From contig JBQPWD010000003.1 of assembly GCA_052246995.1 (NCBI GenBank), positions 64,001-128,000 on the forward strand: a stretch of DNA of 64,000 bases, in the 5' to 3' direction. Shown here piece after piece: positions 1-64,000 of the stretch. Every line of letters begins with the position of its first letter. The first letter of the stretch is position 1. Under the pieces are notes generated by a model. It made no database searches and had not been told where the DNA came from. It saw only the letters and a program-made list of their open reading frames with translations. The position numbers and the translations under genes were made by a program. The DNA comes from Candidatus Bathyarchaeota archaeon. Its GTDB lineage: Archaea; Thermoproteota; Bathyarchaeia; Hecatellales; Hecatellaceae.

Positions 1-2
1 GG

Positions 3-1103
3 CTTATTGAGAAGAAGAGAACTGATGCTAGAAACCTCTTAAATTTTGAGGGCGCGGCTTTTCTTGTTGCTGCTGAGCTTGGTGTTTCTTTGAGTGGTGA
101 CATTAAAATTTCCAGGAGAATGAGAATCGGAAATCTTGTTTCAGGGCTTAATGATGTTACAGTTTATGGGCGGGTGCTGGCAATTAATCCTTTGCAAAAG
201 TTTAGAAGAAGTGACGAATCTCAAGGTGTTTTAAGGAGAATTCTTATTGGAGATGAAACTGGAACTGTTGAAGTTTATGCTTGGAATGGTAAGGTTAAAG
301 AGTTAGAGGAGCAGGAAGTTAAAGTTAACAGTATAATTAAGGTTGAGCATGCCTACTCTAGGCTTTCTATAGATGGTAAGGTTGAACTTCATGTAGGAGA
401 AAGAGGTAGAATAACCTTAGAATCTCCTGAAATTGTCGAAACCGAAATTCCTGAGTATGAGGAGTTTTTTAGTAAAATTTCAGACATGAAAAGCGGTTTA
501 AAAGATTTCAACTTTAAAGGTGTAGTTGTAAATATTTTTCCTGTTAAAGTTTTTAAAAGAGCTACTGGTGAGGGAAAGGTTCAAAGAGCTAAGGTTAAGG
601 ATGAAACTGGAGAAGTTAATGTTGTTTTCTGGAATAGTAAAGTTGACGAAATCAAGGATGTTAAAATTGGAGATAAACTTGAAATTTTTGGTAGCAAAAT
701 TAAAGAAAACATGTTTGGAGGTTTAGAGGCGCATCTAAACAAACGTTCAAGAGTTAAAGTTATACCTTCAACAGAGGAGATTAAAGAAAAAGTTTTAAAA
801 ATTGGTGAAATTCAACCGGATATTAGAGGTTTAACGGTTGAAGGTGTAATTGAAGATAGTTTTGGAGTTAGGGATGTAACCTTAAAAGATGGTAGCAAAG
901 TTAAGGTTTACGAGTTTTTATTGAAGGATGAAACTGGAGAAATTAAGGTTTCAGCCTGGCGTGATCATGCAGAAATACTTTCAAAGCTTCCATTAGGTTT
1001 AAAGCTTAAACTTAAAAATGTTTCCTCAAAACAAGGATTTAAAGGTGGAGTTGAGTTAGCAACAACAAGCCAAACAACCATTGAAGTTATAGCCCAAGCT
1101 TAA
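3..1103 (+). CDS. rpa: Replication protein A / ssDNA-binding protein with three OB folds (5'-truncated by the window edge)
   Basis: Three OB-fold repeats with 'DETG' motifs (GDETGTVEV, KDETGEVNV, KDETGEIKV). The frame is open from base 3 (LIEKKRTDARNLLNFEGAAFLVAAELGV), so the true start lies upstream of the window rather than at 90. Confidence 0.85.
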   Translation, partial: LIEKKRTDARNLLNFEGAAFLVAAELGVSLSGDIKISRRMRIGNLVSGLNDVTVYGRVLAINPLQKFRRSDESQGVLRRILIGDETGTVEVYAWNGKVKELEEQEVKVNSIIKVEHAYSRLSIDGKVELHVGERGRITLESPEIVETEIPEYEEFFSKISDMKSGLKDFNFKGVVVNIFPVKVFKRATGEGKVQRAKVKDETGEVNVVFWNSKVDEIKDVKIGDKLEIFGSKIKENMFGGLEAHLNKRSRVKVIPSTEEIKEKVLKIGEIQPDIRGLTVEGVIEDSFGVRDVTLKDGSKVKVYEFLLKDETGEIKVSAWRDHAEILSKLPLGLKLKLKNVSSKQGFKGGVELATTSQTTIEVIAQA

Positions 1104-1108
1104 AATTT

Positions 1109-2644
1109 ATGTTAAACATGACTGACATAGTCCTAGTTTTTGAAGTTCATCAACCATTCAGAATAAGAAGAGACTTTTTTTGGGAACATAAATTCTTTAA
1201 AAAAACTGATAACAAAAAACTTTTTGAACATTATTTTGATACAAGTTTTGATAGAGATATCTTTAAACGTGTTAGTGAAAGATGTTATCTTCCGGCTAAC
1301 AACATCCTTCTAGACCTAATTGACAAGTTTAAGCATGAGAAAAGAAGGATAAAAGTATCCTTTAGCTTATCTGGAATTTTTCTTGAACAATGTGAACTTT
1401 TTAATAAAGATGTTTTAGAATCATTTAAACAGTTAGCTGAAACTGGGTGTGTTGAATTTTTAAGTCAAACTTACTATCATTCTCTTTGTAGTCTGTACCA
1501 GTCTATGGACGAATTTATTGAACAGGTTAAAATGCACAAGCAAGCTATAATAGATCTTCTTAACTTTGAGCCTAGAATTTTTGAAAATACCGAACTTTTA
1601 TACAATAATAGGATCGCGAAAGCTGTTGAAATGCTTAATTTTAAGGGTATCTATGCTGAGGGTGTGGATAGGCTTCTTAAAGGCTCTTCACCAAACTATG
1701 TTTACAGGGCTGCTGAATGTAAAAATTTAAAAGTTCTTTTAAGAAATTTTAGGCTTACTGACGATATCGGTTTTAGGTTTTCTATGAGAAGCTGGGACCA
1801 GTGGCCTTTAACAGCGGACAAGTATGCTTCATGGCTAGCTTCAACACCAGGTCAATGTATAAACATTTTCCCAGATTATGAAACGTTTGGGGAGCATCAC
1901 CGCCCTGAAACAGGTATTCATGATTTTTTACGTTTTCTTCCAGTCGAAATTTTAAAATGGAATCATTTAAATTTGGCTACCCCATCAGAAGTTTTAGCTA
2001 AGCATAAACCTAAAGGTTTTATAGATTTTAGGGATTTTAAAGGAGGTGTCTCATGGGCCGATTTAGAGAAGGATACAAGTGGTTGGCTTAGTAACTCTAT
2101 GCAGTTGGCATACTACACAACCATAAAAAATTTAGGTAAACTTGTTGAGGAATCACAAAACTTATTGTTCAAAAAAATATGGAGATTTTTTCAGGTAAGT
2201 GACTACCTATACTACATGTATGTTGGTGAGGGGCCTGCAAGCGAAGTTCACTCATATTTTAATCCCTATGGAAATCCGTTTAATGCTTATGTTACATGTC
2301 AAACTGCTATACTTGATTTTGAGGCTAAGCTAAGAAGCTATACCTTCGCCGCCGATGAACCTTTTAGGTTTTATGTTGATATTGGTGATGAAAATTTTAC
2401 TGGATTTGAAGTTTTAAGTTTAAAGGGTTTTATTCAAGCTTTACTTAAAGTTGACATCAAAAGTATAAAATTTCATGTTAAACGTGGAGACTTTGAAAAG
2501 TGGGCTAGATTTAGTTTACATGATTCTATTCTTGCTGAAAAGTTTAAACTTTTCAGCAAATGTAAGTTTGTGGGTGAGAAATTAAGATTAAAACTTTTAA
2601 GAGTATGTTTAACTCGGTTAAAGGAGCTATCTGAAAATTCTTAG
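1109..2644 (+). CDS. Glycoside hydrolase family 57 (alpha-amylase-like) with C-terminal DUF5752-like domain
   Basis: GH57 motifs EVHQP, QTYYHSL, ENTEL and DYETFGEH; C-terminal 'PFRFY...SL..F...L..VD..SI.FH..RGDF.KW' domain. Confidence 0.85.
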   Translation: MLNMTDIVLVFEVHQPFRIRRDFFWEHKFFKKTDNKKLFEHYFDTSFDRDIFKRVSERCYLPANNILLDLIDKFKHEKRRIKVSFSLSGIFLEQCELFNKDVLESFKQLAETGCVEFLSQTYYHSLCSLYQSMDEFIEQVKMHKQAIIDLLNFEPRIFENTELLYNNRIAKAVEMLNFKGIYAEGVDRLLKGSSPNYVYRAAECKNLKVLLRNFRLTDDIGFRFSMRSWDQWPLTADKYASWLASTPGQCINIFPDYETFGEHHRPETGIHDFLRFLPVEILKWNHLNLATPSEVLAKHKPKGFIDFRDFKGGVSWADLEKDTSGWLSNSMQLAYYTTIKNLGKLVEESQNLLFKKIWRFFQVSDYLYYMYVGEGPASEVHSYFNPYGNPFNAYVTCQTAILDFEAKLRSYTFAADEPFRFYVDIGDENFTGFEVLSLKGFIQALLKVDIKSIKFHVKRGDFEKWARFSLHDSILAEKFKLFSKCKFVGEKLRLKLLRVCLTRLKELSENS

Positions 2645-2695
2645 TAAGAAAGTAGTAATTTTGGTTTAAGAAAGAGGAAGAAATTTAACCTTAAC

Positions 2696-3859
2696 CTACT
2701 CCTCTTTCCACGGGTTTGGAGGCTTATACTTCTCAAGTTCATCAGTAATTATTTCTTTATGAAAGCTGGAATCTCCAAATGCGTACTCTGACGCCTTAAC
2801 ACGGCGGAAGTAGAGGCCTATATCATGCTCCATTGTAAATCCTATAGCGCCGTGAATTCTTATACCACTAATGCATACATATTGGTAAACCTCGTTTGCC
2901 TTAACTTTCGCCAATGATATACTAAGCTTGGAAGGAGAGCCTACGCTTATTTCCCAAGCAGCCTTATAAACCAGATGCCTCAATCCATCAACTTCACAAA
3001 GCATATCAGCAAGTTTATGCTGGATTGCTTGAAATGAGCCTATGGGCCTATCAAACTGAACTCTTTCCTTAGCATAATTATTAGACATTTCTAGTACAGC
3101 TTCAGCTGCTCCAAGCATCTCAGCGCATTTTAAAACTGCTCCCCTTTGAAGGATAAATTCTACAATTTCCCAACCTTTGTCAATTTGACCTAGAACGTTA
3201 TCTTTAGACACTTTAACTTTCTCAAATTTCACCTCACATTGCTTATCATGTGCTGCTGTAGGTATAACTTCAACCTTAATGTTAGGTTTTTTAGCATCCA
3301 CGATCAGTACTGTTATTCCTTTCTCAGGGTCTTTTTCTTCGCTAGTTCTAGCAGCAACCAAAAGGTAATCAGCTACATGAGCATAGGGAACAAAAATTTT
3401 TGTTCCCTCAAGAACATAGCTATCTCCTTCTAATCTTGCACTAAGCTTAATATTTGAAGCCTCATAAACGGGTAGGGGGGCCTCTGTTAGGGCTACAGTC
3501 CAAATTTTTTCCCCAGTGGCAATTTTTGGTAGGAATTTTTCTTTTTGTTGTTTTGTGCCATACTGTAAAATTGAAAGTGAACATAAGATTGTAGAGAGAA
3601 GCGGACTTGGAAGTATGTTTTTTCCAGCTTCTTCCATAAGAAGAGCAAGATCCATAAACTCTCCTCCAACACCTCCATACTCCTCTGGAAGCGTAATACC
3701 CATCCACCCTAATTCAGCCATTTTACGCCACATTTCAGGAGAATATCCTTTTTCATCCTCCTCTAAACTTCGAACTTTTTCTTTTGGGCATTCTTTCTTC
3801 AGAAATTCCCTAACAGATTTTCTGAAAATTTCCTGTTCCTCAGAATAGCCAAAATCCAT
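2696..3859 (-). CDS. Acyl-CoA dehydrogenase, FadE27-like partner subunit
   Basis: ACAD fold motifs (MAELGW.G..LPEEYGG, ERVQFDRPIGSFQAIQHKLAD, IHGAIGFT.EHD); lacks the C-terminal GT.EI motif. Confidence 0.9.
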   Translation of the reverse strand: MDFGYSEEQEIFRKSVREFLKKECPKEKVRSLEEDEKGYSPEMWRKMAELGWMGITLPEEYGGVGGEFMDLALLMEEAGKNILPSPLLSTILCSLSILQYGTKQQKEKFLPKIATGEKIWTVALTEAPLPVYEASNIKLSARLEGDSYVLEGTKIFVPYAHVADYLLVAARTSEEKDPEKGITVLIVDAKKPNIKVEVIPTAAHDKQCEVKFEKVKVSKDNVLGQIDKGWEIVEFILQRGAVLKCAEMLGAAEAVLEMSNNYAKERVQFDRPIGSFQAIQHKLADMLCEVDGLRHLVYKAAWEISVGSPSKLSISLAKVKANEVYQYVCISGIRIHGAIGFTMEHDIGLYFRRVKASEYAFGDSSFHKEIITDELEKYKPPNPWKEE

Positions 3860-3878
3860 TTTACTTCACCCCTCTCCT

Positions 3879-5090
3879 CTAATAAGATTTAGGTAATCCT
3901 AAACCAAACCTACCCACAATATTCTTTTCAATTTCATCTGTTCCGGCGGCAATAGATAAGCCTGGGAAAAGCCAGTAAAGGCTTTCTACGCATCCCCTCA
4001 ACTTAGCCCATTTTGAATCCCTTTGTAGGGGGTCCACTTGAGAGTAAGCTCCAAGAATTTCTGTTCCAGTAACAGCCAGTCTTTCAGCTACATAGTCATA
4101 GTATACTTTATCTCTTGATGGTTCATAAACCGGAATCATTCCTTTACCTATTTTCCAAGCTGTTTCATATACAATCATTCTTAAAGACTCGATCTCAACC
4201 TTTCTTTCAGCTAGCTTATGACGTATAACCGGATTCTTAATTAAACCTGTTTCCTTAGCATACTTAATCAACTCATCTAATATTCTTTTGCAATACCCAT
4301 AACCTGAGGCGCCAACACTTCCTCTTTCAAAAGCTAAAGAACCCATTAGAACATACCACCCTTTCCCCTCCTCTCCAACAAGATTTTCAGCAGGAACCCT
4401 AACATTGTCAAAGAAAACTTCGTTAAATATGTGATAACCGTTATAATTTAATAAAGGATTAACGGTAACCCCTGGACTTTTCATGTCAACAATCAAAATA
4501 CTTATACCCAAATGCTTTTTTGGAGGGTTGGGATCTGTTCGAGCTGCAAGCCAACACCATCTAGCTCTATGAGCAGCACTTGTCCATATTTTCTGCCCAT
4601 TAATCACATACTCATCTCCTTCTCTTATAGCCCTAGTTTGAATATTGGCGAAATCTGAGCCTGCGTTAGGTTCACTATACCCAGTACACCAAACTCCATC
4701 AGGTTCTCCTGAAGCTATAAGTGGAAGAAATTTCTCTTTCTGCTCTTTTGTACCTACTCTTATAAGGGTAGGTCCAACCCAATCTACACCACTAACCCCC
4801 ATTGATACGCCTGGAACACCCCAATAAGCCGCCTCCTCTCTGTAAACTGTGAATTCCCATATGGATGCACCTTTACCCCCGTACTCCTCAGGCCAATGCA
4901 TGGTTAACCATCCTTTTTTAGCAAGTTTCTTTGACATAGATAGTGCAAATTGCCAATCTTCATCTCTACTTTCCTCTTCTAATGCCGCCACCAACCAACC
5001 TTCTGGTAATTCTTCTCTTACAAATTCTCTAATTTCCTTCCTCAATTTTTCCTCCTTTTCACCAAACTTAAAATCCATTTTTTCCACCAT
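3879..5090 (-). CDS. Acyl-CoA dehydrogenase, FadE26-like catalytic subunit
   Basis: Motifs WPEEYGG, GYSEPNAGSD, INGQKIWTS, NEVFFDNVRVP, LAFERG and AAGTDEI. Confidence 0.9.
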   Translation of the reverse strand: MVEKMDFKFGEKEEKLRKEIREFVREELPEGWLVAALEEESRDEDWQFALSMSKKLAKKGWLTMHWPEEYGGKGASIWEFTVYREEAAYWGVPGVSMGVSGVDWVGPTLIRVGTKEQKEKFLPLIASGEPDGVWCTGYSEPNAGSDFANIQTRAIREGDEYVINGQKIWTSAAHRARWCWLAARTDPNPPKKHLGISILIVDMKSPGVTVNPLLNYNGYHIFNEVFFDNVRVPAENLVGEEGKGWYVLMGSLAFERGSVGASGYGYCKRILDELIKYAKETGLIKNPVIRHKLAERKVEIESLRMIVYETAWKIGKGMIPVYEPSRDKVYYDYVAERLAVTGTEILGAYSQVDPLQRDSKWAKLRGCVESLYWLFPGLSIAAGTDEIEKNIVGRFGLGLPKSY

Positions 5091-5244
5091 AAAGCTTATT
5101 TTACCTGTTATTGCTTCATTTAGTATAAATAATTCTAGTATTGGTATAAATTTTGGTGCTCGTCATTTATAATGGTTACTAGCTTAGGTAACTTAATTTT
5201 TAGTGAAAAAGCTTTTTCACGGTTTAAGGGCTTCCATTAATTAA

Positions 5245-5608
5245 ATGTGGAAGATTTTTAATCTGTTTAGTGACTTTATAGGCTTAAGGTTTATAAAGTT
5301 AAAGATGGTTTAACCTTTATGCATTAAAAATTGATAAGAAACTTTTAAATCTTTATAGCGTTATATGTGGTGGAGTAAATGTACTCCTTAGCTGGTACTG
5401 GCGTGGATAATGAAATTTATATGCCTATTGAGGTTTAAACAAGCTACTTCTCATCTGTTTTTTTCAGGGAAAATTCCCCTGCAAAGGCAAACTTGTTCAT
5501 AGACAAGAAAAAAATAGTCTTCTTAGAGTCTGAAGTTTTTCTGAAGATGGAAAACTTGTTACTAACGCTGCTGAAGTCTTCTACGTTTTTAAAGCTAAAA
5601 ATAGTTAA
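5245..5608 (+). pseudogene. Degraded PaaI-family hotdog thioesterase pseudogene
   Basis: Fragments across frames read FNLFSDFIGLRF / LKIDKKLLNLYSVICGGV / MYSLAGTGV / IEV*TSYF / CKGKLVHR / KKIVFLESEVF / EDGKLVTNAAEVFYVF. These are collinear with the PaaI pattern N...HGG..YSLADT...EGKLVA, with several frameshifts and a stop. Confidence 0.7.
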
Positions 5609-5610
5609 AT

Positions 5611-6321
5611 TTAGCTTTTAGCTAAAATTACTCTTGCATCTACAACTTTTGCACCTTTCTCGTACACAAGTATAGGGTTTAGATCCATTTCGCTTATCTC
5701 AGGATGATTCATAGCCATGTCAGAAACATTAAGTAATATTTTAACTATTGCGTCTATATCCGCTGGAGGAAGATTTCTATATCCCTTCAAAATCGGATAA
5801 CCTTTTATTTCTGAAATCATTTCTTTAGCATCAAGCTCTGTTATTGGACAAACCCTGAATGAAACATCTTTAAGAATTTCAACAAAAACTCCCCCAAGAC
5901 CAAACATAACTGTTGGTCCAAATTGTTGATCTTTGATAAGACCAACAATTACTTCTGTTGATGGTTGAGCCATTTCTTGAACAATAACCCCAACAATTTT
6001 TGCTTCAGGTTTACGTTTTTTAACGTTTGAAATTATTTTTGAGTAGGCTTCTTTAACCTTTTCATCGCTGTCAATGTTTAAAATCACTCCACCAACATCA
6101 GACTTATGTACGATATCCGGTGAAACAATCTTTAAAACTACGGGGTAACCTATCTCTTTGGCATATTTTACAGCTTCATCTTCATTTTTAGCAACCCTCA
6201 CCTCGGTTGTAGGTATGTTATAAACTTTGCATAAAGCTTTAGCTTCATCTTCCATTAGGAAGTTTCTACCTTCATTTAGGGCTTTTTGAATAATTTCGAA
6301 ACCCCTCTTATCTTCAACCAT
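5611..6321 (-). CDS. acdB: ADP-forming acetate/acyl-CoA ligase beta subunit (ATP-grasp)
   Basis: GYPVVLKIVSPDIVHKSDVGGV, FGPTVMFGLGGVFVEILKDVSFR, EMDLNPI...VDAR. Confidence 0.93.
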   Translation of the reverse strand: MVEDKRGFEIIQKALNEGRNFLMEDEAKALCKVYNIPTTEVRVAKNEDEAVKYAKEIGYPVVLKIVSPDIVHKSDVGGVILNIDSDEKVKEAYSKIISNVKKRKPEAKIVGVIVQEMAQPSTEVIVGLIKDQQFGPTVMFGLGGVFVEILKDVSFRVCPITELDAKEMISEIKGYPILKGYRNLPPADIDAIVKILLNVSDMAMNHPEISEMDLNPILVYEKGAKVVDARVILAKS

Positions 6322-6747
6322 CTTTTAATCCTCCTTAACCTCGAAAGGTAGACTACTTTTAAGTTATGGTTTTGCAAACTACAATATATAATTTTCCTAG
6401 TAAACTTAACAAAATAAATTTAGGTTTAAGAAGTTTACCAACTACAAGTAATAGTGACTTATGTTTTCCCATTAAAAATAAACCAAAAATTTATGGGGGT
6501 TATTTGGTGTACCTAATTTTCTGAAAAAGCTAGCTTTACTACTGCAAACCTTTAAGCTATAAGAATGATAAAATTTGCTTTACAATTTTCGGGTTAGCGC
6601 AAAGTTTTAAGTGAATGTACAAGAAGTCAATGTATTTGTTTATGGTTGTTATTCAAGATTTTTCTGGTCTGAAACAGCTTCTTTAGTCGGTTAATGCGTC
6701 ATTAGAAGTTTCAGCTGGTTTAAAGGCAATGTAGAATTTGATGAAGT

Positions 6748-7557
6748 TTAAACTTGCTTTTGAGTTTCCCTTTCTCTTCTTCTTCGTTCAAGAAATTTTT
6801 CTATATACTTTAGCTGGTTTTCAGTCTTAAGGCATAAGGTTTGAATATCCGCTGAATAGTTTATGAGAGTTATAAGGTCAATCTCTAAAGCCTTATTCAG
6901 TATACTTTTAGCCATGCCTATTGCTATTGGGCTGTTTTCCAGAAGCTTCTTAGCTAAATTTATTGTTTCTTCTTCAAGCTTATCTTCAGGCACAACTTTA
7001 TTGACTAAGCCTATTTTTTCAGCTTCTTCAGCATCAATAAGCTGTCCTGTTAGAACAAGCTCCTTAGCTTTTCCAAGGCCAACAATCCTTGGAAGTCTTT
7101 GCGCGCCGCCCATATCTGGTATAAGCCCAAAACTAACCTCTGGAAGACCTAGCTTAGTATTCTTTGATGCAATTCTCATATCGCATGCTAAAGCTAACTC
7201 TAATCCTGCACCTAAAGCAACACCGTGAAGTGCTGCTATACTAGGCTTACTCATATTTTCAAAGAGAAGAAGCGCATCATTAATTCTTCTTATATCTCTT
7301 CGAACTTTCTCGGCGCTAACCTCCTTAAACGCTTGACCAAATGCTTTTAAATCTGTTCCTGAAGAAAATGCTCTTCCAGCACCTTTAAGTATGACAACCT
7401 TAACATCTTCATCCTCAATCATCAACTTAACAGCTTCAGAAAATTCTTCAAGAAGTTCTTGGTTGATGGCATTTAAAACTTGAGGTCTGTTTAAGATGAT
7501 TTTTCCTATACCCCCATCTTTTTCAAGAAGAATATTCTTAAAGGCTTTACTTTCCAC
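6748..7557 (-). CDS. Enoyl-CoA hydratase/isomerase (crotonase family)
   Basis: LNRPQVLNA, AFSSGTDL, GAGLELALACD, PEVSFGLIPD. Confidence 0.9.
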   Translation of the reverse strand: MESKAFKNILLEKDGGIGKIILNRPQVLNAINQELLEEFSEAVKLMIEDEDVKVVILKGAGRAFSSGTDLKAFGQAFKEVSAEKVRRDIRRINDALLLFENMSKPSIAALHGVALGAGLELALACDMRIASKNTKLGLPEVSFGLIPDMGGAQRLPRIVGLGKAKELVLTGQLIDAEEAEKIGLVNKVVPEDKLEEETINLAKKLLENSPIAIGMAKSILNKALEIDLITLINYSADIQTLCLKTENQLKYIEKFLERRRRERETQKQV

Positions 7558-7841
7558 TTTTAAATCACCAGTTAAATGGTAACACAGTAATTACACTTAA
7601 TGTTTTATTGTAGGTCACATTGATTTTAAATTTTTCTTGGATGGTGAAGAGACACAAGTAAACTTTAAAAGCATTGGCTTCTTAAGCCAATTTTTCTTAT
7701 TTTTTAAACTTTCTATCACATAACCCCTTATTGGCACGTCTTCATGTTGTTTGCAGAAGTGTTAATGCTTTTAACGGTGAAATATAAAAATAAGTTTCAT
7801 ATGAAAGTATATAGAAAACGTAGAACAAGGTTTCAGCATGG

Positions 7842-8186
7842 ATGTCTGAAGAACGGATTATTATAACAACAATGGAAAAAATACCGAACGCAGAGGTTAG
7901 TGAAGTTTTAGGTGTTGTTTGGGGTTCAAGCATTAGAGCTAAACATTTAGGTAATAATATCGTTATGGCTTTGAAGAAAATTGTTGGAGGTGAGCTTGGA
8001 GCTTATACTCAAATGCTTGAAGAGGCAAGAAGAGAAGCAGTTTCAAGGATGGTTTCTCAGGCAAAGAAGCTTGGTGCTGATGCTGTTGTGGGGTTTAGGT
8101 TTTCGACCTCAATGGTTACAACAGGTGCCGCTGAAATTATTGCTTATGGAACTGCCGTAAAACTTAAAAGTCGTTTTACTCTCTAA
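7842..8186 (+). CDS. YbjQ/UPF0145 family protein
   Basis: IVGGELGAYTQML..AR.EA..RM...A..LGADAVVG.RF, IIAYGTAV. Confidence 0.9.
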   Translation: MSEERIIITTMEKIPNAEVSEVLGVVWGSSIRAKHLGNNIVMALKKIVGGELGAYTQMLEEARREAVSRMVSQAKKLGADAVVGFRFSTSMVTTGAAEIIAYGTAVKLKSRFTL

Positions 8187-8317
8187 CCACCGTTAACTAT
8201 TTATAAGATTTTATGCTTACTACCGCAATAGAACCACCTTTTTGTTTTCTCTCCTTTTTCAAAAACCTGTTGAAAGCTATTAGGGTGAAACTTTTTGCAG
8301 AGATATTTTGGTTTATT

Positions 8318-8331
8318 CGAAAAGCTTAAAT
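8318..8331 (+). promoter_or_regulatory. Putative BRE-TATA promoter of the thermosome operon
   Basis: CGAAAAG followed by CTTAAAT about 125 nt upstream of the start; AGGAGG RBS at about 8438-8443. Confidence 0.4.
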
Positions 8332-8453
8332 CTAGCTTTATTATTTAAGATTTCAGAATTAACCTAAGCTGTTGTTGTCGCTGGGTAAAGTTTAGGTTTT
8401 AACTTTTAGAGAGAATTAAAAATTTGGAAAAGTTTTTAGGAGGTTGATGAAAT

Positions 8454-10139
8454 ATGGCTACAACAGCTCAAGCTATACCCGCCGTAACCGAGTCAGGACA
8501 GCCTATCCTCATTCTTAAGGAAGGGACAACACAAACTAGGGGTAGGGAAGCGCAAAGAAACAACATCATGGCAGCTAAAGTTATAGCCGAAATGGTTAGA
8601 ACCAGTCTTGGTCCACGTGGAATGGATAAAATGCTTATCTCAAGTTTTGGTGATGCAACAATAACAAACGACGGTGCAACAATTTTAAAAGAAATGGATA
8701 TTCAGCACCCGGCAGCCAAAATGATGGTTGAAGTTGCAAAAGCTACAGACCATGAGGTAGGTGATGGAACAACAACGGTTGTTATTCTTGCAGGAGCATT
8801 GCTTGAAAGAGCTGAAACTCTCATCAGTAAGAATATTCACCCAACAATCATAGTTGATGGTTTCAATAAGGCTGCTGAAAAAGCTCTGGAAATTGCAAAT
8901 AAAATCGCAATCGAGGTTAACCCAAAGGATAGGGAGATTCCTAAAAAGGTTGCAATGACAGCTATGGCAAGTAAGATGGTGTCAGAGAATAGAGAGTTTC
9001 TTGCAAACTTAGCTGTTGACGCAATTCTACAAGTTATTCAAGAGGTTGATGGAAAATATAAGGTTGAGATAGATGACATCAAGGTTGAAAAGAAGGCTGG
9101 GGCATCAATAACGGATACAAAGCTTGTTAAGGGGGTAGCCCTAGATAAGGAGGTTGTTCACCCAGGAATGCCTAAAATTGTAAGAAACGCCAAAATAGCT
9201 TTGCTTGACTGTCCACTTGAAATAGAAAAAACCGAAATTGATGCAAAAATAAACATTGAAACACCAGAACAGATGAAGGCTTTTCTTGATGAGGAGACTA
9301 AGATGCTTAGGGAGATGGTTGAGAAGGTTAAGAATGCTGGTGCTAATGTTTTATTCTGCCAGAAAGGTATAGATGACATGGCTCAACACTTCCTAGCTAA
9401 AGCAGGAATACTAGCAGTCAGAAGAGTTAAGCAATCTGACATGGAAAAACTTGCTAAGGCTACAGGTGGAAGAATAGTTACAAACCTTGACATGCTAACT
9501 TCAGATGACCTTGGATATGCTGAGCTTGTAGAAGAAAGAAAACTTGGAGAAGATAAGTGGACCTTTGTTGAAGGATGCAAAAATCCAAGGTCATTAACCA
9601 TACTCATACGTGGCGGTAACGATAGAGTTGTAGATGAGGCTGAAAGAAGCCTTCATGACGCTATATGCGTAATCAGAAATGTTATTCACAAACCCAAGGT
9701 TGTTGCCGGTGGTGGAGCGCTTGAAGCTGAGATTGCTCTCCAGCTTAAAAACTGGGCTCAATCGCTTTCAGGTAGAGAACAGCTTGCAGCTTTAGAGTTT
9801 GCTGAAGCATTAGAAACAATACCTTTAACCTTGGCTGAAAATGCTGGGCTTGACACTATAGATATCCAGGTTGAGCTCAGGGCTAGACATGAAAAGGGTG
9901 AAAAATGGGCTGGTGTGGATGTTTTCGAAGGCAAAGTTAAAGATATGCGTAAAATTGACGTTTACGAACCACTACTTGTTAAAGAACAGGTAATAAAGTC
10001 CGCAGTTGAAGCTGCATCAATGATACTTAGAATAGACGACGTAATAGCAGCTTCAAGAATGAAAGAAACAACTCCCCCAAGTAAAACTGGAGCTGGGGCC
10101 GGAGAAGAAGAGGAGAAATCATCATCCGAGCTTGATTAG
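8454..10139 (+). CDS. thsA: Thermosome (group II chaperonin) subunit 1; alpha/beta labelling by order only
   Basis: [30 protein letters not shown] motifs. Confidence 0.95.
9144..9490 (+). repeat. Near-identical direct repeat shared by the thermosome paralogs, copy 1 (copy 2 at 10835..11181)
   Basis: 9144-9238 vs 10835-10929 show one mismatch and 9270-9430 vs 10961-11121 are identical by eye, including synonymous sites. Confidence 0.9.
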
Positions 10140-10177
10140 AAAAGAAGTTTTGCTTAATTAATGTGAGGTGAAAAGAT

Positions 10178-11803
10178 ATGAGTCAAACAATTCCTGTTTT
10201 AATTTTAAAAGAAGGTACAGGTAGAACTAGAGGACGTAATGCTTTAAGAAACAACATCATGGCCGCAAGAATTATTGGAGAAATTTTACGTAGTACACTT
10301 GGTCCACGTGGAATGGATAAAATGCTTGTTGATAGTTTAGGAGATATAACCGTAACAAACGATGGTGCAACAATTCTAAAAGAGATCGACGTTGAACATC
10401 CAGCCGCTAAAATGATGGTTGAAGCTGCCAAAACCCAAGACCAAGTTGTAGGTGATGGAACAACAACAGTTGTTGTTTTAGCTGCTGAACTCTTGAAAAA
10501 AGCTGAAGAACTTATAGATCAAAACATCCATCCAACTGTTGTTGTTGGAGGGTTCAGGAAGGCTGCAAACTACTGTTTAGAGGAGCTTGAAAAAATAGCT
10601 ATCCCAGTAGATATTGATGATAAAGATATGCTTAAAAAAGTTGCTGAAACAGCTTTACGCAGTAAATCTGCATCCACTGCAAAAGATTTAATTATCAACA
10701 TGGCTATTGAGGCTGTTAGAAGTATTGCTGAAAAGAGAGATGAAAAACTGGTTGCCGACATAGACCAAATTCAGATAACCAAGAAGCACGGTGGAAGCTT
10801 GGCTGACACAAAACTTATCAATGGACTCATTATCGATAAGGAGGTTGTTCACCCGGGAATGCCTAAAATTGTAAGAAACGCCAAAATAGCTTTGCTTGAC
10901 TGTCCACTTGAAATAGAAAAAACCGAAATCAGCGCTGAAATAAGGATTAGAGATCCTGCTCAGATGAAGGCTTTTCTTGATGAGGAGACTAAGATGCTTA
11001 GGGAGATGGTTGAGAAGGTTAAGAATGCTGGTGCTAATGTTTTATTCTGCCAGAAAGGTATAGATGACATGGCTCAACACTTCCTAGCTAAAGCAGGAAT
11101 ACTAGCAGTCAGAAGAGTTAAAAAGTCTGACATGGAAAAACTTGCTAGAGCTACAGGTGGAAGAATAGTTACAAACCTTGATGACCTTAAACCTGATGTG
11201 CTTGGATATGCTGGGCTTGTTGAAGAAAGAAAAATTGGAGAAGATAAAATGGTGTTTGTTGAAGAGTGTAAAAATCCAAAGTCTGTTGCAATCTTAATAC
11301 GTGGTGGACTTGAAAGATACGTTGATGAAATTGAACGTGCAATCCATGATTCACTTTCAGTTGTTTCAGACGTTTACGAGTATAACAAGGTTGTTGCTGG
11401 TGGAGGGGCGGTTGAAGCTGAACTTGCAAAAAGACTGAGAGAGTATGCTAGAAAGGTTGGTGGTAGAGAACAGCTTGCAATAGAATCCTTTGCAGACGCA
11501 TTAGAAGTTATACCCCGAACCTTGGCTGAAAATGCTGGGCTTGACCCTGTTGATATTCTTGTTGAGCTTAGGGCTGCGCATGAAAAAGCTGATGGGTTAT
11601 GGTGTGGTGTAAACGTTTTTGAAGGTAAAGTCGTAGATATGATGAAGCTTAACGTCGTTGAGCCTATGAAGGTTAAGGAACAAGCAATAAAATCCGCAGT
11701 TGAGGTTACATCAATGATACTTAGAATAGACGACGTAATAGCTGCAGCGAGAACAAAACCTGAAAAAGAAAAAGGTGGAGCGGGCGGAATGCCTGAATAC
11801 TAA
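10178..11803 (+). CDS. thsB: Thermosome (group II chaperonin) subunit 2
   Basis: Same chaperonin motifs; GGAGGMPEY tail. Confidence 0.95.
10835..11181 (+). repeat. Near-identical direct repeat shared by the thermosome paralogs, copy 2
   Basis: Matches 9144..9490 as described for copy 1. Confidence 0.9.
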
Positions 11804-11890
11804 GCAAAACCAAAAACTTTTTTTACTTAAAAATTAAATATTCACACCTTTTTAATAGTTACATAGTCTCTCCTTTACTGAGTTATTAAT

Positions 11891-11991
11891 GCCGGGGTGG
11901 CTGAGTGGACTAAAGCGCGGGCCTTGAGCTTAAGAAAAGGAGAGCCCGTGGGCCCTTGGGGCCCGCATGGGTTCAAATCCCATCCCCGGCG
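11891..11991 (+). tRNA. tRNA-Ser(UGA) with short intron (about 11929-11942) at the canonical 37/38 position
   Basis: Acceptor GCCGGGG/CCCCGGC with G discriminator, anticodon stem CGGGC/GCCCG with CT-TGA-G, long variable arm GGGCCC-TTG-GGGCCC, T-loop GGTTCAAATCC. Confidence 0.9.
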
Positions 11992-12122
11992 TCAAAGAGC
12001 TTTACGTTATTTGACATTTAAACTTAAACTGAACTGTTTAAAAATTGCAAATAAACTAGTTTGTTATCAGGTTTGAAATTGTTGAATAAAAAATTAGGAA
12101 AACAGTTATAAAAAGGAAAATT

Positions 12123-13484
12123 TTAAGTCTTCTTTGTTAAATCAACAAGCTTTTGAACTTTATGTCCTAAGAAGGGAAGCTCGGAGATTGATCTAGCAAT
12201 CTCTACCTCTGCTTCAGCGTTAAAATTCTCCGCAACTTTTTCTGAAATAGCTTTTTTAAAGGTATTCTCATCTTTAACCTTTGTTAAATCTATCACAATC
12301 TTAATTTTCAGCTTATCAAGTGGAAAGGGCTTGTACTTGTAGATTGTAAACCACTCCGTAAACCCTGGAACATCCGCTAAAGCATTTTCTATTTCTGATG
12401 GAAAGATAACTTTACCTTTAATGTTTACCGCAAAAGCCTCTCTCCCAAGAAATGTAACCCGAGTATGAGTTCTACCGCAACCACATTTCTCCGTTGAAAT
12501 AAACCCTATATCTTCAGCACCCCACTTAATAACTGGTGTTGCCTTAGCGAAAAGGTTTGTAACAACAATTTCTCCACGCTCACCTTCAGCCATACGTTCA
12601 TGAGTTCTAGGGTCTCTAATCTCAACAAGAAATAGATCATCACATGAATGCAGACCAGCATGCATATCACAGTCGCCAAAATACCATAAAGGGTCAGCTA
12701 TCCCACCAAAGTCATAGATTTTGTCAATAGGTATACCTGTTTCATCTTCAAGTTTTCTTTTAACAGTTTTAGTTACTATGTCCCCATAACCAGTATCAAT
12801 CATACGAACGTTTTCACAAAGCTTCTTAAAATCTTCACCAAGTCTTTTAGCAGCTTCAATAAGGGCGTAAATATAAAGGGTAGGTCCTGCAAGGATTGTA
12901 GGTTTAAAGGTTTTCATGATTTGAATGTGTTTATCCATGATGTTTGGTAAAGGATAACCACAATCACCAACGCTTCTAATTCCAAGTCTATCAATACCTA
13001 ATGTATGTATAGGAATGTACCCGTGCCATCTAAAAGCCCCACCCATGACAAAGTCTCCTGGACGCCAGCCTCTCATCCACTTAAGTCTAATCTCTTGCTC
13101 TGAAGCAGTTGTAAGGTCTTCACGCGAGTAGGCAAAAATTGTAGGTAAACCTGTTGTACCTGTTGAAGCATGGATGGTTATGATTTCATCGCTTAAAGGT
13201 ATGCATAAAGTTCCGCCAAAAGGATCGCCTGTTTTATCACGTTCATCTCTAATCTCATCCTTATACGTCATTGGAACCTTGTCAAAATCACTAAAAGATT
13301 TAACATCACCTGGGGACAACTCTGCCTCTTTAAACTTTTTATTATAAAATTTAGAGTGATGGTAAACATAGTTCAGCTGAGCTAAAAGTCTTTTTAACTG
13401 AAGATCTCTTAATTCACTCCTAGGCATAGTTTCGATTTCTTCACTCCAAAATTTTTTCCATTTTTTAACCAATCTAATTAACAC
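12123..13484 (-). CDS. Phenylacetate-CoA ligase (PaaK)-family AMP-forming aryl/acyl-CoA ligase
   Basis: IETMPR.EL..LQ.KRL, P-loop HASTGTTGLP, D.FLVEI.DP.T.E....GERGE.VVTNL, CGCGRTH. Confidence 0.85.
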   Translation of the reverse strand: MLIRLVKKWKKFWSEEIETMPRSELRDLQLKRLLAQLNYVYHHSKFYNKKFKEAELSPGDVKSFSDFDKVPMTYKDEIRDERDKTGDPFGGTLCIPLSDEIITIHASTGTTGLPTIFAYSREDLTTASEQEIRLKWMRGWRPGDFVMGGAFRWHGYIPIHTLGIDRLGIRSVGDCGYPLPNIMDKHIQIMKTFKPTILAGPTLYIYALIEAAKRLGEDFKKLCENVRMIDTGYGDIVTKTVKRKLEDETGIPIDKIYDFGGIADPLWYFGDCDMHAGLHSCDDLFLVEIRDPRTHERMAEGERGEIVVTNLFAKATPVIKWGAEDIGFISTEKCGCGRTHTRVTFLGREAFAVNIKGKVIFPSEIENALADVPGFTEWFTIYKYKPFPLDKLKIKIVIDLTKVKDENTFKKAISEKVAENFNAEAEVEIARSISELPFLGHKVQKLVDLTKKT

Positions 13485-13488
13485 CTCC

Positions 13489-14526
13489 TTAAATTAAAAT
13501 TATTCTTGTATGAGTTCTACCGCAATTACAGATATCTTTAACAAGCTTAGCATTATACCATGTCAAATACCTTAACATTGGTGTACCTTTAGTCCAAAGA
13601 TTTGTTATGGTAAGTTTTCCAACTTCACCTTCGCTTTTAGCCTCACCAGTTTTTTCATCAACAACTTCAACAATAAACCCATCATCCCATACATGCAATC
13701 CACTTTTTTCTGGACACTCAAAAGCAAAAAAGTGGTTATCTTGAACATCCATCATTGAAAGATGAAGACCCCCCCATTCCTCTGTAAACCTTTTCCTTTC
13801 ATCTTCAGTTAGAAATGGCTCCCCAAGTTTTGTTCTATGAATAACTATTCTACAGTTAAATGCTTCTCTTGGAGAGACACCACTTTTCTTAACTTCATCG
13901 TTCATCATCTTAGCAAAATTTACAGTTGTTATAATTATATGAGGTTTAACAGACCTAGTAAGATGAATTATTCTTGGAAGATCTATAAATGGAAGGGAAA
14001 TTTCGACAGGTATGGCTGTAAACGGGATAATACGCTGTAAAGATCTATGGGTTGTGCCGAAACCTTCAATCAAGCATAAAACCTCATTTAGTGTTGCTTG
14101 AAGCTCTACAATCATTCCTTTCTCAAGACCAACCATCAAAAAATACCTTAAAAGATGGTTTAAAATCACATTTCTATCATCATGTGTATAGGCTGTATAA
14201 AGAGGTGGTCCTTTTAAAGACTGGTCTTGGGGGGAAAATACGTACACAACATCCTCTTCAGGTACACATAATCTCCCTCCAAAGGGATTTTGAGGTGAAG
14301 CATCTTTAACAGCATCTTCCCTAGTTGTTAATGGTAGTTTCTGCAAGTCATCTAGAGTTTTAATATCTTCAGGTTTAACCCCTGTTTCATCAAACCTTCT
14401 ATGATAAAATGACGAATTATTGTAGACATATCTTACCTGTTTCTTAAGATTTTTTAGTTGAAGTTCCTTTAATTCGCTTGGAGGTATTGTTTCAAGAGTT
14501 TCAAAGTTTAAACTCCATAAAGACAT
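13489..14526 (-). CDS. Degenerate PaaK-like protein (no P-loop, no C-terminal domain)
   Basis: PaaK-like N-terminus, ECPEKSGLHVWDD and CNCGRTH present; the S/TGTTG loop is replaced by SPQDQSLKGPP and the protein ends right after GRTH. Confidence 0.75.
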   Translation of the reverse strand: MSLWSLNFETLETIPPSELKELQLKNLKKQVRYVYNNSSFYHRRFDETGVKPEDIKTLDDLQKLPLTTREDAVKDASPQNPFGGRLCVPEEDVVYVFSPQDQSLKGPPLYTAYTHDDRNVILNHLLRYFLMVGLEKGMIVELQATLNEVLCLIEGFGTTHRSLQRIIPFTAIPVEISLPFIDLPRIIHLTRSVKPHIIITTVNFAKMMNDEVKKSGVSPREAFNCRIVIHRTKLGEPFLTEDERKRFTEEWGGLHLSMMDVQDNHFFAFECPEKSGLHVWDDGFIVEVVDEKTGEAKSEGEVGKLTITNLWTKGTPMLRYLTWYNAKLVKDICNCGRTHTRIILI

Positions 14527-14665
14527 CTTATTTACACCTTACAATAAATCAAAACTTTATGTTTATTACAGCTTTTAATATTTATACATGAAAAGATAGA
14601 TATTTATAGTTTTCTAGAAAATTTTGAAGATGAGACTTTCAACTTAAGATAAAGTTTAGTAGTTT

Positions 14666-15676
14666 CTAAATAGAAACTATTGCAGGAGGTATTGTAGTTA
14701 CAAGGTCTAAAAGATCCCTTATGCTTCCAACTATCCCTTTAAGGGAAAAGGGTAAAACATAGGCTAGCCGTGAAGGTATGGGGGCTTCTCTTTCCAGGAT
14801 TTTTTCAAGGTCTTTAATGTTATTCATAACTTCATACATTTTTTCTATTGCCTCTGTATGCGTCTTTTCATTCTTGGAGAAGAAGGCCTTTATTGTCCCC
14901 TCATAAGTAAAATGTATGCCTTCCTCAACCTTTTTAATCTCGGTTGCACAGTTTTCTGGAATTTTAAATGGTAGAGTGCTACCTACCTCTCTAGCTACTA
15001 ACACAACGCGATCAGCAATACTTTCTACGAGGCTTGCAGCAATTCTATAATCTAGGCAATCTATCGGTGAGAACTCAAGTTTTTCGCCAAGCTTAGGGTT
15101 AAGAGTTATTGTCCTCAAGATTCTTACAAGTAGAAAATATAACCTATCAACTTCATCATCTTTTTCATCTAAGGATTTTGCAAGCTCTACATCAGAGGTT
15201 AATAGACTTCTAAAAAGGTCTTTAAGCATACTCAGAGAAAGTACATATTCCCGTCTTAGAATCTTCTCAGGAGAGTAAGCTGCTGGTTTAAGTAGACATT
15301 GAAGAACAATTTTTTGTTGCGATTCCTCAGTAAGTTCAACACCAACTAAGCGATTCATTATTGCTTTAACTCTTCTCATATGGTCTTCGGTAATCTGTGC
15401 GGATTCAAGGTTTATAACTTCATAACCTAACAGGTAACTACTTAAAATTTTACTCTCAATTCTGCCAGTGGCTTTTAAAGTTATCTCTGGTGAAAACTCC
15501 ACTGTCTGTTGGGGATCCAGAATTAAACATCCATCGCTACGCTCCTTAACGTAAACTATTGAACCTTTTTTAAGGTTAAACTTTTTAATCCACCTTTTTG
15601 GAAGAGAGACAAGACAAGTACCATCAACGGTTTTTTGAATTTTTCTTGCTTCAAGAGACAAATCCTTTTCCACCAT
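14666..15676 (-). CDS. AbrB-PhoU phosphate uptake regulator
   Basis: N-terminal RKIQ...GT..VSLPK.W AbrB domain; PhoU repeats (DDEVDRLYFL, ESIADR). Confidence 0.88.
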   Translation of the reverse strand: MVEKDLSLEARKIQKTVDGTCLVSLPKRWIKKFNLKKGSIVYVKERSDGCLILDPQQTVEFSPEITLKATGRIESKILSSYLLGYEVINLESAQITEDHMRRVKAIMNRLVGVELTEESQQKIVLQCLLKPAAYSPEKILRREYVLSLSMLKDLFRSLLTSDVELAKSLDEKDDEVDRLYFLLVRILRTITLNPKLGEKLEFSPIDCLDYRIAASLVESIADRVVLVAREVGSTLPFKIPENCATEIKKVEEGIHFTYEGTIKAFFSKNEKTHTEAIEKMYEVMNNIKDLEKILEREAPIPSRLAYVLPFSLKGIVGSIRDLLDLVTTIPPAIVSI

Positions 15677-15752
15677 TTAATTAAGATTATGTATCTTTAT
15701 TTATATCTTTAAAGAATTTATAGGTAGACAATAAAATAAGCTAACCCACGTT

Positions 15753-16643
15753 CTAGTTGGCCTTTCTGCCTACAGATTTTAAAAGCTCTTCTAAACTATC
15801 CGCTATTCTTGAAAGCCTTTCTTCAATATGTTTACTCATGACAATGTACCGTCTAGGATATGGTATTTCTATCCCATGTTTATCAAACTCCTTTTTAATT
15901 TCTTTTAATAAGGCTCTAGCCATCATAAAAGCCGTAGGTTGGTCTTTAGCTTTAGATAAAAGTCTAAGAACCACTCCTGAATCGGCAAACTCCATAACAA
16001 CAACGTTGGGTAGATTATCCGTAGGTATACAATCAGGGTGTCTTCTTGCAACGTCAACCATAATTTTTATAGCCTTCTCCAAGTCACTTTCATAGCTTAT
16101 TTGAACAAAAACCGGGACAACCATTGTTGGGTCTTCTACGCTATAGTTTGTTATAACTTCATTTTGAAGTATCGAATTTGGAACCATTAAACGCCTATTA
16201 TCCCATGTTCTTAAAACCGTATGTATAAGCTTAATATCTTCAACAAAACAAAAATCATTTCTAAACATTACAGCATCACCAATCCTTATTGGTTGGGAAA
16301 TTGAAATGATAATACCTGAAATTATGTTTGAAAGACTTGATTGGGCTGCAAGGCCTATAACTATTGAGGCAAAACCTGCTGCAATGAAGATTGAAGCAAT
16401 AACACCGCTAGCTTCAGGAAAGGCTGTGAATGTTGTTGCTAAAATACCTATGCTTGCAACAACAGTCACAAGCAACCTTTTAATAAACCTGTAAATTGTC
16501 TCAAATCTAGGTTGTGTTTTAAGAATTTTTCGGAAAAAGCCTGTGAAAAGAAAGTTTAAGATATACGCTAGGAGGAGTGTTAAAGTTAAACCTACAATAA
16601 ATGTGACAATTGAGCTTAAGGGTATAGTAGGTAAAAGTTCCAT
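15753..16643 (-). CDS. mscS: Small-conductance mechanosensitive channel
   Basis: Three TM helices, IGLAAQ..LSNIISG, P.RIGD, T.D.R...VPNS, GIEIPYP. Confidence 0.9.
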   Translation of the reverse strand: MELLPTIPLSSIVTFIVGLTLTLLLAYILNFLFTGFFRKILKTQPRFETIYRFIKRLLVTVVASIGILATTFTAFPEASGVIASIFIAAGFASIVIGLAAQSSLSNIISGIIISISQPIRIGDAVMFRNDFCFVEDIKLIHTVLRTWDNRRLMVPNSILQNEVITNYSVEDPTMVVPVFVQISYESDLEKAIKIMVDVARRHPDCIPTDNLPNVVVMEFADSGVVLRLLSKAKDQPTAFMMARALLKEIKKEFDKHGIEIPYPRRYIVMSKHIEERLSRIADSLEELLKSVGRKAN

Positions 16644-17022
16644 ACTAGAACAGCCGAACTTTTAGTTGTTTTTACCTAGAAAATTGTCATAGAGCTTTGT
16701 TATAAGTATTATTGGTGAAAAATATGTGAATAAGGTTATCTCTGGTGTTTTAAAAGGTTTTCTAGGTTCATTAACAAATGGCATATTTTTAGCTGTAAAA
16801 ATAAACAAGCTTGGCTTAAATCTACAGTTTCGGTTTCTTACGGTAGAAACTCAACCCTCCCAACTCAAACAGTTGTAACAGTTGACCAGATATAGGTTAT
16901 GTTTTAAAGTTTCATTGTAAAAACGACACGTAGTTTAAGGAAACCTTTAGAGAGATTGATTAAGGTAAATAAAATAATTATGAATATTAAGCATTACAAT
17001 TGTAAAAGAGGGGATTTTAACA

Positions 17023-18417
17023 ATGAGCATCTTAGAGGAATTTAAAAAACTTTTCTATCCTAAGTCTGTTGCTGTAATTGGGGCTTCAAACAATCCTTTA
17101 AAAATGGGCTTTCAGTGTGTTAAAAGCCTTGTTGAATCTGGTTTTCAAGGGAAAATTTACCCTGTCAACCCTAGCATTAACAAAATTTTAGACTTAAAAT
17201 GTTATCCAAGCATTTTAAGCATACCGGATGATGTTGACTTAGCAGTAATCGTTATTCCAGCATCCGAAGTTCTTCAAGCATTTAAGGAGTGTGCTTTAAA
17301 GGGTGTGGGTGGCGCGGTTATTATAACCGGTGGATTTAAAGAAACTGGAAGGGAAGAGAGTTTAAAGCTTCAGGAAGAATTAAAAAGGATAGCCGACGAT
17401 GCTGGAATAAAAGTCGTTGGACCAAATACTTTTGGCATGGTTAACCTTTATGCAAATCTTAACGCCTCCTTCACCATACCATTTTCCTACTTAAAAAAAG
17501 GGAGAGTTGCTATTGTTGGGCAAAGTGGCGGAGTCTGCCATATTTTGGCATTTCAGTTACATGACGAAGAAATTGGTTTTAGCAAAATTATTGGTGTTGG
17601 CAATAGATGTAATGTTGAATTTGCAGATTTACTTGAATACCTTGTCGAAGATCCTGAAACAGAAGTTATAGCATTATACATTGAAGGAGTTGAAGATGCT
17701 AGAAAGCTCGTAAAGGTTGCAAAGAAGGTTGCGGAGAAAAAACCTATAATAGTGTATAAGGTCGGTGTTGAGGAAAGCAGTAAAGCAGTATATTCTCATA
17801 CAGGCTCCTTGGCAGGTAAAAGTGAACTCTACTCTTCAGCTTTTAAGCAAGCTGGAATGATTCCAGTTGGAGATTGCGTAGAGTTTGTTGATACAATTAA
17901 GGCTTTTTGTCTTCAAAAACCGCCAAAAGGCAGAAAATTTGCTATAGTTTCTAAGGAGGCTGGCCCCTCAATTATAACCATAGATGTTTGTGTTAAGGGA
18001 GGGTTAACTCTAGCAGATTTTTCTGAGAAAACAATAAGAAAAATAGAGGAAGTTGTTCCACCCTACACTATTAGAAGCAATCCTGTAGATTTAGCGTTTG
18101 TCTTAGCAGATTATGAAAAACATGTTGAAGTTTTAAAATTAGTTTTATCAGATGAAAATGTTGACTCAATGGTTTACATTAACATTTACAATCCAGAATT
18201 AAAACCACCAGTAGAGGAAATTTCTCTGCTGGCTAAGGAAAATGGTAAAACGGTTGTTGCATGTTTAATCGGATTTAAAGACATTCAAGCTTTAGGTAAA
18301 AAAGAGTTCGAAAAGTATAAGATTCCTGTATATCCTACACCCGAAAGAGCTGCAAAAGCGCTTATAAATCTTACAAAGTATGGAGAAAAACTTAAAATAC
18401 AGAAAAATTATGGTTAG
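17023..18417 (+). CDS. acdA: ADP-forming acyl-CoA synthetase alpha subunit, paralog 1
   Basis: PKSVAVIGAS, GPNTFG, QSGG, phospho-His motif SHTGSLAG, NPVDL. Confidence 0.88.
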   Translation: MSILEEFKKLFYPKSVAVIGASNNPLKMGFQCVKSLVESGFQGKIYPVNPSINKILDLKCYPSILSIPDDVDLAVIVIPASEVLQAFKECALKGVGGAVIITGGFKETGREESLKLQEELKRIADDAGIKVVGPNTFGMVNLYANLNASFTIPFSYLKKGRVAIVGQSGGVCHILAFQLHDEEIGFSKIIGVGNRCNVEFADLLEYLVEDPETEVIALYIEGVEDARKLVKVAKKVAEKKPIIVYKVGVEESSKAVYSHTGSLAGKSELYSSAFKQAGMIPVGDCVEFVDTIKAFCLQKPPKGRKFAIVSKEAGPSIITIDVCVKGGLTLADFSEKTIRKIEEVVPPYTIRSNPVDLAFVLADYEKHVEVLKLVLSDENVDSMVYINIYNPELKPPVEEISLLAKENGKTVVACLIGFKDIQALGKKEFEKYKIPVYPTPERAAKALINLTKYGEKLKIQKNYG

Positions 18418-18493
18418 TAAAAATTTTATATATCAGTTTTAAGAAGAAAATTTTGTATCAAAATTAAATTTTTAAATTTTTAGGTGGTTTAAA

Positions 18494-19642
18494 GTGGTCA
18501 GAAAGTGGAGACTTGTTATAACCAGAACTAACGTGGCTAAATGGTATGGCGGCTGGGCAATTTCAGGAATTAGAGCTATGAATGAGGGTAAAATTCCAGA
18601 TACGATATCAGTTTTCTACATTGATGAACCTGGAGTTTTTATTCAACGTTATTGTGATGTTCTTATGGATGTAAATTACGAGGAATGTAAAAAACTTAAC
18701 ATTCCAATTGCAAGAGGAATTGCTGCGGGAGGAGGGGTTATTTACGCTGAACCTGGAGTTGAACCTTTTATTGGATTAAACTGGAATCCTAAACGTAACC
18801 CTCAAATTCCAACCAGTCCTGAGCTTTTCTTTATGAGGATGCTTGGTAGGGCTGCGGATGTTATAAGTGAAAGGTATAAGATACCGTTAAGGTATAGGCC
18901 GTTAAATGATATGGAAGTTTGGGATCCTAATCTTAAAGCTTGGAGAAAAGTTATGGGTACCGGTACAACAACCGTTGGTGAATGTGCTGCTTTTGCATGG
19001 TTTCCAACATTCTTTAAACCAAGTGGATTGATGAACAGAATTTTGGTTTCACCTAAAGATAAATTTTCTGATAAAGTTTTTAAAGAAGCTTCCCTCAGAA
19101 CTTGGAATTTTGAGGAAGCAGGAGCATTTAGAGAAAGACCTAGTAGAGACGAGGTTGTAAAAGACTGGATAGACATTACATTAAAGGTTGTAAAAGATGT
19201 TTTTAACATTGAAGTTGAACATGGAGAATTTACTGAGGAAGAAATTATGTATGCTGAGGAAGCCTTTAAAATGTTTTCATCAGAAGAAAACTTGTTTTCA
19301 AGGTCAGCCGAAAAAAGGTTTTCAAAGATTCCTGAGGGAACAAGTTTAGGAAAATACTCAGTTAAGGTTACTGCTGGACCCTTAATCAGAGTTTACGTTT
19401 TAAGGCGAGGAGATATTGTTGAGGATATAATGTTTACTGGAACCATGCATATGTACCCTGCAGATGCTTTGGAGGAGTTGGAAAAGGATCTTAAAGGATG
19501 CAAAACAGATGAAACCATAATTAGAAACAAGGTTAATGAGTTGTTTACAAGAAAAAATGTAATTATAGGTATGGGAAGCGCTGAACTTGTGGCTGAAAGC
19601 ATAATAAAAGCATGTAAAGAAAGCTATAAACCGCAAACTTAA
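18494..19642 (+). CDS. Lipoate-protein ligase family protein (Lpl AB fusion-like)
   Basis: WRL N-terminus, I...R...GGG.IY, YRPLND, RKVMGTG, C-terminal accessory domain K..AG.LIRV. Confidence 0.7.
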   Translation: MVRKWRLVITRTNVAKWYGGWAISGIRAMNEGKIPDTISVFYIDEPGVFIQRYCDVLMDVNYEECKKLNIPIARGIAAGGGVIYAEPGVEPFIGLNWNPKRNPQIPTSPELFFMRMLGRAADVISERYKIPLRYRPLNDMEVWDPNLKAWRKVMGTGTTTVGECAAFAWFPTFFKPSGLMNRILVSPKDKFSDKVFKEASLRTWNFEEAGAFRERPSRDEVVKDWIDITLKVVKDVFNIEVEHGEFTEEEIMYAEEAFKMFSSEENLFSRSAEKRFSKIPEGTSLGKYSVKVTAGPLIRVYVLRRGDIVEDIMFTGTMHMYPADALEELEKDLKGCKTDETIIRNKVNELFTRKNVIIGMGSAELVAESIIKACKESYKPQT

Positions 19643-19644
19643 AA

Positions 19645-20880
19645 TTAAACTTTTTTAATTTTATGAAAAGTCTCAGGTAAAAGGAAAGCCACAATCGTTA
19701 AACCAAAAATTGGTGCAATACTCATTACCGTAAAAAGGGTTATCCAACTGTTGGTTACTGTAAGAATGAAGCTTATAAGCATTGGAGAAAAAACTGCGCC
19801 AAGCTCACTGAATGATTGAACAAAGCCCATGGCTCCTCCTCTAATAGACGGATCTGATGCATCTGCAGCTACAGCGTAGGCTAAAGGACCGTAAATACCT
19901 GCACCAGAACCACTTATAAGGGCTGTTAAAAACGTGGTTGTTAAAACTGTAAACTCATCACTACCAACCCATCTTAAGGAAAAACATCCAATGGCTGTTA
20001 AACTTAAACCTAAACCTATAGCAACTCTTCTACCGACTTTATCTGAAAGCCTACCGCCAAGTAGTGCAACTAAACCGTAAATTATGTAAAATATTCCGGG
20101 AAAGATGCCAATAAAAAATGTTGCCACCCCAATTTCCCTTAAAAATATTGGAACCCAGAAAAGGTATAATATAAGCATAAACCAGTAAACCATGTTTATT
20201 AAAAGACAGGAGAAAATTACACGATTCTTAATTAAGGATTTATAACTTTTAACAGTAACTAAAACTTTCCTTTTACCAGTTAAATCTTCAGTTATAGTGT
20301 TTGTAGACGAAGAATACTTAACAGCAACTTTCTTGGTTTCATTTATAAAGAAAAGCCCTATTAAGCATGAAACAAAATATATTACAGCAGCAAAATAAAA
20401 TGTTATAAAATAGCCTAGAACAGATAAAACTAGGCCTGAGATAAGTGAGCCCATCCCAAGACCAAGCAAACCTATGCCTCTGGCTGTTCCCATATATTCT
20501 CCAGCTTTCTCGACTGGAGCAACATCATAACTCATGGTTGTAAGTGATACTATAATAAAAGAGTAGCCAGCACCTGTCAAACCAACCCAAACAACAATAA
20601 AAATCCAGGGCTCATGTAAGAGTGGGATTAAAACTAAGCCTACAGCTGAGAGTAGTGGGCCTAACACTGTACATGGTTTCCGGCCAACTTTGTCGACAAA
20701 TCTGCCAACAAAAATGCTTGTTGGAACTCTAGCAATGTATGGTATCGTAGTAAGAATACCTATAACGGCGTAAGTTAAACCTATAACCCTGTACCAGACA
20801 GCAATAACAGGTATATATAAACTTCCTAGAAGAAAAGTAAAGTACCAAAGGCAAATTATAGGCCAAACATTTTTATCCAA
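19645..20880 (-). CDS. MFS transporter
   Basis: About 12 hydrophobic helices; MFS motif A twice (GRFVDKVGRK, GRLSDKVGRR). Confidence 0.9.
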   Translation of the reverse strand: MDKNVWPIICLWYFTFLLGSLYIPVIAVWYRVIGLTYAVIGILTTIPYIARVPTSIFVGRFVDKVGRKPCTVLGPLLSAVGLVLIPLLHEPWIFIVVWVGLTGAGYSFIIVSLTTMSYDVAPVEKAGEYMGTARGIGLLGLGMGSLISGLVLSVLGYFITFYFAAVIYFVSCLIGLFFINETKKVAVKYSSSTNTITEDLTGKRKVLVTVKSYKSLIKNRVIFSCLLINMVYWFMLILYLFWVPIFLREIGVATFFIGIFPGIFYIIYGLVALLGGRLSDKVGRRVAIGLGLSLTAIGCFSLRWVGSDEFTVLTTTFLTALISGSGAGIYGPLAYAVAADASDPSIRGGAMGFVQSFSELGAVFSPMLISFILTVTNSWITLFTVMSIAPIFGLTIVAFLLPETFHKIKKV

Positions 20881-20915
20881 AGCTTAAACCTAAATTTAGG
20901 TAGTTAGGTTAAAGC

Positions 20916-21317
20916 CTACTTTAAAGGTACGTACATCGAACTTCTACTTGCACCAACACCTGGAGCACCATGGTCAACTTTTTTACAAGTCATCGAAAAT
21001 TCTCCTAGAAGATGTCCTATCATTTCAGGTTTAACGGTTACATGTATAAAATCCTTTCCACTATGCACAGCAAAGGTTGCCCCAACCATTTCAGGCAAAA
21101 TAAGCATATCTCTACAGTGAGTTTTAATTACAGTTTTTTCAAGCAAACCCTTCTCTCTAAGCTTCCTAATTCTCTCTAAAATTTTTCTATGTTCTATAGG
21201 AAGACCTCTAAGCATTTTTCTTCTAGCCTTTGATGGTAAAAGCGTTACGAATTCATCCATAGGCATTTGAAGAAGCTCCTTTAGCGGGTATCCCCTATAT
21301 GTAAACTCCTTAACCAT
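20916..21317 (-). CDS. rps19p: 30S ribosomal protein S19 (uS19)
   Basis: FTYRG, IKTHCRDMLILPEMVG, MIGH.LGEFS.T, HGAPGVGASRSS.YVPLK. Confidence 0.97.
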   Translation of the reverse strand: MVKEFTYRGYPLKELLQMPMDEFVTLLPSKARRKMLRGLPIEHRKILERIRKLREKGLLEKTVIKTHCRDMLILPEMVGATFAVHSGKDFIHVTVKPEMIGHLLGEFSMTCKKVDHGAPGVGASRSSMYVPLK

Positions 21318-21358
21318 TCTTGGATAACACCCACCTACACTAAAATACTAGCAAATAT

Positions 21359-22831
21359 TTAAGTATTGAAGCACTTAAGATTTTTCTCTAAAAATTCATG
21401 ATATTCTATAAATTTTGCAAGGGCTTTGGCGGCTTTCTCGATATTTGGATATACAGGTATTCCTGTTCCTATATATTCGTCTTTAATCTTTCTCCGAGTT
21501 TTTTCAGCATTTAACATTTCAAGTTCCAAAGGTGTTTCGTAAAGAACAAGGATAATAGGTTTTTTTACATTTTTCTTTACGTAAATGGGTGCTTTAAGAG
21601 TTTTTTTAATAAAATCCTTATTCACAAAAGTTTTTTCGCTGTAAAAGAGTGGAAGATGCCAAACTAAAACAATTAAAACATCTATTTGAGGATCTAAAGC
21701 AGCAATCTTTAAGATTTCTTGATAGGCTTTAGGTGGAGTGAAAGGTGAGCCTAAATCTACAGGATTTCTCAGGGAAACCCCTACAGGTTGAGCAAGCATC
21801 CTAATTTTTTCCACGTTTTCAGGCTGAAACTCTGGAATCCTGAGTCCATAATTTTCGCAAACATCAGCAGATGCAACAGCCATGCCACCACCAACACAAA
21901 CAATACCAACATTCCTGCCACAAGGCTTAGAAAACAACTGAAAAATTAGGGAAATATTCACAAGGTCCTCAAAACTTTCAGCTTTTATAGCTCCACTTTG
22001 CTTAAAAAACGCATTCCACACCTCCTTTTTTCCGGCTACAGCACCTGTATGGCTTTTAGCGGCTTTTTCTCCAGCATCTGTAAGTCCACCTTTCCATATT
22101 ATTACTGGTTTAACTTTAGCAGCCTCCTTAACAAGCTTCATAAAACGTTTACTATCCTTGATACTTTCAATGTACATAGCAATAATCCTTGTTTCATAGT
22201 CATTAATGAGGTACTCAAGAAGATCTGATTCATTAATATCCAAAGCATTACCGTAGCTTACAACCTTGCTAAACCTTAAACCTAAACTTTTACCGTGAAG
22301 GCAAAATCTTTCAGCTAAACCCCCACTTTGAGAAATAAGCGCAACATTTCCACTTTCCCTTGGAAAATTTGCTCCAGGTAAAAGAGTTAAACCTCCACTT
22401 GGACAGTATATGCCAAAACAGTTAGGTCCAACAAGCCTTGTAAAGCTGCCTTTAATTATTTTAAGAAGTTCCTCCTCAAGTTTTTTACACTCCTCAAGTC
22501 CGGTTTCACTAAAACCTGAAGAAAAAATAACAACAAAGTTAACCTTCTTATCTACGCAGTCTACAACAACTTCGGGAACAAGTTTAGCTGGAACACTTAT
22601 AAATGCAACATCAACATTTTCAGGTATTTCTTTAACGCTTCTGTAACACTTTAAACCTAAAATTTCTGGGGCTGTAGGGTTAATAGGGTAAATTTTACCT
22701 TTAAAACCAAAACTAAGAAGAGCATCCAAATATCTGGAGCCGAATTTTTGAGGTTTAGCTGAAACTCCAACAACCGCAACAGATCGAGGGTAAAAAAGAC
22801 TATCAAGGAAGGTTTGGTTGCTAGACATCAA
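21359..22831 (-). CDS. acdA: ADP-forming acyl-CoA synthetase alpha subunit, paralog 2
   Basis: PRSVAVVGVS, GPNCFG, SQSGG, SHTGAVAG, NPVDLG. Confidence 0.85.
   Translation of the reverse strand: MMSSNQTFLDSLFYPRSVAVVGVSAKPQKFGSRYLDALLSFGFKGKIYPINPTAPEILGLKCYRSVKEIPENVDVAFISVPAKLVPEVVVDCVDKKVNFVVIFSSGFSETGLEECKKLEEELLKIIKGSFTRLVGPNCFGIYCPSGGLTLLPGANFPRESGNVALISQSGGLAERFCLHGKSLGLRFSKVVSYGNALDINESDLLEYLINDYETRIIAMYIESIKDSKRFMKLVKEAAKVKPVIIWKGGLTDAGEKAAKSHTGAVAGKKEVWNAFFKQSGAIKAESFEDLVNISLIFQLFSKPCGRNVGIVCVGGGMAVASADVCENYGLRIPEFQPENVEKIRMLAQPVGVSLRNPVDLGSPFTPPKAYQEILKIAALDPQIDVLIVLVWHLPLFYSEKTFVNKDFIKKTLKAPIYVKKNVKKPIILVLYETPLELEMLNAEKTRRKIKDEYIGTGIPVYPNIEKAAKALAKFIEYHEFLEKNLKCFNT
22611..22708 (-). 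repeat. 98-bp exact inverted repeat, copy 1 (inside acdA paralog 2)
   Basis: Reverse complement equals 27018..27115 base for base; both copies encode GFKGKIYPINPTAPEILGLKCYRSVKEIPENVD. Confidence 0.92.
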
Positions 22832-22928
22832 TTAAACCTCAATTAAACGGTAAAGACTGTTGTTTATCAATTAGATAGAAAATTAACTAAAAAAATAAAA
22901 AGTTAATTAGGGTTGATTGACTTTTTTT

Positions 22929-23750
22929 TTATCTTCCCTTAAACTCAGGTTTTCTTTTTTCAAGAAATGCTTTAGCACCTTCTCTTGCGTCTTCAGAAAC
23001 AGCCATCACCGCAAATAGGTCAACATCTCTTTCCAGCGCTAACTCTATATCTGGCGCAAAACCACGGTTTATAGCTTCCTTTATAAGTTTAATAGCTAAC
23101 GGACTTTTACTTTTAAGCTTGTTTGCCATTTCTATTACCGCCGCCTCAAGTTTTTCTGGTGGAACAACCTTGTTAACCAAGCCTAGTCTTTCAGCCTCGG
23201 TTGCAGGAATCATGTCTCCTGTAAAGGCTAGTTCTTTTGCCTTGTGAATTCCAACAATTTTTGCAAGTCTGGACATTCCACCCCATCCTGGAAGAACACC
23301 AACATTAATTTCAGGTTGACCAAACAATGCTTTTTCACTTGCAATTATAATATCGCATGCCATTGCAAGTTCACATCCACCACCAAGAGCAAGACCGTTA
23401 ACAGCTGCAATTACAGGTTTTCCAAGTTTTTCAATACGTAAAATAACTTTTTCAATACTTTCCCTTAAAAACTCTTTAGCATCTGCAGGTGTTTTCATCT
23501 CTAAAAATCTTGAAATGTCTGCTCCAGCACTAAAAGCTCTATCACCAGCACCAGTAATGACAACAACCTTCACATTAGCATCTTTTTCAGCTTCATTTAA
23601 AGCCGAGTTTAACTCTAAGATGATGTCCGCGTTGATAGCGTTTAAAACTTTAGGTCTGTTTAAGGTTATCTTCATAATATTATCCTTTTTTTCAACCATT
23701 ATCGCCTTGTAGCTGTCCACCTTAACACCCCCTAAAATAATTATCTTCAC
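22929..23750 (-). CDS. Enoyl-CoA hydratase (crotonase); true start possibly the GTG at about 23720
   Basis: AFSAGADI, GGGCELAMACD, GQPEINVG..PGWGG, EGAKAFLEKRKP.FKG. Confidence 0.92.
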   Translation of the reverse strand: MKIIILGGVKVDSYKAIMVEKKDNIMKITLNRPKVLNAINADIILELNSALNEAEKDANVKVVVITGAGDRAFSAGADISRFLEMKTPADAKEFLRESIEKVILRIEKLGKPVIAAVNGLALGGGCELAMACDIIIASEKALFGQPEINVGVLPGWGGMSRLAKIVGIHKAKELAFTGDMIPATEAERLGLVNKVVPPEKLEAAVIEMANKLKSKSPLAIKLIKEAINRGFAPDIELALERDVDLFAVMAVSEDAREGAKAFLEKRKPEFKGR

Positions 23751-23930
23751 ATATTTTACTTATAAAATATGGTGTTAATACTCCATTAATTGTTTGGGTT
23801 GTTGTACTTTTCGGCGGCCTGCATAAAACCTAATTTTTACACATTAAATGCGGCATCGATGTTTTCAGCAAGGGAAGATAAAAAGTTTTATAAAGCTTAT
23901 CATTTAAAAGTTTTTAGGAGGTAAAAGTTT

Positions 23931-24311
23931 ATGGTTAAATTTTTCACTTTAGAGTTTTTTAAGCAAATATCTGAAAATGTCAATAAAAACCCTGATTTTG
24001 AAATTGGTATAGGAGATTTTGACGGAACAATAATCTTAGCTGCAAAAGACCTTGGAAAATCCTTCCTTATAGAGATTAAAAGAGGAAAAATTAGAAGCAT
24101 AAAAGAGGTAGAACCACACGAGAAATCAGATTTTAAGCTTGAAGGAAACTATGAAAACTGGGTTAAAGTTGGTAAAGGTGAACTTATGGTTAGAGATGCA
24201 ATCCTAACAGGTGCTTTAAGCTTAACAGGAAGTCTTGTAGGTTTGGCTATGTACTCTGGAGGGTTTGGAGTGTTGCTTCAAACAATGGCTTCAACACCAA
24301 AAGAATTTTAA
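23931..24311 (+). CDS. SCP2 sterol/lipid-binding domain protein
   Basis: 126 aa; DFKLEG....W..V.KGEL....A..TG.L.L.G pattern. Confidence 0.75.
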   Translation: MVKFFTLEFFKQISENVNKNPDFEIGIGDFDGTIILAAKDLGKSFLIEIKRGKIRSIKEVEPHEKSDFKLEGNYENWVKVGKGELMVRDAILTGALSLTGSLVGLAMYSGGFGVLLQTMASTPKEF

Positions 24312-24372
24312 AATAAAACTTTAACCCTTATAAGTAGCTCATAAACAATATCATTCAAACAAATTGTCTAGA

Positions 24373-24448
24373 AGCCCGGTGGTGTAGCGGCCAAGCATAG
24401 CGGGCTTTGGACCCGCTGACGGGAGTTCGAATCTCCCCCGGGCTACCA
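24373..24448 (+). tRNA. tRNA-Gln(UUG), CCA encoded
   Basis: A1-U72 acceptor AGCCCGG/CCGGGCT, anticodon arm GCGGG-CTTTGGA-CCCGC, T-loop GTTCGAATC, 3' ACCA. Confidence 0.95.
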
Positions 24449-24522
24449 CTTTTCACCAACGTTGCAGCCAAAAACTGCTTATGACGTTTTCCCAGCTTTA
24501 CCCTAAAAGAAAAGTTATCTTT

Positions 24523-24816
24523 TTATCCTCCATGAGATACTGGTATAAACGTTACTTCATCCCCATCTTTTATGCTTGTTTCAAGCCCGTTTAAAACTCC
24601 TATTTCAACATCGTTTTTAAGAATGAGAATGCCTGGTCTAAGTTTGCCACCTTGAAGTTCTAAAGTTCTGTCTGCAAATTTTTTACCATAGATTTCTATC
24701 AAGGTTTGAATTAGATTTGAAATTGTTTGACTACTTTCTGAATTTAAATTTATGCATATTTTTTCTACTCCTGTTAAATTTTTAAATGGGCCTATGAATT
24801 TTACTGTTACCTTCAA
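24523..24816 (-). CDS. MoaD/ThiS/SAMP ubiquitin-like sulfur carrier
   Basis: Beta-grasp pattern MKVTVKF, IL.ND.....LNGLET.IKDGDEV.FIP, C-terminal GG. Confidence 0.9.
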   Translation of the reverse strand: MKVTVKFIGPFKNLTGVEKICINLNSESSQTISNLIQTLIEIYGKKFADRTLELQGGKLRPGILILKNDVEIGVLNGLETSIKDGDEVTFIPVSHGG

Positions 24817-24818
24817 TT

Positions 24819-25022
24819 TTAGTCAGCCTCAACAATTTTACATTTAACTTTTTCTAGGATACCTTTAACGTCAGCTTCACTAGCTTTTAAAGTGTAAAGC
24901 TGTTTTTTTGTTCTAAGCTTAAGTTTAACAATGTTGTTTTTCTTAACCTTCTTAACAATACAGTACTCAGCTTTTTCAGATAAACCTATGAATTCATTAA
25001 CATCCCTAACTTCTTTAGGCAT
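24819..25022 (-). CDS. rpl38e: 50S ribosomal protein eL38
   Basis: MPKE..D..EF, VK.KLRT.K.LYTL signature; 67 aa, basic. Confidence 0.8.
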   Translation of the reverse strand: MPKEVRDVNEFIGLSEKAEYCIVKKVKKNNIVKLKLRTKKQLYTLKASEADVKGILEKVKCKIVEAD

Positions 25023-25080
25023 ATTTCAACCCTAGTTTAAAGGTTTAGTATTACTAGTTACACAACATTTAACCTTAGAT

Positions 25081-25647
25081 TTAAAGGTTAACATCTAATC
25101 CCCAGCGTTTAAATCCTTTAGGAGTTAAATCAAAAAACCCTAGAATTTTCCCAACCATTTGTTCTACAAGCTCGTCAATAGTTTTAGGTTTATGATAAAA
25201 TGGGGGGGATAAAGGTGCAATAATTACACCAATTCTAGCAAGCTTTAACATGTTATTGAGATGTATTGGAGATAAGGGTGTCTCTCTTGGGGCTAAAACA
25301 AGTTTACGTTTTTCCTTAATCATGACTTCAGCAGCTCTACTAATAAGGTTATGAGAAAAACCGTTAGCAATATCCGCCAAAGTTTTTGTGCTACATGGAA
25401 TAACGATCATGCCTGAAGCTGGAAAAGAGCCGCTTGTTAATGGTGCAGATAAATCTTCAACATCATAAGTAGTATACGCTAACTTTTTAACGCTTTCCAC
25501 GTTTAAGCCTGTTTCATGTGGAATAATTTTTTCAGCCCACCTGCTAATTATCAGATGTACCTCAACATTAATCTCCTTTAAAAACCGAAGTAGCTTTACA
25601 CCATAAATGACTCCAGAAGCTCCTGATAATGCAACAATTAGACGCAT
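25081..25647 (-). CDS. ubiX: Flavin prenyltransferase UbiX
   Basis: SGASG..YG, SGSF, PCS.KTLA, RAA.V.IKE.R.LVL.PRETP, P.FY.KP. Confidence 0.95.
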   Translation of the reverse strand: MRLIVALSGASGVIYGVKLLRFLKEINVEVHLIISRWAEKIIPHETGLNVESVKKLAYTTYDVEDLSAPLTSGSFPASGMIVIPCSTKTLADIANGFSHNLISRAAEVMIKEKRKLVLAPRETPLSPIHLNNMLKLARIGVIIAPLSPPFYHKPKTIDELVEQMVGKILGFFDLTPKGFKRWGLDVNL

Positions 25648-25806
25648 AAATTAAACCCCTATGTTTCACGAGGAATTTAATAAAGCAAAAATATTTATGA
25701 GTATTTCAACTAAAAAATTTAGTCATAAATCGCATAAATTGCATCAATTAAACCGTTTTATTGCAGAGTGGTAGGAAAGGAAAATTAAAAAATAGTGGGG
25801 TGGTAA

Positions 25807-26835
25807 ATGATTGTTATAAGGTTTGGCTTTGAATTAACACCTTACCCGGATAAAAGTCCTTCAATAGCTAAAAAAGTTGAGGATGCTGGCTTTGACTCTA
25901 TTTGGCTAAGCGACCATTTTTTACCGTGGTCCCATAAGGCTGGTTCAAGATTTCCATTTTCAAATGTTACGTGCTTAACGCATCTCCCCCTATTCCTTTA
26001 TGCAACATCAAAATGTAAGGCTGGTTCAGGAGTAATATGCCCATTATTTAGATATCATCCAGCAATCATAGCGCAGTATTTTGCTCAATTAGACTTCCTT
26101 TTCCCAAATAGGGTTATACTGGGTGTTGGTTCAGGTGAGGCTGTAAATGAACTTCCATTTGGGTATTTCCCCCCAGTAAAAGAAAGGCATGAAAGACTAG
26201 TAGAAGCTGTTAGGCTTATAAGAATGCTTTGGGAAAAGGAGGACTATTTTACATTTGAAGGAAAATACTATCAACTTAAGGATGCCATGCTTTACCTTAA
26301 ACCTCAGGGAAAAATTAAGGTTATTGTTTCCGCAGCTGGACCTAAAGCATCAAAACTTGCAGGAAAAATTGGAGATGGAGTTATTTTTCTTACAGGCACG
26401 CCCAGCGAAGTTGAAAGCATCTTACTACCAAGCTTTAAGAAGGGTGTTAAAGAAGCTGGAAAAAATTATGAAGACTGTGAAAGAATTTTGTATTATGCTG
26501 TTGGTGTTGTTGAAAACCCTAAACTTATGCCAAGAGTTTTAAGAGCTATGAGAAGAAACATTGTTTGGGCTTCTCTTGAAGCTCATAAACAACCAAACCC
26601 TAAAAGTGTTGACATGGTTGCTGAAAAACTTGATGAAAAATTTGTTATGGAAAGAGGATGTTTTGTTGAAAAAGTTGATGAGCTTATAGATAGGCTTGAA
26701 AAGTATGTTAAAGTAGGGATAAACTATTTTGTCCTGATAGATTTTACATCCATTTTTAAAGGATTATTCAACGAAGTTGCAGATATTTGGCCTAAAAAAG
26801 TTTTCCCCTACTTCAATGAAAACTATAGGGAGTAA
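25807..26835 (+). CDS. LLM-class (F420-dependent, G6PDH-like) oxidoreductase, paralog 1
   Basis: GFDSIWLSDHFLPW, CPLFRYHPAIIAQ, LGVGSGEAVNE, F.GKYY, AAGPK. Confidence 0.85.
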   Translation: MIVIRFGFELTPYPDKSPSIAKKVEDAGFDSIWLSDHFLPWSHKAGSRFPFSNVTCLTHLPLFLYATSKCKAGSGVICPLFRYHPAIIAQYFAQLDFLFPNRVILGVGSGEAVNELPFGYFPPVKERHERLVEAVRLIRMLWEKEDYFTFEGKYYQLKDAMLYLKPQGKIKVIVSAAGPKASKLAGKIGDGVIFLTGTPSEVESILLPSFKKGVKEAGKNYEDCERILYYAVGVVENPKLMPRVLRAMRRNIVWASLEAHKQPNPKSVDMVAEKLDEKFVMERGCFVEKVDELIDRLEKYVKVGINYFVLIDFTSIFKGLFNEVADIWPKKVFPYFNENYRE

Positions 26836-26873
26836 GTGATAACTTTTTTTCTTTTAAACTGTAAGAATAAATT

Positions 26874-28301
26874 GTGGTTTGTATGGTTAAAGACGAGATT
26901 AAAAGCTCAATCAACCTTATGACGCATCTACTTGAACCAAATTCCATGGCTGTTATTGGAGCTTCAAGGGAGCCTGGTAAAGTTGGATACTCTATAGTTA
27001 AAAATCTTATTGATGGAGGTTTTAAAGGTAAAATTTACCCTATTAACCCTACAGCCCCAGAAATTTTAGGTTTAAAGTGTTACAGAAGCGTTAAAGAAAT
27101 ACCTGAAAATGTTGACACCGCTTTAATATCCATCCCTGCAAGATTAGTTGCTGATGCTGTTAAAGATTGCGGTGAAAAAGGTATTCCCATAGTAACTGTA
27201 ATTTCAGCTGGTTTTGCTGAAATAGGTGAAAAAGAGCTTCAAAAAAATCTTTTGGAAACTGCCCGTAGGTATGGTGTTAGAATTGTTGGACCTAACACTT
27301 TTGGTGTTTATAGGCCATCTAAAGGTATGTCTGCAACCTTTTGCATTCCTTACGAGTATGCTGGAGGTCTTGCTTTAACATGTCAAAGTGGCGGTGTAGG
27401 TATGGGAATTCTTGGTTATGCTAGGTCTAGGAGGGTTGGTTTATCAGCTCTTATAGGTTTTGGAAATAAGTGTGATGTTAATGAGGTTGATGTTCTTGAG
27501 TATTTTGTGCAGGATGAGCAAACTAAGGCTATAGCTTTACACGTAGAATCCATAGTTAATGGTAGAAGGTTTATTGAGGTTGCAAGCAAAGTTGTAAAGA
27601 TTAAACCTATTGTTTTACTTAAAGCTGGAAGAACAAGTTATGGTTCTAAGGCTGCATACTCTCATACTGCTGCCATTGGTGGGTTAGACCAAGTTGTTAA
27701 TGCCGCGGTTAAAAAGGCTGGTGTAATTAGGGCAAAAGGTCTTGAAGAATTTTTTGAGTTAGGTAGAGCTTTAGCTATGCTGCCTAAACCTAAAGGTGAA
27801 AATGTTTTAATTGTGACTGGTGCTGGTGGTCTAGGAGTTTTACTGGCTGATGCTTGTGAAGACCATGGAGTTAAGCTTATGGATATTCCTAAAGATTTGG
27901 AGGAAAAGTTTAGGAAGTATATTCCACCTTTTGGAAGCTTTAAGAATCCTGTAGACATTACAGGAGCATCTCCCCCTGAAACATACAGGGATTGTGTAGA
28001 TTTAGCTGTTAGAGATGAAAGAGTTCATGGTGTTATAGTAGGTTACTGGCATACATTGATAACTTCACCAATGGATTTTGCAAAAGTTGTAATTGAAGTT
28101 GTTAAGAATGCTAGAAAAGATGGAATAGAAAAGCCTATAGTTACATCATTAAGCGGAGATGTTGAAGTTGAAGAAGCAGCTAAACTTTTAGAAGATCACG
28201 GTATACTTGCATACCCTTACGCACCTGAGAAAGCCGTAGCTTCAATTGCATCAGTTTTTAAGTGGAGTAAATATACAGGTTTTTCACCATGCGACCTTTA
28301 A
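26874..28301 (+). CDS. acdA: ADP-forming acyl-CoA synthetase alpha subunit, paralog 3
   Basis: P.SMAVIGAS..PGKVG, GPNTFG, QSGG, SHTAAIGG, NPVDITG. Confidence 0.88.
   Translation: MVCMVKDEIKSSINLMTHLLEPNSMAVIGASREPGKVGYSIVKNLIDGGFKGKIYPINPTAPEILGLKCYRSVKEIPENVDTALISIPARLVADAVKDCGEKGIPIVTVISAGFAEIGEKELQKNLLETARRYGVRIVGPNTFGVYRPSKGMSATFCIPYEYAGGLALTCQSGGVGMGILGYARSRRVGLSALIGFGNKCDVNEVDVLEYFVQDEQTKAIALHVESIVNGRRFIEVASKVVKIKPIVLLKAGRTSYGSKAAYSHTAAIGGLDQVVNAAVKKAGVIRAKGLEEFFELGRALAMLPKPKGENVLIVTGAGGLGVLLADACEDHGVKLMDIPKDLEEKFRKYIPPFGSFKNPVDITGASPPETYRDCVDLAVRDERVHGVIVGYWHTLITSPMDFAKVVIEVVKNARKDGIEKPIVTSLSGDVEVEEAAKLLEDHGILAYPYAPEKAVASIASVFKWSKYTGFSPCDL
27018..27115 (+). repeat. 98-bp exact inverted repeat, copy 2 (inside acdA paralog 3)
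   Basis: Exact reverse complement of 22611..22708. Confidence 0.92.
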
Positions 28302-29446
28302 CAGGTTTAAGGGTTCTAGATTTAACAAGGGAATTTCCATCATATCCTACTATTCTTGCTGATTTTGGTGCTGAAGTTATCAAGGTTGAGGAACCTTTAA
28401 GCGGTGATCCTGGAAGATACGTCCCACCATTAGTTGATGGTGAAAGTGTGTTCTTTTTAGCTCATCAACGAAATAAAAAAAGTATAGGTCTAAATCTAAA
28501 GTCTAAAGAAGGTTTAGAAATATTTTACAAGCTAGTTAAAATATCGGATATTGTTGTTGAAAATTTTAGGCCAGGGGTTACTAAACGCTTACATGTAGAT
28601 TATGATACTGTTAAATTCTACAATCCAAGAATAATTTACTGTTCAATTTCCGGTTTTGGTTATGATAGCCCCTATACTAGTATGCCAAGCCATGATTTAA
28701 ACTATCAAGCAATGTCAGGTATGTTGTTGTTAACCAAAGTTGATGATAAAATAGCTTTACCCGCTGCAAATATTTCCGCAATGGTAACATATCTCTATGT
28801 AACAATAGCAATTCTTATAGCCCTAATTAACAGGGAAAAAACTGGCGAAGGCCAATACATAGATGTCTCATTCCTAGATTCAACAATCTCCCTTCTCAGC
28901 CTACCAGCATCTTTAACATTTTTTGGCTTCAACATTGACAATCTACCAGTTAAAAAATTACCCTATTATGGTGTTTTTAAAACTAAAGATGAAAAATATA
29001 TTTGCCTTGGAATACTTTATGAAGAGCATTTTTGGAGGAAATTCTGTAAAATGTTTGGCAGGGAAGATTTAGCTGAACATTTAATTCCCTCAAAAGAAAA
29101 AAGTGTTGAAATTAAACAATTTCTCGAAGAAATATTTAAAACTAAAAGTAGGGATGAATGGTTTAAAATTCTTAAAGATGCAGAGATACCATGTAGCCCA
29201 GTATACTCTATAGAGGAAGTTTTCCAAGATCCTCATGTAAAGCATAGAAACCTGATACTGGAGATGGAACATCCAAAACTTGGAAAAATTAAACAATTAA
29301 ACATTCCAATAAAATTTTCAAGTATCAAAACAAAAACTAACCTACCGCCGCCAAAACTTGGTCAACATACGGATGAAATTCTACATTTTTTAGGGTATGT
29401 TGCAGACGAAATTAGAAAGCTTAAAGAGAAGAACATTGTAGGTTAA
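28289..29446 (+). CDS. CaiB/BaiF family III CoA-transferase / alpha-methylacyl-CoA racemase-like protein with altered active site
   Basis: PL.GLRVLDLT, LADFGAEVIKVE, RNKKSI.LNLK, ENFRPGV, SHDLNY, GEGQYIDVS, PPKLGQHT. Confidence 0.85.
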   Translation: MRPLTGLRVLDLTREFPSYPTILADFGAEVIKVEEPLSGDPGRYVPPLVDGESVFFLAHQRNKKSIGLNLKSKEGLEIFYKLVKISDIVVENFRPGVTKRLHVDYDTVKFYNPRIIYCSISGFGYDSPYTSMPSHDLNYQAMSGMLLLTKVDDKIALPAANISAMVTYLYVTIAILIALINREKTGEGQYIDVSFLDSTISLLSLPASLTFFGFNIDNLPVKKLPYYGVFKTKDEKYICLGILYEEHFWRKFCKMFGREDLAEHLIPSKEKSVEIKQFLEEIFKTKSRDEWFKILKDAEIPCSPVYSIEEVFQDPHVKHRNLILEMEHPKLGKIKQLNIPIKFSSIKTKTNLPPPKLGQHTDEILHFLGYVADEIRKLKEKNIVG

Positions 29447-29574
29447 AATGAAGTTAAAAAGAGGAAAAATATTGGGAAAAAGCTTAATAAAGTATTAAAG
29501 CTATAAAGTTAATTCAGCATCAAAAATGGAGTAAAAAAATTAACTACATCTTAATTTTGGAGGTTATGTAAAAA

Positions 29575-30927
29575 ATGTCTGGTGAAAGGAAGAGGGTTAT
29601 TAAACGTTTGGAGAGTATGAGGCCTCTTAGGGCTAAGGTTGACCAGTCTTATTTGGATAGTGTTAAGGCTATGCAGGAGGGTAAGCCTGTAGCTTGGTGT
29701 ATGGTTAACTGGTGGATTGGTGATGTTGTTCTTAAGGCTATGGATGTTGTTACAGTTTACCCTGAAAATTATGGTGCTGTTTGTGCAGCTTTTGGTGTAG
29801 CTGAAAAATATTTAAACCTATCTGACTCTGATGGTATTCCAACACATATGTGTGGTTACAGTAGAAATTGTTTGGGTTATGCTATTAGAATGTTTAAGGA
29901 GCTTAAAGGGCAAATTCCGCCTGAAGCACCCATGGGCGGAATGGCTAAACCTGTTCTGCTTTTAGCATCATCAACTGGATGTGATCCAAGATATAAATGG
30001 TTCCAGCTACTAGGCAGGTATATAAATGTACCAATATGGACACTAGACGCCCCATCCCCGTCAACAATTGAACATGTTATGGATGAAAAGTATATGGATC
30101 AGATTATAAGGTTTGTTAGTAGGGATTTAAGGGAGTTTGTTGGTTTTTTGGAGAAGCTTCTTGGTAGGAGGATGGATTGGGGTAAGCTTGACGAAATTGT
30201 TAACGCCACTATTGAGATGCATAGGGTTTGGTTTGAGGTTAACGAGTTGAGGAAGGCTGTACCCTGCCCCATGCATTCAAGAGACTTCTGGTCTGCAATG
30301 CCCCCTGCACTCTTCCTATTAGGAAACCCTAAGGAGAGTGTTAAGCTTTATGAGGATTTGTATAGGGAGGTTAAGTATAGGGTTGACCATGGTATATGTG
30401 CAATTCCAGAAGAAAAATATAGGTTAATGTTTAGCGAACTTCCACCATGGCACAGCCTAGCATTCTTCGAAGACCTTGCAGAAAGAGGATGGAACTTTGT
30501 AACTGAAAGTCAAGGGTACCATCCACCAATACCCTTAAACAAAGAGTTTATAGAAAAAGTTGAAGACCCTCTAGAACGTATCGTCCGCCACTTCTACCAG
30601 TTTTTAACCTATTATGCTAGAAGAAGTTTAATGGGGGGTATAGGTTGCTATTCAAGTTCAGCAGCATACCTTGTTTGGGCTAAGGAGTATAAAGTTGATG
30701 GTGCAATGCTTCACCCCCTCATAACCTGCCGGTCTGCAACATCCCATCTTTATGAGATGGGTGAAATGTTGATGAAAATATTTAAAATTCCATCTTTTAT
30801 TGTTGAAGGTGACATTGTTGACCTTAGAGTTTTTAACGCCCAAGACGCCTTAAAAAGGGCAGAACCATTCGAAGAAACAATGCAACACTACGAAAAAGAA
30901 AGAAAAAAATTAGGATTAAACTGGTAA
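29575..30927 (+). CDS. 2-hydroxyacyl-CoA dehydratase / class I benzoyl-CoA reductase large subunit (HgdA/BcrB/BzdO-like)
   Basis: YPENY...C, CGY.R..LG, CD.R.KW, LPPW, DG...H...TCR, EGD.VD.R motifs. Confidence 0.85.
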   Translation: MSGERKRVIKRLESMRPLRAKVDQSYLDSVKAMQEGKPVAWCMVNWWIGDVVLKAMDVVTVYPENYGAVCAAFGVAEKYLNLSDSDGIPTHMCGYSRNCLGYAIRMFKELKGQIPPEAPMGGMAKPVLLLASSTGCDPRYKWFQLLGRYINVPIWTLDAPSPSTIEHVMDEKYMDQIIRFVSRDLREFVGFLEKLLGRRMDWGKLDEIVNATIEMHRVWFEVNELRKAVPCPMHSRDFWSAMPPALFLLGNPKESVKLYEDLYREVKYRVDHGICAIPEEKYRLMFSELPPWHSLAFFEDLAERGWNFVTESQGYHPPIPLNKEFIEKVEDPLERIVRHFYQFLTYYARRSLMGGIGCYSSSAAYLVWAKEYKVDGAMLHPLITCRSATSHLYEMGEMLMKIFKIPSFIVEGDIVDLRVFNAQDALKRAEPFEETMQHYEKERKKLGLNW

Positions 30928-30950
30928 AAACGTGGTTGAGGGGAGAATAA

Positions 30951-32135
30951 ATGGGTAAAAGTGTTAGTGGATTTAAGTTTGTGGAGGAGTTTTACAAGAA
31001 TCCTGCTAAAAAAGTTAAAGAGTTGAAGGAAAAAACAGGTATGAAGGTGGTAGGGTATATCTGTGCTTACCCCCCACTTGAAATTTTAACTGCTGCAAAC
31101 ATAATTCCCTACAGAGTTTTTGGGGATGTAAATGAACCTATAACTGAGGGTAACAGGGTTTTACCTCCAGTAATCTGTAGCTATGTGAGAAGCGTTATCG
31201 ACCTGAGTATGAAAGGAAAGTTTAATTTTCTCGATGGAATAGTATGGTCTCATTCTTGTGACTGTATGCATAAAGGTGGATTTGTTTATGCAAGTATTGT
31301 TGGTAAACCAGAATCATATGTTCTTGAAATACCTACAACCATACGTGAGGGAACTGTTGATGTTTTTAAGTATGAGTTATCTGAGTTTAAAAAGTGGCTT
31401 GAAGATTTTGCGGAAAAGGAGGTATCCCCGGAGGGTTTAAGAGAAGCTATTGAAAAACACAATAAACAAAGAAGTTTAGTAAAAAGGTTGTATGAGCTTA
31501 AACAACAAGATCCTCCACTTATTTCTGGTGTTGAAACTCTTAAGGTAGTTTCTGTTGTTGAAGCTTTACCAGTTGAAGAGGGTAATAAAGTTTTAGAGGA
31601 AGTTATAGAAGAAGCTGAAAAACGTGAAGAAAAACCTGAAAAACGACGTGCAAGGCTTTTAATTTGGGGTAGTATAGTAGATTCACCAGCACTTTTACAG
31701 ATGATTGAGGAAGCTGGTGCTCACGTTGTTATGGATGATACTTGTGTTTGCAGTAGACAGTTTTGGGTGCATAGCAAAGATCCAAGCGTTAAAACTACAG
31801 GTGACCTTATAGAAAATTTAGCTAGAAGCTATCTTTTAGAGATTAGGTGCCCAAGACTTTACTTAGGATCTTATGGCGTGCTGAGTAAGGATTATAAGAA
31901 AGATTTAGAGGAAAGATTTGGGTATTTAAAAGATTACGTTGAAAAGTGGAAGGTTAATGGAGTTGTATTGCATAGCCTACGATGCTGTGATGTTCATGGA
32001 TATGAGGTTCCGCAGGTTAAGGACTATCTAGACATGCTTAGAGTTCCATCCATTTACATAGAACCCGAGTATGATGTAAAATCATTACCACCCTTAAGAA
32101 CAAGGATTGAAGCATTCTTAGAAACAATTTCTTAA
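30951..32135 (+). CDS. 2-hydroxyacyl-CoA dehydratase / class I benzoyl-CoA reductase second subunit (HgdB/BcrC/BzdN-like)
   Basis: GYIC.Y.P.EI..AA, CSY.RS, HSCD, DD.C...R, CD.H, LRTRIEAFLE. Confidence 0.85.
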   Translation: MGKSVSGFKFVEEFYKNPAKKVKELKEKTGMKVVGYICAYPPLEILTAANIIPYRVFGDVNEPITEGNRVLPPVICSYVRSVIDLSMKGKFNFLDGIVWSHSCDCMHKGGFVYASIVGKPESYVLEIPTTIREGTVDVFKYELSEFKKWLEDFAEKEVSPEGLREAIEKHNKQRSLVKRLYELKQQDPPLISGVETLKVVSVVEALPVEEGNKVLEEVIEEAEKREEKPEKRRARLLIWGSIVDSPALLQMIEEAGAHVVMDDTCVCSRQFWVHSKDPSVKTTGDLIENLARSYLLEIRCPRLYLGSYGVLSKDYKKDLEERFGYLKDYVEKWKVNGVVLHSLRCCDVHGYEVPQVKDYLDMLRVPSIYIEPEYDVKSLPPLRTRIEAFLETIS

Positions 32136-32177
32136 CTCTTAAAAATAATCTTAACTTTTTTATTAAACGGGAGTTTA

Positions 32178-33020
32178 ATGTATTTTGTAGGAGTTGATAT
32201 AGGTTCAACCTTCACCAAGGTTGTAATAGTAGATTCTAACGGTGATATTGCCTCTAAAGTCGAGGTCCCAACAAGGGCTGAACAACGTAAATTAGCCAAC
32301 AAGGTTATGGTTGAAGCATTAAACCAGACAAAGCTCTCTCTTGATGAAGTAGCTTACATTGTAGCCACAGGTTATGGCAGGTTTAATGTTCCTTTTGCAG
32401 ATCGTCAAGTTACAGAGTTAACATGTCATGCTAAAGGTATATCTACTCTGTTTCCTTCAGTGAAAACCGCTATTGACATTGGTGGACAGGATTCCAAGGG
32501 ACTTAAAATTAAGGATGGAAAACTGGTTAATTTTGTTACAAATGATAAATGTGCAGCCGGAACTGGAAGATTTCTTGAAGTTATGGCGGATTTGTTAAAT
32601 CTTAAAGTTGAAGATTTGGGAAAAATTTCCTTAAAATCAACAAGAAAAGTTAAAATTAGCAGCATATGTACAGTTTTTGCACGGTATGAGGTTATGGCAA
32701 AAATTTCTGAGAATGTTCCCATTGAAGATGTGATTGCAGGTTTACATTCTTCTATAGCTGACAGAATCATCAGAATGGTAAGTAGAATTGGTATTGAACC
32801 TGATGTTGCCGTTACAGGAGGAGTTGCAAAGAATGTTGGTGTTGTTAAGGCTATAGAAGAGTTGTTAGGGTATAAGGTTCTTGTTCCAGATGATCCATTA
32901 ATCACGGGAGCTTTGGGTGCAGCAATAATAGGAAAAAACATTATTGAGGAAGCGTTAAGGAGAGGAGAGGTTGTTAAAAAAGGACCGCGCCGCCTTGAGG
33001 AGGTTACATTTTACTGGTAG
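32178..33020 (+). CDS. ATP-dependent activase (ASKHA ATPase, HgdC/BcrA/BzdQ-like)
   Basis: GVDIGSTFTK, ATGYGR, TELTCHAKG, DIGGQDSK, NDKCAAGTGRFLE, SSICTVFA, TGGVAKN. Confidence 0.9.
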   Translation: MYFVGVDIGSTFTKVVIVDSNGDIASKVEVPTRAEQRKLANKVMVEALNQTKLSLDEVAYIVATGYGRFNVPFADRQVTELTCHAKGISTLFPSVKTAIDIGGQDSKGLKIKDGKLVNFVTNDKCAAGTGRFLEVMADLLNLKVEDLGKISLKSTRKVKISSICTVFARYEVMAKISENVPIEDVIAGLHSSIADRIIRMVSRIGIEPDVAVTGGVAKNVGVVKAIEELLGYKVLVPDDPLITGALGAAIIGKNIIEEALRRGEVVKKGPRRLEEVTFYW

Positions 33021-33035
33021 GAGGAAAGTAACAGT

Positions 33036-33833
33036 ATGAAATCAAGATTTTTTATGGGTATTGATATAGGTGTAGGTACAAGTAAGGGTGTTATAATAAA
33101 TGAAGAAGAGAACATAGTAGCATGCCATATATTACCTTCAGGTTTCAACTATAACTTGGCCGCTCAAAAACTTTTAAATGAACTTCTAGTTAAGGCTGGT
33201 TTAACTATGGAAAACTTATCTTATGTTGTAGCTACTGGTCAAGGTTCACCTAGTGTTGATTTTGCTAATGAGGAAGTTACAGATATTGTTTGTTGTGCAA
33301 GAGGAATAAATAAGTTGTTTCCCTCAGTAAGGACAGTTATCGATTTAGGTGAACAAACTAGTAGAGTTATTCATGTTGATAAAGATGGGTATGTAGCAAA
33401 TTTTATTGTTTCTGAAAAATGTGCTGGAGGTAGTGGATACATTTTACGTGTTGTTGCTAACATTTTACGTGTAAAATTAGAGGATTTAGGGGCTTTATCC
33501 CTTGCATCTAAAAATCCCATTAGCTTTACAACTAGATGTGCAGTTTTTGCTGAAACCGAGATTGTTTCAATGGTTGCTGAAGGCTTCCAGAAGGAGGATA
33601 TTGTCGCAGGAATCCATAAAGCATTAGCCGACAAAATTTTTGAGCTTGTTAACCGTGTAGGCTTAAAGGAGCCATGTGCAATTGCTGGTGGAGGCGGATG
33701 TGATGCTGGATTTATTAAAAGTTTGAAAGAAAGATTAGGAGTAGAAATAGTTATACCCCCTCAACCCCAGATAATCCTAGCTTTAGGCGCGGCAGTAATA
33801 GGTAAGAAAATTTTAAATAAACAAAATTTTTAA
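33036..33833 (+). CDS. Second, divergent activase subunit (BcrD/BzdP-like)
   Basis: GIDIG...SK, ATGQG, DLGEQTSR in place of DIGGQD, SEKCAGGSG, RCAVFAETE; both Fe-S Cys retained. Confidence 0.85.
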   Translation: MKSRFFMGIDIGVGTSKGVIINEEENIVACHILPSGFNYNLAAQKLLNELLVKAGLTMENLSYVVATGQGSPSVDFANEEVTDIVCCARGINKLFPSVRTVIDLGEQTSRVIHVDKDGYVANFIVSEKCAGGSGYILRVVANILRVKLEDLGALSLASKNPISFTTRCAVFAETEIVSMVAEGFQKEDIVAGIHKALADKIFELVNRVGLKEPCAIAGGGGCDAGFIKSLKERLGVEIVIPPQPQIILALGAAVIGKKILNKQNF

Positions 33834-33866
33834 CTATACCTCCTAACTTAAGATTAACGGTTATGG

Positions 33867-35123
33867 GTGGAAAAATTGACAAGAGTTTTTGTTTTAAGTG
33901 CACGTAGAACTCCGTTTGGAAGGTTTGGTGGCTCATTGAGTAATTTAGCACCTGAGGGAAAACTTATAATAGAGCTTACTATGGTGGTGTTTAAAGAACT
34001 GCTGGAAAAGGCGAAAAAATCTTCAGAGGAGGTTGATGAGATATACTGGGGGGTTGGTGACAGCTCTCAGTGTCAGGATGTGTATACGCCGGTAGTTGCA
34101 AGACAAGCTTGGCTTAAATGTGGCTTTAACCCTAAAAAGTTTATTCTTGATATTGACCGAGCTTGTTGTTCTGGAATGGATGCTTTAATGCTTGGGTATA
34201 GAAGTATTTTACTGGGTGAAGCTAAGGTAGCAATAGGTGGAGGAGTTACATGCTTTAGCCAGGAACCATTGATAATTAGAGGTTTAAGGTGGAGAGGTTA
34301 TAGACTTGGTTTAGAGAGTATCATAATAGAGGATCCACTTTACAGGCTTGGGTACAAAGATTTTAACCCTGTTGCTGTTGATACTGGGGAAGTTGCCTTG
34401 GAATATGGTGTCTCCAGGGAAGAACAGGATATTTGGGCTTTACGTAGCCACCAAAGATATGGAAAAGCGTGGCAGGAAGGAAAATTTAAAGATGAAATTA
34501 TATCTTTAGAGATCCCTCTAAGAGATGAAAAAGGGAAAATTGTTGGTAGCAAGGTTTTAGATATAGATGAGCAATATAGGCCTGATGCCAGCTTAGAGAA
34601 GCTTTCAAAGCTTCCAACAATCTATGGAAGCCCAACGGTAACAGCTGGGAATGCCCCTGGCTTAAATGATGGTGCTGCTGGTTGCTTAATTGCAAGCGAG
34701 GAAAAAGTAGGAAATTGTAAGCCTTTGGGTGAAATTGTAGCCATGGCTTATGCGGCGCAGGAGGCTAGATATATAGCTTCAGTTCCAGCTTACGCTATAA
34801 TCAAGGTTTTAGAAAAAGCTAAGCTAAGTTTAGATGACATAAAACTTATAGAGATTAATGAAGCCTTTGCAGCTCAACCATTAGTTTCAACAAAAATCCT
34901 ATGTCAAGAATATTATGTAGGAAATGAGGAAAAGCTTAAAGAGATACGTGAAAAAACAAATGTTAATGGGTCAGCAATAGCTGCGGGTCATCCAAATACT
35001 GCTAGCGGTGCAAGATTGGTGATGCATCTACTCTATGAGCTTAGAAGAAGAGGTGGTGGATATGGTGTTGCGGCAATTTGCGGGGGTTTAGCTCAAGGTT
35101 CAGCATGCATAGTAAAAGTTTAG
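33867..35123 (+). CDS. Thiolase (acyl-CoA C-acyltransferase)
   Basis: RTPFGRFGG, active-site DRACCSG, TAGNAPGLNDGA, NEAFA, GHP, CGG. Confidence 0.92.
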   Translation: MEKLTRVFVLSARRTPFGRFGGSLSNLAPEGKLIIELTMVVFKELLEKAKKSSEEVDEIYWGVGDSSQCQDVYTPVVARQAWLKCGFNPKKFILDIDRACCSGMDALMLGYRSILLGEAKVAIGGGVTCFSQEPLIIRGLRWRGYRLGLESIIIEDPLYRLGYKDFNPVAVDTGEVALEYGVSREEQDIWALRSHQRYGKAWQEGKFKDEIISLEIPLRDEKGKIVGSKVLDIDEQYRPDASLEKLSKLPTIYGSPTVTAGNAPGLNDGAAGCLIASEEKVGNCKPLGEIVAMAYAAQEARYIASVPAYAIIKVLEKAKLSLDDIKLIEINEAFAAQPLVSTKILCQEYYVGNEEKLKEIREKTNVNGSAIAAGHPNTASGARLVMHLLYELRRRGGGYGVAAICGGLAQGSACIVKV

Positions 35124-35201
35124 AAAAAATTTATTTAAAAAAGTAAGTTTTTAAGGTTTAAAATAAAAGGTTTGATTTTAATTCAGGCTTATCTTTCAAA
35201 A

Positions 35202-36104
35202 TTACTTTTTCTTTTGTATTTTAAAGTAATCGTAGAAGCCTCCCCTACTTCCAGGCTTTGTTCTTGGATCTCCAAGGAAGCCTGCTGTAACAAGCTTTCT
35301 TAGTATTAGTGGTGCGGCATATCTTGAATCTTTAGTTCGGTCATAAACATACTCACATACGTGGAGCATGGTGTCTAACCCTATAAGGTCTGAAAGTTCA
35401 AATGGTCCCATTGGAAATCCGAAAGCCATTTTACACATATCATCAATCTCTTTTATTCCTGCAATTCCTAACTCAAAAAGCCTGATGGCTTCACATATCC
35501 AGTTTGTAATAAATCTTGATGTAAAGAAGCCTGGGCCATCACTAGCCTCAATTGGAATTTTATCAAGTTTTTTTGAAAGCTCAACCGTAATGTTGAATGT
35601 TTCATCTGAGGTTAACGTTCCCCTAATAACCTCTATGAGCCTCATAACTGGTGCAGGATTAAACCAATGCATCCCAACAAACCTTTCAGGCCTTTTAACA
35701 GCTGTTGCAAGCTCAGTAATCATTATGCTTGAAGTGTTTGATGCTATGATTGTTTCAGGGGAAACTATCTCGCTAACCTGTTTAAAAACTTTTTTCTTGA
35801 GTTCAGGATCCTCGGGTATAGCTTCAATAACATACTGGGCTTTGTTAAGCATGTTTAAATCTGTTGTAGGCTTAATCCTACTAATAACTTTATCAACATC
35901 TTCAGGCTTAATTTTTCCTTTCTCAACAAGCCTTGTTAAGCCGAAGGGACCACTTCTTATAAGTTCCATCGCTTTCTTTAAAAATTCATCCTTAACATCT
36001 ACAAGAACTATGTCATATCCCGACCTTGCACAAACTTGCGCTATACCGTGACCCATTACACCAGATCCAATTACACCTATAACCTTAATGTCCTCAATCT
36101 TCAA
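35202..36104 (-). CDS. 3-hydroxyacyl-CoA dehydrogenase
   Basis: GSGVMGHGIAQ, IEAIPE, ASNTSS, GMHWFNP, PMGPFEL.D.IGLD. Confidence 0.93.
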   Translation of the reverse strand: MKIEDIKVIGVIGSGVMGHGIAQVCARSGYDIVLVDVKDEFLKKAMELIRSGPFGLTRLVEKGKIKPEDVDKVISRIKPTTDLNMLNKAQYVIEAIPEDPELKKKVFKQVSEIVSPETIIASNTSSIMITELATAVKRPERFVGMHWFNPAPVMRLIEVIRGTLTSDETFNITVELSKKLDKIPIEASDGPGFFTSRFITNWICEAIRLFELGIAGIKEIDDMCKMAFGFPMGPFELSDLIGLDTMLHVCEYVYDRTKDSRYAAPLILRKLVTAGFLGDPRTKPGSRGGFYDYFKIQKKK

Positions 36105-36238
36105 CTTTAAACCCCTATTAACATTTTCTTCCTAACTTTATAAAAACTTTCTTATCATTCTTTTTAAAAAAGTGAAGCAAATATATAAATACGCGAACTG
36201 TCCTTCTCTTATAATTATTGTTTTAGGAGGACTAACCA

Positions 36239-38458
36239 ATGGTCTATGAAGAAATAAGAAAGAAAGTTAAAATGTGGAGGGAACCTTCAAAAGAAGAATT
36301 GGAAGAAATAAGAAAAATGGTAAGGGAAGCTTTTCCACGCGAAAGTGAAGAGTTCGTTGAGGAGTTAACATTAAACCTCTCCCAAGTTCAGCCAACCTTA
36401 AGGAAGTTTTACGTATGGAATGAAAAAGATAAAAAGGAAGGGAAAAAGGTTCCTTTAGGTCAAAGGGAGCTTTGGCCTAATCCAGCTCAATATGTTGTTG
36501 AGGCTCTCAAGGAACACAATGTGGAATGTGTTTTCGGTATACAGGGAGGGCACTTCTGGTCTGTAACCGACCTCATAAGCATGTATGGAATAAAAACCTA
36601 CGTGTTTCATCATGAATCTTCTTGTATGTATGCTGCAGAAGCCTATGCAAGAACTAAAAGAAAAGCTGCAGTATGCTATGTAACTGTGGGTCCTGGAACA
36701 ACAAACTTCTTCTCAGGTTTATATCAAGCTAGATTAAGCTGTACTCCTATTGTGTGTATTGTTGCTGGAAACGAGTCTCAAAGTAGAGATATGTACACTA
36801 TACAAGCACATTGGGCTGAAACCAATTTAAGCGGCGCTGCTAAATGGGTTAGACGTATGGAGCACTCAGCAATGATAAAGCGTTATATGACTTGGGGCTT
36901 TAGAATTGCGCAAACTTATCCATGCGGCCCTGTTGTTCTTGAATTCCCCTATCACCTACACTGGGATCCAGAGTGCTTTAAGGGTGAAAATAGACTTGGT
37001 AAACATGTTATTGAAGCTGTATTTGGGCAGCATGCATACTACAGAGAAAAATGGTATGGAGATAGAACTGATGATAACCCTAAAACATGGATGCCTGGCC
37101 CTAAGCCTGAATTAATCAAGGAGGCTGTTGAGGTCTTATGGAAATCTGAGAGACCTGTAATTGCTGTTGGTGACGGTGCATACTGGTCTGCTTGCGAAAA
37201 GGAACTTAAGGAATTTGCGGACTATACTCACATCCCGGTTATGACTAGAAGAGCTGGTAGAGGTATGATTGATGAACTTGGAGAAACTCCATACATGTCA
37301 AGGTTTATTACTCACAAAAGCTTTTCACGTTACCGTGGTCAAATTGATCTCATCCTAAACTTGGGTGTTAAGTTAAGCATGTTTGACTGGTATGGAGCGG
37401 ATTGGCCTGCAACAATTTCAATACTTCCAGCTATGGATCCAAGAGAAGCCTGTGGTCATGTTTGGACTTGGCTTGACACAAAAGTTTTAATAATTAGCGA
37501 CATCCAGACAGCACTTCAAGCCATGCTTGACTATATTAAGCAAAAGGGTCTAAAGCCTAGGAAGGAGTGGATTGAGTTTGGAGATACTGTAATGAAGATG
37601 GAGAAAAAGTGGATGGAGGAGAGGCTTAAGGCTTCAGAAGAATTTAAGCATATGAGTCCTGTTGCTTGGCCCTATCTTCTAGCGGCTATCCATAAAGTCT
37701 TGATGGAAAGATATAACTTTATGAATACAATTGTCCAAGATGGATACACAATATCACAGATGGCGGGAGGGTATGAGAGATTCCGTTATCCAGGGCAGCT
37801 TATAGAGTGCGCTGAACAGGCTGGAGTAGGTCATGGTGTAGGTCAATCTATAGGTGCTGCAATAGCTCAAGGTGAATTTGCTAAGAAGTATCCGATCCTA
37901 GTTTTGCTTGGTGATGCAGGTGCAGGTCTTCACGGTATGGATATAGAAACAGCATTAAAGTATAAACTGCCAATAGTATATCTGATCACAAACAACGATG
38001 GATGGCTTACGGGTGCTAAATGGATTTACTATGGAAAGAATTGGGATGCTTTAGGATACTTAGGACATAACCAAGATAAGGAGTTTGGAACATCAGAGTT
38101 CTTACCAGACATAAGATGGGATAAAATGTTTGAGGTTATTGGTTGTCATGGTGAATGGGTTACTAAGGGTGAGGAAGTTTTACCTGCTCTCAATAGGGCT
38201 TTTGATTCTGCTGAGAAATGTATACCTGCGGTGGTAAACGTAGATATGTGGCCAGGATGGATGAGCCCCGGAGCTCAAACATATGCCTACCAGATAAGCT
38301 GGGGTCACATACCATGGGAAATTTGTCCAAAGAAGGGTAAGGCTTTACGCAGATGGTGGCTTGCCCATGAGTTTGATTGGGAGAAGCTTGGTATACCTGT
38401 ACCTGAAGCTCCACCAGACCCATACTATCCAACTACAGAATGGGAAGCTGAGCCATAA
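36239..38458 (+). CDS. Large ThDP-dependent enzyme (ALS/HACL/oxalyl-CoA decarboxylase superfamily), paralog 1, with N-terminal extension
   Basis: FGIQGGH, HHE....AAEAY, TVGPG, ThDP motif GDAG...NND. Confidence 0.85.
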   Translation: MVYEEIRKKVKMWREPSKEELEEIRKMVREAFPRESEEFVEELTLNLSQVQPTLRKFYVWNEKDKKEGKKVPLGQRELWPNPAQYVVEALKEHNVECVFGIQGGHFWSVTDLISMYGIKTYVFHHESSCMYAAEAYARTKRKAAVCYVTVGPGTTNFFSGLYQARLSCTPIVCIVAGNESQSRDMYTIQAHWAETNLSGAAKWVRRMEHSAMIKRYMTWGFRIAQTYPCGPVVLEFPYHLHWDPECFKGENRLGKHVIEAVFGQHAYYREKWYGDRTDDNPKTWMPGPKPELIKEAVEVLWKSERPVIAVGDGAYWSACEKELKEFADYTHIPVMTRRAGRGMIDELGETPYMSRFITHKSFSRYRGQIDLILNLGVKLSMFDWYGADWPATISILPAMDPREACGHVWTWLDTKVLIISDIQTALQAMLDYIKQKGLKPRKEWIEFGDTVMKMEKKWMEERLKASEEFKHMSPVAWPYLLAAIHKVLMERYNFMNTIVQDGYTISQMAGGYERFRYPGQLIECAEQAGVGHGVGQSIGAAIAQGEFAKKYPILVLLGDAGAGLHGMDIETALKYKLPIVYLITNNDGWLTGAKWIYYGKNWDALGYLGHNQDKEFGTSEFLPDIRWDKMFEVIGCHGEWVTKGEEVLPALNRAFDSAEKCIPAVVNVDMWPGWMSPGAQTYAYQISWGHIPWEICPKKGKALRRWWLAHEFDWEKLGIPVPEAPPDPYYPTTEWEAEP

Positions 38459-38552
38459 CAAGATGGCTTACCCAAATACTTTTATTTTTTGATATTTTCC
38501 TTTACGTTAAAAATTTTAGAAATTTTTAGGCCTTATAGGGAGGGGGCTATTT

Positions 38553-39578
38553 TTGCCTCAAATAGATGATGTTAAATTTGGACTTGAAACAACAGTCTTA
38601 CCTAACAAAAGTCCAGAATTTTTTTCAAGTATTGAGAAAAACGGGTTTGATAGTATTTGGGTTAATGACCACTTTCTACCATGGTCTGACAGAGATGGTG
38701 AAAGATTTCCTTTTTCAAATTTTATGCAGTGGGTTTACCTGCCGTTAATTTTAAGTTATACATCTAAAGTTAAGGTTGGAACAGCAGTTACATGCCCATT
38801 ATTCCGATACCATCCAGCAATAGTGGCCCAGTATTTTGCACAATTAGATTGGACTTTTCCTGGAAGAGTTATACTTGGGGTAGGTACAGGTGAAATGATT
38901 AACGAAAGTCCCTTTGGGTTATGGCCAAGTCTTAAAGAGAGACGTGAAAGGCTTGCAGAAGCTGTTAGGCTTATAAGAATGCTTTGGGAAAAGAAAGACT
39001 ACTTTACATTTGAAGGAAAGTATTATCAGCTTAAAAATGCAAAACTTTACGTAAGACCTAAAGAAAAAATACCCATAATAGTTTCTGCAGGAGGACCTAA
39101 AGCTGCAGAACTTGCAGGTGAAATTGGAGACGGCATTATGGCTTTTTCAGGCTCCCCAGCAGAAGTGGAAGATAGGATACTTAAACCTTACCGTGAAAGT
39201 GTAAAAAAAACTGGAAAAAAGTTTGAGGAAATGGAGAGAACTTTATACATTTTTGGTGGTGTTGTTGACCCAAACATTTTAACAAAAATTCTTAGAGGGT
39301 TAAAAAGAACAGTAATATGGACTTTCGAGGAAGCACATAAGAAAGCTGACCCTAGAGAAATTGACCAGCTTGTTGAAGCAGCTCCTGAAAGTATAGTTTT
39401 AGAGAAATCAGCATTTGTAACTTCTGTTGACGAACTAATAGATCGTCTTGAAAAATATGTAAAGGCAGGGATAAACCACTTTATCTTTGCAGATTTTACA
39501 AACAGTATAGCTCGCAAGCCTGATGAAATTTCAGATATTTGGAGTAAAAAAGTCATTCCATACTTCAAGGGGAAGTAG
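38553..39578 (+). CDS. LLM-class (F420-dependent) oxidoreductase, paralog 2
   Basis: GFDSIWVNDHFLPW, VTCPLFRYHPAIVAQ, GVGTGE..NE. Confidence 0.85.
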   Translation: MPQIDDVKFGLETTVLPNKSPEFFSSIEKNGFDSIWVNDHFLPWSDRDGERFPFSNFMQWVYLPLILSYTSKVKVGTAVTCPLFRYHPAIVAQYFAQLDWTFPGRVILGVGTGEMINESPFGLWPSLKERRERLAEAVRLIRMLWEKKDYFTFEGKYYQLKNAKLYVRPKEKIPIIVSAGGPKAAELAGEIGDGIMAFSGSPAEVEDRILKPYRESVKKTGKKFEEMERTLYIFGGVVDPNILTKILRGLKRTVIWTFEEAHKKADPREIDQLVEAAPESIVLEKSAFVTSVDELIDRLEKYVKAGINHFIFADFTNSIARKPDEISDIWSKKVIPYFKGK

Positions 39579-39638
39579 GTAGGCCGTTATGCTGCAAATA
39601 TTTAAACTATAAAACCTCCTCTTTTTAAGGTCTTTTTT

Positions 39639-40844
39639 ATGGAAAAAAAGTTTTATGTTGCAAGGAAAAACAGAAGTATCTGCTCAAGATGCGAGTATCA
39701 TCTTTACTGTTTAATGATGTTTCCATGCGGTTCTTCTTGTTCAGGATGTGGTGTATGCTTTTTGGCATGCCCATATGAGGCTGTCGAGCTTGTTGAAAGG
39801 GAAAACATAAAAGAAGTCCCAGTTTATGTTGATGGAGAAAAGCTTTATCTTCCTGAGAATGTTCCGATTAAAAATGCTTTAGAATCCATAGGGTTAAGCA
39901 TATGTAAAGAGGAGGCTGAAGACTGGTTGTGCTGTAGTGGCGGGTGCTGGAATTGCGCGGTTATGGTTGATGGAACCTTAGTTCAAAGTTGCATAACCGG
40001 GGTTAGAAGAAATATGAGGATAGAAACAAAATTTAAACATGAACCAGTAAGGGGTGTTGGAGATTTTATGACTGGAGGTGGAAAAACAATTGTCGAAACA
40101 GATGATGGAATAATCTACGATAATGTTGAAGTTGTATGTCTTACATGTGGTTGCAACCTTCATTGTCCTCAATGTTTTAACTGGATGTTAACATACAACA
40201 GCAATTGTAATCCTTTAACAGCAAAAGAAACAGCAAGGATACTTGTAAGAAAATCTAGGTTTATAAATACAAGAAGAATAGCTGTTAGTGGGGGAGAAAG
40301 TACACTAAATAATCGTTGGCTTTTAAAACTTGTTGAGGAAATCAAAAAATTATGCGTCGAAAATGGAAGAGAAAATTATGTTAAGGTAGACACAAACGGT
40401 TCAACGTTAACACCTGAGTATATTGATAAGCTTGTAGAAACAGGCGTAAAAGAATTTACTATAGATCTGAAAGGGCTGAATGTTCAAACTTTCATGAGAA
40501 TTACAGGGTTAAAAAATGAAGAGCTAGCTGGAAAATATCTCAATAGAGCTTGGAACGCTGCGAAATATATTGTAGACAAGTACAACGGTAAAGTTATGGT
40601 TGAGGTTGGAATACCCTACAATAGTAAGCTGATTTCAATAGAAGAGATGCGGCAAATAGGTAAAAAGCTAAATCTCATTGATAACAATATTTACACTTAT
40701 GTCATAGATTATAAACCCGCATTTAGAAGAAGAGATCTATCTCCCCCATCATACGGGGAAATGGTAGAAATTTATAAACTTTTAAAGGGAGAAGGGTTAA
40801 AGAGGGTTTTTATGAACTTCCCAAAGAATAATTTTAACTGGTAA
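39639..40844 (+). CDS. Radical SAM protein (PFL-activase-like) with N-terminal 4Fe-4S and 2Fe-2S domains
   Basis: CSGCGVCFLACP; CCSGGCWNCAV.VDG...SC; CNLHCPQC.N; SGGE; DTNG; IDLKG. Confidence 0.85.
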   Translation: MEKKFYVARKNRSICSRCEYHLYCLMMFPCGSSCSGCGVCFLACPYEAVELVERENIKEVPVYVDGEKLYLPENVPIKNALESIGLSICKEEAEDWLCCSGGCWNCAVMVDGTLVQSCITGVRRNMRIETKFKHEPVRGVGDFMTGGGKTIVETDDGIIYDNVEVVCLTCGCNLHCPQCFNWMLTYNSNCNPLTAKETARILVRKSRFINTRRIAVSGGESTLNNRWLLKLVEEIKKLCVENGRENYVKVDTNGSTLTPEYIDKLVETGVKEFTIDLKGLNVQTFMRITGLKNEELAGKYLNRAWNAAKYIVDKYNGKVMVEVGIPYNSKLISIEEMRQIGKKLNLIDNNIYTYVIDYKPAFRRRDLSPPSYGEMVEIYKLLKGEGLKRVFMNFPKNNFNW

Positions 40845-40878
40845 AGTCAAGAAAGTAAAAGTTGTGAATACCTGTTAT

Positions 40879-41112
40879 CTATGGATTTTTAGGTTTAAAT
40901 TTTTCACAACCAGCTTCTTCTTTACATAATATTAGTTGTTTAAGGATGCAGACGTTAAAAATTCTTCCTGCTTCAGCTACAAAGGGAGCTTGTTCAAAAT
41001 ATTCTGCTATATAGTAATGCTGGTAGACCTCTCCAGTACAAGAATATTTATATCCGAAACAATTCATTTCATGCAGTTTTTTGTAGTAAACGCAATCCTT
41101 GCAACTCAACAT
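40879..41112 (-). CDS. Small Cys-rich hypothetical protein (about 77 aa)
   Basis: Internal ATG at 41112 preceded by GGTG; avoids overlap with the upstream gene; MLSCKDC...C...C...C...C...C. Confidence 0.45.
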   Translation of the reverse strand: MLSCKDCVYYKKLHEMNCFGYKYSCTGEVYQHYYIAEYFEQAPFVAEAGRIFNVCILKQLILCKEEAGCEKFKPKNP

Positions 41113-41144
41113 AAACACCAAAAAAAGAGGTTGTTTTTTACTAG

Positions 41145-41663
41145 CTATGCAATACCGTATGGTGTTAACCAGCCAAACAAAAATCCAACCCCGCATACAC
41201 CTATTACTGCTGCACCTATAAACAGTGAAACTACTGTAAGCTTTACTATTGGTTTTTTAAGAGCCAGCAATAACCAGAAGAGCCCCCAAAGATAAGCCCA
41301 CAAAACCCATAGGAAGCACATTAAGTACATACCAAACACTCCGGTAACGTAGATGAAAGGTATACATGCAAGAACAACAAACAAACAGTACCAGCCTAAA
41401 CCTGGTTGTTCTGTTGTACCTGTCATGATGTTGAAGAAAAGGTAGAAGTATGTGTAAGCAAAGAGTAGGAATGCTCCAAGGTTTAGAGGGTTCTTTTCAA
41501 CAAAACCATCATATGCACCTATCAGAAAACATATTATCCCTGTCCATAAAGCCATTGCCGCTGTTTCCTTTGCTCCAACCTTGCCCATCAGGAAAAATGC
41601 TACTATGACTAATGCTGCACAAACATAGAGAGCTGCAACCCCAATTAAATCTGGAGAAGCCAT
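41145..41663 (-). CDS. AmiS/UreI family small-solute channel
   Basis: Six TM helices; LLFAYTY, GLGWYCLFV, W..WA.LW..FW signature. Confidence 0.85.
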   Translation of the reverse strand: MASPDLIGVAALYVCAALVIVAFFLMGKVGAKETAAMALWTGIICFLIGAYDGFVEKNPLNLGAFLLFAYTYFYLFFNIMTGTTEQPGLGWYCLFVVLACIPFIYVTGVFGMYLMCFLWVLWAYLWGLFWLLLALKKPIVKLTVVSLFIGAAVIGVCGVGFLFGWLTPYGIA

Positions 41664-41939
41664 ACCTACTAATGCAGTGAAGGTGAATATTAGACTTTTG
41701 GTCAGAAAGGAGATAATAACCGAAAAATTATAGAATTAGAAACTGGGCGGCAAAGTAGCGAAAGAGGTAAAGTTACAGTCTCTTATAATCTTATTATGTT
41801 ATTATTGTTTTAATTATTTCAGTGTAAATTCTAGAAACTTTAATAAAAATGTTGCAAAAGATTTAAATCATTTATACATACAAAATATAATATCACAAAA
41901 AAGAGAGCAAAACTAAGTAAAAAATATGGTGGTAGAACT

Positions 41940-43979
41940 ATGAGTCAACCAAGTGGAGAAAGAAAAATTAAGGTTGGAGATAAGGAGTTTACAGTACCTT
42001 TAGGTGAACTTGAGTTTATACCGTGCTCAGGTACGCTTATTGCTGAAGCTTTGGTTGAACATGGGGTTGATGTTGTTTTCGGTGTTCAGGGAGGCCATAT
42101 ATGGCAGTTTACCGATGAGATAGCTAGACATGGAATAAAAATTGTTACAGTACGTCATGAACAAACAGCTGTTTATGCTGCTGAGGCTTATTCTAAGGTT
42201 AAGAGGAGACCTGGAGTTGCATTTGCCACGGTAGGCCCTGGAACAGGAAACATGGTAAGTGCAGTGCAGCAAGCCTATTTAAGCAGAAGCCCAATAATCG
42301 TTCTACTTGGAGGCCATGAAATAGAGCATGACAGGCTTTACACAACCATCCAGGAGGCTTATGCTGAAGACCTTTATGATGGAATTTCTAAATGGACTCA
42401 AAGAATTGTTCATCCATGCCAAATTAAACAGTTTATATGTAGAGCTTTCAAGGATGCTATGAGCTACCCCTATGGTCCAGTGGTTTTAGAATTTTCCATA
42501 TCATGCCTACTCACACTCCTACCGCCAAAACCATTCCCAGTTTACCAAGAGTTATTTGCAGCCCAGACAGCTGTTGACGGCAAAAATACCCTCTACACAC
42601 CTAAATGGTATGGTGAAAACACAGGTAAACCATTCAGCTTTGGTGGAGATCCAGCCCTTATTGAGAAGGCTGTTAAAGCAATCTATGAAGCTAAAAGCCC
42701 AGTTATTATTGCTGCTGACGGAGCCCACTGGGCTGATGCTGGACCCGAAATTCAAGAATTTTGTGAACTTGCACAAGTTCCTGTAAGTGGTAGAAGGCTT
42801 GGTAGGGGTTGTATACCTGAAACCCATCCACTACACTTTAGAAGTAGAGCTGCACATGCATTTATCAGGGATGCTGACCTTGTTGTTCTTGTTGGTATGA
42901 AGGTTGGATTTTTTGATGGCTATGGTGCTGAATGGAGGAGAGTAATTCAAATAACCGAATCTCCGGAGCAAGTTTGGACATGGCTTCCAACAGAAGTTGT
43001 TGTTATAGGTAATCCTAAAGTTGTTTTTCGGCAGATGGTTGACTATGTTAAGTCTCATAATCTTAAACCTCCACCTGAAAGAAAAGAATGGGTTGAAAAG
43101 GTTCGGCAGTCTGAGAAGGAGCAGTATGAGAGGCTTATTGCTAAGGCTGAGAAGTATAAGGATCATAAGCCTCTACATCACGCATGGATTATGAAGGTTT
43201 TATGGGATATTGTTGAGGAAAGGTATGGTGGAGAAAACTACATAATCCAAGACGGCTTCACAATGTCAGACTATTCTCCACCGTTCATCAAAGCTAGAAT
43301 ATCTGGGCAATGTATGGATGCTTCTGAACAGGCAGGTGTAGGCCACAGCGTAGGAATGAGCATAGGAATATGCTTCGCAAACCCAGAATTCACAAGAAAA
43401 AAACCAGTAATAGCCCTACTAGGAGATGCAGGTGTAGGAAATAGCGGTATGGATATAGAAACAGCACAAAGATTCAACCTACCAATAGTATACATAATAA
43501 CAAACAACGACGGATGGTTAACAAGCTGTAAAGCAACCCACTACTCAACTTCTAGAGGTAAACAATGGGATGGTTTAGGCCCTGACCCAGATAACCTTAG
43601 AATAGGCCACAGCGAATTCCTAAAAGATATTAGGTATGATAAGATGTTTGAGGTTCTCGGTTGCCACACCGATTGGGTTACAGAACCAGCCCAACTCAAA
43701 GACACATTAAACAAAGCATTCGACGCAGCAGAAAAAGGAAAAGTAGCAGTAGTAAACATAGATGTAGACCCAACAATTGCTAATAAAGCAACATATACCC
43801 CGGTCTATACGCTGGTTTGGGCTCATATACCATGGGATAAAACACCTAAGAGAAACAAGGCTTTAAGAAGAACCTTCTTAGCCGTGTTGTTTGGAGAAGC
43901 GTTTAAGAAGTATGGTATACCTGAAATGCCTCTTCCAGATCCATGGGAACCTGTTAAAGATGAAGAAATGGAGCCATAA
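41940..43979 (+). CDS. Large ThDP-dependent enzyme, paralog 2
   Basis: FGVQGGH, VRHEQTAVYAAEAY, TVGPG, GPVVLE, GDAGVG...NND. Confidence 0.87.
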   Translation: MSQPSGERKIKVGDKEFTVPLGELEFIPCSGTLIAEALVEHGVDVVFGVQGGHIWQFTDEIARHGIKIVTVRHEQTAVYAAEAYSKVKRRPGVAFATVGPGTGNMVSAVQQAYLSRSPIIVLLGGHEIEHDRLYTTIQEAYAEDLYDGISKWTQRIVHPCQIKQFICRAFKDAMSYPYGPVVLEFSISCLLTLLPPKPFPVYQELFAAQTAVDGKNTLYTPKWYGENTGKPFSFGGDPALIEKAVKAIYEAKSPVIIAADGAHWADAGPEIQEFCELAQVPVSGRRLGRGCIPETHPLHFRSRAAHAFIRDADLVVLVGMKVGFFDGYGAEWRRVIQITESPEQVWTWLPTEVVVIGNPKVVFRQMVDYVKSHNLKPPPERKEWVEKVRQSEKEQYERLIAKAEKYKDHKPLHHAWIMKVLWDIVEERYGGENYIIQDGFTMSDYSPPFIKARISGQCMDASEQAGVGHSVGMSIGICFANPEFTRKKPVIALLGDAGVGNSGMDIETAQRFNLPIVYIITNNDGWLTSCKATHYSTSRGKQWDGLGPDPDNLRIGHSEFLKDIRYDKMFEVLGCHTDWVTEPAQLKDTLNKAFDAAEKGKVAVVNIDVDPTIANKATYTPVYTLVWAHIPWDKTPKRNKALRRTFLAVLFGEAFKKYGIPEMPLPDPWEPVKDEEMEP

Positions 43980-44014
43980 ATAAAAATATTCTTTTAACAT
44001 TCCACTAACTTTTT

Positions 44015-44779
44015 TTAGGTTAATTCTGGGTAGACGCATAGTACTTCTTCTTTAATTTGTACTTCATTGTGAACCCACCAGACATTTCTTAAGTATCTTC
44101 TTGAAACGTTTACAGCTTCAACAACTTCATCTACTGATGCACTTCTCCATGGTGCAGATGGCACCGCAACATAACCAATTACTGTAAACATTATTCCCTC
44201 ATCTACTGATGAAACAAATCCTGCAATATTTTCAACTTCACCCTTGTCAATTAACCCTGGAATTAGTACTGTTGTAGCTCTTGGTACAAGTTCACTACCC
44301 CATAAAAGCCTAAAATTTTTAAGAACATCTTTGTTTGACTTTCCAGTATAATACTTGTGAAGCTTGTCATTGTATGCCTTTATGCTAACTCTAACCTCAT
44401 CTAAACCTGCAACCTCCAGACTTCTAATCTTATTCTCATCTAAGCAATACGCATTTGTTTCAAGAATAATTCCTAAACCATGGTGACTAAGCATTTCAAC
44501 AATTTTGGGTAGATTTGGGTCTAAGGTTGGCTCCTGACCGCTAAGTAAGACTATCTTTACATCCGAAAATTGAGGTAAGATTTGCTTAAGTCTCTCTAAG
44601 CTTAAAGTTTTTAACGGTTGAGGTTTAAGCTTTTCCTGAACATTTTTTGGTAGTGAAGGAGACCAGGGTGAAAGCTTATTTATACAGCCTAAACAGTTAA
44701 AATTACAGTTTTTAAAAAGTAAGCCCAGTACACGACGCTTAGTAAAAAAAATTATATGGTAAATGTTTGTTTCATCCAT
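44015..44779 (-). CDS. Radical SAM protein (PFL-activase-like)
   Basis: CNFNCLGC, SGQEPTLD, ETNA, SIKA....LH..YTGKSN..VL.N, VLIPG. Confidence 0.85.
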   Translation of the reverse strand: MDETNIYHIIFFTKRRVLGLLFKNCNFNCLGCINKLSPWSPSLPKNVQEKLKPQPLKTLSLERLKQILPQFSDVKIVLLSGQEPTLDPNLPKIVEMLSHHGLGIILETNAYCLDENKIRSLEVAGLDEVRVSIKAYNDKLHKYYTGKSNKDVLKNFRLLWGSELVPRATTVLIPGLIDKGEVENIAGFVSSVDEGIMFTVIGYVAVPSAPWRSASVDEVVEAVNVSRRYLRNVWWVHNEVQIKEEVLCVYPELT

Positions 44780-44788
44780 TACTTAAAC

Positions 44789-45931
44789 CTAATCTCTAGG
44801 CCAACACCACCACTGTTGCCTGTATGGAGGAATATGTTCCCAGCTTATAAACGGAAACTGGTCTGGAGATGTTTGAAGAGCCCATTTTAAAGGTTTCTTT
44901 AAAACTCTTCCACTTTTTGTTGTATAGGGTCTTAAATCTCTCTCTAAAACCCACTCTAAAAGTCTTCCAAGCCCTAAAACTTTATCAATGTTTACACCAG
45001 TGTCGATACCCATTTCATCAAACATAACAAGAGTATCTTCAGTTGAACAGTTTCCAGTTAAATCTGAAAAAGTGTAAAGTGTTCCTGTGCCTGCAGGTAC
45101 AATATCCCCAGCAAAAAATGTTGGCTGTCCACCTAACCCTCCAAGGGAGGCCTCTACAATTTTTACCCCTCCAAGTATTGCTGCTAACGTGTTGGCTAAA
45201 CCCATACCTCTACTATCGTGGAAGTGTGCTAAATGACATTCTGCATCTGGAAATCTATCATGAAGCTCACAGTAAAACTCGTAAACCTCTTTTGGGTTAG
45301 CTTCCCCAGTTGTATCACAGGGTGTAAACTTTTTAATACCCATTTCTAAACCTCTCTCAATAAGCCACATAGCCTTTTTAGTTGTTTTTTCCCAAGGCAT
45401 GTTACCAGTAATTGGACAGCCAAAAACCGAGGCTATAGCCATATCTATGGTTATACCTGCACCTTGACAAAGTTCAACAAACGTTGGGATTTCCTTTAAA
45501 AATTGTTCAACCGTCCTGTTAGCGTTTCTTAAGCAATGTTCATCTGTTGTTGAAATGGTAAAAGCACATAAATCTACTGATAAACCTTCATCTTTGGCTT
45601 TAACAGCCCTTTCAAAAGCCTTCGTAGTCATGGCATAACACTTATACTTTACACCAGGTTTCCTTTTAATCCTTCTAAGAACATCCTCAGCATCCTTAAA
45701 TTGAGGCATCCACCTTGGATGAGCAAAATTGGTAACCTCAACAGTATCAAACCCACAATCAGAAAATTGGTCTATAAAGAAAACCTTAGTTTCTGTTGGC
45801 AGTATCTTTCTTTCATGTTGAATACCATCCCTAGCAAAAAGTTCAACCATTTTAACATGTTTAGGTAGCTGGCTATCAAAAAGCTCCTTAACAAATTTTC
45901 TGTTTTCTTCTTGGGTTTTTACATGAGTCAA
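44789..45931 (-). CDS. HMG-CoA lyase-like (DRE-TIM) acyl-CoA lyase
   Basis: RDG.QHE, FGCP, DTTG.ANP, HFHDSRG..LAN, GLGGQP, GN..TED. Confidence 0.85.
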   Translation of the reverse strand: MTHVKTQEENRKFVKELFDSQLPKHVKMVELFARDGIQHERKILPTETKVFFIDQFSDCGFDTVEVTNFAHPRWMPQFKDAEDVLRRIKRKPGVKYKCYAMTTKAFERAVKAKDEGLSVDLCAFTISTTDEHCLRNANRTVEQFLKEIPTFVELCQGAGITIDMAIASVFGCPITGNMPWEKTTKKAMWLIERGLEMGIKKFTPCDTTGEANPKEVYEFYCELHDRFPDAECHLAHFHDSRGMGLANTLAAILGGVKIVEASLGGLGGQPTFFAGDIVPAGTGTLYTFSDLTGNCSTEDTLVMFDEMGIDTGVNIDKVLGLGRLLEWVLERDLRPYTTKSGRVLKKPLKWALQTSPDQFPFISWEHIPPYRQQWWCWPRD

Positions 45932-45949
45932 TTTGTCTAACCCCTCCTT

Positions 45950-47536
45950 CTATTCAGAAGAAATAAGAAGTGTTTTGTACTGTTCCCTTAAAATTCTCTT
46001 TAAAATTTTTCCTGTTAACGTTCTTGGAAAATCATCCACAAACACAATTTTCTTTGGAGCCTTAAACCTTGCAATTCTTTCTTTACACCACTGAATAAGC
46101 TCCTCCTCAGAGGCTTTTCTACCTTCCCTAAGCTTAACAAAAGCTGTAACAGCCTGCCCCCATTTCTCATGTGGTAAACCTGCAACTGCACACTCGTAAA
46201 CTGCTGGATGTTCCATTAAAACATTTTCAACCTCGGTTGATGCTACATGCTCACCCCCAGTTACAATAACATCATCAGACCTTTCAGCTAAATGTAAGTA
46301 TCCCTCTTCATCAAACCATCCTAAATCTCCAGCCGTAACCCATTCACCCTTAATAGCTTTTGCGGTTTTTTCAGGATCTTTGTAGTAGCCTGAGAATGCC
46401 ATGGGGGTTTTAACCCATATCTGTCCTACAACACCTGGAGGGCATTCTTTACCGTTCTCATCAAGTATTTTAACTTCTACCTCAGGTAAAACTTGACCAA
46501 CAGTATCCAGCTTTCTACCTTGAAGGATATCTTTATGTCTTAATGTTGTAACTGGACCTGTTTCTGTTGAACCATAACTGTTACTTAACCTAATGTTTTT
46601 AAAAAATTCTACAACCTTTTTAATGGTTGATGGGTAAAGCATTGCTGAACCACTACCGATCGAATCTATACTGCTTACATCATACCTTTTTTTAACCTCA
46701 TCTGGAAGTTCAAGTATTGAAAGAAGCATTGCAGGTACAACAGACGTTGTTGTAACCTTATATTTATCTATAAGTTTGAGAACTTCTTCAGCATCAAACT
46801 TTCCACCAGGAGCCCTGTAAACCACGTTTGTTCCACCATACCAGAACGTTATGGATGTACTCCAAATGGAGTTTGAATGAACTAGAGGCATGAGGACAAG
46901 TAGAACTCTTTTTTCAGGATTAACTCCCTCTCTAGACCATCCTCTCATAACAGCATTCTGCATATTTTCAAGTAAAGCCTTATGGGAAACCATAACACCT
47001 TTAGGTAAACCTGTTGTTCCCGACGTATATCCAATGTAACATAGGTCTAAAGGTTTAATATGTACATCAGGGTCTTCTGGAGAACCGCTGGAAACAAGGT
47101 CTTCATAGCTCAACATGTTTGATGGTACTTCCTCACCTATTACTATGTAATGCTTAATTTTCTTAAGGTCCTCCATTATAGGAGCTATTACTCCTAAAAG
47201 TTCATCTTCAATTATCATTACCTCAGCATCGCAGTGGTTTATTATGTACCTCATGTTTTCCAATGTTAACCTATAATTTATTGGCACAAGAACAATTCCA
47301 GCTCTAATTAAGGCTTGAATTATTTCAACAGCCTCTAAGCAGTTGTAGGTTAAGTAGGCAACTTTGTCACCCTTTTTTACACCAAAGTTTATTAATGCGT
47401 TTGCCAACCTGTTAACTCTTTCATCAAGCTCCTTATAGGTTAAACTTTTAACTATTTCCCCATGCTCGAAGATTACAGCCTTTTTTTCAGGATATTTCCA
47501 TGAACTGATTTTTAATCCTACACTAACATCTATCAT
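45950..47536 (-). CDS. AMP-forming long-chain acyl-CoA synthetase
   Basis: YTSGTTGLPKG, YGSTE, GDLG, TGGE.V...EVE, P...TGKILKR. Confidence 0.92.
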   Translation of the reverse strand: MIDVSVGLKISSWKYPEKKAVIFEHGEIVKSLTYKELDERVNRLANALINFGVKKGDKVAYLTYNCLEAVEIIQALIRAGIVLVPINYRLTLENMRYIINHCDAEVMIIEDELLGVIAPIMEDLKKIKHYIVIGEEVPSNMLSYEDLVSSGSPEDPDVHIKPLDLCYIGYTSGTTGLPKGVMVSHKALLENMQNAVMRGWSREGVNPEKRVLLVLMPLVHSNSIWSTSITFWYGGTNVVYRAPGGKFDAEEVLKLIDKYKVTTTSVVPAMLLSILELPDEVKKRYDVSSIDSIGSGSAMLYPSTIKKVVEFFKNIRLSNSYGSTETGPVTTLRHKDILQGRKLDTVGQVLPEVEVKILDENGKECPPGVVGQIWVKTPMAFSGYYKDPEKTAKAIKGEWVTAGDLGWFDEEGYLHLAERSDDVIVTGGEHVASTEVENVLMEHPAVYECAVAGLPHEKWGQAVTAFVKLREGRKASEEELIQWCKERIARFKAPKKIVFVDDFPRTLTGKILKRILREQYKTLLISSE

Positions 47537-47719
47537 TTTTCGTTACCTACCTACTATTTAAATGAGGATAAACAGGTATAAACTTGTATATTTTTTAGAT
47601 ATTATGCTGTATTTTGAGAACCGTTATAAAATTTACCTATAAATTCTACATAGTCTACATGGAAACCTCTAAAACCTGCACCAAATTTAAAAAATAATTG
47701 TTGTGAAATCCTGCTTTAT

Positions 47720-48517
47720 TTAGGCGGTTAGAAGGAAGATGAGAAAAACAGCCATAACACCTGTAAGGTAGATTCCGTCAAAAGTCCCAGCCCCACCTAT
47801 GCTAATCATCCCAGACCTAAAATTTGGAAATTTTTTGATGTTGAGAAGGTCAGCACCAATTAACGTTCCAAGTGAACCTGAAACATATCCAATAATGTAA
47901 GGGTTTGCCTGTGTGAAAATAGGGAAAATTATGATTGTCAGGATAGCTGTTAAAAGTGGTGGGATAAACCCTGGAACCATGATACCTACACCTGGAACAA
48001 TCCTAGAAAATTTGTTAACAACTAATGCAATCATGAAAGTTAAAATTGAAATTTTTATGTATGTTAACGGAGGATTAGGGTCTAAGGAGGGTATAGTATA
48101 CAGGAGAAGATAGGCTGAAACAAAGATAGGAATTATTGCTCCACCAAGATTTATAGCAACAACCATCTTCTGCTCTCTTAAGACAACCTCAGGGATTACC
48201 CATCTAAAACCAAAAAACGATACTTCCCGGGAAACAAGTACTGGTTGATTTACTTTAAACTCCTTTAATGGAAAATTTACCACACCCCCAACCAACGAAA
48301 CCCACACTATAACAAAAACTAGAGGTAAAGGTAGGCCAAGTCCATACCTAAAAACAACACCGTAAAATATTAAAAAAAACGGTAGGAAAACTAGTGTTAA
48401 CAAAAATATTAGGAAAAATTGAGGTAAAACTATTGGCTGAAGAACTATCTTCCTTCTTCTCTTTCTCCTAGAAAAATTTTCATCCAGCATTATATTCAAA
48501 CCATGCCCTCTAGACAA
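47720..48517 (-). CDS. DUF1614 family membrane protein; start probably downstream of 48517
   Basis: AINLGGAIIP, PGVGI..P.FIPP, LGTLIGADLLN, SIGGAGTFDGI. Confidence 0.88.
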   Translation of the reverse strand: MSRGHGLNIMLDENFSRRKRRRKIVLQPIVLPQFFLIFLLTLVFLPFFLIFYGVVFRYGLGLPLPLVFVIVWVSLVGGVVNFPLKEFKVNQPVLVSREVSFFGFRWVIPEVVLREQKMVVAINLGGAIIPIFVSAYLLLYTIPSLDPNPPLTYIKISILTFMIALVVNKFSRIVPGVGIMVPGFIPPLLTAILTIIIFPIFTQANPYIIGYVSGSLGTLIGADLLNIKKFPNFRSGMISIGGAGTFDGIYLTGVMAVFLIFLLTA

Positions 48518-48551
48518 TAAATGCTTATTAATCTTGAAAAATATAGGTTTT

Positions 48552-48610
48552 CTTGGATGATGAGTGGCGACGACAATGAATAGATGATTTTATTTTACAC
48601 TCTGACTAAG
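48552..48610 (+). ncRNA. Candidate C/D box methylation-guide sRNA
   Basis: C box ATGATGA 48557-63, 12-nt guide GTGGCGACGACA, D' ATGA 48576-79, C' ATGATTT 48584-90, guide TATTTTACACT, D box CTGA 48602-05, terminal stem CTTGG/CTAAG; intergenic. Confidence 0.7.
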
Positions 48611-48612
48611 GA

Positions 48613-49047
48613 TTAGATATCAAAAAGAACTTTAACAACAATTAACTCATTTTCTTTTCCTATTTCCATTGAATGGTAAGTTACAGCTTTAACTTCAACT
48701 TTTGATGGATGTTTTTCAGGGTTATATTGTTCCCCCCAAGCTTCACCCTTAAGCTTAAAACCACTAGCAAATCTTTTAACTTCATAAATCTTAAATTTTG
48801 AAAAAAGCATACTCTCCGCACCAAACTTTATAAGCAAACTCTCCAGCCAACTATAGAGTAAAGCTTTTTCATCCTCACCTTCAGCGTAAACTTCAACCTT
48901 AATTTTAGGTTCAACAAGGTTTGTATCTGTCATTGACTGAAACATTGCCAAAGCTGCGTTTTCGAAAGCTTCTTCCAAGGTTTTACCGTAGGCTGCAACG
49001 TAAACATCACTTACATGTTCCAGAAATTTAAACTTAGGCATATTCAA
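48613..49047 (-). CDS. Archease
   Basis: FLEH..DV...AYG.TLEEAF.NAA, LLYSWLE, VKAVTYH, C-terminal DI. Confidence 0.95.
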   Translation of the reverse strand: MNMPKFKFLEHVSDVYVAAYGKTLEEAFENAALAMFQSMTDTNLVEPKIKVEVYAEGEDEKALLYSWLESLLIKFGAESMLFSKFKIYEVKRFASGFKLKGEAWGEQYNPEKHPSKVEVKAVTYHSMEIGKENELIVVKVLFDI

Positions 49048-49078
49048 CCTCCAAACCTCAAAGTAGGTTAATTAAATG

Positions 49079-50026
49079 TTATGTTAAAATGTTGTTTTTG
49101 AATCTAATCATCCTCCAATTTTTAATGTAATCCTCTACTTGGGGAAGAGTTATAGGCGTAAAATGGGATTGTAATGCAAGCTCTTTTAAAGCATCAAACC
49201 CTAAAACTAAGCCGATAAACTCAGATATGTGGAGAACAGGAAGACTGAGTTTTTTAAATTCTTCATATTTTACAAACTCATCAAAAGTATAAAGACAGGT
49301 TGGACAGGTAACAACAACAAGGTTTGCACCAGTTTCTTTCATAGATTTAAGTTTAGCTTTAGTTATACTAACAGATAAGCTAGGGTTTTTAAGCGATGAA
49401 ACATTAAGCCTTACACCACAGCAAAGATGTTTTTCACCATATTCCACAACCTCTCCACCAAGTGTAGTTATAAGTTCTTCAAGAAAACCTGGATCTTCAG
49501 GATTACCTAAAACTTTTTCAGGAGAGGATTTTACATAATGGCATCCATAATGAACTGCTGCTTTAACTCCTTTAAGATTAATTTTTTGCTTTTCTAGTAT
49601 CCTGTTTTTGGCTTTGTAAAATACTTCGGATACATGAAAGATGTTAACATTCCAATCAGGTTTAACATTAAGTTCAAACAAAACTTTTTCAACTTCACGT
49701 ATAGATGAATTTTCTTTTATGTTTTTTAGTACCCGCAAAAATGTTCCATAGCATGTATCACAAATTGTTACCAGGTTTTTTGAGAATTTTTCTGCAACCC
49801 AAATATTCCACCCTGTAAGTGCTGTAAGAATTTTAAAATCTGCAAATCCTGAAAAATTTGCGAAACTTCCACAGCAAACCTCCTCATAGGAGGTGTAAGG
49901 TGTATAACCTAGATTTTTAAGAGCTTTAAGAGTTGAATACTCAATACCCGGATATCTATTTTTTGTTTGACATCCAAGAAAAATAAAAATGGGTCCCTTA
50001 TCAGGAATTTCCTCGACGCTTTTCAT
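49079..50026 (-). CDS. hdrB: Heterodisulfide reductase subunit B
   Basis: Two CCG domains (FLGC...CCG...C..C; HYGCH...CCG...CP.C). Confidence 0.88.
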   Translation of the reverse strand: MKSVEEIPDKGPIFIFLGCQTKNRYPGIEYSTLKALKNLGYTPYTSYEEVCCGSFANFSGFADFKILTALTGWNIWVAEKFSKNLVTICDTCYGTFLRVLKNIKENSSIREVEKVLFELNVKPDWNVNIFHVSEVFYKAKNRILEKQKINLKGVKAAVHYGCHYVKSSPEKVLGNPEDPGFLEELITTLGGEVVEYGEKHLCCGVRLNVSSLKNPSLSVSITKAKLKSMKETGANLVVVTCPTCLYTFDEFVKYEEFKKLSLPVLHISEFIGLVLGFDALKELALQSHFTPITLPQVEDYIKNWRMIRFKNNILT

Positions 50027-50556
50027 TTGATACCACTCTTATAGTTTAGGCTTAGCTTTGAAAGAAACTCTTCAAATCCAAGTTGTCTTAACATATTCCT
50101 AATTTTTTCTAAAGACTCCTTGGATATTTCTGGTGAAGGGTTGAGCCCGAGAAACCTTCTAATATTTATTCTTCCAAATGGCAGGATTGATCCTGTATTT
50201 AGTAGGTTTTTTGCAACCTCCTCCACTAACTTATAAACATCATTAGCAAAACCCTCTGCCAGCAAGTTTATCCTTAGCTTGATAACAATTTCCGGTAAAG
50301 GTATACTATGGGGACAAAGTTTACTGCAATCAAAACATAAAAAACACTTCCAAGCTACTTCTAAACCATCTTTAGAAGAAGCTAAGTTTTCTTTTCTAAG
50401 CATTTTTAATGAGAGAAGCCTTACATTAAAATCTTTTTGTAAAAATCTTGTTGAAGGACAGACGGAAGAACATAAACCACATTGAAGACAAGTTTTTACA
50501 AGACTGAAAAGTTCTACGCTTTCTCCATTTTTGATAAACTTTTCTTTTGGGGCCAA
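50023..50556 (-). CDS. hdrC: Heterodisulfide reductase subunit C
   Basis: CLQCGLCSSVCP and W.C.LC.DC...CP; overlaps the hdrB start. Confidence 0.85.
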   Translation of the reverse strand: MAPKEKFIKNGESVELFSLVKTCLQCGLCSSVCPSTRFLQKDFNVRLLSLKMLRKENLASSKDGLEVAWKCFLCFDCSKLCPHSIPLPEIVIKLRINLLAEGFANDVYKLVEEVAKNLLNTGSILPFGRINIRRFLGLNPSPEISKESLEKIRNMLRQLGFEEFLSKLSLNYKSGIK

Positions 50557-50638
50557 TATTTACCTATGCTACCTCCAAAAAATTAATTATAGAATCTCCT
50601 AATATGACTTGCTTTAGCTTTAAAGTAAGAAAAAACTG

Positions 50639-51301
50639 CTACTTGAAAAAGTTTAAAACCGACCCCTTCATTCTAAGATACTCTTCACCAATTTCTTCAA
50701 TAATTTTATCAAGATTTTCAGCAGCTTCTTTTGAAACTTTGGGGCCTATCCTTACTGCAAGAAACTCATCACCAAATGGATTTTTATCTAAAATTTTGAA
50801 ACCTGCTCTTCTTACTAAAGAAATAAGCATCCTCTTATATGGCTCTCTTTCCTCTGGTTTGCTGATATCCCAATTTTCAACGGTTCCTCTAGCCAAGACA
50901 ATCTTATCATCAAAAAAACTATCTTTTGATGCAAAATCTACTAACCTTTTTGCTACACCATTTTCTCTCCATTTTTTGCTAACTTCTATTGCAGCATCAT
51001 AAACATAGGAGTAGGTAAAAACTCTTCTACCAATAGAAATTTTAAACTCTTCAACAACGATAAAGCCAACTATAACATTTTCACTTGTATATGCAACTGC
51101 AACGTAGCTTCCATCTTCAACTCTTTTTATAAGCTCTTCCTTCTCCTTTTCGGGGGAATTAAAGTATGTTGTAATACCTTCATCAATCTTCATAGATTTA
51201 AGCCAGTTTGCAGAGGCGCATCTTCCTATGAAGATTTGCGGTTGAGAAGCTTTACTGTATACAGCGGGTTCTGTTGTTAAAGCCTCTCTTACCGCTTCCA
51301 A
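50639..51301 (-). CDS. GNAT acetyltransferase, AcuA-like
   Basis: AIEVS..WR..GVAK.L acetyl-CoA motif; ..NWD and Y..ML......GF resemble AcuA. Confidence 0.65.
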   Translation of the reverse strand: MEAVREALTTEPAVYSKASQPQIFIGRCASANWLKSMKIDEGITTYFNSPEKEKEELIKRVEDGSYVAVAYTSENVIVGFIVVEEFKISIGRRVFTYSYVYDAAIEVSKKWRENGVAKRLVDFASKDSFFDDKIVLARGTVENWDISKPEEREPYKRMLISLVRRAGFKILDKNPFGDEFLAVRIGPKVSKEAAENLDKIIEEIGEEYLRMKGSVLNFFK

Positions 51302-51394
51302 TGTCCCCCTAGGAAATTGTGAAGAACATACGATATATACTTTGTCTTTAAAGATATAGGAGTAAAATAAACAAATATATAAAATTTATAGCTT

Positions 51395-52756
51395 TTAACT
51401 TTCCGATGAAACTTTACTTAAAATTTTATCCAACCTTCCAACCTCAAAAGAGATTTTTAAAGCTGGATTCTTCAAAACTTCAAAAAGAAGGTTGATTTTC
51501 TTTTCAACCTTAACTTTTAAATCCTCAGGAAGATTCCACTCCTCCCTACTAACCCTTGTTGAAGGTTTATAGAGCTCAAGCTCAACCTTAACGATTCGAG
51601 GATAGGTTAATGTGGGAATTGGAGGCTTAACCTCCCTGCCAACAAGTTTTTCAAAAAAACGTATCCTAGCTTTTTCCCAAGGTTTTTCTAAGCTTAAATT
51701 TTTAATGCTATATTCTTCCCTTGAAACTTTAATAACAAGTTCTGGACATGCTTTTTCACATGCACCACAAAAAATGCAGAAATCTTCAACAACATCGATC
51801 TTCTTACCTGTCTTAGGAATGTAGATAACATTTAGGGGGCAAATGTTAAAACAATTTTTACAGCCAACAGGGTCGCATTTTTCAATGTTAACAAAGTTAA
51901 CCTTACCTTTAAATGGTTTTTTAACGTTTATAGCTTCGACAGGGCAAACAGATGCACATAAACCACATTTAACACATTTTTCATCATCCACACTTATTTC
52001 TCCCTCAATTTTTGGTTCAACAATTTTTCTTGGTGAAGAATATTCACATTCAACCCTCAAAGCCTCAGAAGGACAAATTTTTTCACACAAGCCACAATAA
52101 TCACATTTATCTTCATCAATTTTTAAACCTACAGCAGGTTTAAAGTTGGGTGGTTTGGCTTCAACCCAAAAAATCTTTATAGCATCACAAAGCATTTCAC
52201 ATAAGCCACAATAGCAGCATTTATCTTCGTAAAAAGTTATTTTACCTTTAGCTTCAACATTACTTGTTTCATACTTTACAAGTATATCCTTTTTTGGAAC
52301 TTTAACATTAACATCTATAGCCTTTCTTTGGCAAACCTTACTACAAAGGAGACACGGGAGACACTTTTCCTTGTTAAGATTATATTCACCATCAATTTTA
52401 GAGTATTCATCTTCAACCTTTAACCCATTAATACTCATCTTAAAAGAGTTAAAAATGCAAACAGAAACACATAAACCGCAAAAAGTACATTTTTCTCCTT
52501 CAACATTTACTAACGGTGCTTCTTCCAACCTTCCAGCAGCAACTTCAACAACAGGTCCAAGAGTTATAGCATCCCAAGGACAAATTAAACATAAACTGCA
52601 ACCAGTACATTTTCCAACTTCATAATCTAAAACTTTTTTTAGTAAACTGGTTTTCCAGCTATATCTTAAGGTTGAATTTATAATGCTAAACTCTACTATA
52701 GGTTTTTCTTTAAGTTTTTCACTCAAATTGTATATACCCTCCATTAAATCTTGCAA
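51395..52756 (-). CDS. fwdF: Polyferredoxin, FwdF-like
   Basis: About ten CxxCxxC...CP-type motifs; the N-terminal 'KC.GC..C..CP.DAI.LGP' and 'KC.FCG.C...C.F' resemble FwdF. Confidence 0.75.
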   Translation of the reverse strand: MQDLMEGIYNLSEKLKEKPIVEFSIINSTLRYSWKTSLLKKVLDYEVGKCTGCSLCLICPWDAITLGPVVEVAAGRLEEAPLVNVEGEKCTFCGLCVSVCIFNSFKMSINGLKVEDEYSKIDGEYNLNKEKCLPCLLCSKVCQRKAIDVNVKVPKKDILVKYETSNVEAKGKITFYEDKCCYCGLCEMLCDAIKIFWVEAKPPNFKPAVGLKIDEDKCDYCGLCEKICPSEALRVECEYSSPRKIVEPKIEGEISVDDEKCVKCGLCASVCPVEAINVKKPFKGKVNFVNIEKCDPVGCKNCFNICPLNVIYIPKTGKKIDVVEDFCIFCGACEKACPELVIKVSREEYSIKNLSLEKPWEKARIRFFEKLVGREVKPPIPTLTYPRIVKVELELYKPSTRVSREEWNLPEDLKVKVEKKINLLFEVLKNPALKISFEVGRLDKILSKVSSES

Positions 52757-55124
52757 CCTCTAAAAGTTCAGCACCAGTAGGCCCCATCTTTTCAACCCTC
52801 TCAACAAAGCCTGTTATTATTTTAGCTAGCTTTTCACCTTCACCTGCAGACGCACTTGCAATTTGAAGTCTTTCAGGGTTTAAACCTGATGCTTTTAAGA
52901 CTTCCCTAAGCTTTTTAACTCTTTCAGCAGCTTTTTTAAAACCTGTTCTGTAGTGGCAATCGTTTTCATAACAACCAATAATTAAAACACCATCTGCACC
53001 AAGCCTAAATGCCTCTAAAATGTGAAAGATGCTTACTCTAGCTGTACATGGAACTTGAATTATTCTAATGTTTGTTGGATAAGGAATTCGGCTTATTCCA
53101 GCCATGTCTGCAGCAGCATAACCACACCATTTGCAGAGAAAACCAACTATAACAGGTTTTTCTCTTTTATGCTTTAATAAAGCTTCAATCATATTGTGTA
53201 TTTGCTTATCAGTTACAGGTGGGAGGGTTATAGCCTCAACAGGGCAAACAGATGCACATGCACCACAACCCATACATGCAACTTCATTAACAATAATTTT
53301 CTTATCAACCCTGCTTAAGGCGGCATAGTCGCAAGTTTTAACGCAAAGTCCACAACCAGTACATTTCTCAGCGTCTACTATTGGAGATTCAACTTCAAAC
53401 TCTAACTCCTTGGATGAGAGGAGGGAAATGGCTCTTAAGGCTGACAAACCTGCATGAGCAACAGACTGGGTTATATCCTTTGGGCCTTGGACTGTTCCAG
53501 CAATAAAAATTCCCCTTGTAAATGTGTCAGCAGGTCTAAGTTTTGGATGTTCCTCCAAGAAAAATCCATTTTCGTCTAGTGGTATTCTTAAAACCCTTGA
53601 AAGCTCGTAGTTGTCGTTGTTTGCATCGATTCCAACACTTAAAACCACCAAGTCATAATCTTCAAATTTTGCTTCACACGTTAAAGTATCCTCAAAAAAA
53701 ACTCTAAGCTTATCTTTAACCTTAACAACCCTGCCAACCCTACCTCTAATAAACCTTACGCCTGCACTTTGAGTTTTAAGATATGCCTCCTCATGACCTT
53801 TGCCTGAAGCTCTAACATCCGTGTAAAAAACTGTTACATCAATTTCCGGGTGAAGAATTTTAATCTCCATAGCTTGCTTCATAGCATACATACAGCAAAC
53901 ATTACTACAATATATTTTTCCAAGTTTTTGGGACCTGCTTCCAACGCATTGAATAAAGCATATTTTTTTAGGTTTACTACCATCTGATGGACGTAAAAGT
54001 CGACCTTTAGTTGGACCTGTAGGGTTAACAAGTCTTTCAATTTCAGCACCAGTTACTACATCAAGATATCTACCGTAACCATATTGTTCAACTTTTTTAG
54101 GGTCTATGAGCTGAAAACCTGTTGCAACAATTATTGCGCCAACTTTTTCTTCAATCACGTTGTCTTTATCTTCAAAGTTTATTGCTTCTTTATCGCAAAC
54201 TCCGTTACATGCTCTACATCCAACACAATTTTCAACATCAATGTATGGCGCTACTGGAACAGCTTCAGGAAAAGGTTTAACTATGGCTTTCCTTTTTCCC
54301 AGTCCATACTCATACTCGTTTACAACCTCAACCGGACAAACTTCTAAACACTTATCACAACCACTACACTTAGACTCGTCAACGTATCTTGCTTTCCTTA
54401 AAAGTTTAACTTGATAGCTTCCAGCAGCACCTTTAACATCTAAAAGGCTGCATAACGTGTAAACTTTAACGTTTGGATGGTTGTATACCTCAGACATTAA
54501 AGGTCCAAGGATACAGATACTGCAATCCAACGTTGGAAAAACCTTATCCCACTTAGCCATATGCCCACCAAGAAAACCTGTTTTCTCGGCGAGAATAACC
54601 TTTAAACCTGAGTTTGCAAGGTTTAAAGCTGCAGTTATCCCCGCAACACCGCCACCCAAAACTAAAACTTTACGTTCAACAGGAACCTTAATTTTTTTAA
54701 CCTCAACAGCGTTTTTAACGGAAAATATTGCCATTTCAATAAGATCTAAAGCTTTAGTTGTAGCTTTCTCAACATCCTGCCAGTGAACCCAGCTGCACTG
54801 TTCCCTTATGTTTGCAATTTGCAGAAAACCTCTGTTTATACCCGCCTCCTCAACAACTTTTTTAAAAAGTTCCCCATGAAGCCTTGGCGTACATGTTGCT
54901 ACAACAACTCTATTTAATTTTTCGTTTTTAATTACATCCTTAATTTTTTGAAGTCCTGTATCGCTGCATAGATGTATTTCCTCAACCGCTACAACACCTT
55001 CAACATTTGAAAAGTAGTCTATAAGCTTTTTAACATCAACAAATCCTGCAATGTTTGTTCCACAATGACAAATAAAAACACCTATTCTTTTTTCGTCACT
55101 GCTTTTAAGGTTTCTCTCTCTCAC
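52719..55124 (-). CDS. hdrA: HdrA fused to C-terminal MvhD domain
   Basis: IGVFICHCG.NI, NIREQCSWVH, GGGVAG, FPTLDC..CIL, IQCVGSR, CS.VCCMY, GPKDI; C-terminal MvhD GFLC.WCGY.AAD, PC..RV, GADGV...GC...CHY. Confidence 0.93.
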   Translation of the reverse strand: MRERNLKSSDEKRIGVFICHCGTNIAGFVDVKKLIDYFSNVEGVVAVEEIHLCSDTGLQKIKDVIKNEKLNRVVVATCTPRLHGELFKKVVEEAGINRGFLQIANIREQCSWVHWQDVEKATTKALDLIEMAIFSVKNAVEVKKIKVPVERKVLVLGGGVAGITAALNLANSGLKVILAEKTGFLGGHMAKWDKVFPTLDCSICILGPLMSEVYNHPNVKVYTLCSLLDVKGAAGSYQVKLLRKARYVDESKCSGCDKCLEVCPVEVVNEYEYGLGKRKAIVKPFPEAVPVAPYIDVENCVGCRACNGVCDKEAINFEDKDNVIEEKVGAIIVATGFQLIDPKKVEQYGYGRYLDVVTGAEIERLVNPTGPTKGRLLRPSDGSKPKKICFIQCVGSRSQKLGKIYCSNVCCMYAMKQAMEIKILHPEIDVTVFYTDVRASGKGHEEAYLKTQSAGVRFIRGRVGRVVKVKDKLRVFFEDTLTCEAKFEDYDLVVLSVGIDANNDNYELSRVLRIPLDENGFFLEEHPKLRPADTFTRGIFIAGTVQGPKDITQSVAHAGLSALRAISLLSSKELEFEVESPIVDAEKCTGCGLCVKTCDYAALSRVDKKIIVNEVACMGCGACASVCPVEAITLPPVTDKQIHNMIEALLKHKREKPVIVGFLCKWCGYAAADMAGISRIPYPTNIRIIQVPCTARVSIFHILEAFRLGADGVLIIGCYENDCHYRTGFKKAAERVKKLREVLKASGLNPERLQIASASAGEGEKLAKIITGFVERVEKMGPTGAELLEVARFNGGYIQFE

Positions 55125-55214
55125 GAAGTTCTCTCCACCAGTTTTTCATGTTTCAGCTTTAAATTTTAATTGAGATACTTGAATATATTTAAGTAGTTTT
55201 AAAAGTAAGAAAAG

Positions 55215-55706
55215 TTGGGAAGCGTGTCAAGGGAAATGGGTGAAGTTAGAAAAATTACACCTCTTATGGTTTACAGATATCTTCCAGGTGTAAACTGTAA
55301 AAAGTGTGGTTACTCTACATGCATGATGTTTGCATCAAAACTTTTATTAAAGGAGGCAAAAATTGAGGATTGCCCTATACTTTTTGACCAGAAGTATAAG
55401 GAAAAGCTTGAAGGTTTAAGGAATCTTTTAAAACCTTTACTTGAAACTTATGAAACAGGGTTAAAGCTTGATGAAGAAAAATGTACTGGATGTGGTAATT
55501 GTGTTGTTGTATGTCCAGTTAACATCATGATAGACCCTCAAATTGCTAAAGGTTTTGGAACTATGAGCAATGAGGTTATTATGAGGGTTGAAAATGGTAA
55601 ACTCAAAATAATAAACCTTAAAAAATGTAGAAGATTTCCACCAAGCAGGCTTGATTGTAGAGTTTGTGAAGAATTTTGTTATACTGAAGCTATCAAAGTT
55701 TACTAG
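55215..55706 (+). CDS. fwdG: FwdG-like ferredoxin with N-terminal Fe-S (CdhE/RnfB-type) domain
   Basis: LPG.NCKKCGY.TCM.FA...CP, then C.GCGNCVVVCPVN...G.G...RVENG, typical of FwdG. Confidence 0.7.
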   Translation: MGSVSREMGEVRKITPLMVYRYLPGVNCKKCGYSTCMMFASKLLLKEAKIEDCPILFDQKYKEKLEGLRNLLKPLLETYETGLKLDEEKCTGCGNCVVVCPVNIMIDPQIAKGFGTMSNEVIMRVENGKLKIINLKKCRRFPPSRLDCRVCEEFCYTEAIKVY

Positions 55707-55956
55707 TTAATCGTGATAAATATTTTTTATATCGTAAATACTAAAATAATAACATAAATACTAGGAATTGTTTTCGTGTTTGTTTCCGCAATTCAAGAAG
55801 TTTGGAAGCCCAAGTCAATCCTTTTAGAAAGGACAACAGCGGATATCTCCCTGATAGACAGTTAAAGATTTTTTACACACTTTTTCCTCTATCCAGAGGA
55901 CGTGAGAAACCTCAAACTCCAATGTTACGTCAGACTTTTTTCTTCTAAGCATCTCT

Positions 55957-56601
55957 CTACTTTAAGGTTGTTTTTTGCCCTGTTGCAATGTAGATTATAG
56001 ATTTGCAGATGTAGGTTGCGTGGTCAGCTATTCTTTCAAGGTAGTTCATTATTAAAACACTGGAAATTACACACTTGGTTGTGGTGTCCGCTTTTTCAAC
56101 CAGTTTACCGAAGAAGTTGAAATATAATTTATCTACTTCTTTTTCTTTCTCAACTATTCTTTCAGCAAGATGCGGGTCGTAGATTTTAAGGGAGTCTATG
56201 CTTAGCTTAATCATGCTTAAGGCTTTATCTCCAACCTCTTTTATATGTGAGGTTATCCATTGGTTACAGTCTCTTATTCCTCCTACTCGTTTGTTTGTAT
56301 ACGATATGTTTAGGGCATATCTTCCGAAGCGGGCAAAATCATAAGCAATCTTCATGTAAGACTTTATTGTTCTAAGGTCTGAGGCTACTGGTTGAAATCT
56401 TGCAATAAGCTCAAAAGCTTTATCTTCTACGTTGTCTGCCATTGAAATTAGAGTATTTGACATTTCTCGAACTTGGTTGTAGATGTTTCTGCTTTCAAAG
56501 CATTCTAGCATGGTTGTTAAAACAGTTTGGTATGCTAATTCTCCCATTTTCTGGAGGATTGTTGAAAGTTCTTTAAGGCCAGAATCTATCATTCTCCCCA
56601 T
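55957..56601 (-). CDS. phoU: Phosphate transport regulator PhoU
   Basis: LIARFQPVASDLR, LERIADHA..I; last gene of the pst operon. Confidence 0.92.
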   Translation of the reverse strand: MGRMIDSGLKELSTILQKMGELAYQTVLTTMLECFESRNIYNQVREMSNTLISMADNVEDKAFELIARFQPVASDLRTIKSYMKIAYDFARFGRYALNISYTNKRVGGIRDCNQWITSHIKEVGDKALSMIKLSIDSLKIYDPHLAERIVEKEKEVDKLYFNFFGKLVEKADTTTKCVISSVLIMNYLERIADHATYICKSIIYIATGQKTTLK

Positions 56602-56615
56602 GACTTCCTCACCTT

Positions 56616-57374
56616 TTAACCAAACTCTCCGGTTATATATCTTTCTGTCAACTTGTGTTTGGGATTTTCAAAAACCTGTTTTGTTGGGCCATATTCCACT
56701 AGTTCACCAAGATAAATAAATGCTGTATAATCTGAAACTCTCGCTGCTTGTTGCATGTTATGGGTTACAATTACAATAGTGTAGTTTTCAGCCAGTTTTC
56801 TGATAAGAACTTCTATTTTCGCTGTTGCCATGGGATCAAGGGCTGAACATGGTTCATCCATCAATAGGACCTCCGGATTGACAGCTAGAGCGCGTGCTAT
56901 ACAAAGCCTTTGTTGCTGTCCACCAGAGAGGCTAGCTCCGGATTTATTTAAGTCATCTTTAACTTCATCCCAAAGGTTGGCGAGTTCTAAACTTCGCTTG
57001 ACTACTGCATTAATGGTTTTTTTGTCGCGGACTCCATTCAATTTTAAACCTGCTGCTACATTCTCATAGATGGACATCATTGGAAATGGATTTGGTTTTT
57101 GAAAAACCATACCAATTTTTTTCCTTATCGTAACAGGGTCAACACCGTTGCCGTAAATGTTTACACCATTAAATACCACTTTTCCAGAAACGCGGGCATC
57201 AGGGTTTGTTTCATGCATTCGATTAAGACAGCGGATAAGAGTTGTTTTGCCGCATCCGGAAGGTCCTATAACAGCTGTTACGGCATTTTCCTCAATTTTC
57301 ATGTTAATGTTTTTTAATACATGCTTTACACCAAACCACGCGTTTAAATCTTCTATAATAAACTTGGATGCCAT
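56616..57374 (-). CDS. pstB: Phosphate ABC transporter ATPase
   Basis: [41 protein letters not shown]; start corrected to the ATG at 57374, coupled to the pstA stop. Confidence 0.95.
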
Positions 57375-58213
57375 TAATACTTCTCCCTCGTAAATATTCT
57401 CACAACTATGCTTATTCCTAAAACGATGACTATAAGCACAAATGCAGACCCCCATGCAAGAGCTATCCAGTTTTCGAAGGGCGACGTGGCAAAAACAAAA
57501 ATGTTTAAGGCAAGGTTAGCAGCTGGCCTGTCTAATCCTGCAAACCACCATCTCCAATATCCCATTGTAACTAACACTGGAGCAGATTCTCCAGCTATCC
57601 GTGCAATGGAAAGAAGTATACCTGTAACTATTGCTTTTTTGGCACTGTTAACCACGATTGTGAGGATTGTTTTCCATCTTGGAATTCCAAGGGCAAGAGC
57701 TGCCTCACGGATGCTTAGAGGCACAATTTTTAACGCTTCCTCGGTTGCTCTAGTGACTATTGGAATCATTATGATAGCTAGTGCAAAGGCTGCAGCAATT
57801 ACTGAAAACCCAATCAAACAAACGATTAATGTATAGACAAAAACTCCAATGACTATGGATGGGATACCATTCAAAACGTCATCGAGGAACCTTACAATAG
57901 TAGACAGCTTATGCTCATTATATTCGCTTAAGAAGATGCCTGACATTAATCCTACTGGAATACCTATAAGAGAAGCCAAGCCAACAGTTATCAAAGTACC
58001 CTGTATTGCATTTGCTACACCACCATTCTCTTCACCAACTGTTGGAGTTGGTTTTGTAAAGAAATCGATACTGATTACTAGGCACCCTCTTAAAACTACT
58101 TCATATAGTATGCTAAATAATGGAATTAAAGCTATGATCAGGGCTAGATAAACAAAAAAACGCGCCATGTTGTCTTTGAATACTCTAAACTTATAGTAGT
58201 TTAATTTCTTCAT
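57374..58213 (-). CDS. pstA: Phosphate ABC transporter permease PstA
   Basis: [34 protein letters not shown]. Confidence 0.93.
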
Positions 58214-59202
58214 TCTTTTGCTATACCTCTAACTAGTTTAAGGGTTCGCCAAACAATTAGCCGCGCAAAAACATTAACTGCCAAGGTTACTAGTAACAAG
58301 ACTAACGCAACATTTATCAACGCGCTAACATGAAGGTCGTACACGGCTTCCAAAAGCTCGTTTGCAATTATTGCCGACATAGTATACCATGCATCAAAAA
58401 GCGAGGACGGCCAAACGTGAAACTTGTTTCCAATAACCATTGTTATTGCCATAGTTTCTCCAATAGCACGCCCCAGTCCCAGAATTACCGCGCCGATAAT
58501 CCCTGAGCGGGCATAGCTAATTACTATTCTAGTGGTTTCCCATTTTGTGGCGCCAAGGGCTATCATTGCCTCTCGTTGAGCGTTTGGTACTGCTGAAAAA
58601 AGGTCTCGCATTACAGCGGAAACTGTTGGAGTAATCATTATCGCTAAAACCATTCCGCCTGTAAGAAAACCACCCCCATAAATAGGTCCAGAAAACATTG
58701 GAATGAACCCGAAAAGTGTTTGTATATGTGAATAAACGTTTTCGCGTAAAAACGGTATCAGAACAAATATTCCCCAAAGCCCGTAGATAACGCTTGGGAC
58801 GGCGGCTAAAAGCTCCACTAGAAAAGAAACCACGAATCCGAATTTTCTAGGCATATACTCGGAAAGGGCTAAGCTTACTCCAAGGCTTATAGGTACACCT
58901 ATAAGAAGCGCTAAGGCTGAGGTAACAATCGTACCCAATATTAATGGTAACGTCCCAAAAACTTGGAATACAGGATCCCACTTAATGCCCAAAAGAAAGC
59001 TTATTCCAAAAGTTTGTATGGAAAGCCATGATCCTTTAACAAGCTCATAAACAATCATACTTAAAAGCACAAGGATGCTGGAGGCGAATAAGGCGCATAT
59101 AAGCTTAAAGAATTGGTCGCCTTTGAAATGGTTGTTTGAAATTGAAAACGATTTAAGCTTTAGATTGTGAAAAAAAGTATTTTTTAAAGAATGTTTCTTC
59201 AT
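58210..59202 (-). CDS. pstC: Phosphate ABC transporter permease PstC
   Basis: WDP, VELLAAVPSVIYGLWG, ALGATKWE, GRAIGETMA; start taken at ATG 59202 to avoid overlap with pstS. Confidence 0.93.
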   Translation of the reverse strand: MKKHSLKNTFFHNLKLKSFSISNNHFKGDQFFKLICALFASSILVLLSMIVYELVKGSWLSIQTFGISFLLGIKWDPVFQVFGTLPLILGTIVTSALALLIGVPISLGVSLALSEYMPRKFGFVVSFLVELLAAVPSVIYGLWGIFVLIPFLRENVYSHIQTLFGFIPMFSGPIYGGGFLTGGMVLAIMITPTVSAVMRDLFSAVPNAQREAMIALGATKWETTRIVISYARSGIIGAVILGLGRAIGETMAITMVIGNKFHVWPSSLFDAWYTMSAIIANELLEAVYDLHVSALINVALVLLLVTLAVNVFARLIVWRTLKLVRGIAKE

Positions 59203-59206
59203 TTTA

Positions 59207-60325
59207 TCACTTGTGCAGTTGCTGTCCATTGTAGGTCATCAAGCGGATTGTTGCCTCATTATGTGTAATGATGCTTGACGGTAGTGGAACATAATATAAG
59301 TCGGGTGCATACTTTTGTCCATCATGTGTAGCCCACCATAGAAATTCTACTAGAGCCTTTGCAGTAGTCTCATCCATATTAGGCAGAACGTTTAACTCTT
59401 TGTATACTAGGATGTAAGAGAAACTCGTTATTGGGTAGGCGCCAATGGCCTTCGTGTTTTTGGATAAACTATCAACTATTGAAACTCTTGACCAGTCTGC
59501 ATCCCCCTTTGGTAGAGTGATTGCGGCATAATCTGCGGCTTTGGCAAATGAGGTAATGTTTGGTTCAACAAACTCGCCTGCAGCGTTTTGAACATACCCA
59601 TAGGTAAGGTTGTTCTTTTTTGCATAAGTAAACTCTACATATCCTATTGAGTACGGAGTTTGTTGGACGAGGGCGGCAACCCCGTCATTTCCCTTTGCTC
59701 CTAGACCCACAGGCCAGTTTACGGATGTACCTTTCCCAACGGTTACAGCCCACTCAGGGCTGATATTCGATAAGTAGCTAGTCCAGATAAATGTTGTTCC
59801 GCTTCCATCAGACCTGCGTATCACGATTATTTTCTGGTCTGGAAGGCTGATATCAGGATTTATTGCAACAATTTTCGGATCACTCCATTTTGTGATTTTT
59901 CCCAGATATATTTCTGCCAAAATTTCTCCCGTAAATTTTAGCCCTTTTGGTATGTCTGGGATGTTGTAGATTGGAACAACGCCGCCTATAGTAATCGGAA
60001 TGTGTAGAGTGTTTGGAGCTTTCGTAGCCTGAACTTCTGTGAGTGGTACATCACTGACTGCAAAATGCACAGTCTTCTCAATATGTTGCTGAATTCCGCC
60101 ACCGCTTCCTATTCCCTGGTAGTTAATTTGAATGTTAGGCTTAATTTTATGATACTCCGCAGCCCATTTATCAATTAGCGGAAATGGAAACGTCGCACCT
60201 ACACCATTCAACGTTAGTGTTTGCGTTGTTGATGTAAATTGGTAGACAAACGTGCAGGCTACAACTATTACAACCACCACTATCGGAATGGCAATTTTAT
60301 AGAGAGCTCTCATGGGGCTCACCAT
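59207..60325 (-). CDS. pstS: Phosphate-binding protein PstS
   Basis: N-terminal TM anchor, GATFP.P, YQGIGSGGG, RSDGSGTT, GNDGVA, YPI. Confidence 0.95.
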   Translation of the reverse strand: MVSPMRALYKIAIPIVVVVIVVACTFVYQFTSTTQTLTLNGVGATFPFPLIDKWAAEYHKIKPNIQINYQGIGSGGGIQQHIEKTVHFAVSDVPLTEVQATKAPNTLHIPITIGGVVPIYNIPDIPKGLKFTGEILAEIYLGKITKWSDPKIVAINPDISLPDQKIIVIRRSDGSGTTFIWTSYLSNISPEWAVTVGKGTSVNWPVGLGAKGNDGVAALVQQTPYSIGYVEFTYAKKNNLTYGYVQNAAGEFVEPNITSFAKAADYAAITLPKGDADWSRVSIVDSLSKNTKAIGAYPITSFSYILVYKELNVLPNMDETTAKALVEFLWWATHDGQKYAPDLYYVPLPSSIITHNEATIRLMTYNGQQLHK

Positions 60326-60768
60326 TTCTTAATTTTAGAATATGGGAAAAAATTCTATATACCTTTTCCAAATAGAATATATATTTGAAAATTGACTATA
60401 TAGTTAACAAAGAAAACAATAAAGATTCAACCCCGAAAATCATTTACATTTTTTCTCACCAAAACTGGGGCTTTAAGAGGAATTATAATATGTCCTTTTT
60501 AAAGTGTACGAAGAAAAATTCAGTTTTCGGTTATAAGCGGAAGAAGGTTAACAACTTAATGTTTTAGTTAACAAGGGTTTAAATCAGTTTAAAACTAAGT
60601 TGAATTTTTCATGTTTTTGATGGCTTGTGATGGCTTATAACGACTTTAAGCTTAGTTTCCTCTGTAGTGGTTTATATGCTATTATTATCTTTTAGATAGA
60701 TGAGCACGTAAGAGTTTGGTAGTTATGAGTGTAGCCAACTATTAAAAAGTTTAAAAATATTTTAGATA

Positions 60769-62070
60769 ATGGAGGATGGACAAGTGAATTTGGTAAAATT
60801 AACATGTACAGGATGCTCGCTTCTATGTGAGGATGTGAATGTTGTTTTTGATGGTAAAGGTAATGTGAAGAATGTTTTTGGTATGTGTAAGGTTGGGTTT
60901 GAGAGGTTTAAACATACCAGCTTGAATAGTAGGTTGACAAGTTCAGCTATCAGGGAGGAGGATAAATCTGTAAATATCTCGGTTGATGAGGCAGTTGAAA
61001 AGGTTGCTGAAATGCTTAAAGCCTCAAAAAAACCTTTACTTTATGGTTGGGGTTATTGTTCCTGTGAAACTGTAAAGCTTGGTATAGATATTGCAAGAAA
61101 GCTTAATGGTGTTTTTGATTCTCAAGCAAGCAAGGGATACTGGTATGCATATATGCAAGCTAAAAACTATGAAAGCGTTGACAATGTTCTTGAAAAAACT
61201 CTTGATTATGCCAACCATGTGGTGTTTTTGGGTTTTAATCCAGCTGAAACCCATCCTAGGCATGCTAGTAGATACTCTATTTTTCCTAGAGGGGCTGGAG
61301 TTGAGAAGGGGGTTGAGGGTAGAAGTATAACTGTCGTTGATAGTGAAACTACAAAAACCTCTAGGATAGCCCATAACAGGTTTATACTTGAAGCTGAGGA
61401 CCAGTTAAAACTTATTAAAGCTGTTGGTGGTAGGCTTAAAGGAGAAAAGCCCATAATAAACGTTCCAAACGTATCTGAGGTAAAACTTTTAGAGCTTGTT
61501 AAAGACTTTAAAAGCTCAAACTACGTTTCAATCTTTTATGGTTCAAGTTTTTTCGAGGGTGGAGATTACAGGTTAAAGGTTGATACAATCTACCAGCTTG
61601 TTGAAAAAATAAGGGATGTTAACGTTAAATGTACAGCTTTACCCATGCCAAAACCATACAACATGGTTGGTGCTGTTAAAACAACCTTAACGGAAACAGG
61701 TTATCCATGTGCGGTGGATTTTTCGGGTGATGGTGAAAAGTTTAACGTTGAAAAAAACTCTGTTTTAAACATGGTTGTTAATGGTGAGGTTGATTTAGCT
61801 TTAATTGTAGGCTCAAACATCTTTACAGAACTTTCAAGGCTTGCACGTAAAAGCTTTATGAAGATACCTCTTATCGTTCTAGATTTTGTTGAAAGTTTAA
61901 CCGTTAAAAACTCTGGAATTTACATAGCTCCAGCCATAACAGGTTTTGAAGCGGGTGGAACAGTTTACAGGGTTGATGAAAAAAGAATTCAACTTGCTCC
62001 CCCATTTAAACCACCAGAAAACATTTTATCCGATGAAGACTTTTTATCGCGGCTCTACAAAAAAATTTGA
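60769..62070 (+). CDS. fwdB: Formylmethanofuran dehydrogenase subunit B paralog with degenerate active site
   Basis: C.GC..LC.D...C..G Fe-S motif, PL.YGW, HPRH.SRY..FPRG, GYP.AVDF, G.E.GGT.YR.D; the CHG and RGH motifs are absent. Confidence 0.75.
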   Translation: MEDGQVNLVKLTCTGCSLLCEDVNVVFDGKGNVKNVFGMCKVGFERFKHTSLNSRLTSSAIREEDKSVNISVDEAVEKVAEMLKASKKPLLYGWGYCSCETVKLGIDIARKLNGVFDSQASKGYWYAYMQAKNYESVDNVLEKTLDYANHVVFLGFNPAETHPRHASRYSIFPRGAGVEKGVEGRSITVVDSETTKTSRIAHNRFILEAEDQLKLIKAVGGRLKGEKPIINVPNVSEVKLLELVKDFKSSNYVSIFYGSSFFEGGDYRLKVDTIYQLVEKIRDVNVKCTALPMPKPYNMVGAVKTTLTETGYPCAVDFSGDGEKFNVEKNSVLNMVVNGEVDLALIVGSNIFTELSRLARKSFMKIPLIVLDFVESLTVKNSGIYIAPAITGFEAGGTVYRVDEKRIQLAPPFKPPENILSDEDFLSRLYKKI

Positions 62071-62089
62071 AATTTACAGTCTTCTTTTT

Positions 62090-63073
62090 TCAAACCAACT
62101 TTACCCCTGAATACGGGTTGTTTATTTTTAGTTGCGGGTTTGCAGGTATTGCGCAGCATGCACCATAAAAGTTGACTTTATACCCTTCTTTTCTAGCATG
62201 GTTGTAAATATTTTTTGACGGTATGGCTATACCCGACACTCCAGCGTTAAAAGTTAAAACCTCAACTTTTTCCTTTATTATGCCCTTACCCTTGGCGCAT
62301 CCAAGAATTGTTGGAACCTCGGGTAACATTAACCTTGCAGCTGCAACTATCCTTGCAACATCTAAAGGATTAATCATAACATTTTGCATAAATGTTCCAG
62401 GTATTGGTGTTAAAGCTGTTACAACAACTATTGTAGGCTTAATTTTTGAAATCATTTTTAAGGCTTTAGCTTCACCTTTAATTTGACCAAAGTCTAAGCC
62501 TACACAAACATGTGGGGATATAATTTTAAATCCAGCCTCCTCGGCAGCTTTAAGGGTTTCTAGGTATTTGTTTGTGTCAACCTTAAAACCATAAACCCTT
62601 TTAACAGTTTCAGCTGAACCTACAACATCCAAAGCTACGCCATCAATTCCACAATCTACCAAGTACATAGCTTTTTCCAAGGTTAGGAAGCCCGTATGGG
62701 CTAAAATTGTTAAACCTGTTTCTTCCTTGATTTTTTTAATAGCTTTACCATACCTTTCAATAGGAACCGTAAAGTTTGGTAGGCAGCCTCCGCTAACCAG
62801 AAATCCTTTAACATTTTCATGCTTAAATTTTAAACATATTTTTAGAAGTTTTTCAGGTGTTTCAGCGTGAAGCATCATACTTAAAAGTTTACGTTGGCAA
62901 TGTAAACAGTTTAAAGAGCAGAAGTTTCCAGTTATTGATATTGCTGGGAAAAAACTTGATGTAATGTAGAAGTTTATCTTTTTACCAAAAAGCATATTCG
63001 CATCTTTCCTGATTTTAGAAAAAATGTTTTGAAGAGAGTCATCCTCACTACTAAAAACTTTTTCCAGCTGCAA
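62090..63073 (-). CDS. lipS1: Biotin-synthase-like radical SAM protein, LipS1-type lipoyl synthase component
   Basis: ISITG..C.LNC.HC, LVSGG, PH...G, LGCAK (GC(M/A)R-like), C-terminal CC; directly downstream of a lipoate ligase gene. Confidence 0.7.
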   Translation of the reverse strand: MQLEKVFSSEDDSLQNIFSKIRKDANMLFGKKINFYITSSFFPAISITGNFCSLNCLHCQRKLLSMMLHAETPEKLLKICLKFKHENVKGFLVSGGCLPNFTVPIERYGKAIKKIKEETGLTILAHTGFLTLEKAMYLVDCGIDGVALDVVGSAETVKRVYGFKVDTNKYLETLKAAEEAGFKIISPHVCVGLDFGQIKGEAKALKMISKIKPTIVVVTALTPIPGTFMQNVMINPLDVARIVAAARLMLPEVPTILGCAKGKGIIKEKVEVLTFNAGVSGIAIPSKNIYNHARKEGYKVNFYGACCAIPANPQLKINNPYSGVKLV

Positions 63074-63075
63074 CT

Positions 63076-63888
63076 TTAACTCTCCAACAAAAAGTTTTTA
63101 CTGATTTTTCCATGCTTTAAATCAAATTTATAAAGCCAAGTTTTTGACTGGTATTTTTGGTTAAGCTTTAAAGCTAAATTAAGCTCTTCAACTTTAAGAG
63201 TATCTTCAAAAAGTTGAATGTTTAATGTTTCTTCAAAACATGTTCGCAAAATTTTTTTAGCCTCCTCATACTCAACAGACCTCTTCAATTCTCTTTTAAT
63301 GCTGGTTAAACCATGCTCAGGATTTTTAGGATTTCCTGGAAGATTTTTTAAAGGATTTTTTAAAACCTTACACATGGTTTCATAGTCAAAATCAAGTAGA
63401 ATATCCCCGTTAACCATTATGAGATTTCCATTTTGAAATCCTGCATTACCTGAAATCTTTTTTCCGTTAGCTATTATTGCGTTAAGTTTTTCATCGTAGA
63501 ATGTATCTGTTAAACCTAACTTTTTAAGTGTTAAAACAATACTTTTAAGTAAAACTTTGTAGGCTTTTTCCATGGAAAACGGTATGTTTGAATGTTTAAC
63601 ATTAACTATAATTGAGTAGAGAAGCTGATTTAAATCGCAGTAAACAGTCCCTCCCCCAAGAATTCTTCTAACAATGCTAATTCCCCTACTTTTACATTCA
63701 TCAACATCAACCTCATCCAAAACATTTTGATGATATCCAACATATACACATGGAGGGTTAACTCTCCAAAAAAGTATAGTGTTTGGTACTTTACCATGTG
63801 AACAGAAAAAGCCTACTGCTTCAAAAATGGATGCGCTGGTAAAGCCGTCGATGGTTTTAAGGTCTATAAGACGCCACATACAACTCAT
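63076..63888 (-). CDS. lplA: Lipoate-protein ligase, catalytic (LplA N-terminal) domain
   Basis: WRLID, VG.HQ, RR..GGGTVY.D, NGKKISGNA, Y....W. Confidence 0.88.
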   Translation of the reverse strand: MSCMWRLIDLKTIDGFTSASIFEAVGFFCSHGKVPNTILFWRVNPPCVYVGYHQNVLDEVDVDECKSRGISIVRRILGGGTVYCDLNQLLYSIIVNVKHSNIPFSMEKAYKVLLKSIVLTLKKLGLTDTFYDEKLNAIIANGKKISGNAGFQNGNLIMVNGDILLDFDYETMCKVLKNPLKNLPGNPKNPEHGLTSIKRELKRSVEYEEAKKILRTCFEETLNIQLFEDTLKVEELNLALKLNQKYQSKTWLYKFDLKHGKISKNFLLES

Positions 63889-64000
63889 AACATTGTTTTA
63901 GTTAATAATTTCTTGCAAATATTTAAAATTGTTAAAAGTTTTCTCCAAAAAGACTTGAAAAGTTTATCGATAGGCTAAAATGTTTGATATGTAAGCTTTG

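Follow-up and report, generated by a model that had tools for sequence, protein, structure and literature searches.

A Bathyarchaeia gene cluster as a probable counterpart of the acetone/ketone-inducible clusters of sulfate-reducing bacteria

We explain the genes at 29575-47536 of a 64-kb window (the whole stretch of DNA analysed), with moderate confidence, as the Bathyarchaeia counterpart of the acetone/ketone-inducible cluster of sulfate-reducing bacteria, to which the anaerobic breakdown of ketones such as acetone is attributed. The analysis established the gene content, from ORF calls and Pfam/NCBIfam profile assignments, together with the family placement and the conserved neighbourhood; we infer all of the chemical steps.

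Every gene that the earlier note had named in this region was recovered by ORF and family calls, which also revealed two genes for radical SAM proteins and one for an AmiS/UreI channel. The cluster begins with an HgdA-like (alpha-like) HGD-D subunit (29575-30927, +, 450 aa; Pfam HGD-D), an HgdB-like (beta-like) HGD-D subunit (30951-32135, +, 394 aa; HGD-D, 1e-80) and two activator-type ATPases of the BcrAD/BadFG family (ATPase 1, 32178-33020, +, Pfam 2.9e-65, TIGR00241 at 270.7 bits, above the 125.4 cut-off; ATPase 2, 33036-33833, +, Pfam 9.8e-47, TIGR00241 at 205.6 bits). These are followed by a thiolase (acetyl-CoA C-acyltransferase; 33867-35123, +; Thiolase_N/C, TIGR01930 at 337.8 bits over a cut-off of 240.55), a 3-hydroxyacyl-CoA dehydrogenase (35202-36104, -; 3HCDH_N/3HCDH, NF004699 at 458.8 bits under a cut-off of 500), the long-form HACL/OXC-related ThDP1 (36239-38458, +, 739 aa as called; TPP_enzyme_N/M/C), LLM2, an Adf-like F420-dependent oxidoreductase (38553-39578, +; Bac_luciferase), and rSAM1, a radical SAM protein of PFL-activase-like type that carries an Fe-S domain at its N-terminus (39639-40844, +; Fer4, Fer2_4, Radical_SAM). 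The remainder comprises an AmiS/UreI-family channel (41145-41663, -; AmiS_UreI, 4.3e-22), the second long-form HACL/OXC-related protein, ThDP2 (41940-43979, +, 679 aa; TPP_enzyme N/M/C), rSAM2, a second radical SAM protein (44015-44779, -, 254 aa; Radical_SAM, 2.4e-20), an HMGL-like lyase (44789-45931, -; Pfam HMGL-like, NF004283 HMG-CoA lyase at 207 bits, below the 246 cut-off) and an AMP-forming acyl-CoA ligase (45950-47536, -; AMP-binding, NF004837 at 491.6 bits over a 476 cut-off).

Directly upstream lie LLM1, an F420-type luciferase-like oxidoreductase (25807-26835, +; Bac_luciferase, 5.7e-45), an ADP-forming acyl-CoA synthetase of the alpha subunit type (26874-28301, +; CoA_binding/Succ_CoA_lig/Ligase_CoA_2, TIGR02717 at 497 bits against a cut-off of 567) and a family III CoA-transferase (28289-29446, +; CoA_transf_3, 1.8e-102). 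A crotonase-type enoyl-CoA hydratase (22929-23750, -; ECH_1, 5.2e-77) is located outside the cluster. The earlier note had also mentioned nearby Fwd/Hdr genes; Hdr genes are indeed present at 49079-55124, but the Fwd assignment was not borne out, 60769-62070 giving a Molybdopterin match alone, at an E-value of 3.8e-4 that falls below the cut-off. The host is a hot-spring archaeon of the Bathyarchaeia, and its genome carries a CofE gene.

ThDP1 and ThDP2 each carry the N, M and C ThDP domains, are 44% identical to each other and, as judged from their sequences, belong to the OXC/HACL side and not with acetolactate synthase. In a tree of 55 rows with SH-aLRT supports, the acetolactate synthase/Gcl rows, among them the ALS-like gene of the present genome, formed a separate group (support 96), and the long family grouped with E. 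coli Oxc and the short HACL/OXC-like proteins (99). The long family is a single clade of 38 rows (100) that contains ThDP1, ThDP2, three sister-genome paralogs and the proteins of Desulfoscipio geothermicus and Desulfotruncus arcticus. The best PDB sequence match of ThDP1 is OXC (5.4e-35), ThDP2 matches HACS/OXC (5.4e-50) and AcHACL (1.5e-42), and Foldseek aligned ThDP2 with OXC/HACL/HACS-type structures at 2.6e-42, with TM-scores of 0.85-0.90 normalised to the target. Tree, sequence and fold matches thus agree with the earlier description of these proteins as HACL-like rather than ALS. That ilv genes are lacking nearby also holds: the ALS-like gene, which shares 43% identity with E. coli IlvI, lies on contig C1, and C2 carries an IlvH homolog. 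The earlier note had looked to phylogeny and a CoA pocket to place the two proteins; they do group apart from ALS, but most of the residues that contact CoA in AcHACL are not conserved in a pairwise alignment with ThDP2, so that the CoA site stays putative, and the catalytic E493 of AcHACL is aligned with Ser in ThDP2. None of the cluster proteins reached the NCBIfam equivalog cut-offs for OXC, HACL, HadBC or BCR. Since the N-terminal 50 or so residues of ThDP1 extend past the usual start of the long family, its true start may lie further in than called. Given that ThDP2 is 45-47% identical to the Desulfotomaculum-group proteins and that the ThDP1 branch is long (0.96), the archaeal paralogs may use substrates that differ from those of the induced proteins.

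The HgdA-like subunit matched HadB best in the PDB (8.5e-22), then MbdO and BzdO, and its Cys 70, 93, 136 and 385 are conserved in 15/15 homologs; the HgdB-like subunit matched BzdN best (1.2e-39), then a double-cubane protein and HadC, with Cys 38, 76, 103, 300 and 346 conserved in all seven homologs. ATPase 1, which has Cys 125 and Cys 164, is 39% identical to ATPase 2. Because the two ATPases differ and the beta-like subunit is closest to BzdN, the four-gene module could be a reductase and not a dehydratase. HgdA paralogs adjoin ThDP paralogs: in the sister genome, where HgdB is single, two of the three HgdA paralogs directly adjoin ThDP paralogs, and the third ThDP copy of the present genome abuts an HgdA fragment.

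The neighbourhood survey covered 37 family ThDP loci of at least 8 kb, drawn from 70 family loci, with 10 loci around short HACL/OXC-like genes as a control. An rSAM1 homolog was the commonest neighbour (13/37), followed by HGD-D (11/37), family III CoA-transferase (10/37), a short HACL/OXC-like gene, AMP ligase and ECH (9/37 each), HMGL (8/37, the homologs being 44-52% identical to the cluster protein) and B12 mutase (7/37). At least one of rSAM1, HGD-D, HMGL and mutase was found in 29 of the 37 long loci, whereas CoA-transferase was the only one of these partners in the control loci (7/10). AMP ligase and HMGL are paired beside ThDP in related loci, and rSAM1 is, like these two, a conserved partner of the ThDP genes. 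Retention beside ThDP in related loci was not seen for rSAM2, the AmiS/UreI homolog was absent from 80 related metagenome loci, and Adf-like LLM genes adjoin family ThDP genes in only 1/70 loci. One locus (L056) has the same gene order as D. arcticum 04018 to 04013, and another (L066) combines ThDP, rSAM1 and mutase with an equivalent four-gene module at 40-57% identity; the co-occurrence of ThDP with a BCR/HGD-type module proposed earlier is seen in other genomes and contigs. Among 301 genomes of one bacterial class, the ThDP family occurs in three, all of which have an HgdA-like gene; of the 298 that lack the family, 16 have one. The presence of the module in these 16 genomes indicates that it does not depend on the ThDP enzyme, and in the five loci examined from them it lies beside a mutase.

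The gene combination, which the earlier note had thought undescribed, has already been reported: four sulfate reducers have acetone/ketone-induced clusters with this gene set, in which an HMG-CoA-lyase-like protein, acyl-CoA synthetase, acetyl-CoA acetyltransferase (thiolase), 3-hydroxyacyl-CoA dehydrogenase, enoyl-CoA hydratase and two BCR/HGD subunits are induced and a PFL-activating-enzyme-like gene adjoins the TDP gene (PMC4103992, PMC7888143, PMC8084838). The corresponding enzyme of D. biacutus was earlier named as a candidate 2-hydroxyacyl-CoA lyase (PMC7176365). For D. geothermicus and D. arcticus, the published identity between the acetone-induced TDP enzymes is 88.76%; in our data the two proteins fall in one 90% cluster (601/676 identical). 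The papers on these clusters describe 2-hydroxyisobutyryl-CoA, about ten-fold higher in acetone-grown cells, as an in vivo intermediate, and favour condensation of a ketone with a one-carbon unit to 2-hydroxyisobutyryl-CoA over alpha-cleavage. This is the direction of the reverse, C1-elongating alternative in the earlier note. We know of no activity for any long-family member, and found no in vitro demonstration of the ThDP reaction in the literature read.

In the route that we propose, the two Adf-like F420 oxidoreductases, which are 57% identical paralogs, would turn secondary alcohols into ketones. The closest solved relative of LLM2 is the F420-dependent alcohol dehydrogenase 1rhc (1.7e-57, 198 bits), with F420-G6PDH second at a close 181 bits, and ketone formation from a secondary alcohol fits this protein better than the disposal of a carbonyl product suggested earlier; LLM1 scored 159.5 bits with the NCBIfam F420 G6PDH family, under the 210.4 cut-off. 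The long-form ThDP enzymes would then join an activated one-carbon unit, with formyl-CoA as the leading candidate donor, to the ketone or an aldehyde, a backward HACL reaction yielding a 2-hydroxy-2-methylacyl-CoA such as 2-hydroxyisobutyryl-CoA. The ATP-primed HgdA/HgdB proteins would act on the 2-hydroxyacyl-CoA, most simply by dehydration to enoyl-CoA, and ATP could be regained via ADP-forming acyl-CoA synthetases. For the PFL-activase-like rSAM1, HMGL and the ligase, published suggestions are that these proteins produce the one-carbon donor or activate the ThDP enzyme. B12 mutase and MeaB, which define the bacterial pathway, were not found in the window. The genome encodes a mutase that lacks the MCM-type Arg and is adjoined by MeaB, a B12-binding subunit, thiolase and DUF35. 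With the C4 ester formed from acetone, the part of the linked bacterial 2-hydroxyisobutyryl-CoA mutase could fall to an unlinked B12 mutase; the candidate is the contig C1 copy, whose substrate-signature positions are F/Q.

It is possible, if rather unlikely, that the same family is involved but works by chemistry other than that proposed in the literature, with another donor or acceptor (for example oxalyl-CoA, glyoxylate, or a one-carbon unit made with the aid of the rSAM protein and the module) and a requirement for these partner proteins. Extract assays with obvious donors failed in two species. The frequency of the rSAM1 homolog points the same way, as do the three extra conserved Cys sets of rSAM1; this protein also has invariant Cys sets and a CNxxCxxC motif, and its top fold match is PFL-AE 3c8f (1e-11). 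Also consistent are the features of the long family (about 646-739 aa): a conserved C-terminal tail, a loop of its own that follows the NNxGW motif (K531, Y535 and W543 being invariant), and fusion to DUF362 in some members. The short HACL/OXC-like gene and CoA-transferase near the long form (9/37) could separately supply formyl-CoA/oxalyl-CoA chemistry. However, none of the cluster proteins has a glycyl-radical motif, the rSAM1 homolog is missing within the flank in 24/37 long loci, and the reported in vivo intermediate is 2-hydroxyisobutyryl-CoA.

An O2-independent alpha-oxidation, the earlier note's primary reading, appears improbable. Acyl-CoA would be converted to enoyl-CoA, the module running backward would hydrate C2, and ThDP would cleave the product to formyl-CoA and an aldehyde or ketone. 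The HACL/OXC-like sequence and fold, the window's two acyl-CoA dehydrogenases and additional hydratases, and the reversibility of HACL reactions (PMC8760513) are in accord with it, as is the CoA-transferase, for which formyl-CoA transferase is the top NCBIfam model. Yet that match (240 bits) is under the 442 cut-off and the protein shares just 31% identity with E. coli Frc, the Pfam and ORF calls revealed no aldehyde dehydrogenase within the cluster, and the published evidence noted above points to condensation; we found no support for alpha-cleavage of fatty acyl-CoA.

Still more doubtful is an aromatic or alicyclic route, in which the module would serve as an aryl-CoA reductase of the Bzd type, with rings opened by the ThDP enzymes in the manner of cyclohexane-1,2-dione hydrolase. 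The four subunits with two distinct ATPases, the likeness to BzdN, and the UbiX and PaaK-like ligase genes in the window would suit it, but BCR equivalog scores are well under their cut-offs (85.5 vs 448.6; 145.6 vs 453.8) and the single UbiD gene of the genome is on a different contig. Cyclohexane-1,2-dione hydrolase is a distant match to ThDP1 (6.7e-18, against the far stronger OXC/HACL matches) and is not among the 60 matches listed for ThDP2, and homologous BCR/HGD subunits are acetone-induced in the sulfate reducers. That unrelated acyl-CoA genes merely crowd together in a small genome is hardly credible: the window does abound in many kinds of acyl-CoA genes, but the grouping exceeds chance, since the partners recur beside ThDP relatives in bacterial and archaeal genomes and metagenome contigs and are missing from the control loci.

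The probable counterpart of the ketone-inducible cluster resembles the Desulfotomaculum sulfate reducers in that ThDP1 and ThDP2 belong to the long-form family of their acetone-induced "TDP enzyme". Unlike the bacterial clusters, the Bathyarchaeia locus has no B12 mutase, and several ThDP paralogs are present, with a copy of the alpha-like dehydratase subunit next to several of these; it also has two predicted Adf-like F420 alcohol dehydrogenases. What is new is therefore not the gene combination itself, but its archaeal host, the ThDP paralogs with alpha-like copies, the two Adf-like LLM proteins and the lack of a mutase in the cluster.

All of the genes that the earlier note had named between positions 29575 and 47536 were recovered by ORF listing together with Pfam and NCBIfam scans. 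The cluster begins with a four-gene module composed of two HGD-D subunits of 450 and 394 aa, the alpha-like HgdA (29575-30927) and the beta-like HgdB (30951-32135), and two BcrAD/BadFG ATPases that are unlike each other (ATPase1, 32178-33020; ATPase2, 33036-33833). The two ThDP enzymes, ThDP1 (36239-38458, + strand, 739 aa) and ThDP2 (41940-43979, + strand, 679 aa), are 44% identical, and the cluster also encodes a thiolase (33867-35123), a 3-hydroxyacyl-CoA dehydrogenase (35202-36104), an F420-type luciferase-like (LLM) oxidoreductase (LLM2, 38553-39578), an HMGL-like lyase, and an AMP-forming ligase. Three genes had been overlooked: rSAM1 (39639-40844), which encodes a radical SAM protein with a Fe-S domain at its N-terminus and is situated between LLM2 and ThDP2; another radical SAM gene (rSAM2, 44015-44779); and a gene for an AmiS/UreI-family channel (41145-41663, − strand) directly upstream of ThDP2. 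Known AmiS/UreI members pass urea and short amides, molecules whose size and shape resemble those of acetone; in 80 related metagenome loci no homolog of the channel was detected. ThDP1 as called has approximately 50 N-terminal residues (36239-36400) beyond the start of the other family members, with in-frame Met codons further in, and its true start is uncertain.

The genes immediately upstream of the cluster encode a family III CoA-transferase, the alpha subunit of an ADP-forming acyl-CoA synthetase, and another LLM oxidoreductase (LLM1, 25807-26835); three alpha-type genes of ADP-forming acyl-CoA synthetases occur within 12 kb (17023-18417, 21359-22831, and 26874-28301). The window further contains two acyl-CoA dehydrogenases (2696-5090), a PaaK-like ligase (12123-13484), and one crotonase further out from the cluster besides a second copy at 6748-7557. 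The whole window is an acyl-CoA metabolism island. The claim that Fwd and Hdr genes are nearby held for Hdr, as HdrB, HdrC, and an HdrA-MvhD fusion (49079-55124) follow the cluster; no nearby Fwd gene was confirmed. The source genome is 1.53 Mb and is rated 100% complete. UbiX was considered as a pointer to aromatic metabolism and dropped; the sole UbiD gene is on another contig, and Archaea use UbiD/UbiX in the mevalonate route.

Both ThDP1 and ThDP2 carry the TPP_enzyme N, M, and C domains of Pfam. In a PDB sequence search their closest solved relatives were oxalyl-CoA decarboxylases (OXC) and 2-hydroxyacyl-CoA lyases and synthases (HACL and HACS), at 5.4e-35 for ThDP1 and 5.4e-50 for ThDP2, with acetolactate synthases (ALS) scoring far lower for both. 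The top Foldseek matches of the ThDP2 model (pLDDT 80.1, pTM 0.84) were likewise HACS, HACL, and OXC (2.6e-42 to 7e-36; TM 0.82-0.90, normalised to target). A tree of 55 rows was built by quick IQ-TREE (LG+G4), rooted on a single outgroup, with E. coli Oxc, IlvI, IlvB, Gcl, and PoxB as references and the Desulfotruncus arcticus and Desulfoscipio geothermicus proteins representing the acetone-induced enzymes. In this tree, IlvI, IlvB, Gcl, and the genome's own ALS-like gene (43% identical to IlvI) formed one separate group (SH-aLRT 96), and Oxc, eleven short HACL/OXC-like proteins, and the long-form ThDP family fell together (SH-aLRT 99), with E. coli Oxc on a long branch. The 38 rows of the long family form one clade (SH-aLRT 100), to which ThDP1, ThDP2, and the three sister-genome paralogs belong; the ThDP1 branch is long (0.96). 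Because OXC and HACL were the best PDB and fold matches and the ALS and Gcl proteins form a tree group of their own, ThDP1 and ThDP2 do not group with true ALS, the outcome that the earlier note had named as refuting a HACL reading, and the tree puts them on the HACL/OXC side. The assignment of both proteins to that side is sound. Two of seven short ThDP proteins also had HACS/OXC as their top PDB sequence matches.

Neither ThDP1 nor ThDP2 reached a curated NCBIfam cut-off: ThDP2 scored 180.9 against OXC (TIGR03254, cut-off 739.4) and 187.5 against actinobacterial HACL (NF058623, cut-off 600), and the corresponding ThDP1 scores were 151.9 and 119.8. The cofactor Glu (E74) and the ThDP motif GDAG...NNDGW are kept across 15 family members, and both align to the solved AcHACL, whose Q128 corresponds to the invariant Q138 and whose E493 aligns with Ser in ThDP2. 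Among the residues with which AcHACL contacts CoA (Q255, R273, S274, R362, R417, D561, and K564), only Q255 falls on a conserved family position in a hand-mapped pairwise alignment, namely R286 of the invariant R285/R286/R289, and no like residue of ThDP2 is aligned with the remaining contacts. The C-terminal tail HIPWD...KRGKA.RR...DPWEP is kept in 15/15 members of the long family.

The four-gene module cannot be assigned clearly to either the dehydratases or the reductases. Its equivalog scores were 106.1 (cut-off 750) and 149.3 (cut-off 700) against HadB/HadC, 85.5 (cut-off 448.6) and 145.6 (cut-off 453.8) against BzdO/BzdN, and 56.4 (cut-off 486.55) and 135.3 (cut-off 421.15) against BcrB/BcrC. 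Two different ATPase genes are present rather than the one homodimeric activator of the dehydratase type, and the module has the four-subunit, two-ATPase layout of class I benzoyl-CoA reductase. The best solved relative of HgdA is HadB, the alpha subunit of 2-hydroxyisocaproyl-CoA dehydratase; HgdB is nearest to BzdN (1.2e-39), then to a double-cubane protein, and then to HadC. Four Cys residues of HgdA are kept in 15/15 homologs, five of HgdB in 7/7 with a sixth in 6/7, and ATPase1 and ATPase2 each have the Cys pair. A second HGD-type set elsewhere in the genome (G000:C1:225150-228311), consisting of a beta-like gene, an alpha-like gene, and one ATPase gene, has the classic dehydratase layout, and its subunits are 26-28% identical to those of the window.

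Alpha-subunit genes recur beside genes of the long family. A third long-form ThDP gene is located outside the window (L015, G000:C3:1-2452), where a frameshift near residue 330 splits it into two frames, and beside it is an HgdA fragment that is cut by the contig start and is 91% identical over 88 aa. Three ThDP paralogs occur in the sister genome alongside three HgdA paralogs, which share 77-81% identity with that of the window, and a single HgdB; two of the three HgdA paralogs are head-to-head with ThDP paralogs, and one of these pairs also adjoins an rSAM1 homolog, a dehydrogenase, and a crotonase. Given one shared beta/ATPase set and several alpha paralogs, each adjoining a ThDP paralog, the pattern is as expected if each ThDP enzyme makes a 2-hydroxyacyl-CoA that would be handled by its own alpha subunit.

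In genomes that lack the long family, a four-gene module of 43-62% identity adjoins MeaB and a split B12 acyl-CoA mutase in 5/5 loci fetched (L111-L115, from the bacterial genomes G367, G559, G433, G333, and G501), and the acyl-CoA mutase is therefore the steadiest partner of the module. At L114:5445-17013, genes for SDR, crotonase, SCP-type thiolase, DUF35, HgdA, HgdB, ATPase1, ATPase2, MeaB, mutase, and the B12-binding subunit are co-directional; we found no description of the unit of module, MeaB, and mutase. In these pathways 2-hydroxyisobutyryl-CoA serves as a mutase substrate, and it is at the same time a 2-hydroxyacyl-CoA; the most economical guess is therefore that the module acts on a 2-hydroxy(iso)acyl-CoA. 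A literature search yielded no paper describing a natural 2-hydroxyisobutyryl-CoA dehydratase.

There is no B12 mutase in the window, and the two acyl-CoA mutases of the genome are on contigs C1 and C2, outside it. Typing by PDB match was set aside, as both copies matched HcmA (4r3u) best and hence were not separated. The mutases were compared at the columns of E. coli ScpA Y78/R196, which we take to be Tyr89/Arg207, the MCM signature in the Propionibacterium enzyme. These columns read Y/R in the C2 copy (G000:C2:215333-217392), which is MCM-like, F/Q in the C1 copy, L/G in the ThDP-linked mutases, and L/R in the module-linked ones. The C1 mutase (G000:C1:34757-39493) has MeaB, a B12-binding subunit, an SCP-type thiolase, and DUF35 as neighbours and is a candidate for the mutase absent from the cluster.

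In rSAM1, eight N-terminal Cys residues, a further four-Cys set, CNxxCxxC, and GGE are kept in 11/11 homologs, the radical SAM core CxxxCxxC (C172/C176/C179) and GGE being invariant. The best fold match of the rSAM1 model (pLDDT 72.9) was the PFL-activating enzyme (3c8f/3cb8) at 1e-11, with TM 0.72-0.74 normalised to target, and the next family followed at 2e-8. The score against PFLA TIGR02493 was 34.1, below the cut-off of 231.75, and none of 29 window proteins has the glycyl-radical motif R[VIL]xG[FYW]. LLM2 has the F420-dependent alcohol dehydrogenase Adf (1rhc) as its best solved relative (1.7e-57, 198 bits), with F420-G6PDH close (181 bits), and a CofE gene is present in the genome.

A metagenome scan in which the query was an alignment of 15 family members gave the 80 related loci, which were split by tblastn with window proteins into 70 family loci (at least 40% identity to ThDP2) and 10 short HACL/OXC-like controls; a contig scan with a single ThDP protein as query gave 2 loci only. 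Because many loci are close kin, the following neighbour counts are not independent: among the 37 family loci of at least 8 kb, an rSAM1 homolog was found in 13, an HGD-D gene in 11, a family III CoA-transferase in 10, a short HACL/OXC-like ThDP gene, an AMP ligase, and a crotonase (ECH) in 9 each, HMGL in 8, a B12 mutase in 7, thiolase and 3-hydroxyacyl-CoA dehydrogenase genes in 5 each, and activator ATPases in 4. At least one of rSAM1, HGD-D, HMGL, and mutase was present in 29/37, and the sole partner found in the 10 control loci was CoA-transferase (7/10). Locus L066 has the order ThDP, rSAM1, mutase, ATPase2, ATPase1, HgdB, and HgdA, with 40-57% identity to the module of the window. In L056 the ThDP gene is sister to the D. 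geothermicus protein, and the order ThDP, rSAM1, small ORF, thiolase, dehydrogenase, and ligase is that of D. arcticum genes 04018 to 04013 as they appear in the accessible part of the published description.

Other neighbours were seen in these loci. Short (approximately 540 aa) HACL/OXC-like genes adjoin the long-form ThDP gene, for example in L020, L024, L031, L048, L049, L052, and L088, and they are often in the same long loci as the family III CoA-transferase; the best PDB match of one such short gene was the Dehalococcoidia HACS 8vzj (4.1e-63). In one bacterial group the ThDP gene and the rSAM1 homolog are separated by a conserved small ORF of approximately 145-160 aa (42-59% pairwise identity, no Pfam family; L063:8073-8552, with equivalents in L065-L069, L073, L075, and L086). 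It may be the "hypothetical protein 04016" of D. arcticum, given a weak match to L056:3784-4104 (E 5e-4). In the window, the small ORFs that lie from rSAM1 to ThDP2 gave neither a Pfam family nor a homolog of this bacterial ORF.

A protein search returned "thiamine pyrophosphate-binding proteins" of approximately 646 aa at 45-61% identity, labelled Dehalococcoidia, Chloroflexi, Deltaproteobacteria/Desulfobacterales, and Bacillota. Seven proteins of approximately 1090 aa (P0076, P0088, P0090, P0091, P0093, P0095, and P0099), two of them labelled Deltaproteobacteria, fuse DUF362 (PF04015) to a long-form ThDP enzyme at 48-51% identity. The long family occurs in 3/301 genomes of one bacterial class, where an HgdA-like gene (E 1e-90 or better) was found in 3/3 family-bearing genomes versus 16/298 others, and in 2/301 genomes of the class Bathyarchaeia, both of the window's own genus. 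The nesting of the ThDP2 clade among bacterially labelled sequences, in a tree that has one outgroup only, is consistent with acquisition of the long family from bacteria.

Part of the stretch was found in eight runs of three studies, six of the runs being labelled hot springs. RNA-Seq library contigs with 0-3 differences cover ThDP2 from 45 bases before the start to 117 after the stop, in two contigs, and also the dehydrogenase, HgdB, and part of ThDP1; this cover is no proof of transcription and, all four runs being contigs, no measure of expression level, and the uncovered parts are uninformative. Across HgdA (29589-31197), three runs have contigs with 43-66 letter differences from the window and 6 gaps, against 0-8 differences in the flanking genes, and this divergence may represent strain variation or exchange among HgdA paralogs.

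The earlier note had regarded the gene combination as undescribed. It is already in the literature as the ketone clusters of sulfate reducers, according to the available portions of three proteomics papers (PMC4103992, PMC7888143, PMC8084838), and, since ketone-induced clusters with these genes have been reported, the combination counts as described with its key enzyme unsolved. These portions state that growth on acetone, butanone, pentanones, or isopropanol induces a ThDP protein, the TDP enzyme, together with a 3-hydroxyacyl-CoA dehydrogenase, an HMGL-like protein, acetyl-CoA acetyltransferases, and an enoyl-CoA hydratase, and that attempts to demonstrate the TDP reaction failed (PMC4103992, PMC7888143, PMC8084838). 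The 685-aa TDP protein of D. biacutus, 22% identical to the actinobacterial lyase, is termed a 2-hydroxyacyl-CoA lyase candidate in the consulted part of PMC7176365; its locus tag is 04574 there and 04566 in PMC4103992. As far as the available texts go, 2-hydroxyisobutyryl-CoA is about ten-fold higher in acetone-grown cells, and this intermediate and the later steps are known, whereas the ThDP-dependent first step was never reproduced in vitro (PMC4103992, PMC7888143, PMC8084838). The acetone-induced TDP enzymes of D. arcticum and D. geothermicum are given as 88.76% in the excerpted text of PMC8084838. In our data the proteins of these same two species, from Desulfoscipio geothermicus strain DSM 3669 and Desulfotruncus arcticus strain DSM 17038, share one 90% cluster; they are identical to each other at 601/676 positions and lie inside the long-family clade with ThDP1 and ThDP2 (SH-aLRT 100). 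Our literature search found neither later publications on the TDP step nor a link of this system to Bathyarchaeia or Archaea.

We conclude that the cluster is an archaeal variant of a known, mechanistically unsolved ketone-activation system, all of whose chemical steps we infer. The pathway first proposed for it, an alpha-cleavage of 2-hydroxyacyl-CoA, was right as to the HACL/OXC family and has to be reversed in direction, C1 addition to a ketone being the best supported. A C1 unit would be added to the ketone, and the resulting 2-hydroxyacyl-CoA would then be handled by the HgdA/HgdB module and beta-oxidation enzymes. A bolder version, which we consider improbable, is that the long-form ThDP enzyme does not work alone and would be the core of a radical-assisted carboligase that joins an unactivated ketone to a C1 unit derived from CO2 or CO, with the rSAM1-like protein and/or the ATP-driven HgdA-type Fe-S module supplying a radical or very low-potential electrons. 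Such a carboligase would account both for the failed assays with plain enzyme and ordinary C1 donors and for the HgdA paralog kept beside each ThDP paralog.

Oxygen-independent ketone activation by sulfate reducers is an open enzymology problem in what we could consult of that literature (PMC4103992, PMC7888143, PMC8084838). The present cluster widens the ketone-activation system to Archaea. Its source runs carry hot-spring labels, and its proteins might for that reason be more robust in laboratory work. Concrete candidates for the components still missing are the partners that accompany the ThDP gene: the radical SAM protein of PFL-activase type, the HgdA-type subunits, HMGL with its ligase, and the pairs of short HACL/OXC protein and CoA-transferase. 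If the condensation of ketone and C1 unit is real, it would be a natural C1-elongation reaction of interest for synthetic formyl-CoA pathways, and alcohol and ketone turnover would be indicated as a niche of Bathyarchaeia.

Among characterised enzymes, AcHACL (7pt1), HACS (8vz*), and OXC (2q27, 2c31) are the nearest solved structures, yet they are only 22-27% identical to the ThDP proteins. They share with them the three-domain ThDP fold, the cofactor Glu, the ThDP motif, and the active-site Gln, and AcHACL, like the long family, has an extended C-terminus. The long family differs from these enzymes in approximately 70 extra C-terminal residues with their own conserved motif, in a specific loop after NNxGW, in the replacement of E493, and in missing all equivalog cut-offs. 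Peroxisomal and bacterial alpha-oxidation, which combines a 2-hydroxylase with HACL, has the same proposed core, a HACL-type reaction at the C1-C2 bond of a 2-hydroxyacyl-CoA; in contrast, the cluster has no hydroxylase, the likely direction here is bond formation, and short ketones, not long or branched fatty acids, are the likely substrates. HadBC/HadI and BzdNOPQ have in common with the module two HGD-D subunits with conserved Cys residues and ASKHA-type activator ATPases with a cluster-bridging Cys pair. Dehydratases use one activator; the two unlike ATPases of the module are as in BCR, and its affinity is mixed, the alpha-like subunit being nearest to HadB and the beta-like subunit to BzdN.

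The closest known systems, as described in the accessible parts of the source papers, are the ketone-inducible clusters of Desulfococcus biacutus, Desulfosarcina cetonica, Desulfotomaculum arcticum, and D. geothermicum (PMC4103992, PMC7888143, PMC8084838). By the tree, they share with the present cluster a long-form ThDP enzyme of the same clade and, by those parts of the papers, an HMGL-like lyase, an AMP-forming acyl-CoA synthetase, a thiolase, a 3-hydroxyacyl-CoA dehydrogenase, an enoyl-CoA hydratase, BCR/HGD-type subunits, and a PFL-activase-like radical SAM gene near the ThDP gene. Unlike the sulfate-reducer clusters, the cluster under study has no B12 mutase or MeaB, and no carboxyltransferase or decarboxylase subunits were seen here. 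It is further set apart by its archaeal host, by two to three ThDP paralogs per genome, several of which adjoin an HgdA paralog, and by two Adf-like F420 oxidoreductases and an AmiS/UreI channel.

Follow-up and report, generated by a model that had tools for sequence, protein, structure and literature searches.

Gene organization of the locus

The window analysed here is a 64,000-nucleotide stretch of archaeal DNA. Close to its 3' end lies a gene encoding a homolog of FwdB, hereafter the paralog (Table 1). Upstream of it, on the same strand, is the gene of an RnfB-like ferredoxin, termed Fer. Divergent from Fer, across an intergenic region of 90 bp, runs a series of genes encoding an HdrA2-type subunit, a FwdF-like polyferredoxin (the only one in the genome found by a search with that query), and HdrC- and HdrB-like subunits. 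In the window, HdrA2 lies 5.6 kb from the paralog, and a pst-phoU operon, which interrupts the module and is no part of it, separates the paralog from Fer. As an unrelated operon thus places the paralog 5 kb away from Fer, co-expression of the two is no longer guaranteed here. A TATA-box-like element ahead of the paralog may, judged by its sequence, serve as its own promoter, the gene now being separated from that of the ferredoxin.

Table 1. Features of the paralog locus (coordinates within the window)
Feature	Coordinates	Strand	Remarks
HdrB-like subunit	49079..50026	-	Two CCG domains; family matches
HdrC-like subunit	50023..50556	-	Family matches
220-aa ORF	50639..51301	-	Weak GNAT matches; slot of FwdD-like gene in relatives
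FwdF-like polyferredoxin, 453 aa	51395..52756	-	NF042909, 244.7 bits (cut-off 375)
HdrA2-type heterodisulfide reductase subunit A	52719..55124	-	C-terminal MvhD/FlpD domain; NF040770, 1031 bits (cut-off 1100)
Fer, RnfB-like ferredoxin, 163 aa	55215..55706	+	PF04060 Fe-S domain and 2x[4Fe-4S] domain
phoU-pstB-pstA-pstC-pstS operon	55957..60325	-	Names from translations alone; contigs bridge both junctions
TATA-box-like element TTTAAAAATA	60748..60757	+	Read from sequence; about 12-21 nt ahead of the paralog ATG
Paralog, FwdB-like, 433 aa	60769..62070	+	Single ORF in the ORF listing; no internal stop

The paralog lacks the catalytic residues and a cap gene

The codons at 61117-61146 of the paralog (GAT TCT CAA GCA AGC AAG GGA TAC TGG TAT) encode DSQASKGYWY, and those at 61642-61662 encode PMPKPYN. 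In an HMMER alignment with the solved FwdB 5t5i_B, DNTASVCHGPS pairs with DSQASKGYWYA, and PMRGHYN with PMPKPYN. Accordingly, the metal ligand Cys118 is replaced by Gly123, the catalytic His119 by Tyr124, Arg288 by Pro294 and His290 by Pro296, which leaves Pro294/Lys295/Pro296 in place of the RGH motif Arg288/Gly289/His290. The same residues are paired in the alignment with the canonical FwdDB of the same genome (VICHGP, AMRGHFN), which is 33% identical to the paralog. The reading frame terminates in TGA, and as this is its end codon and no stop lies within the frame, there is no in-frame TGA that could encode selenocysteine. The relatives start at a GTG equivalent to position 60784 of the window. 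Near the N-terminus, 60805-60828 encodes CTGCSLLC, and a fourth cysteine lies within MCKVG, so that the Fe-S motif CxxCxxxC...C (Cys13/16/20/40) is present; these four residues are invariant across a 75-row alignment. The HPRHxSRY segment is likewise retained. The preliminary description had read the locus as a full-length FwdB paralog devoid of the metal-ligating Cys and His and of an intact PMRGHYN motif, with the cluster and HPRHxSRY motifs in place, and the codons and the alignment agree with it on each of these points.

Against the TIGR03129 profile the paralog scores 313.7 bits, below the curated cut-off of 327.8, and the canonical copy scores 568.8. We defined 95 columns conserved at 85% or more across 14 canonical FwdB sequences; relatives with Cys-His at the ligand site keep 78 of them, relatives with Tyr-Tyr 62 and the paralog 47, the other 48 being altered. 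Changes specific to its lineage include G125W, W154L, R193E, D212Q, G295K, H296P and P351I. Three close relatives (77-80% overall identity) conserve the substituted loop (DSQASRGYWYAYMQA, DNQASKGYWYAYAQA), and PMPKPYN occurs in all of them. In a contig scan of genomes with the paralog protein, the same-genus relative was the sole match.

A fourth domain is described as required to cap the tungstopterin (PMC6926001). In a PF01568 scan of the genome, this FwdD-type domain was confined to the canonical FwdDB fusion and a 695-aa MopB protein on contig C7, and no such gene for the paralog was found. In three relatives (G023, G004, G053) a FwdD-like gene occupies the slot of the weakly GNAT-like ORF. 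A plus-strand ORF at 50547-51002, considered as a candidate FwdD, does not resemble the product of the FwdD-like gene of G023 (E 8.9) and lacks a Pfam match. A FwdD-like ORF is present in 11 of 12 loci of Cys-keeping relatives versus 4 of 13 loci of Cys-less ones; given these four, the losses of the cysteine and of the cap are not strictly tied. With neither the metal ligand nor the catalytic His and Arg, with many conserved positions changed and without a cap, the paralog most likely binds no W/Mo-bisPGD.

The paralog retains the FwdB fold and is under purifying selection

The AF2 model of the paralog shows the full FwdB fold at a pLDDT of 95.8. It superimposes on 5t5m_B with a TM-score of 0.91 and an rmsd of 2.3 Å over 431 columns (MopB domains I-III). 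The fit to FhcB 6s6y_B is weaker (TMq 0.65), and 7p61_G is a further fold match (TMq 0.70). Against the ortholog from the same genus (G011), dN/dS is 0.19 by NG86 and 0.09 by YN00, compared with 0.13 for canonical FwdDB and 0.15 for HdrB. The structural comparison with FwdB and FhcB and the check for decay had both been proposed in the preliminary description; the latter shows that the paralog is not decaying but is under purifying selection.

That the gene is functionless and heading for loss is hardly credible on these data. No other member of the clade is as degenerate, the branch leading to the gene is long (0.49-0.65), it has been split from its operon partner, and its dN of 0.135 exceeds those of HdrA2 (0.054) and Fer (0.038). 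However, an open frame is shared by the window copy, G011 and three further homologs (P0001-P0003) at 77-99% identity, dN/dS is low, and the four cluster cysteines and the interface motif are retained.

A complete, confidently modelled fold, purifying selection and an active-site loop conserved in its replaced form across the clade would also be expected of a metallo-pterin enzyme with altered chemistry, which might hold its cofactor without a protein ligand or through another residue and act on another substrate. A MopB enzyme that holds its cofactor without a protein ligand is described, namely arsenite oxidase AioA (PMC10100899), and the paralog has Cys96 and Cys98 in a neighbouring loop. 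We nevertheless regard such an enzyme as improbable. The genome encodes no FwdD-type cap for it, and the 48 altered canonical positions include bulky Tyr124/Trp125/Tyr126 for His-Gly-Pro and Lys and Pro within RGH. Moreover, Cys98 aligns with a cysteine of M. wolfeii FwdB, whose ligand is Cys118, and Cys96 is limited to the closest relatives.

Origin within an archaeal subfamily

The paralog is a member of an archaeal FwdB-like subfamily without Arg288 (AGH, SGH, VGH or GGH), although some of its members still carry Cys-His. In the tree, the paralog nests among archaeal Cys-bearing relatives, and the state of the cysteine changes at least 14 times within the subfamily, with the Fe-S motif retained. 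Relatives that keep the Fe-S cluster motif and lack the cysteine are common, and 83 of the 140 cluster representatives nearest to the paralog lack both Cys and Arg. A single-sequence search from the paralog did not reach FhcB 6s6y_B at E<=0.001. These sequence relationships support an origin within archaea, independent of bacterial FhcB, as the preliminary description had supposed. Its view of a direct degeneration from canonical FwdB has to be revised, since the subfamily was already without Arg288 while carrying Cys-His, and the paralog is not the singular case it was taken for. Matches of the paralog in the ESM Atlas fell into FwdB-named clusters and a single cluster of Planctomycetota lacking a common Pfam family.

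A ferredoxin is the conserved partner

Fer contains Cys28/31/36/53 in its PF04060 domain and Cys90/93/96/100 and Cys138/148/151/155 in its 2x[4Fe-4S] domain. It lies directly upstream of the FwdB-like gene in all seven genome loci of the clade, and an ORF of the FwdB family directly follows a Fer relative in 19 of 29 metagenome loci. Full-length Fer and a close paralog co-occur in the same 7 of 201 genomes of the class. In the same-genus relative the gap between the two genes is 29 bp.

We modelled the complex of Fer and the paralog. The predicted interface comprises residues 22-44, 159-175 and 196-200 of the paralog and residues 90-99, 111-117, 124-129 and 153-157 of Fer, with at least 94% contact agreement between runs and a partner pLDDT of at least 81. 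The model places the Fer clusters on the Fe-S domain of the paralog, a position that may be like that of FwdG on FwdB. It scored 0.92, against 0.00 for the best of three controls. Among solved complexes, 116 of 157 attained the former mark, and among mismatched pairs 2 of 215. The score may reflect resemblance to the solved FwdB-FwdG contacts (5T5I, 7BKB) rather than binding of its own.

In one RNA-Seq run (X8), short contigs (150-282 nt, 0-2 mismatches) fell on the paralog (60990-61139, 61971-62174), HdrA2, the polyferredoxin and pstS; they give neither level nor strand, and DNA carry-over is possible. Two further runs labelled metatranscriptomic (X1, X2) yielded 5-8 kb contigs that span intergenic regions and look DNA-like; they may come from the source sample, and are thus not independent.

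The genetic context differs from that of Fhc

FhcB is described as a FwdB descendant that lacks the catalytic Cys/His/Arg and the fourth domain and acts as a scaffold (PMC6926001). The paralog shares both losses, and this precedent, together with the presence of FwdA, FwdC and Ftr in the genome, raises the idea that the paralog replaces FwdDB on FwdA/FwdC, with formyl-methanofuran being hydrolysed to free formate. Some distant Cys-less relatives (L055, L056) do adjoin fwdC and a FwdD-like gene. However, the search for canonical genes that the preliminary description had suggested revealed one canonical fwdDB-fwdA-fwdC operon, 80 kb from the paralog, which holds the only fwdA and the only fwdC of the genome. 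Near the paralog in the window and in the seven genome loci of its clade, fwdA, fwdC and ftr, the homologs of fhcA, fhcC and fhcD, are absent. In addition, the invariant partner is a ferredoxin, for which a hydrolase scaffold has no need. FhcB is bacterial, is encoded in fhcBADC and has lost the whole Fe-S domain (M. extorquens FhcB, PMC6926001; 6s6y_B, 361 aa, aligning with no more than the C-terminal portion of the profile), as the preliminary description had noted, whereas the paralog keeps this domain and is paired with ferredoxin and Hdr genes. We thus consider a role as hydrolase scaffold, one of the two that had been put forward, very improbable and unsupported by the gene context; the other, as an electron-conducting module or scaffold, fits both the conserved ferredoxin and the Hdr/polyferredoxin neighbourhood.

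Proposed function in an Hdr-type complex

The Fer/FwdB-like pair usually faces genes for HdrA2, FwdF-like polyferredoxin and HdrCB, and HdrA2 and the pair share a locus in ten cases (L005, L036, L039, L040, L041, L047, L048, L051, L054, L059). We propose, with a probability of roughly 55%, that the paralog is a non-catalytic Fe-S or scaffold subunit of an Hdr-type complex rather than a scaffold of Fhc type. It would be a non-catalytic descendant of a W/Mo-pterin FwdB-like subunit that kept the FwdB fold and, as the four cysteines suggest, the N-terminal [4Fe-4S] cluster. The 2x[4Fe-4S] domain of Fer is predicted to dock on this domain as well as on the conserved segment HPRHxSRY, and the pair probably works with the divergently encoded HdrA2/FwdF-like polyferredoxin/HdrCB complex, of which the paralog would presumably be a physical member. 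There it would anchor the ferredoxin, or else terminate or lengthen the Fe-S wire, without reducing a substrate; the pair may in this way pass electrons to or from the Hdr complex. If no pterin is bound and no other partner docks there, the paralog's own cluster would lead nowhere, and "wire" may thus overstate a purely structural role.

Some relatives point to another partner. The gene cdhA shares the locus in 6 of 13 Cys-less cases (L037, L038, L039, L049, L050, L051) and in none of 12 Cys-keeping ones, and a CooC-like ATPase gene follows the FwdB-like gene in L048-L051. Fer relatives also lie within cdhC-cdhD-Fer-cdhE-like operons (L057, L058, L060, L069), and in one genome (G035) the pair adjoins cdhABCD, the available sequence containing no hdr gene. 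Instead of serving Hdr, or besides doing so, the pair might thus be an adaptor that hands low-potential electrons to CdhA of CODH/ACS for the reduction of CO2 to CO; HdrA2, the pair and cdhA all occur in L039 and L051. This appears rather unlikely, given that cdhABCD of the window's genome lies on another contig (C1:48772-54406) and that within the genus the linkage of the pair is confined to hdr; the evidence consists of gene neighbourhood in few loci, some of them kin.

Comparison with known systems

With FwdB/FmdB (5T5I/5T5M, 7BKB, 8RJA) the paralog shares the full-length fold, the CxxCxxxC...C motif, HPRHxSRY and, as modelled, a ferredoxin-type 2x[4Fe-4S] partner docked at the cluster domain. 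It differs in lacking Cys/Sec118, His119, Arg288 and His290, in falling below the TIGR03129 cut-off, and in having neither a FwdD cap nor adjacent fwdA/fwdC. Three further MopB relatives without a catalytic centre offer parallels. ElpA of the Methanothermobacter Elp-Hdr complex (8RVU) was shown experimentally to be a MopB-family protein without molybdopterin in an electron-bifurcating Hdr complex (PMC12350162); the paralog, too, is a MopB relative, lacks the cofactor ligand and is encoded with hdrA. However, ElpA is a truncated FdhA whose partner is the F420-binding ElpB, whereas the paralog is a full-length FwdB relative, with FwdB and not FdhA as its nearest solved and profile matches, and is partnered by an RnfB-like ferredoxin; no match to an FdhB/ElpB-type gene was found in the window cluster (HdrA2, polyferredoxin, HdrC, HdrB and Fer). 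"Molybdop", a non-catalytic, Cys-less MopB protein of type II hdrA-fdhB clusters in Methanosarcinales and ANME-2/3, has been proposed, by prediction, as a structural subunit (PMC12054007). Like the paralog, it is encoded in an hdrA cluster, but it groups near FdhG/FhcB and occurs with FdhB, the paralog differing in lineage, partner and host phyla. In Nqo3/NuoG of respiratory complex I, a MopB-derived domain has lost its cofactor and persists as a structural component of an assembly rich in Fe-S clusters (PMC10100899); the paralog resembles it in fold (7p61_G), but Nqo3/NuoG comes from a remote lineage, akin to the cytoplasmic formate dehydrogenases, and is fused into a 900-aa subunit.

In methanogens, Hdr, polyferredoxin and Fwd are reported to form one wired supercomplex (PMC13580544), and the pair standing back-to-back with HdrA2/polyferredoxin suggests a related assembly in Bathyarchaeia and Asgard-like archaea. 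We tentatively extend this to an undescribed module of non-methanogenic Wood-Ljungdahl archaea in these groups, in which an RnfB-like three-cluster ferredoxin and an Arg-less FwdB-like protein would plug into HdrA2-polyferredoxin bifurcating complexes. A W/Mo enzyme would have become a pure Fe-S adaptor independently in several lineages, in some passing low-potential electrons to CODH/ACS, and in the protein of the window this conversion would be the most complete. Passages from the literature on FwdB homologs and paralogs and on Hdr and Fwd of Bathyarchaeia yielded no description of the ferredoxin/FwdB-like pair; sequences of this kind might be contained in the Fig. S3 alignments of PMC12054007 or in the trees and data sets of PMC10100899. 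The finding bears on how these archaea obtain and route electrons of very low potential, and it defines a set of five or six proteins for co-expression. That the metal ligand was lost repeatedly while the Fe-S domain was kept also offers a clean case of an enzyme turning into a structural or electron-handling part.

Annotation pipelines name such genes FwdB: one relative with Tyr-Tyr at the ligand site (P0006), for instance, is entered as "formylmethanofuran dehydrogenase subunit B". Given the share of nearest representatives without Cys and Arg, counts of "fwdB" in metagenomes overstate the capacity for CO2 reduction.

Conserved FwdB-like protein lacking the active-site residues

The FwdB-like protein of the window had been described from its sequence as a full-length FwdB paralog that lost the metal ligand and catalytic residues and retained the Fe-S motif, and this description holds. 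ORF listing and codon reading gave a frame of 433 residues without an internal stop. The protein scores slightly below the FwdB equivalog TIGR03129 of NCBIfam (313.7 bits; cut-off, 327.8), Pfam yields a weak MopB match and nothing else, and the solved-structure matches in HMMER at E<=0.001 are five FwdB chains only. In the HMMER alignment to the solved FwdB 5t5i_B, with which the codons agree, Cys118, His119, Arg288 and His290 are respectively replaced by Gly123, Tyr124, Pro294 and Pro296; cluster cysteines 13, 16, 20 and 40 and HPRHxSRY are retained. AlphaFold2, given a 75-row alignment, modelled the protein with very high confidence (pLDDT 95.8, pTM 0.93). The model superimposes over its full length on FwdB 5t5m_B (TM 0.91, rmsd 2.3 Å) and fits the bacterial subunit FhcB, 6s6y_F, more poorly (TMq 0.65).

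Fourteen canonical sequences share 95 columns at >=85% conservation; 78 of these are retained in the Cys-His relatives and 62 in the Tyr-Tyr relatives, against 47 in the window protein. Changes particular to its lineage include G125W, D149N, W154L, R193E, D212Q, G260S, G295K, H296P, P351I, P356S and P387A, at positions that, from the general MopB pattern, would bind the dinucleotide cofactor. The replaced active-site loop is itself conserved within the paralog's clade. Compared with the ortholog of the same-genus relative G011 (76.5% amino-acid identity; dN 0.135, dS 0.70), the paralog evolves somewhat faster than its neighbours, yet clearly under constraint. Decay under relaxed selection, which had been named as one outcome that would overturn the pseudo-enzyme reading, was rejected given dN/dS of 0.09–0.19 and the conserved substituted loop.

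Scanning 1.84 billion cluster representatives with the paralog in HMMER returned 875 matches at E<=0.001. Among 140 of the best 150 of these 875 (at least 340 aa; 10 shorter ones dropped), 83 have neither Cys nor Arg but all four Fe-S cysteines, 22 Cys without Arg, 15 the canonical motifs, 13 Arg without Cys, and 7 incomplete Fe-S columns, counts that are approximate given imperfect loop alignment at such divergence. Judged by these motifs, ligand-less FwdB relatives with the Fe-S motif are clearly common. We placed the protein in a quick IQ-TREE tree (LG+G4, 89 rows, both motif regions removed), which takes only 10 canonical outgroup rows from the overview tree's large second half and omits near-duplicates, N-terminally incomplete rows and the long-branch P0065, P0126, P0150 and P0159. 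It falls in a starred 7-row clade with the relative P0004 (Cys-His, AGH), its own group (Gly-Tyr, PKP) and a Tyr-Tyr/PGH group, nested in a starred 30-row clade where Cys-His and Cys-less lineages are mixed. The 89-row tree shows no fewer than 14 changes of the Cys state. Arg288 is absent throughout the subfamily, whose motif reads AGH, SGH, VGH, GGH or IGH, so the window protein descends from an Arg-less, Cys-bearing FwdB-like putative enzyme, not straight from canonical FwdB. A third kind of FwdB relative occurs in many Bathyarchaeia families (f8, f9, f11, f27, f29) as open frames of 480–520 aa, for example G008:C22:149671-151077 and G044:C14:20717-22114, matching the paralog query in two stretches (residues ~10–180 and 183–432) at E ~1e-25.

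Ferredoxin partner and gene neighbourhood

Each of the clade's seven genome loci (G011, G023, G035 twice, G074, G053, G004) has the paralog gene immediately downstream of a gene in the same orientation for a ~158-aa ferredoxin (Fer) with a PF04060 Fe-S domain, a 2x[4Fe-4S] domain and 12 conserved cysteines. Among 201 genomes of the class, close paralog and full-length ferredoxin co-occur in the same seven, including the window's genome; G064 (72% complete) holds a C-terminal paralog fragment only, at a contig end. The Fer–paralog gap in G011 (locus L005) is 29 bp, versus the intervening pst operon in the window, where a TATA-like TTTAAAAATA lies just upstream of the paralog start. Both junctions of the window's interval are bridged by contigs of sequencing runs X1 and X2, which may be the source sample.

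HdrA2, fused to MvhD, is encoded divergently from the pair in G011, G023, G053, G004 and G074, followed by a FwdF-like polyferredoxin in the first four and then by HdrC and HdrB in the first three. A FwdD-like gene slot of G023, G004 and G053 is filled in the window and G011 by a 220-aa weak-GNAT ORF. A single contig of run X5 (90–95% alike, short side 30 letters) lacks precisely this stretch, carries 14 different letters there, and thereby hints at a variable insert. G035 holds two ferredoxin/FwdB-like (Tyr-Tyr)/cdhABCD copies (L037, G035:C52; L038, G035:C45) with CdhA ~90% identical; a genuine duplication or the binning of two strains into one genome could explain this.

Features of the window and its genome, with dN/dS against G011 (NG86 unless marked)
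Feature	Window position	Strand	dN/dS	Remark
hdr cluster	49079-55124	minus		same make-up as in relatives
GNAT-like ORF (stretch skipped in X5)	50626-51367		0.30	
Polyferredoxin	51395-52756		0.135	G000:C3:115398-116756
HdrA2			0.09	
HdrB			0.15	
Fer	55215-55706	plus	0.07	
Fer–paralog interval	55707-60768			
phoU-pstBACS operon	55957-60325	minus		between Fer and paralog
Paralog	60769-62070	plus	0.19; 0.09 (YN00)	
LipS1-type lipoyl synthase and lipoate-protein ligase catalytic-domain protein	62090-63888	minus		directly downstream of paralog; LipS1 220.2 bits, cut-off 230
Canonical FwdDB			0.13	
FwdA			0.09	

Paralog and Fer were folded jointly with their alignments in three runs, yielding a complex score of 0.92 against 0.00 for the best of three controls. 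Of 157 solved complexes, 116 attain the score mark, as do 2 of 215 mismatched pairs. The three runs share at least 94% of contacts, with partner pLDDT of at least 81. The modelled interface comprises the paralog's cluster domain (22–44, including Cys40), HPRHxSRY segment (159–175) and residues 196–200, and the two cluster motifs (90–99, 153–157) and loops 111–117 and 124–129 of the ferredoxin. The model supports paralog–ferredoxin binding. Solved Fwd complexes have a contact between FwdB and the ferredoxin FwdG, so the pass may partly mirror likeness to it. Its place in the modelled interface is a possible reason why HPRHxSRY is kept despite the lost active site.

When metagenomes were scanned with the ferredoxin alignment, 29 loci held a clear relative (L047–L075). 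A FwdB-family ORF lies directly downstream in 19; 4 have the ferredoxin in a cdhC-cdhD-Fer-cdhE-like arrangement, 2 have downstream room yet no FwdB relative, and 4 stop at the ferredoxin. Considering loci with usable FwdB-like sequence, a FwdD-like ORF accompanies 11 of 12 Cys-keeping loci, the twelfth having 33 bp of room, and 4 of 13 Cys-less loci (L040, L051, L055, L056); the 13, several of them with short flanks, include the window and the near-duplicates L005 and L047. cdhA occurs in the pair's locus in 6/13 Cys-less versus 0/12 Cys-keeping loci, a linkage we treat as a lead since the loci are few and partly related. In Asgard-like contigs the FwdB-like gene is separated from cdhA by a gene for a CooC-like ATPase. 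At L051 a Ras-family small GTPase gene (288-851) adjoins the FwdD-like/polyferredoxin/HdrA2/ferredoxin/FwdB-like/CooC-like/cdhA cluster, which suggests an Asgard-type host.

Putative role of the paralog

The window (G000:C3:64001-128000) belongs to a 1.53-Mb genome with a completeness rating of 100%. The canonical genes sought elsewhere in it lie ~80 kb downstream: a fwdDB fusion (582 aa, VICHGP, AMRGHFN, 568.8 bits), 33% identical to the paralog, then fwdA and fwdC, with ftr, mtd, mch and methanopterin-related genes around them (names from translations and family matches). The paralog's close relatives are labelled Bathyarchaeota/Bathyarchaeia. The genome's cdhABCD is on contig 1, not the paralog's contig. 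The FwdD-type fourth domain PF01568 occurs in this genome only in the canonical fusion and a 695-aa MopB protein (G000:C7:42320-45505, L003). No fwdF or fwdG stands beside the canonical operon, and the polyferredoxin of the HdrA2 cluster is the only one found genome-wide with the query used; thus the canonical enzyme may share it.

The results support reading the paralog as a pseudo-enzyme, for which two roles had been proposed. A scaffold for a formyl-MFR hydrolase would resemble FhcB, which PMC6926001 describes as a non-redox FwdB descendant in a hydrolase complex, with its Fe-S domain lost as the preliminary description stated. This role is not supported: the genome has one fwdA and one fwdC, both in the canonical operon, and the paralog, unlike FhcB, retains the Fe-S motif. 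The Fe-S/scaffold role is favoured by a concrete partner, the ferredoxin, and the Hdr context.

We propose that the ancestral module comprised the ferredoxin, an Arg-less FwdB-like protein and a FwdD-like cap, and would have been a W/Mo enzyme fed via Fe-S clusters and encoded with HdrA2 and polyferredoxin. This would mirror methanogens, in which, according to PMC13580544, polyferredoxin conveys bifurcated electrons from HdrA to Fwd. Canonical fwdDBAC of G004 has the same divergent layout. The window's lineage would then have lost the ligand, catalytic residues, many conserved positions and the cap, with the fold, cluster motif and ferredoxin interface still under selection. Given these losses and retentions, we read the paralog as now a non-catalytic holder of the three-cluster ferredoxin, probably on or near the HdrA2/polyferredoxin/HdrBC complex; its own cluster might be conducting or structural only.

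Related cases appear in three reports: ElpA, a truncated, cofactor-free FdhA placed in an Hdr complex by cryo-EM (PMC12350162); "Molybdop", a Cys-less FdhA-like protein of Methanosarcinales hdrA-fdhB clusters with a proposed scaffold role (PMC12054007); and Cys-less FwdB-family matches mentioned in passing and grouped with FhcB (PMC10100899). The paralog differs in that it descends from FwdB, keeps the Fe-S domain, has an RnfB-like ferredoxin as partner and occurs in an Hdr/polyferredoxin (or cdh) setting in non-methanogenic archaea, a combination of which we found no account in the accessible main texts on FwdB relatives and Bathyarchaeia. Another large radiation, P0061–P0169, consists of FwdB relatives of 400–480 aa without Cys118 and Arg288 and with CxxCxxxC...C and HPRHxERY, one cluster of it mostly Planctomycetota per Atlas naming. 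If these are FhcB-type subunits, many retain the Fe-S domain, unlike M. extorquens FhcB.
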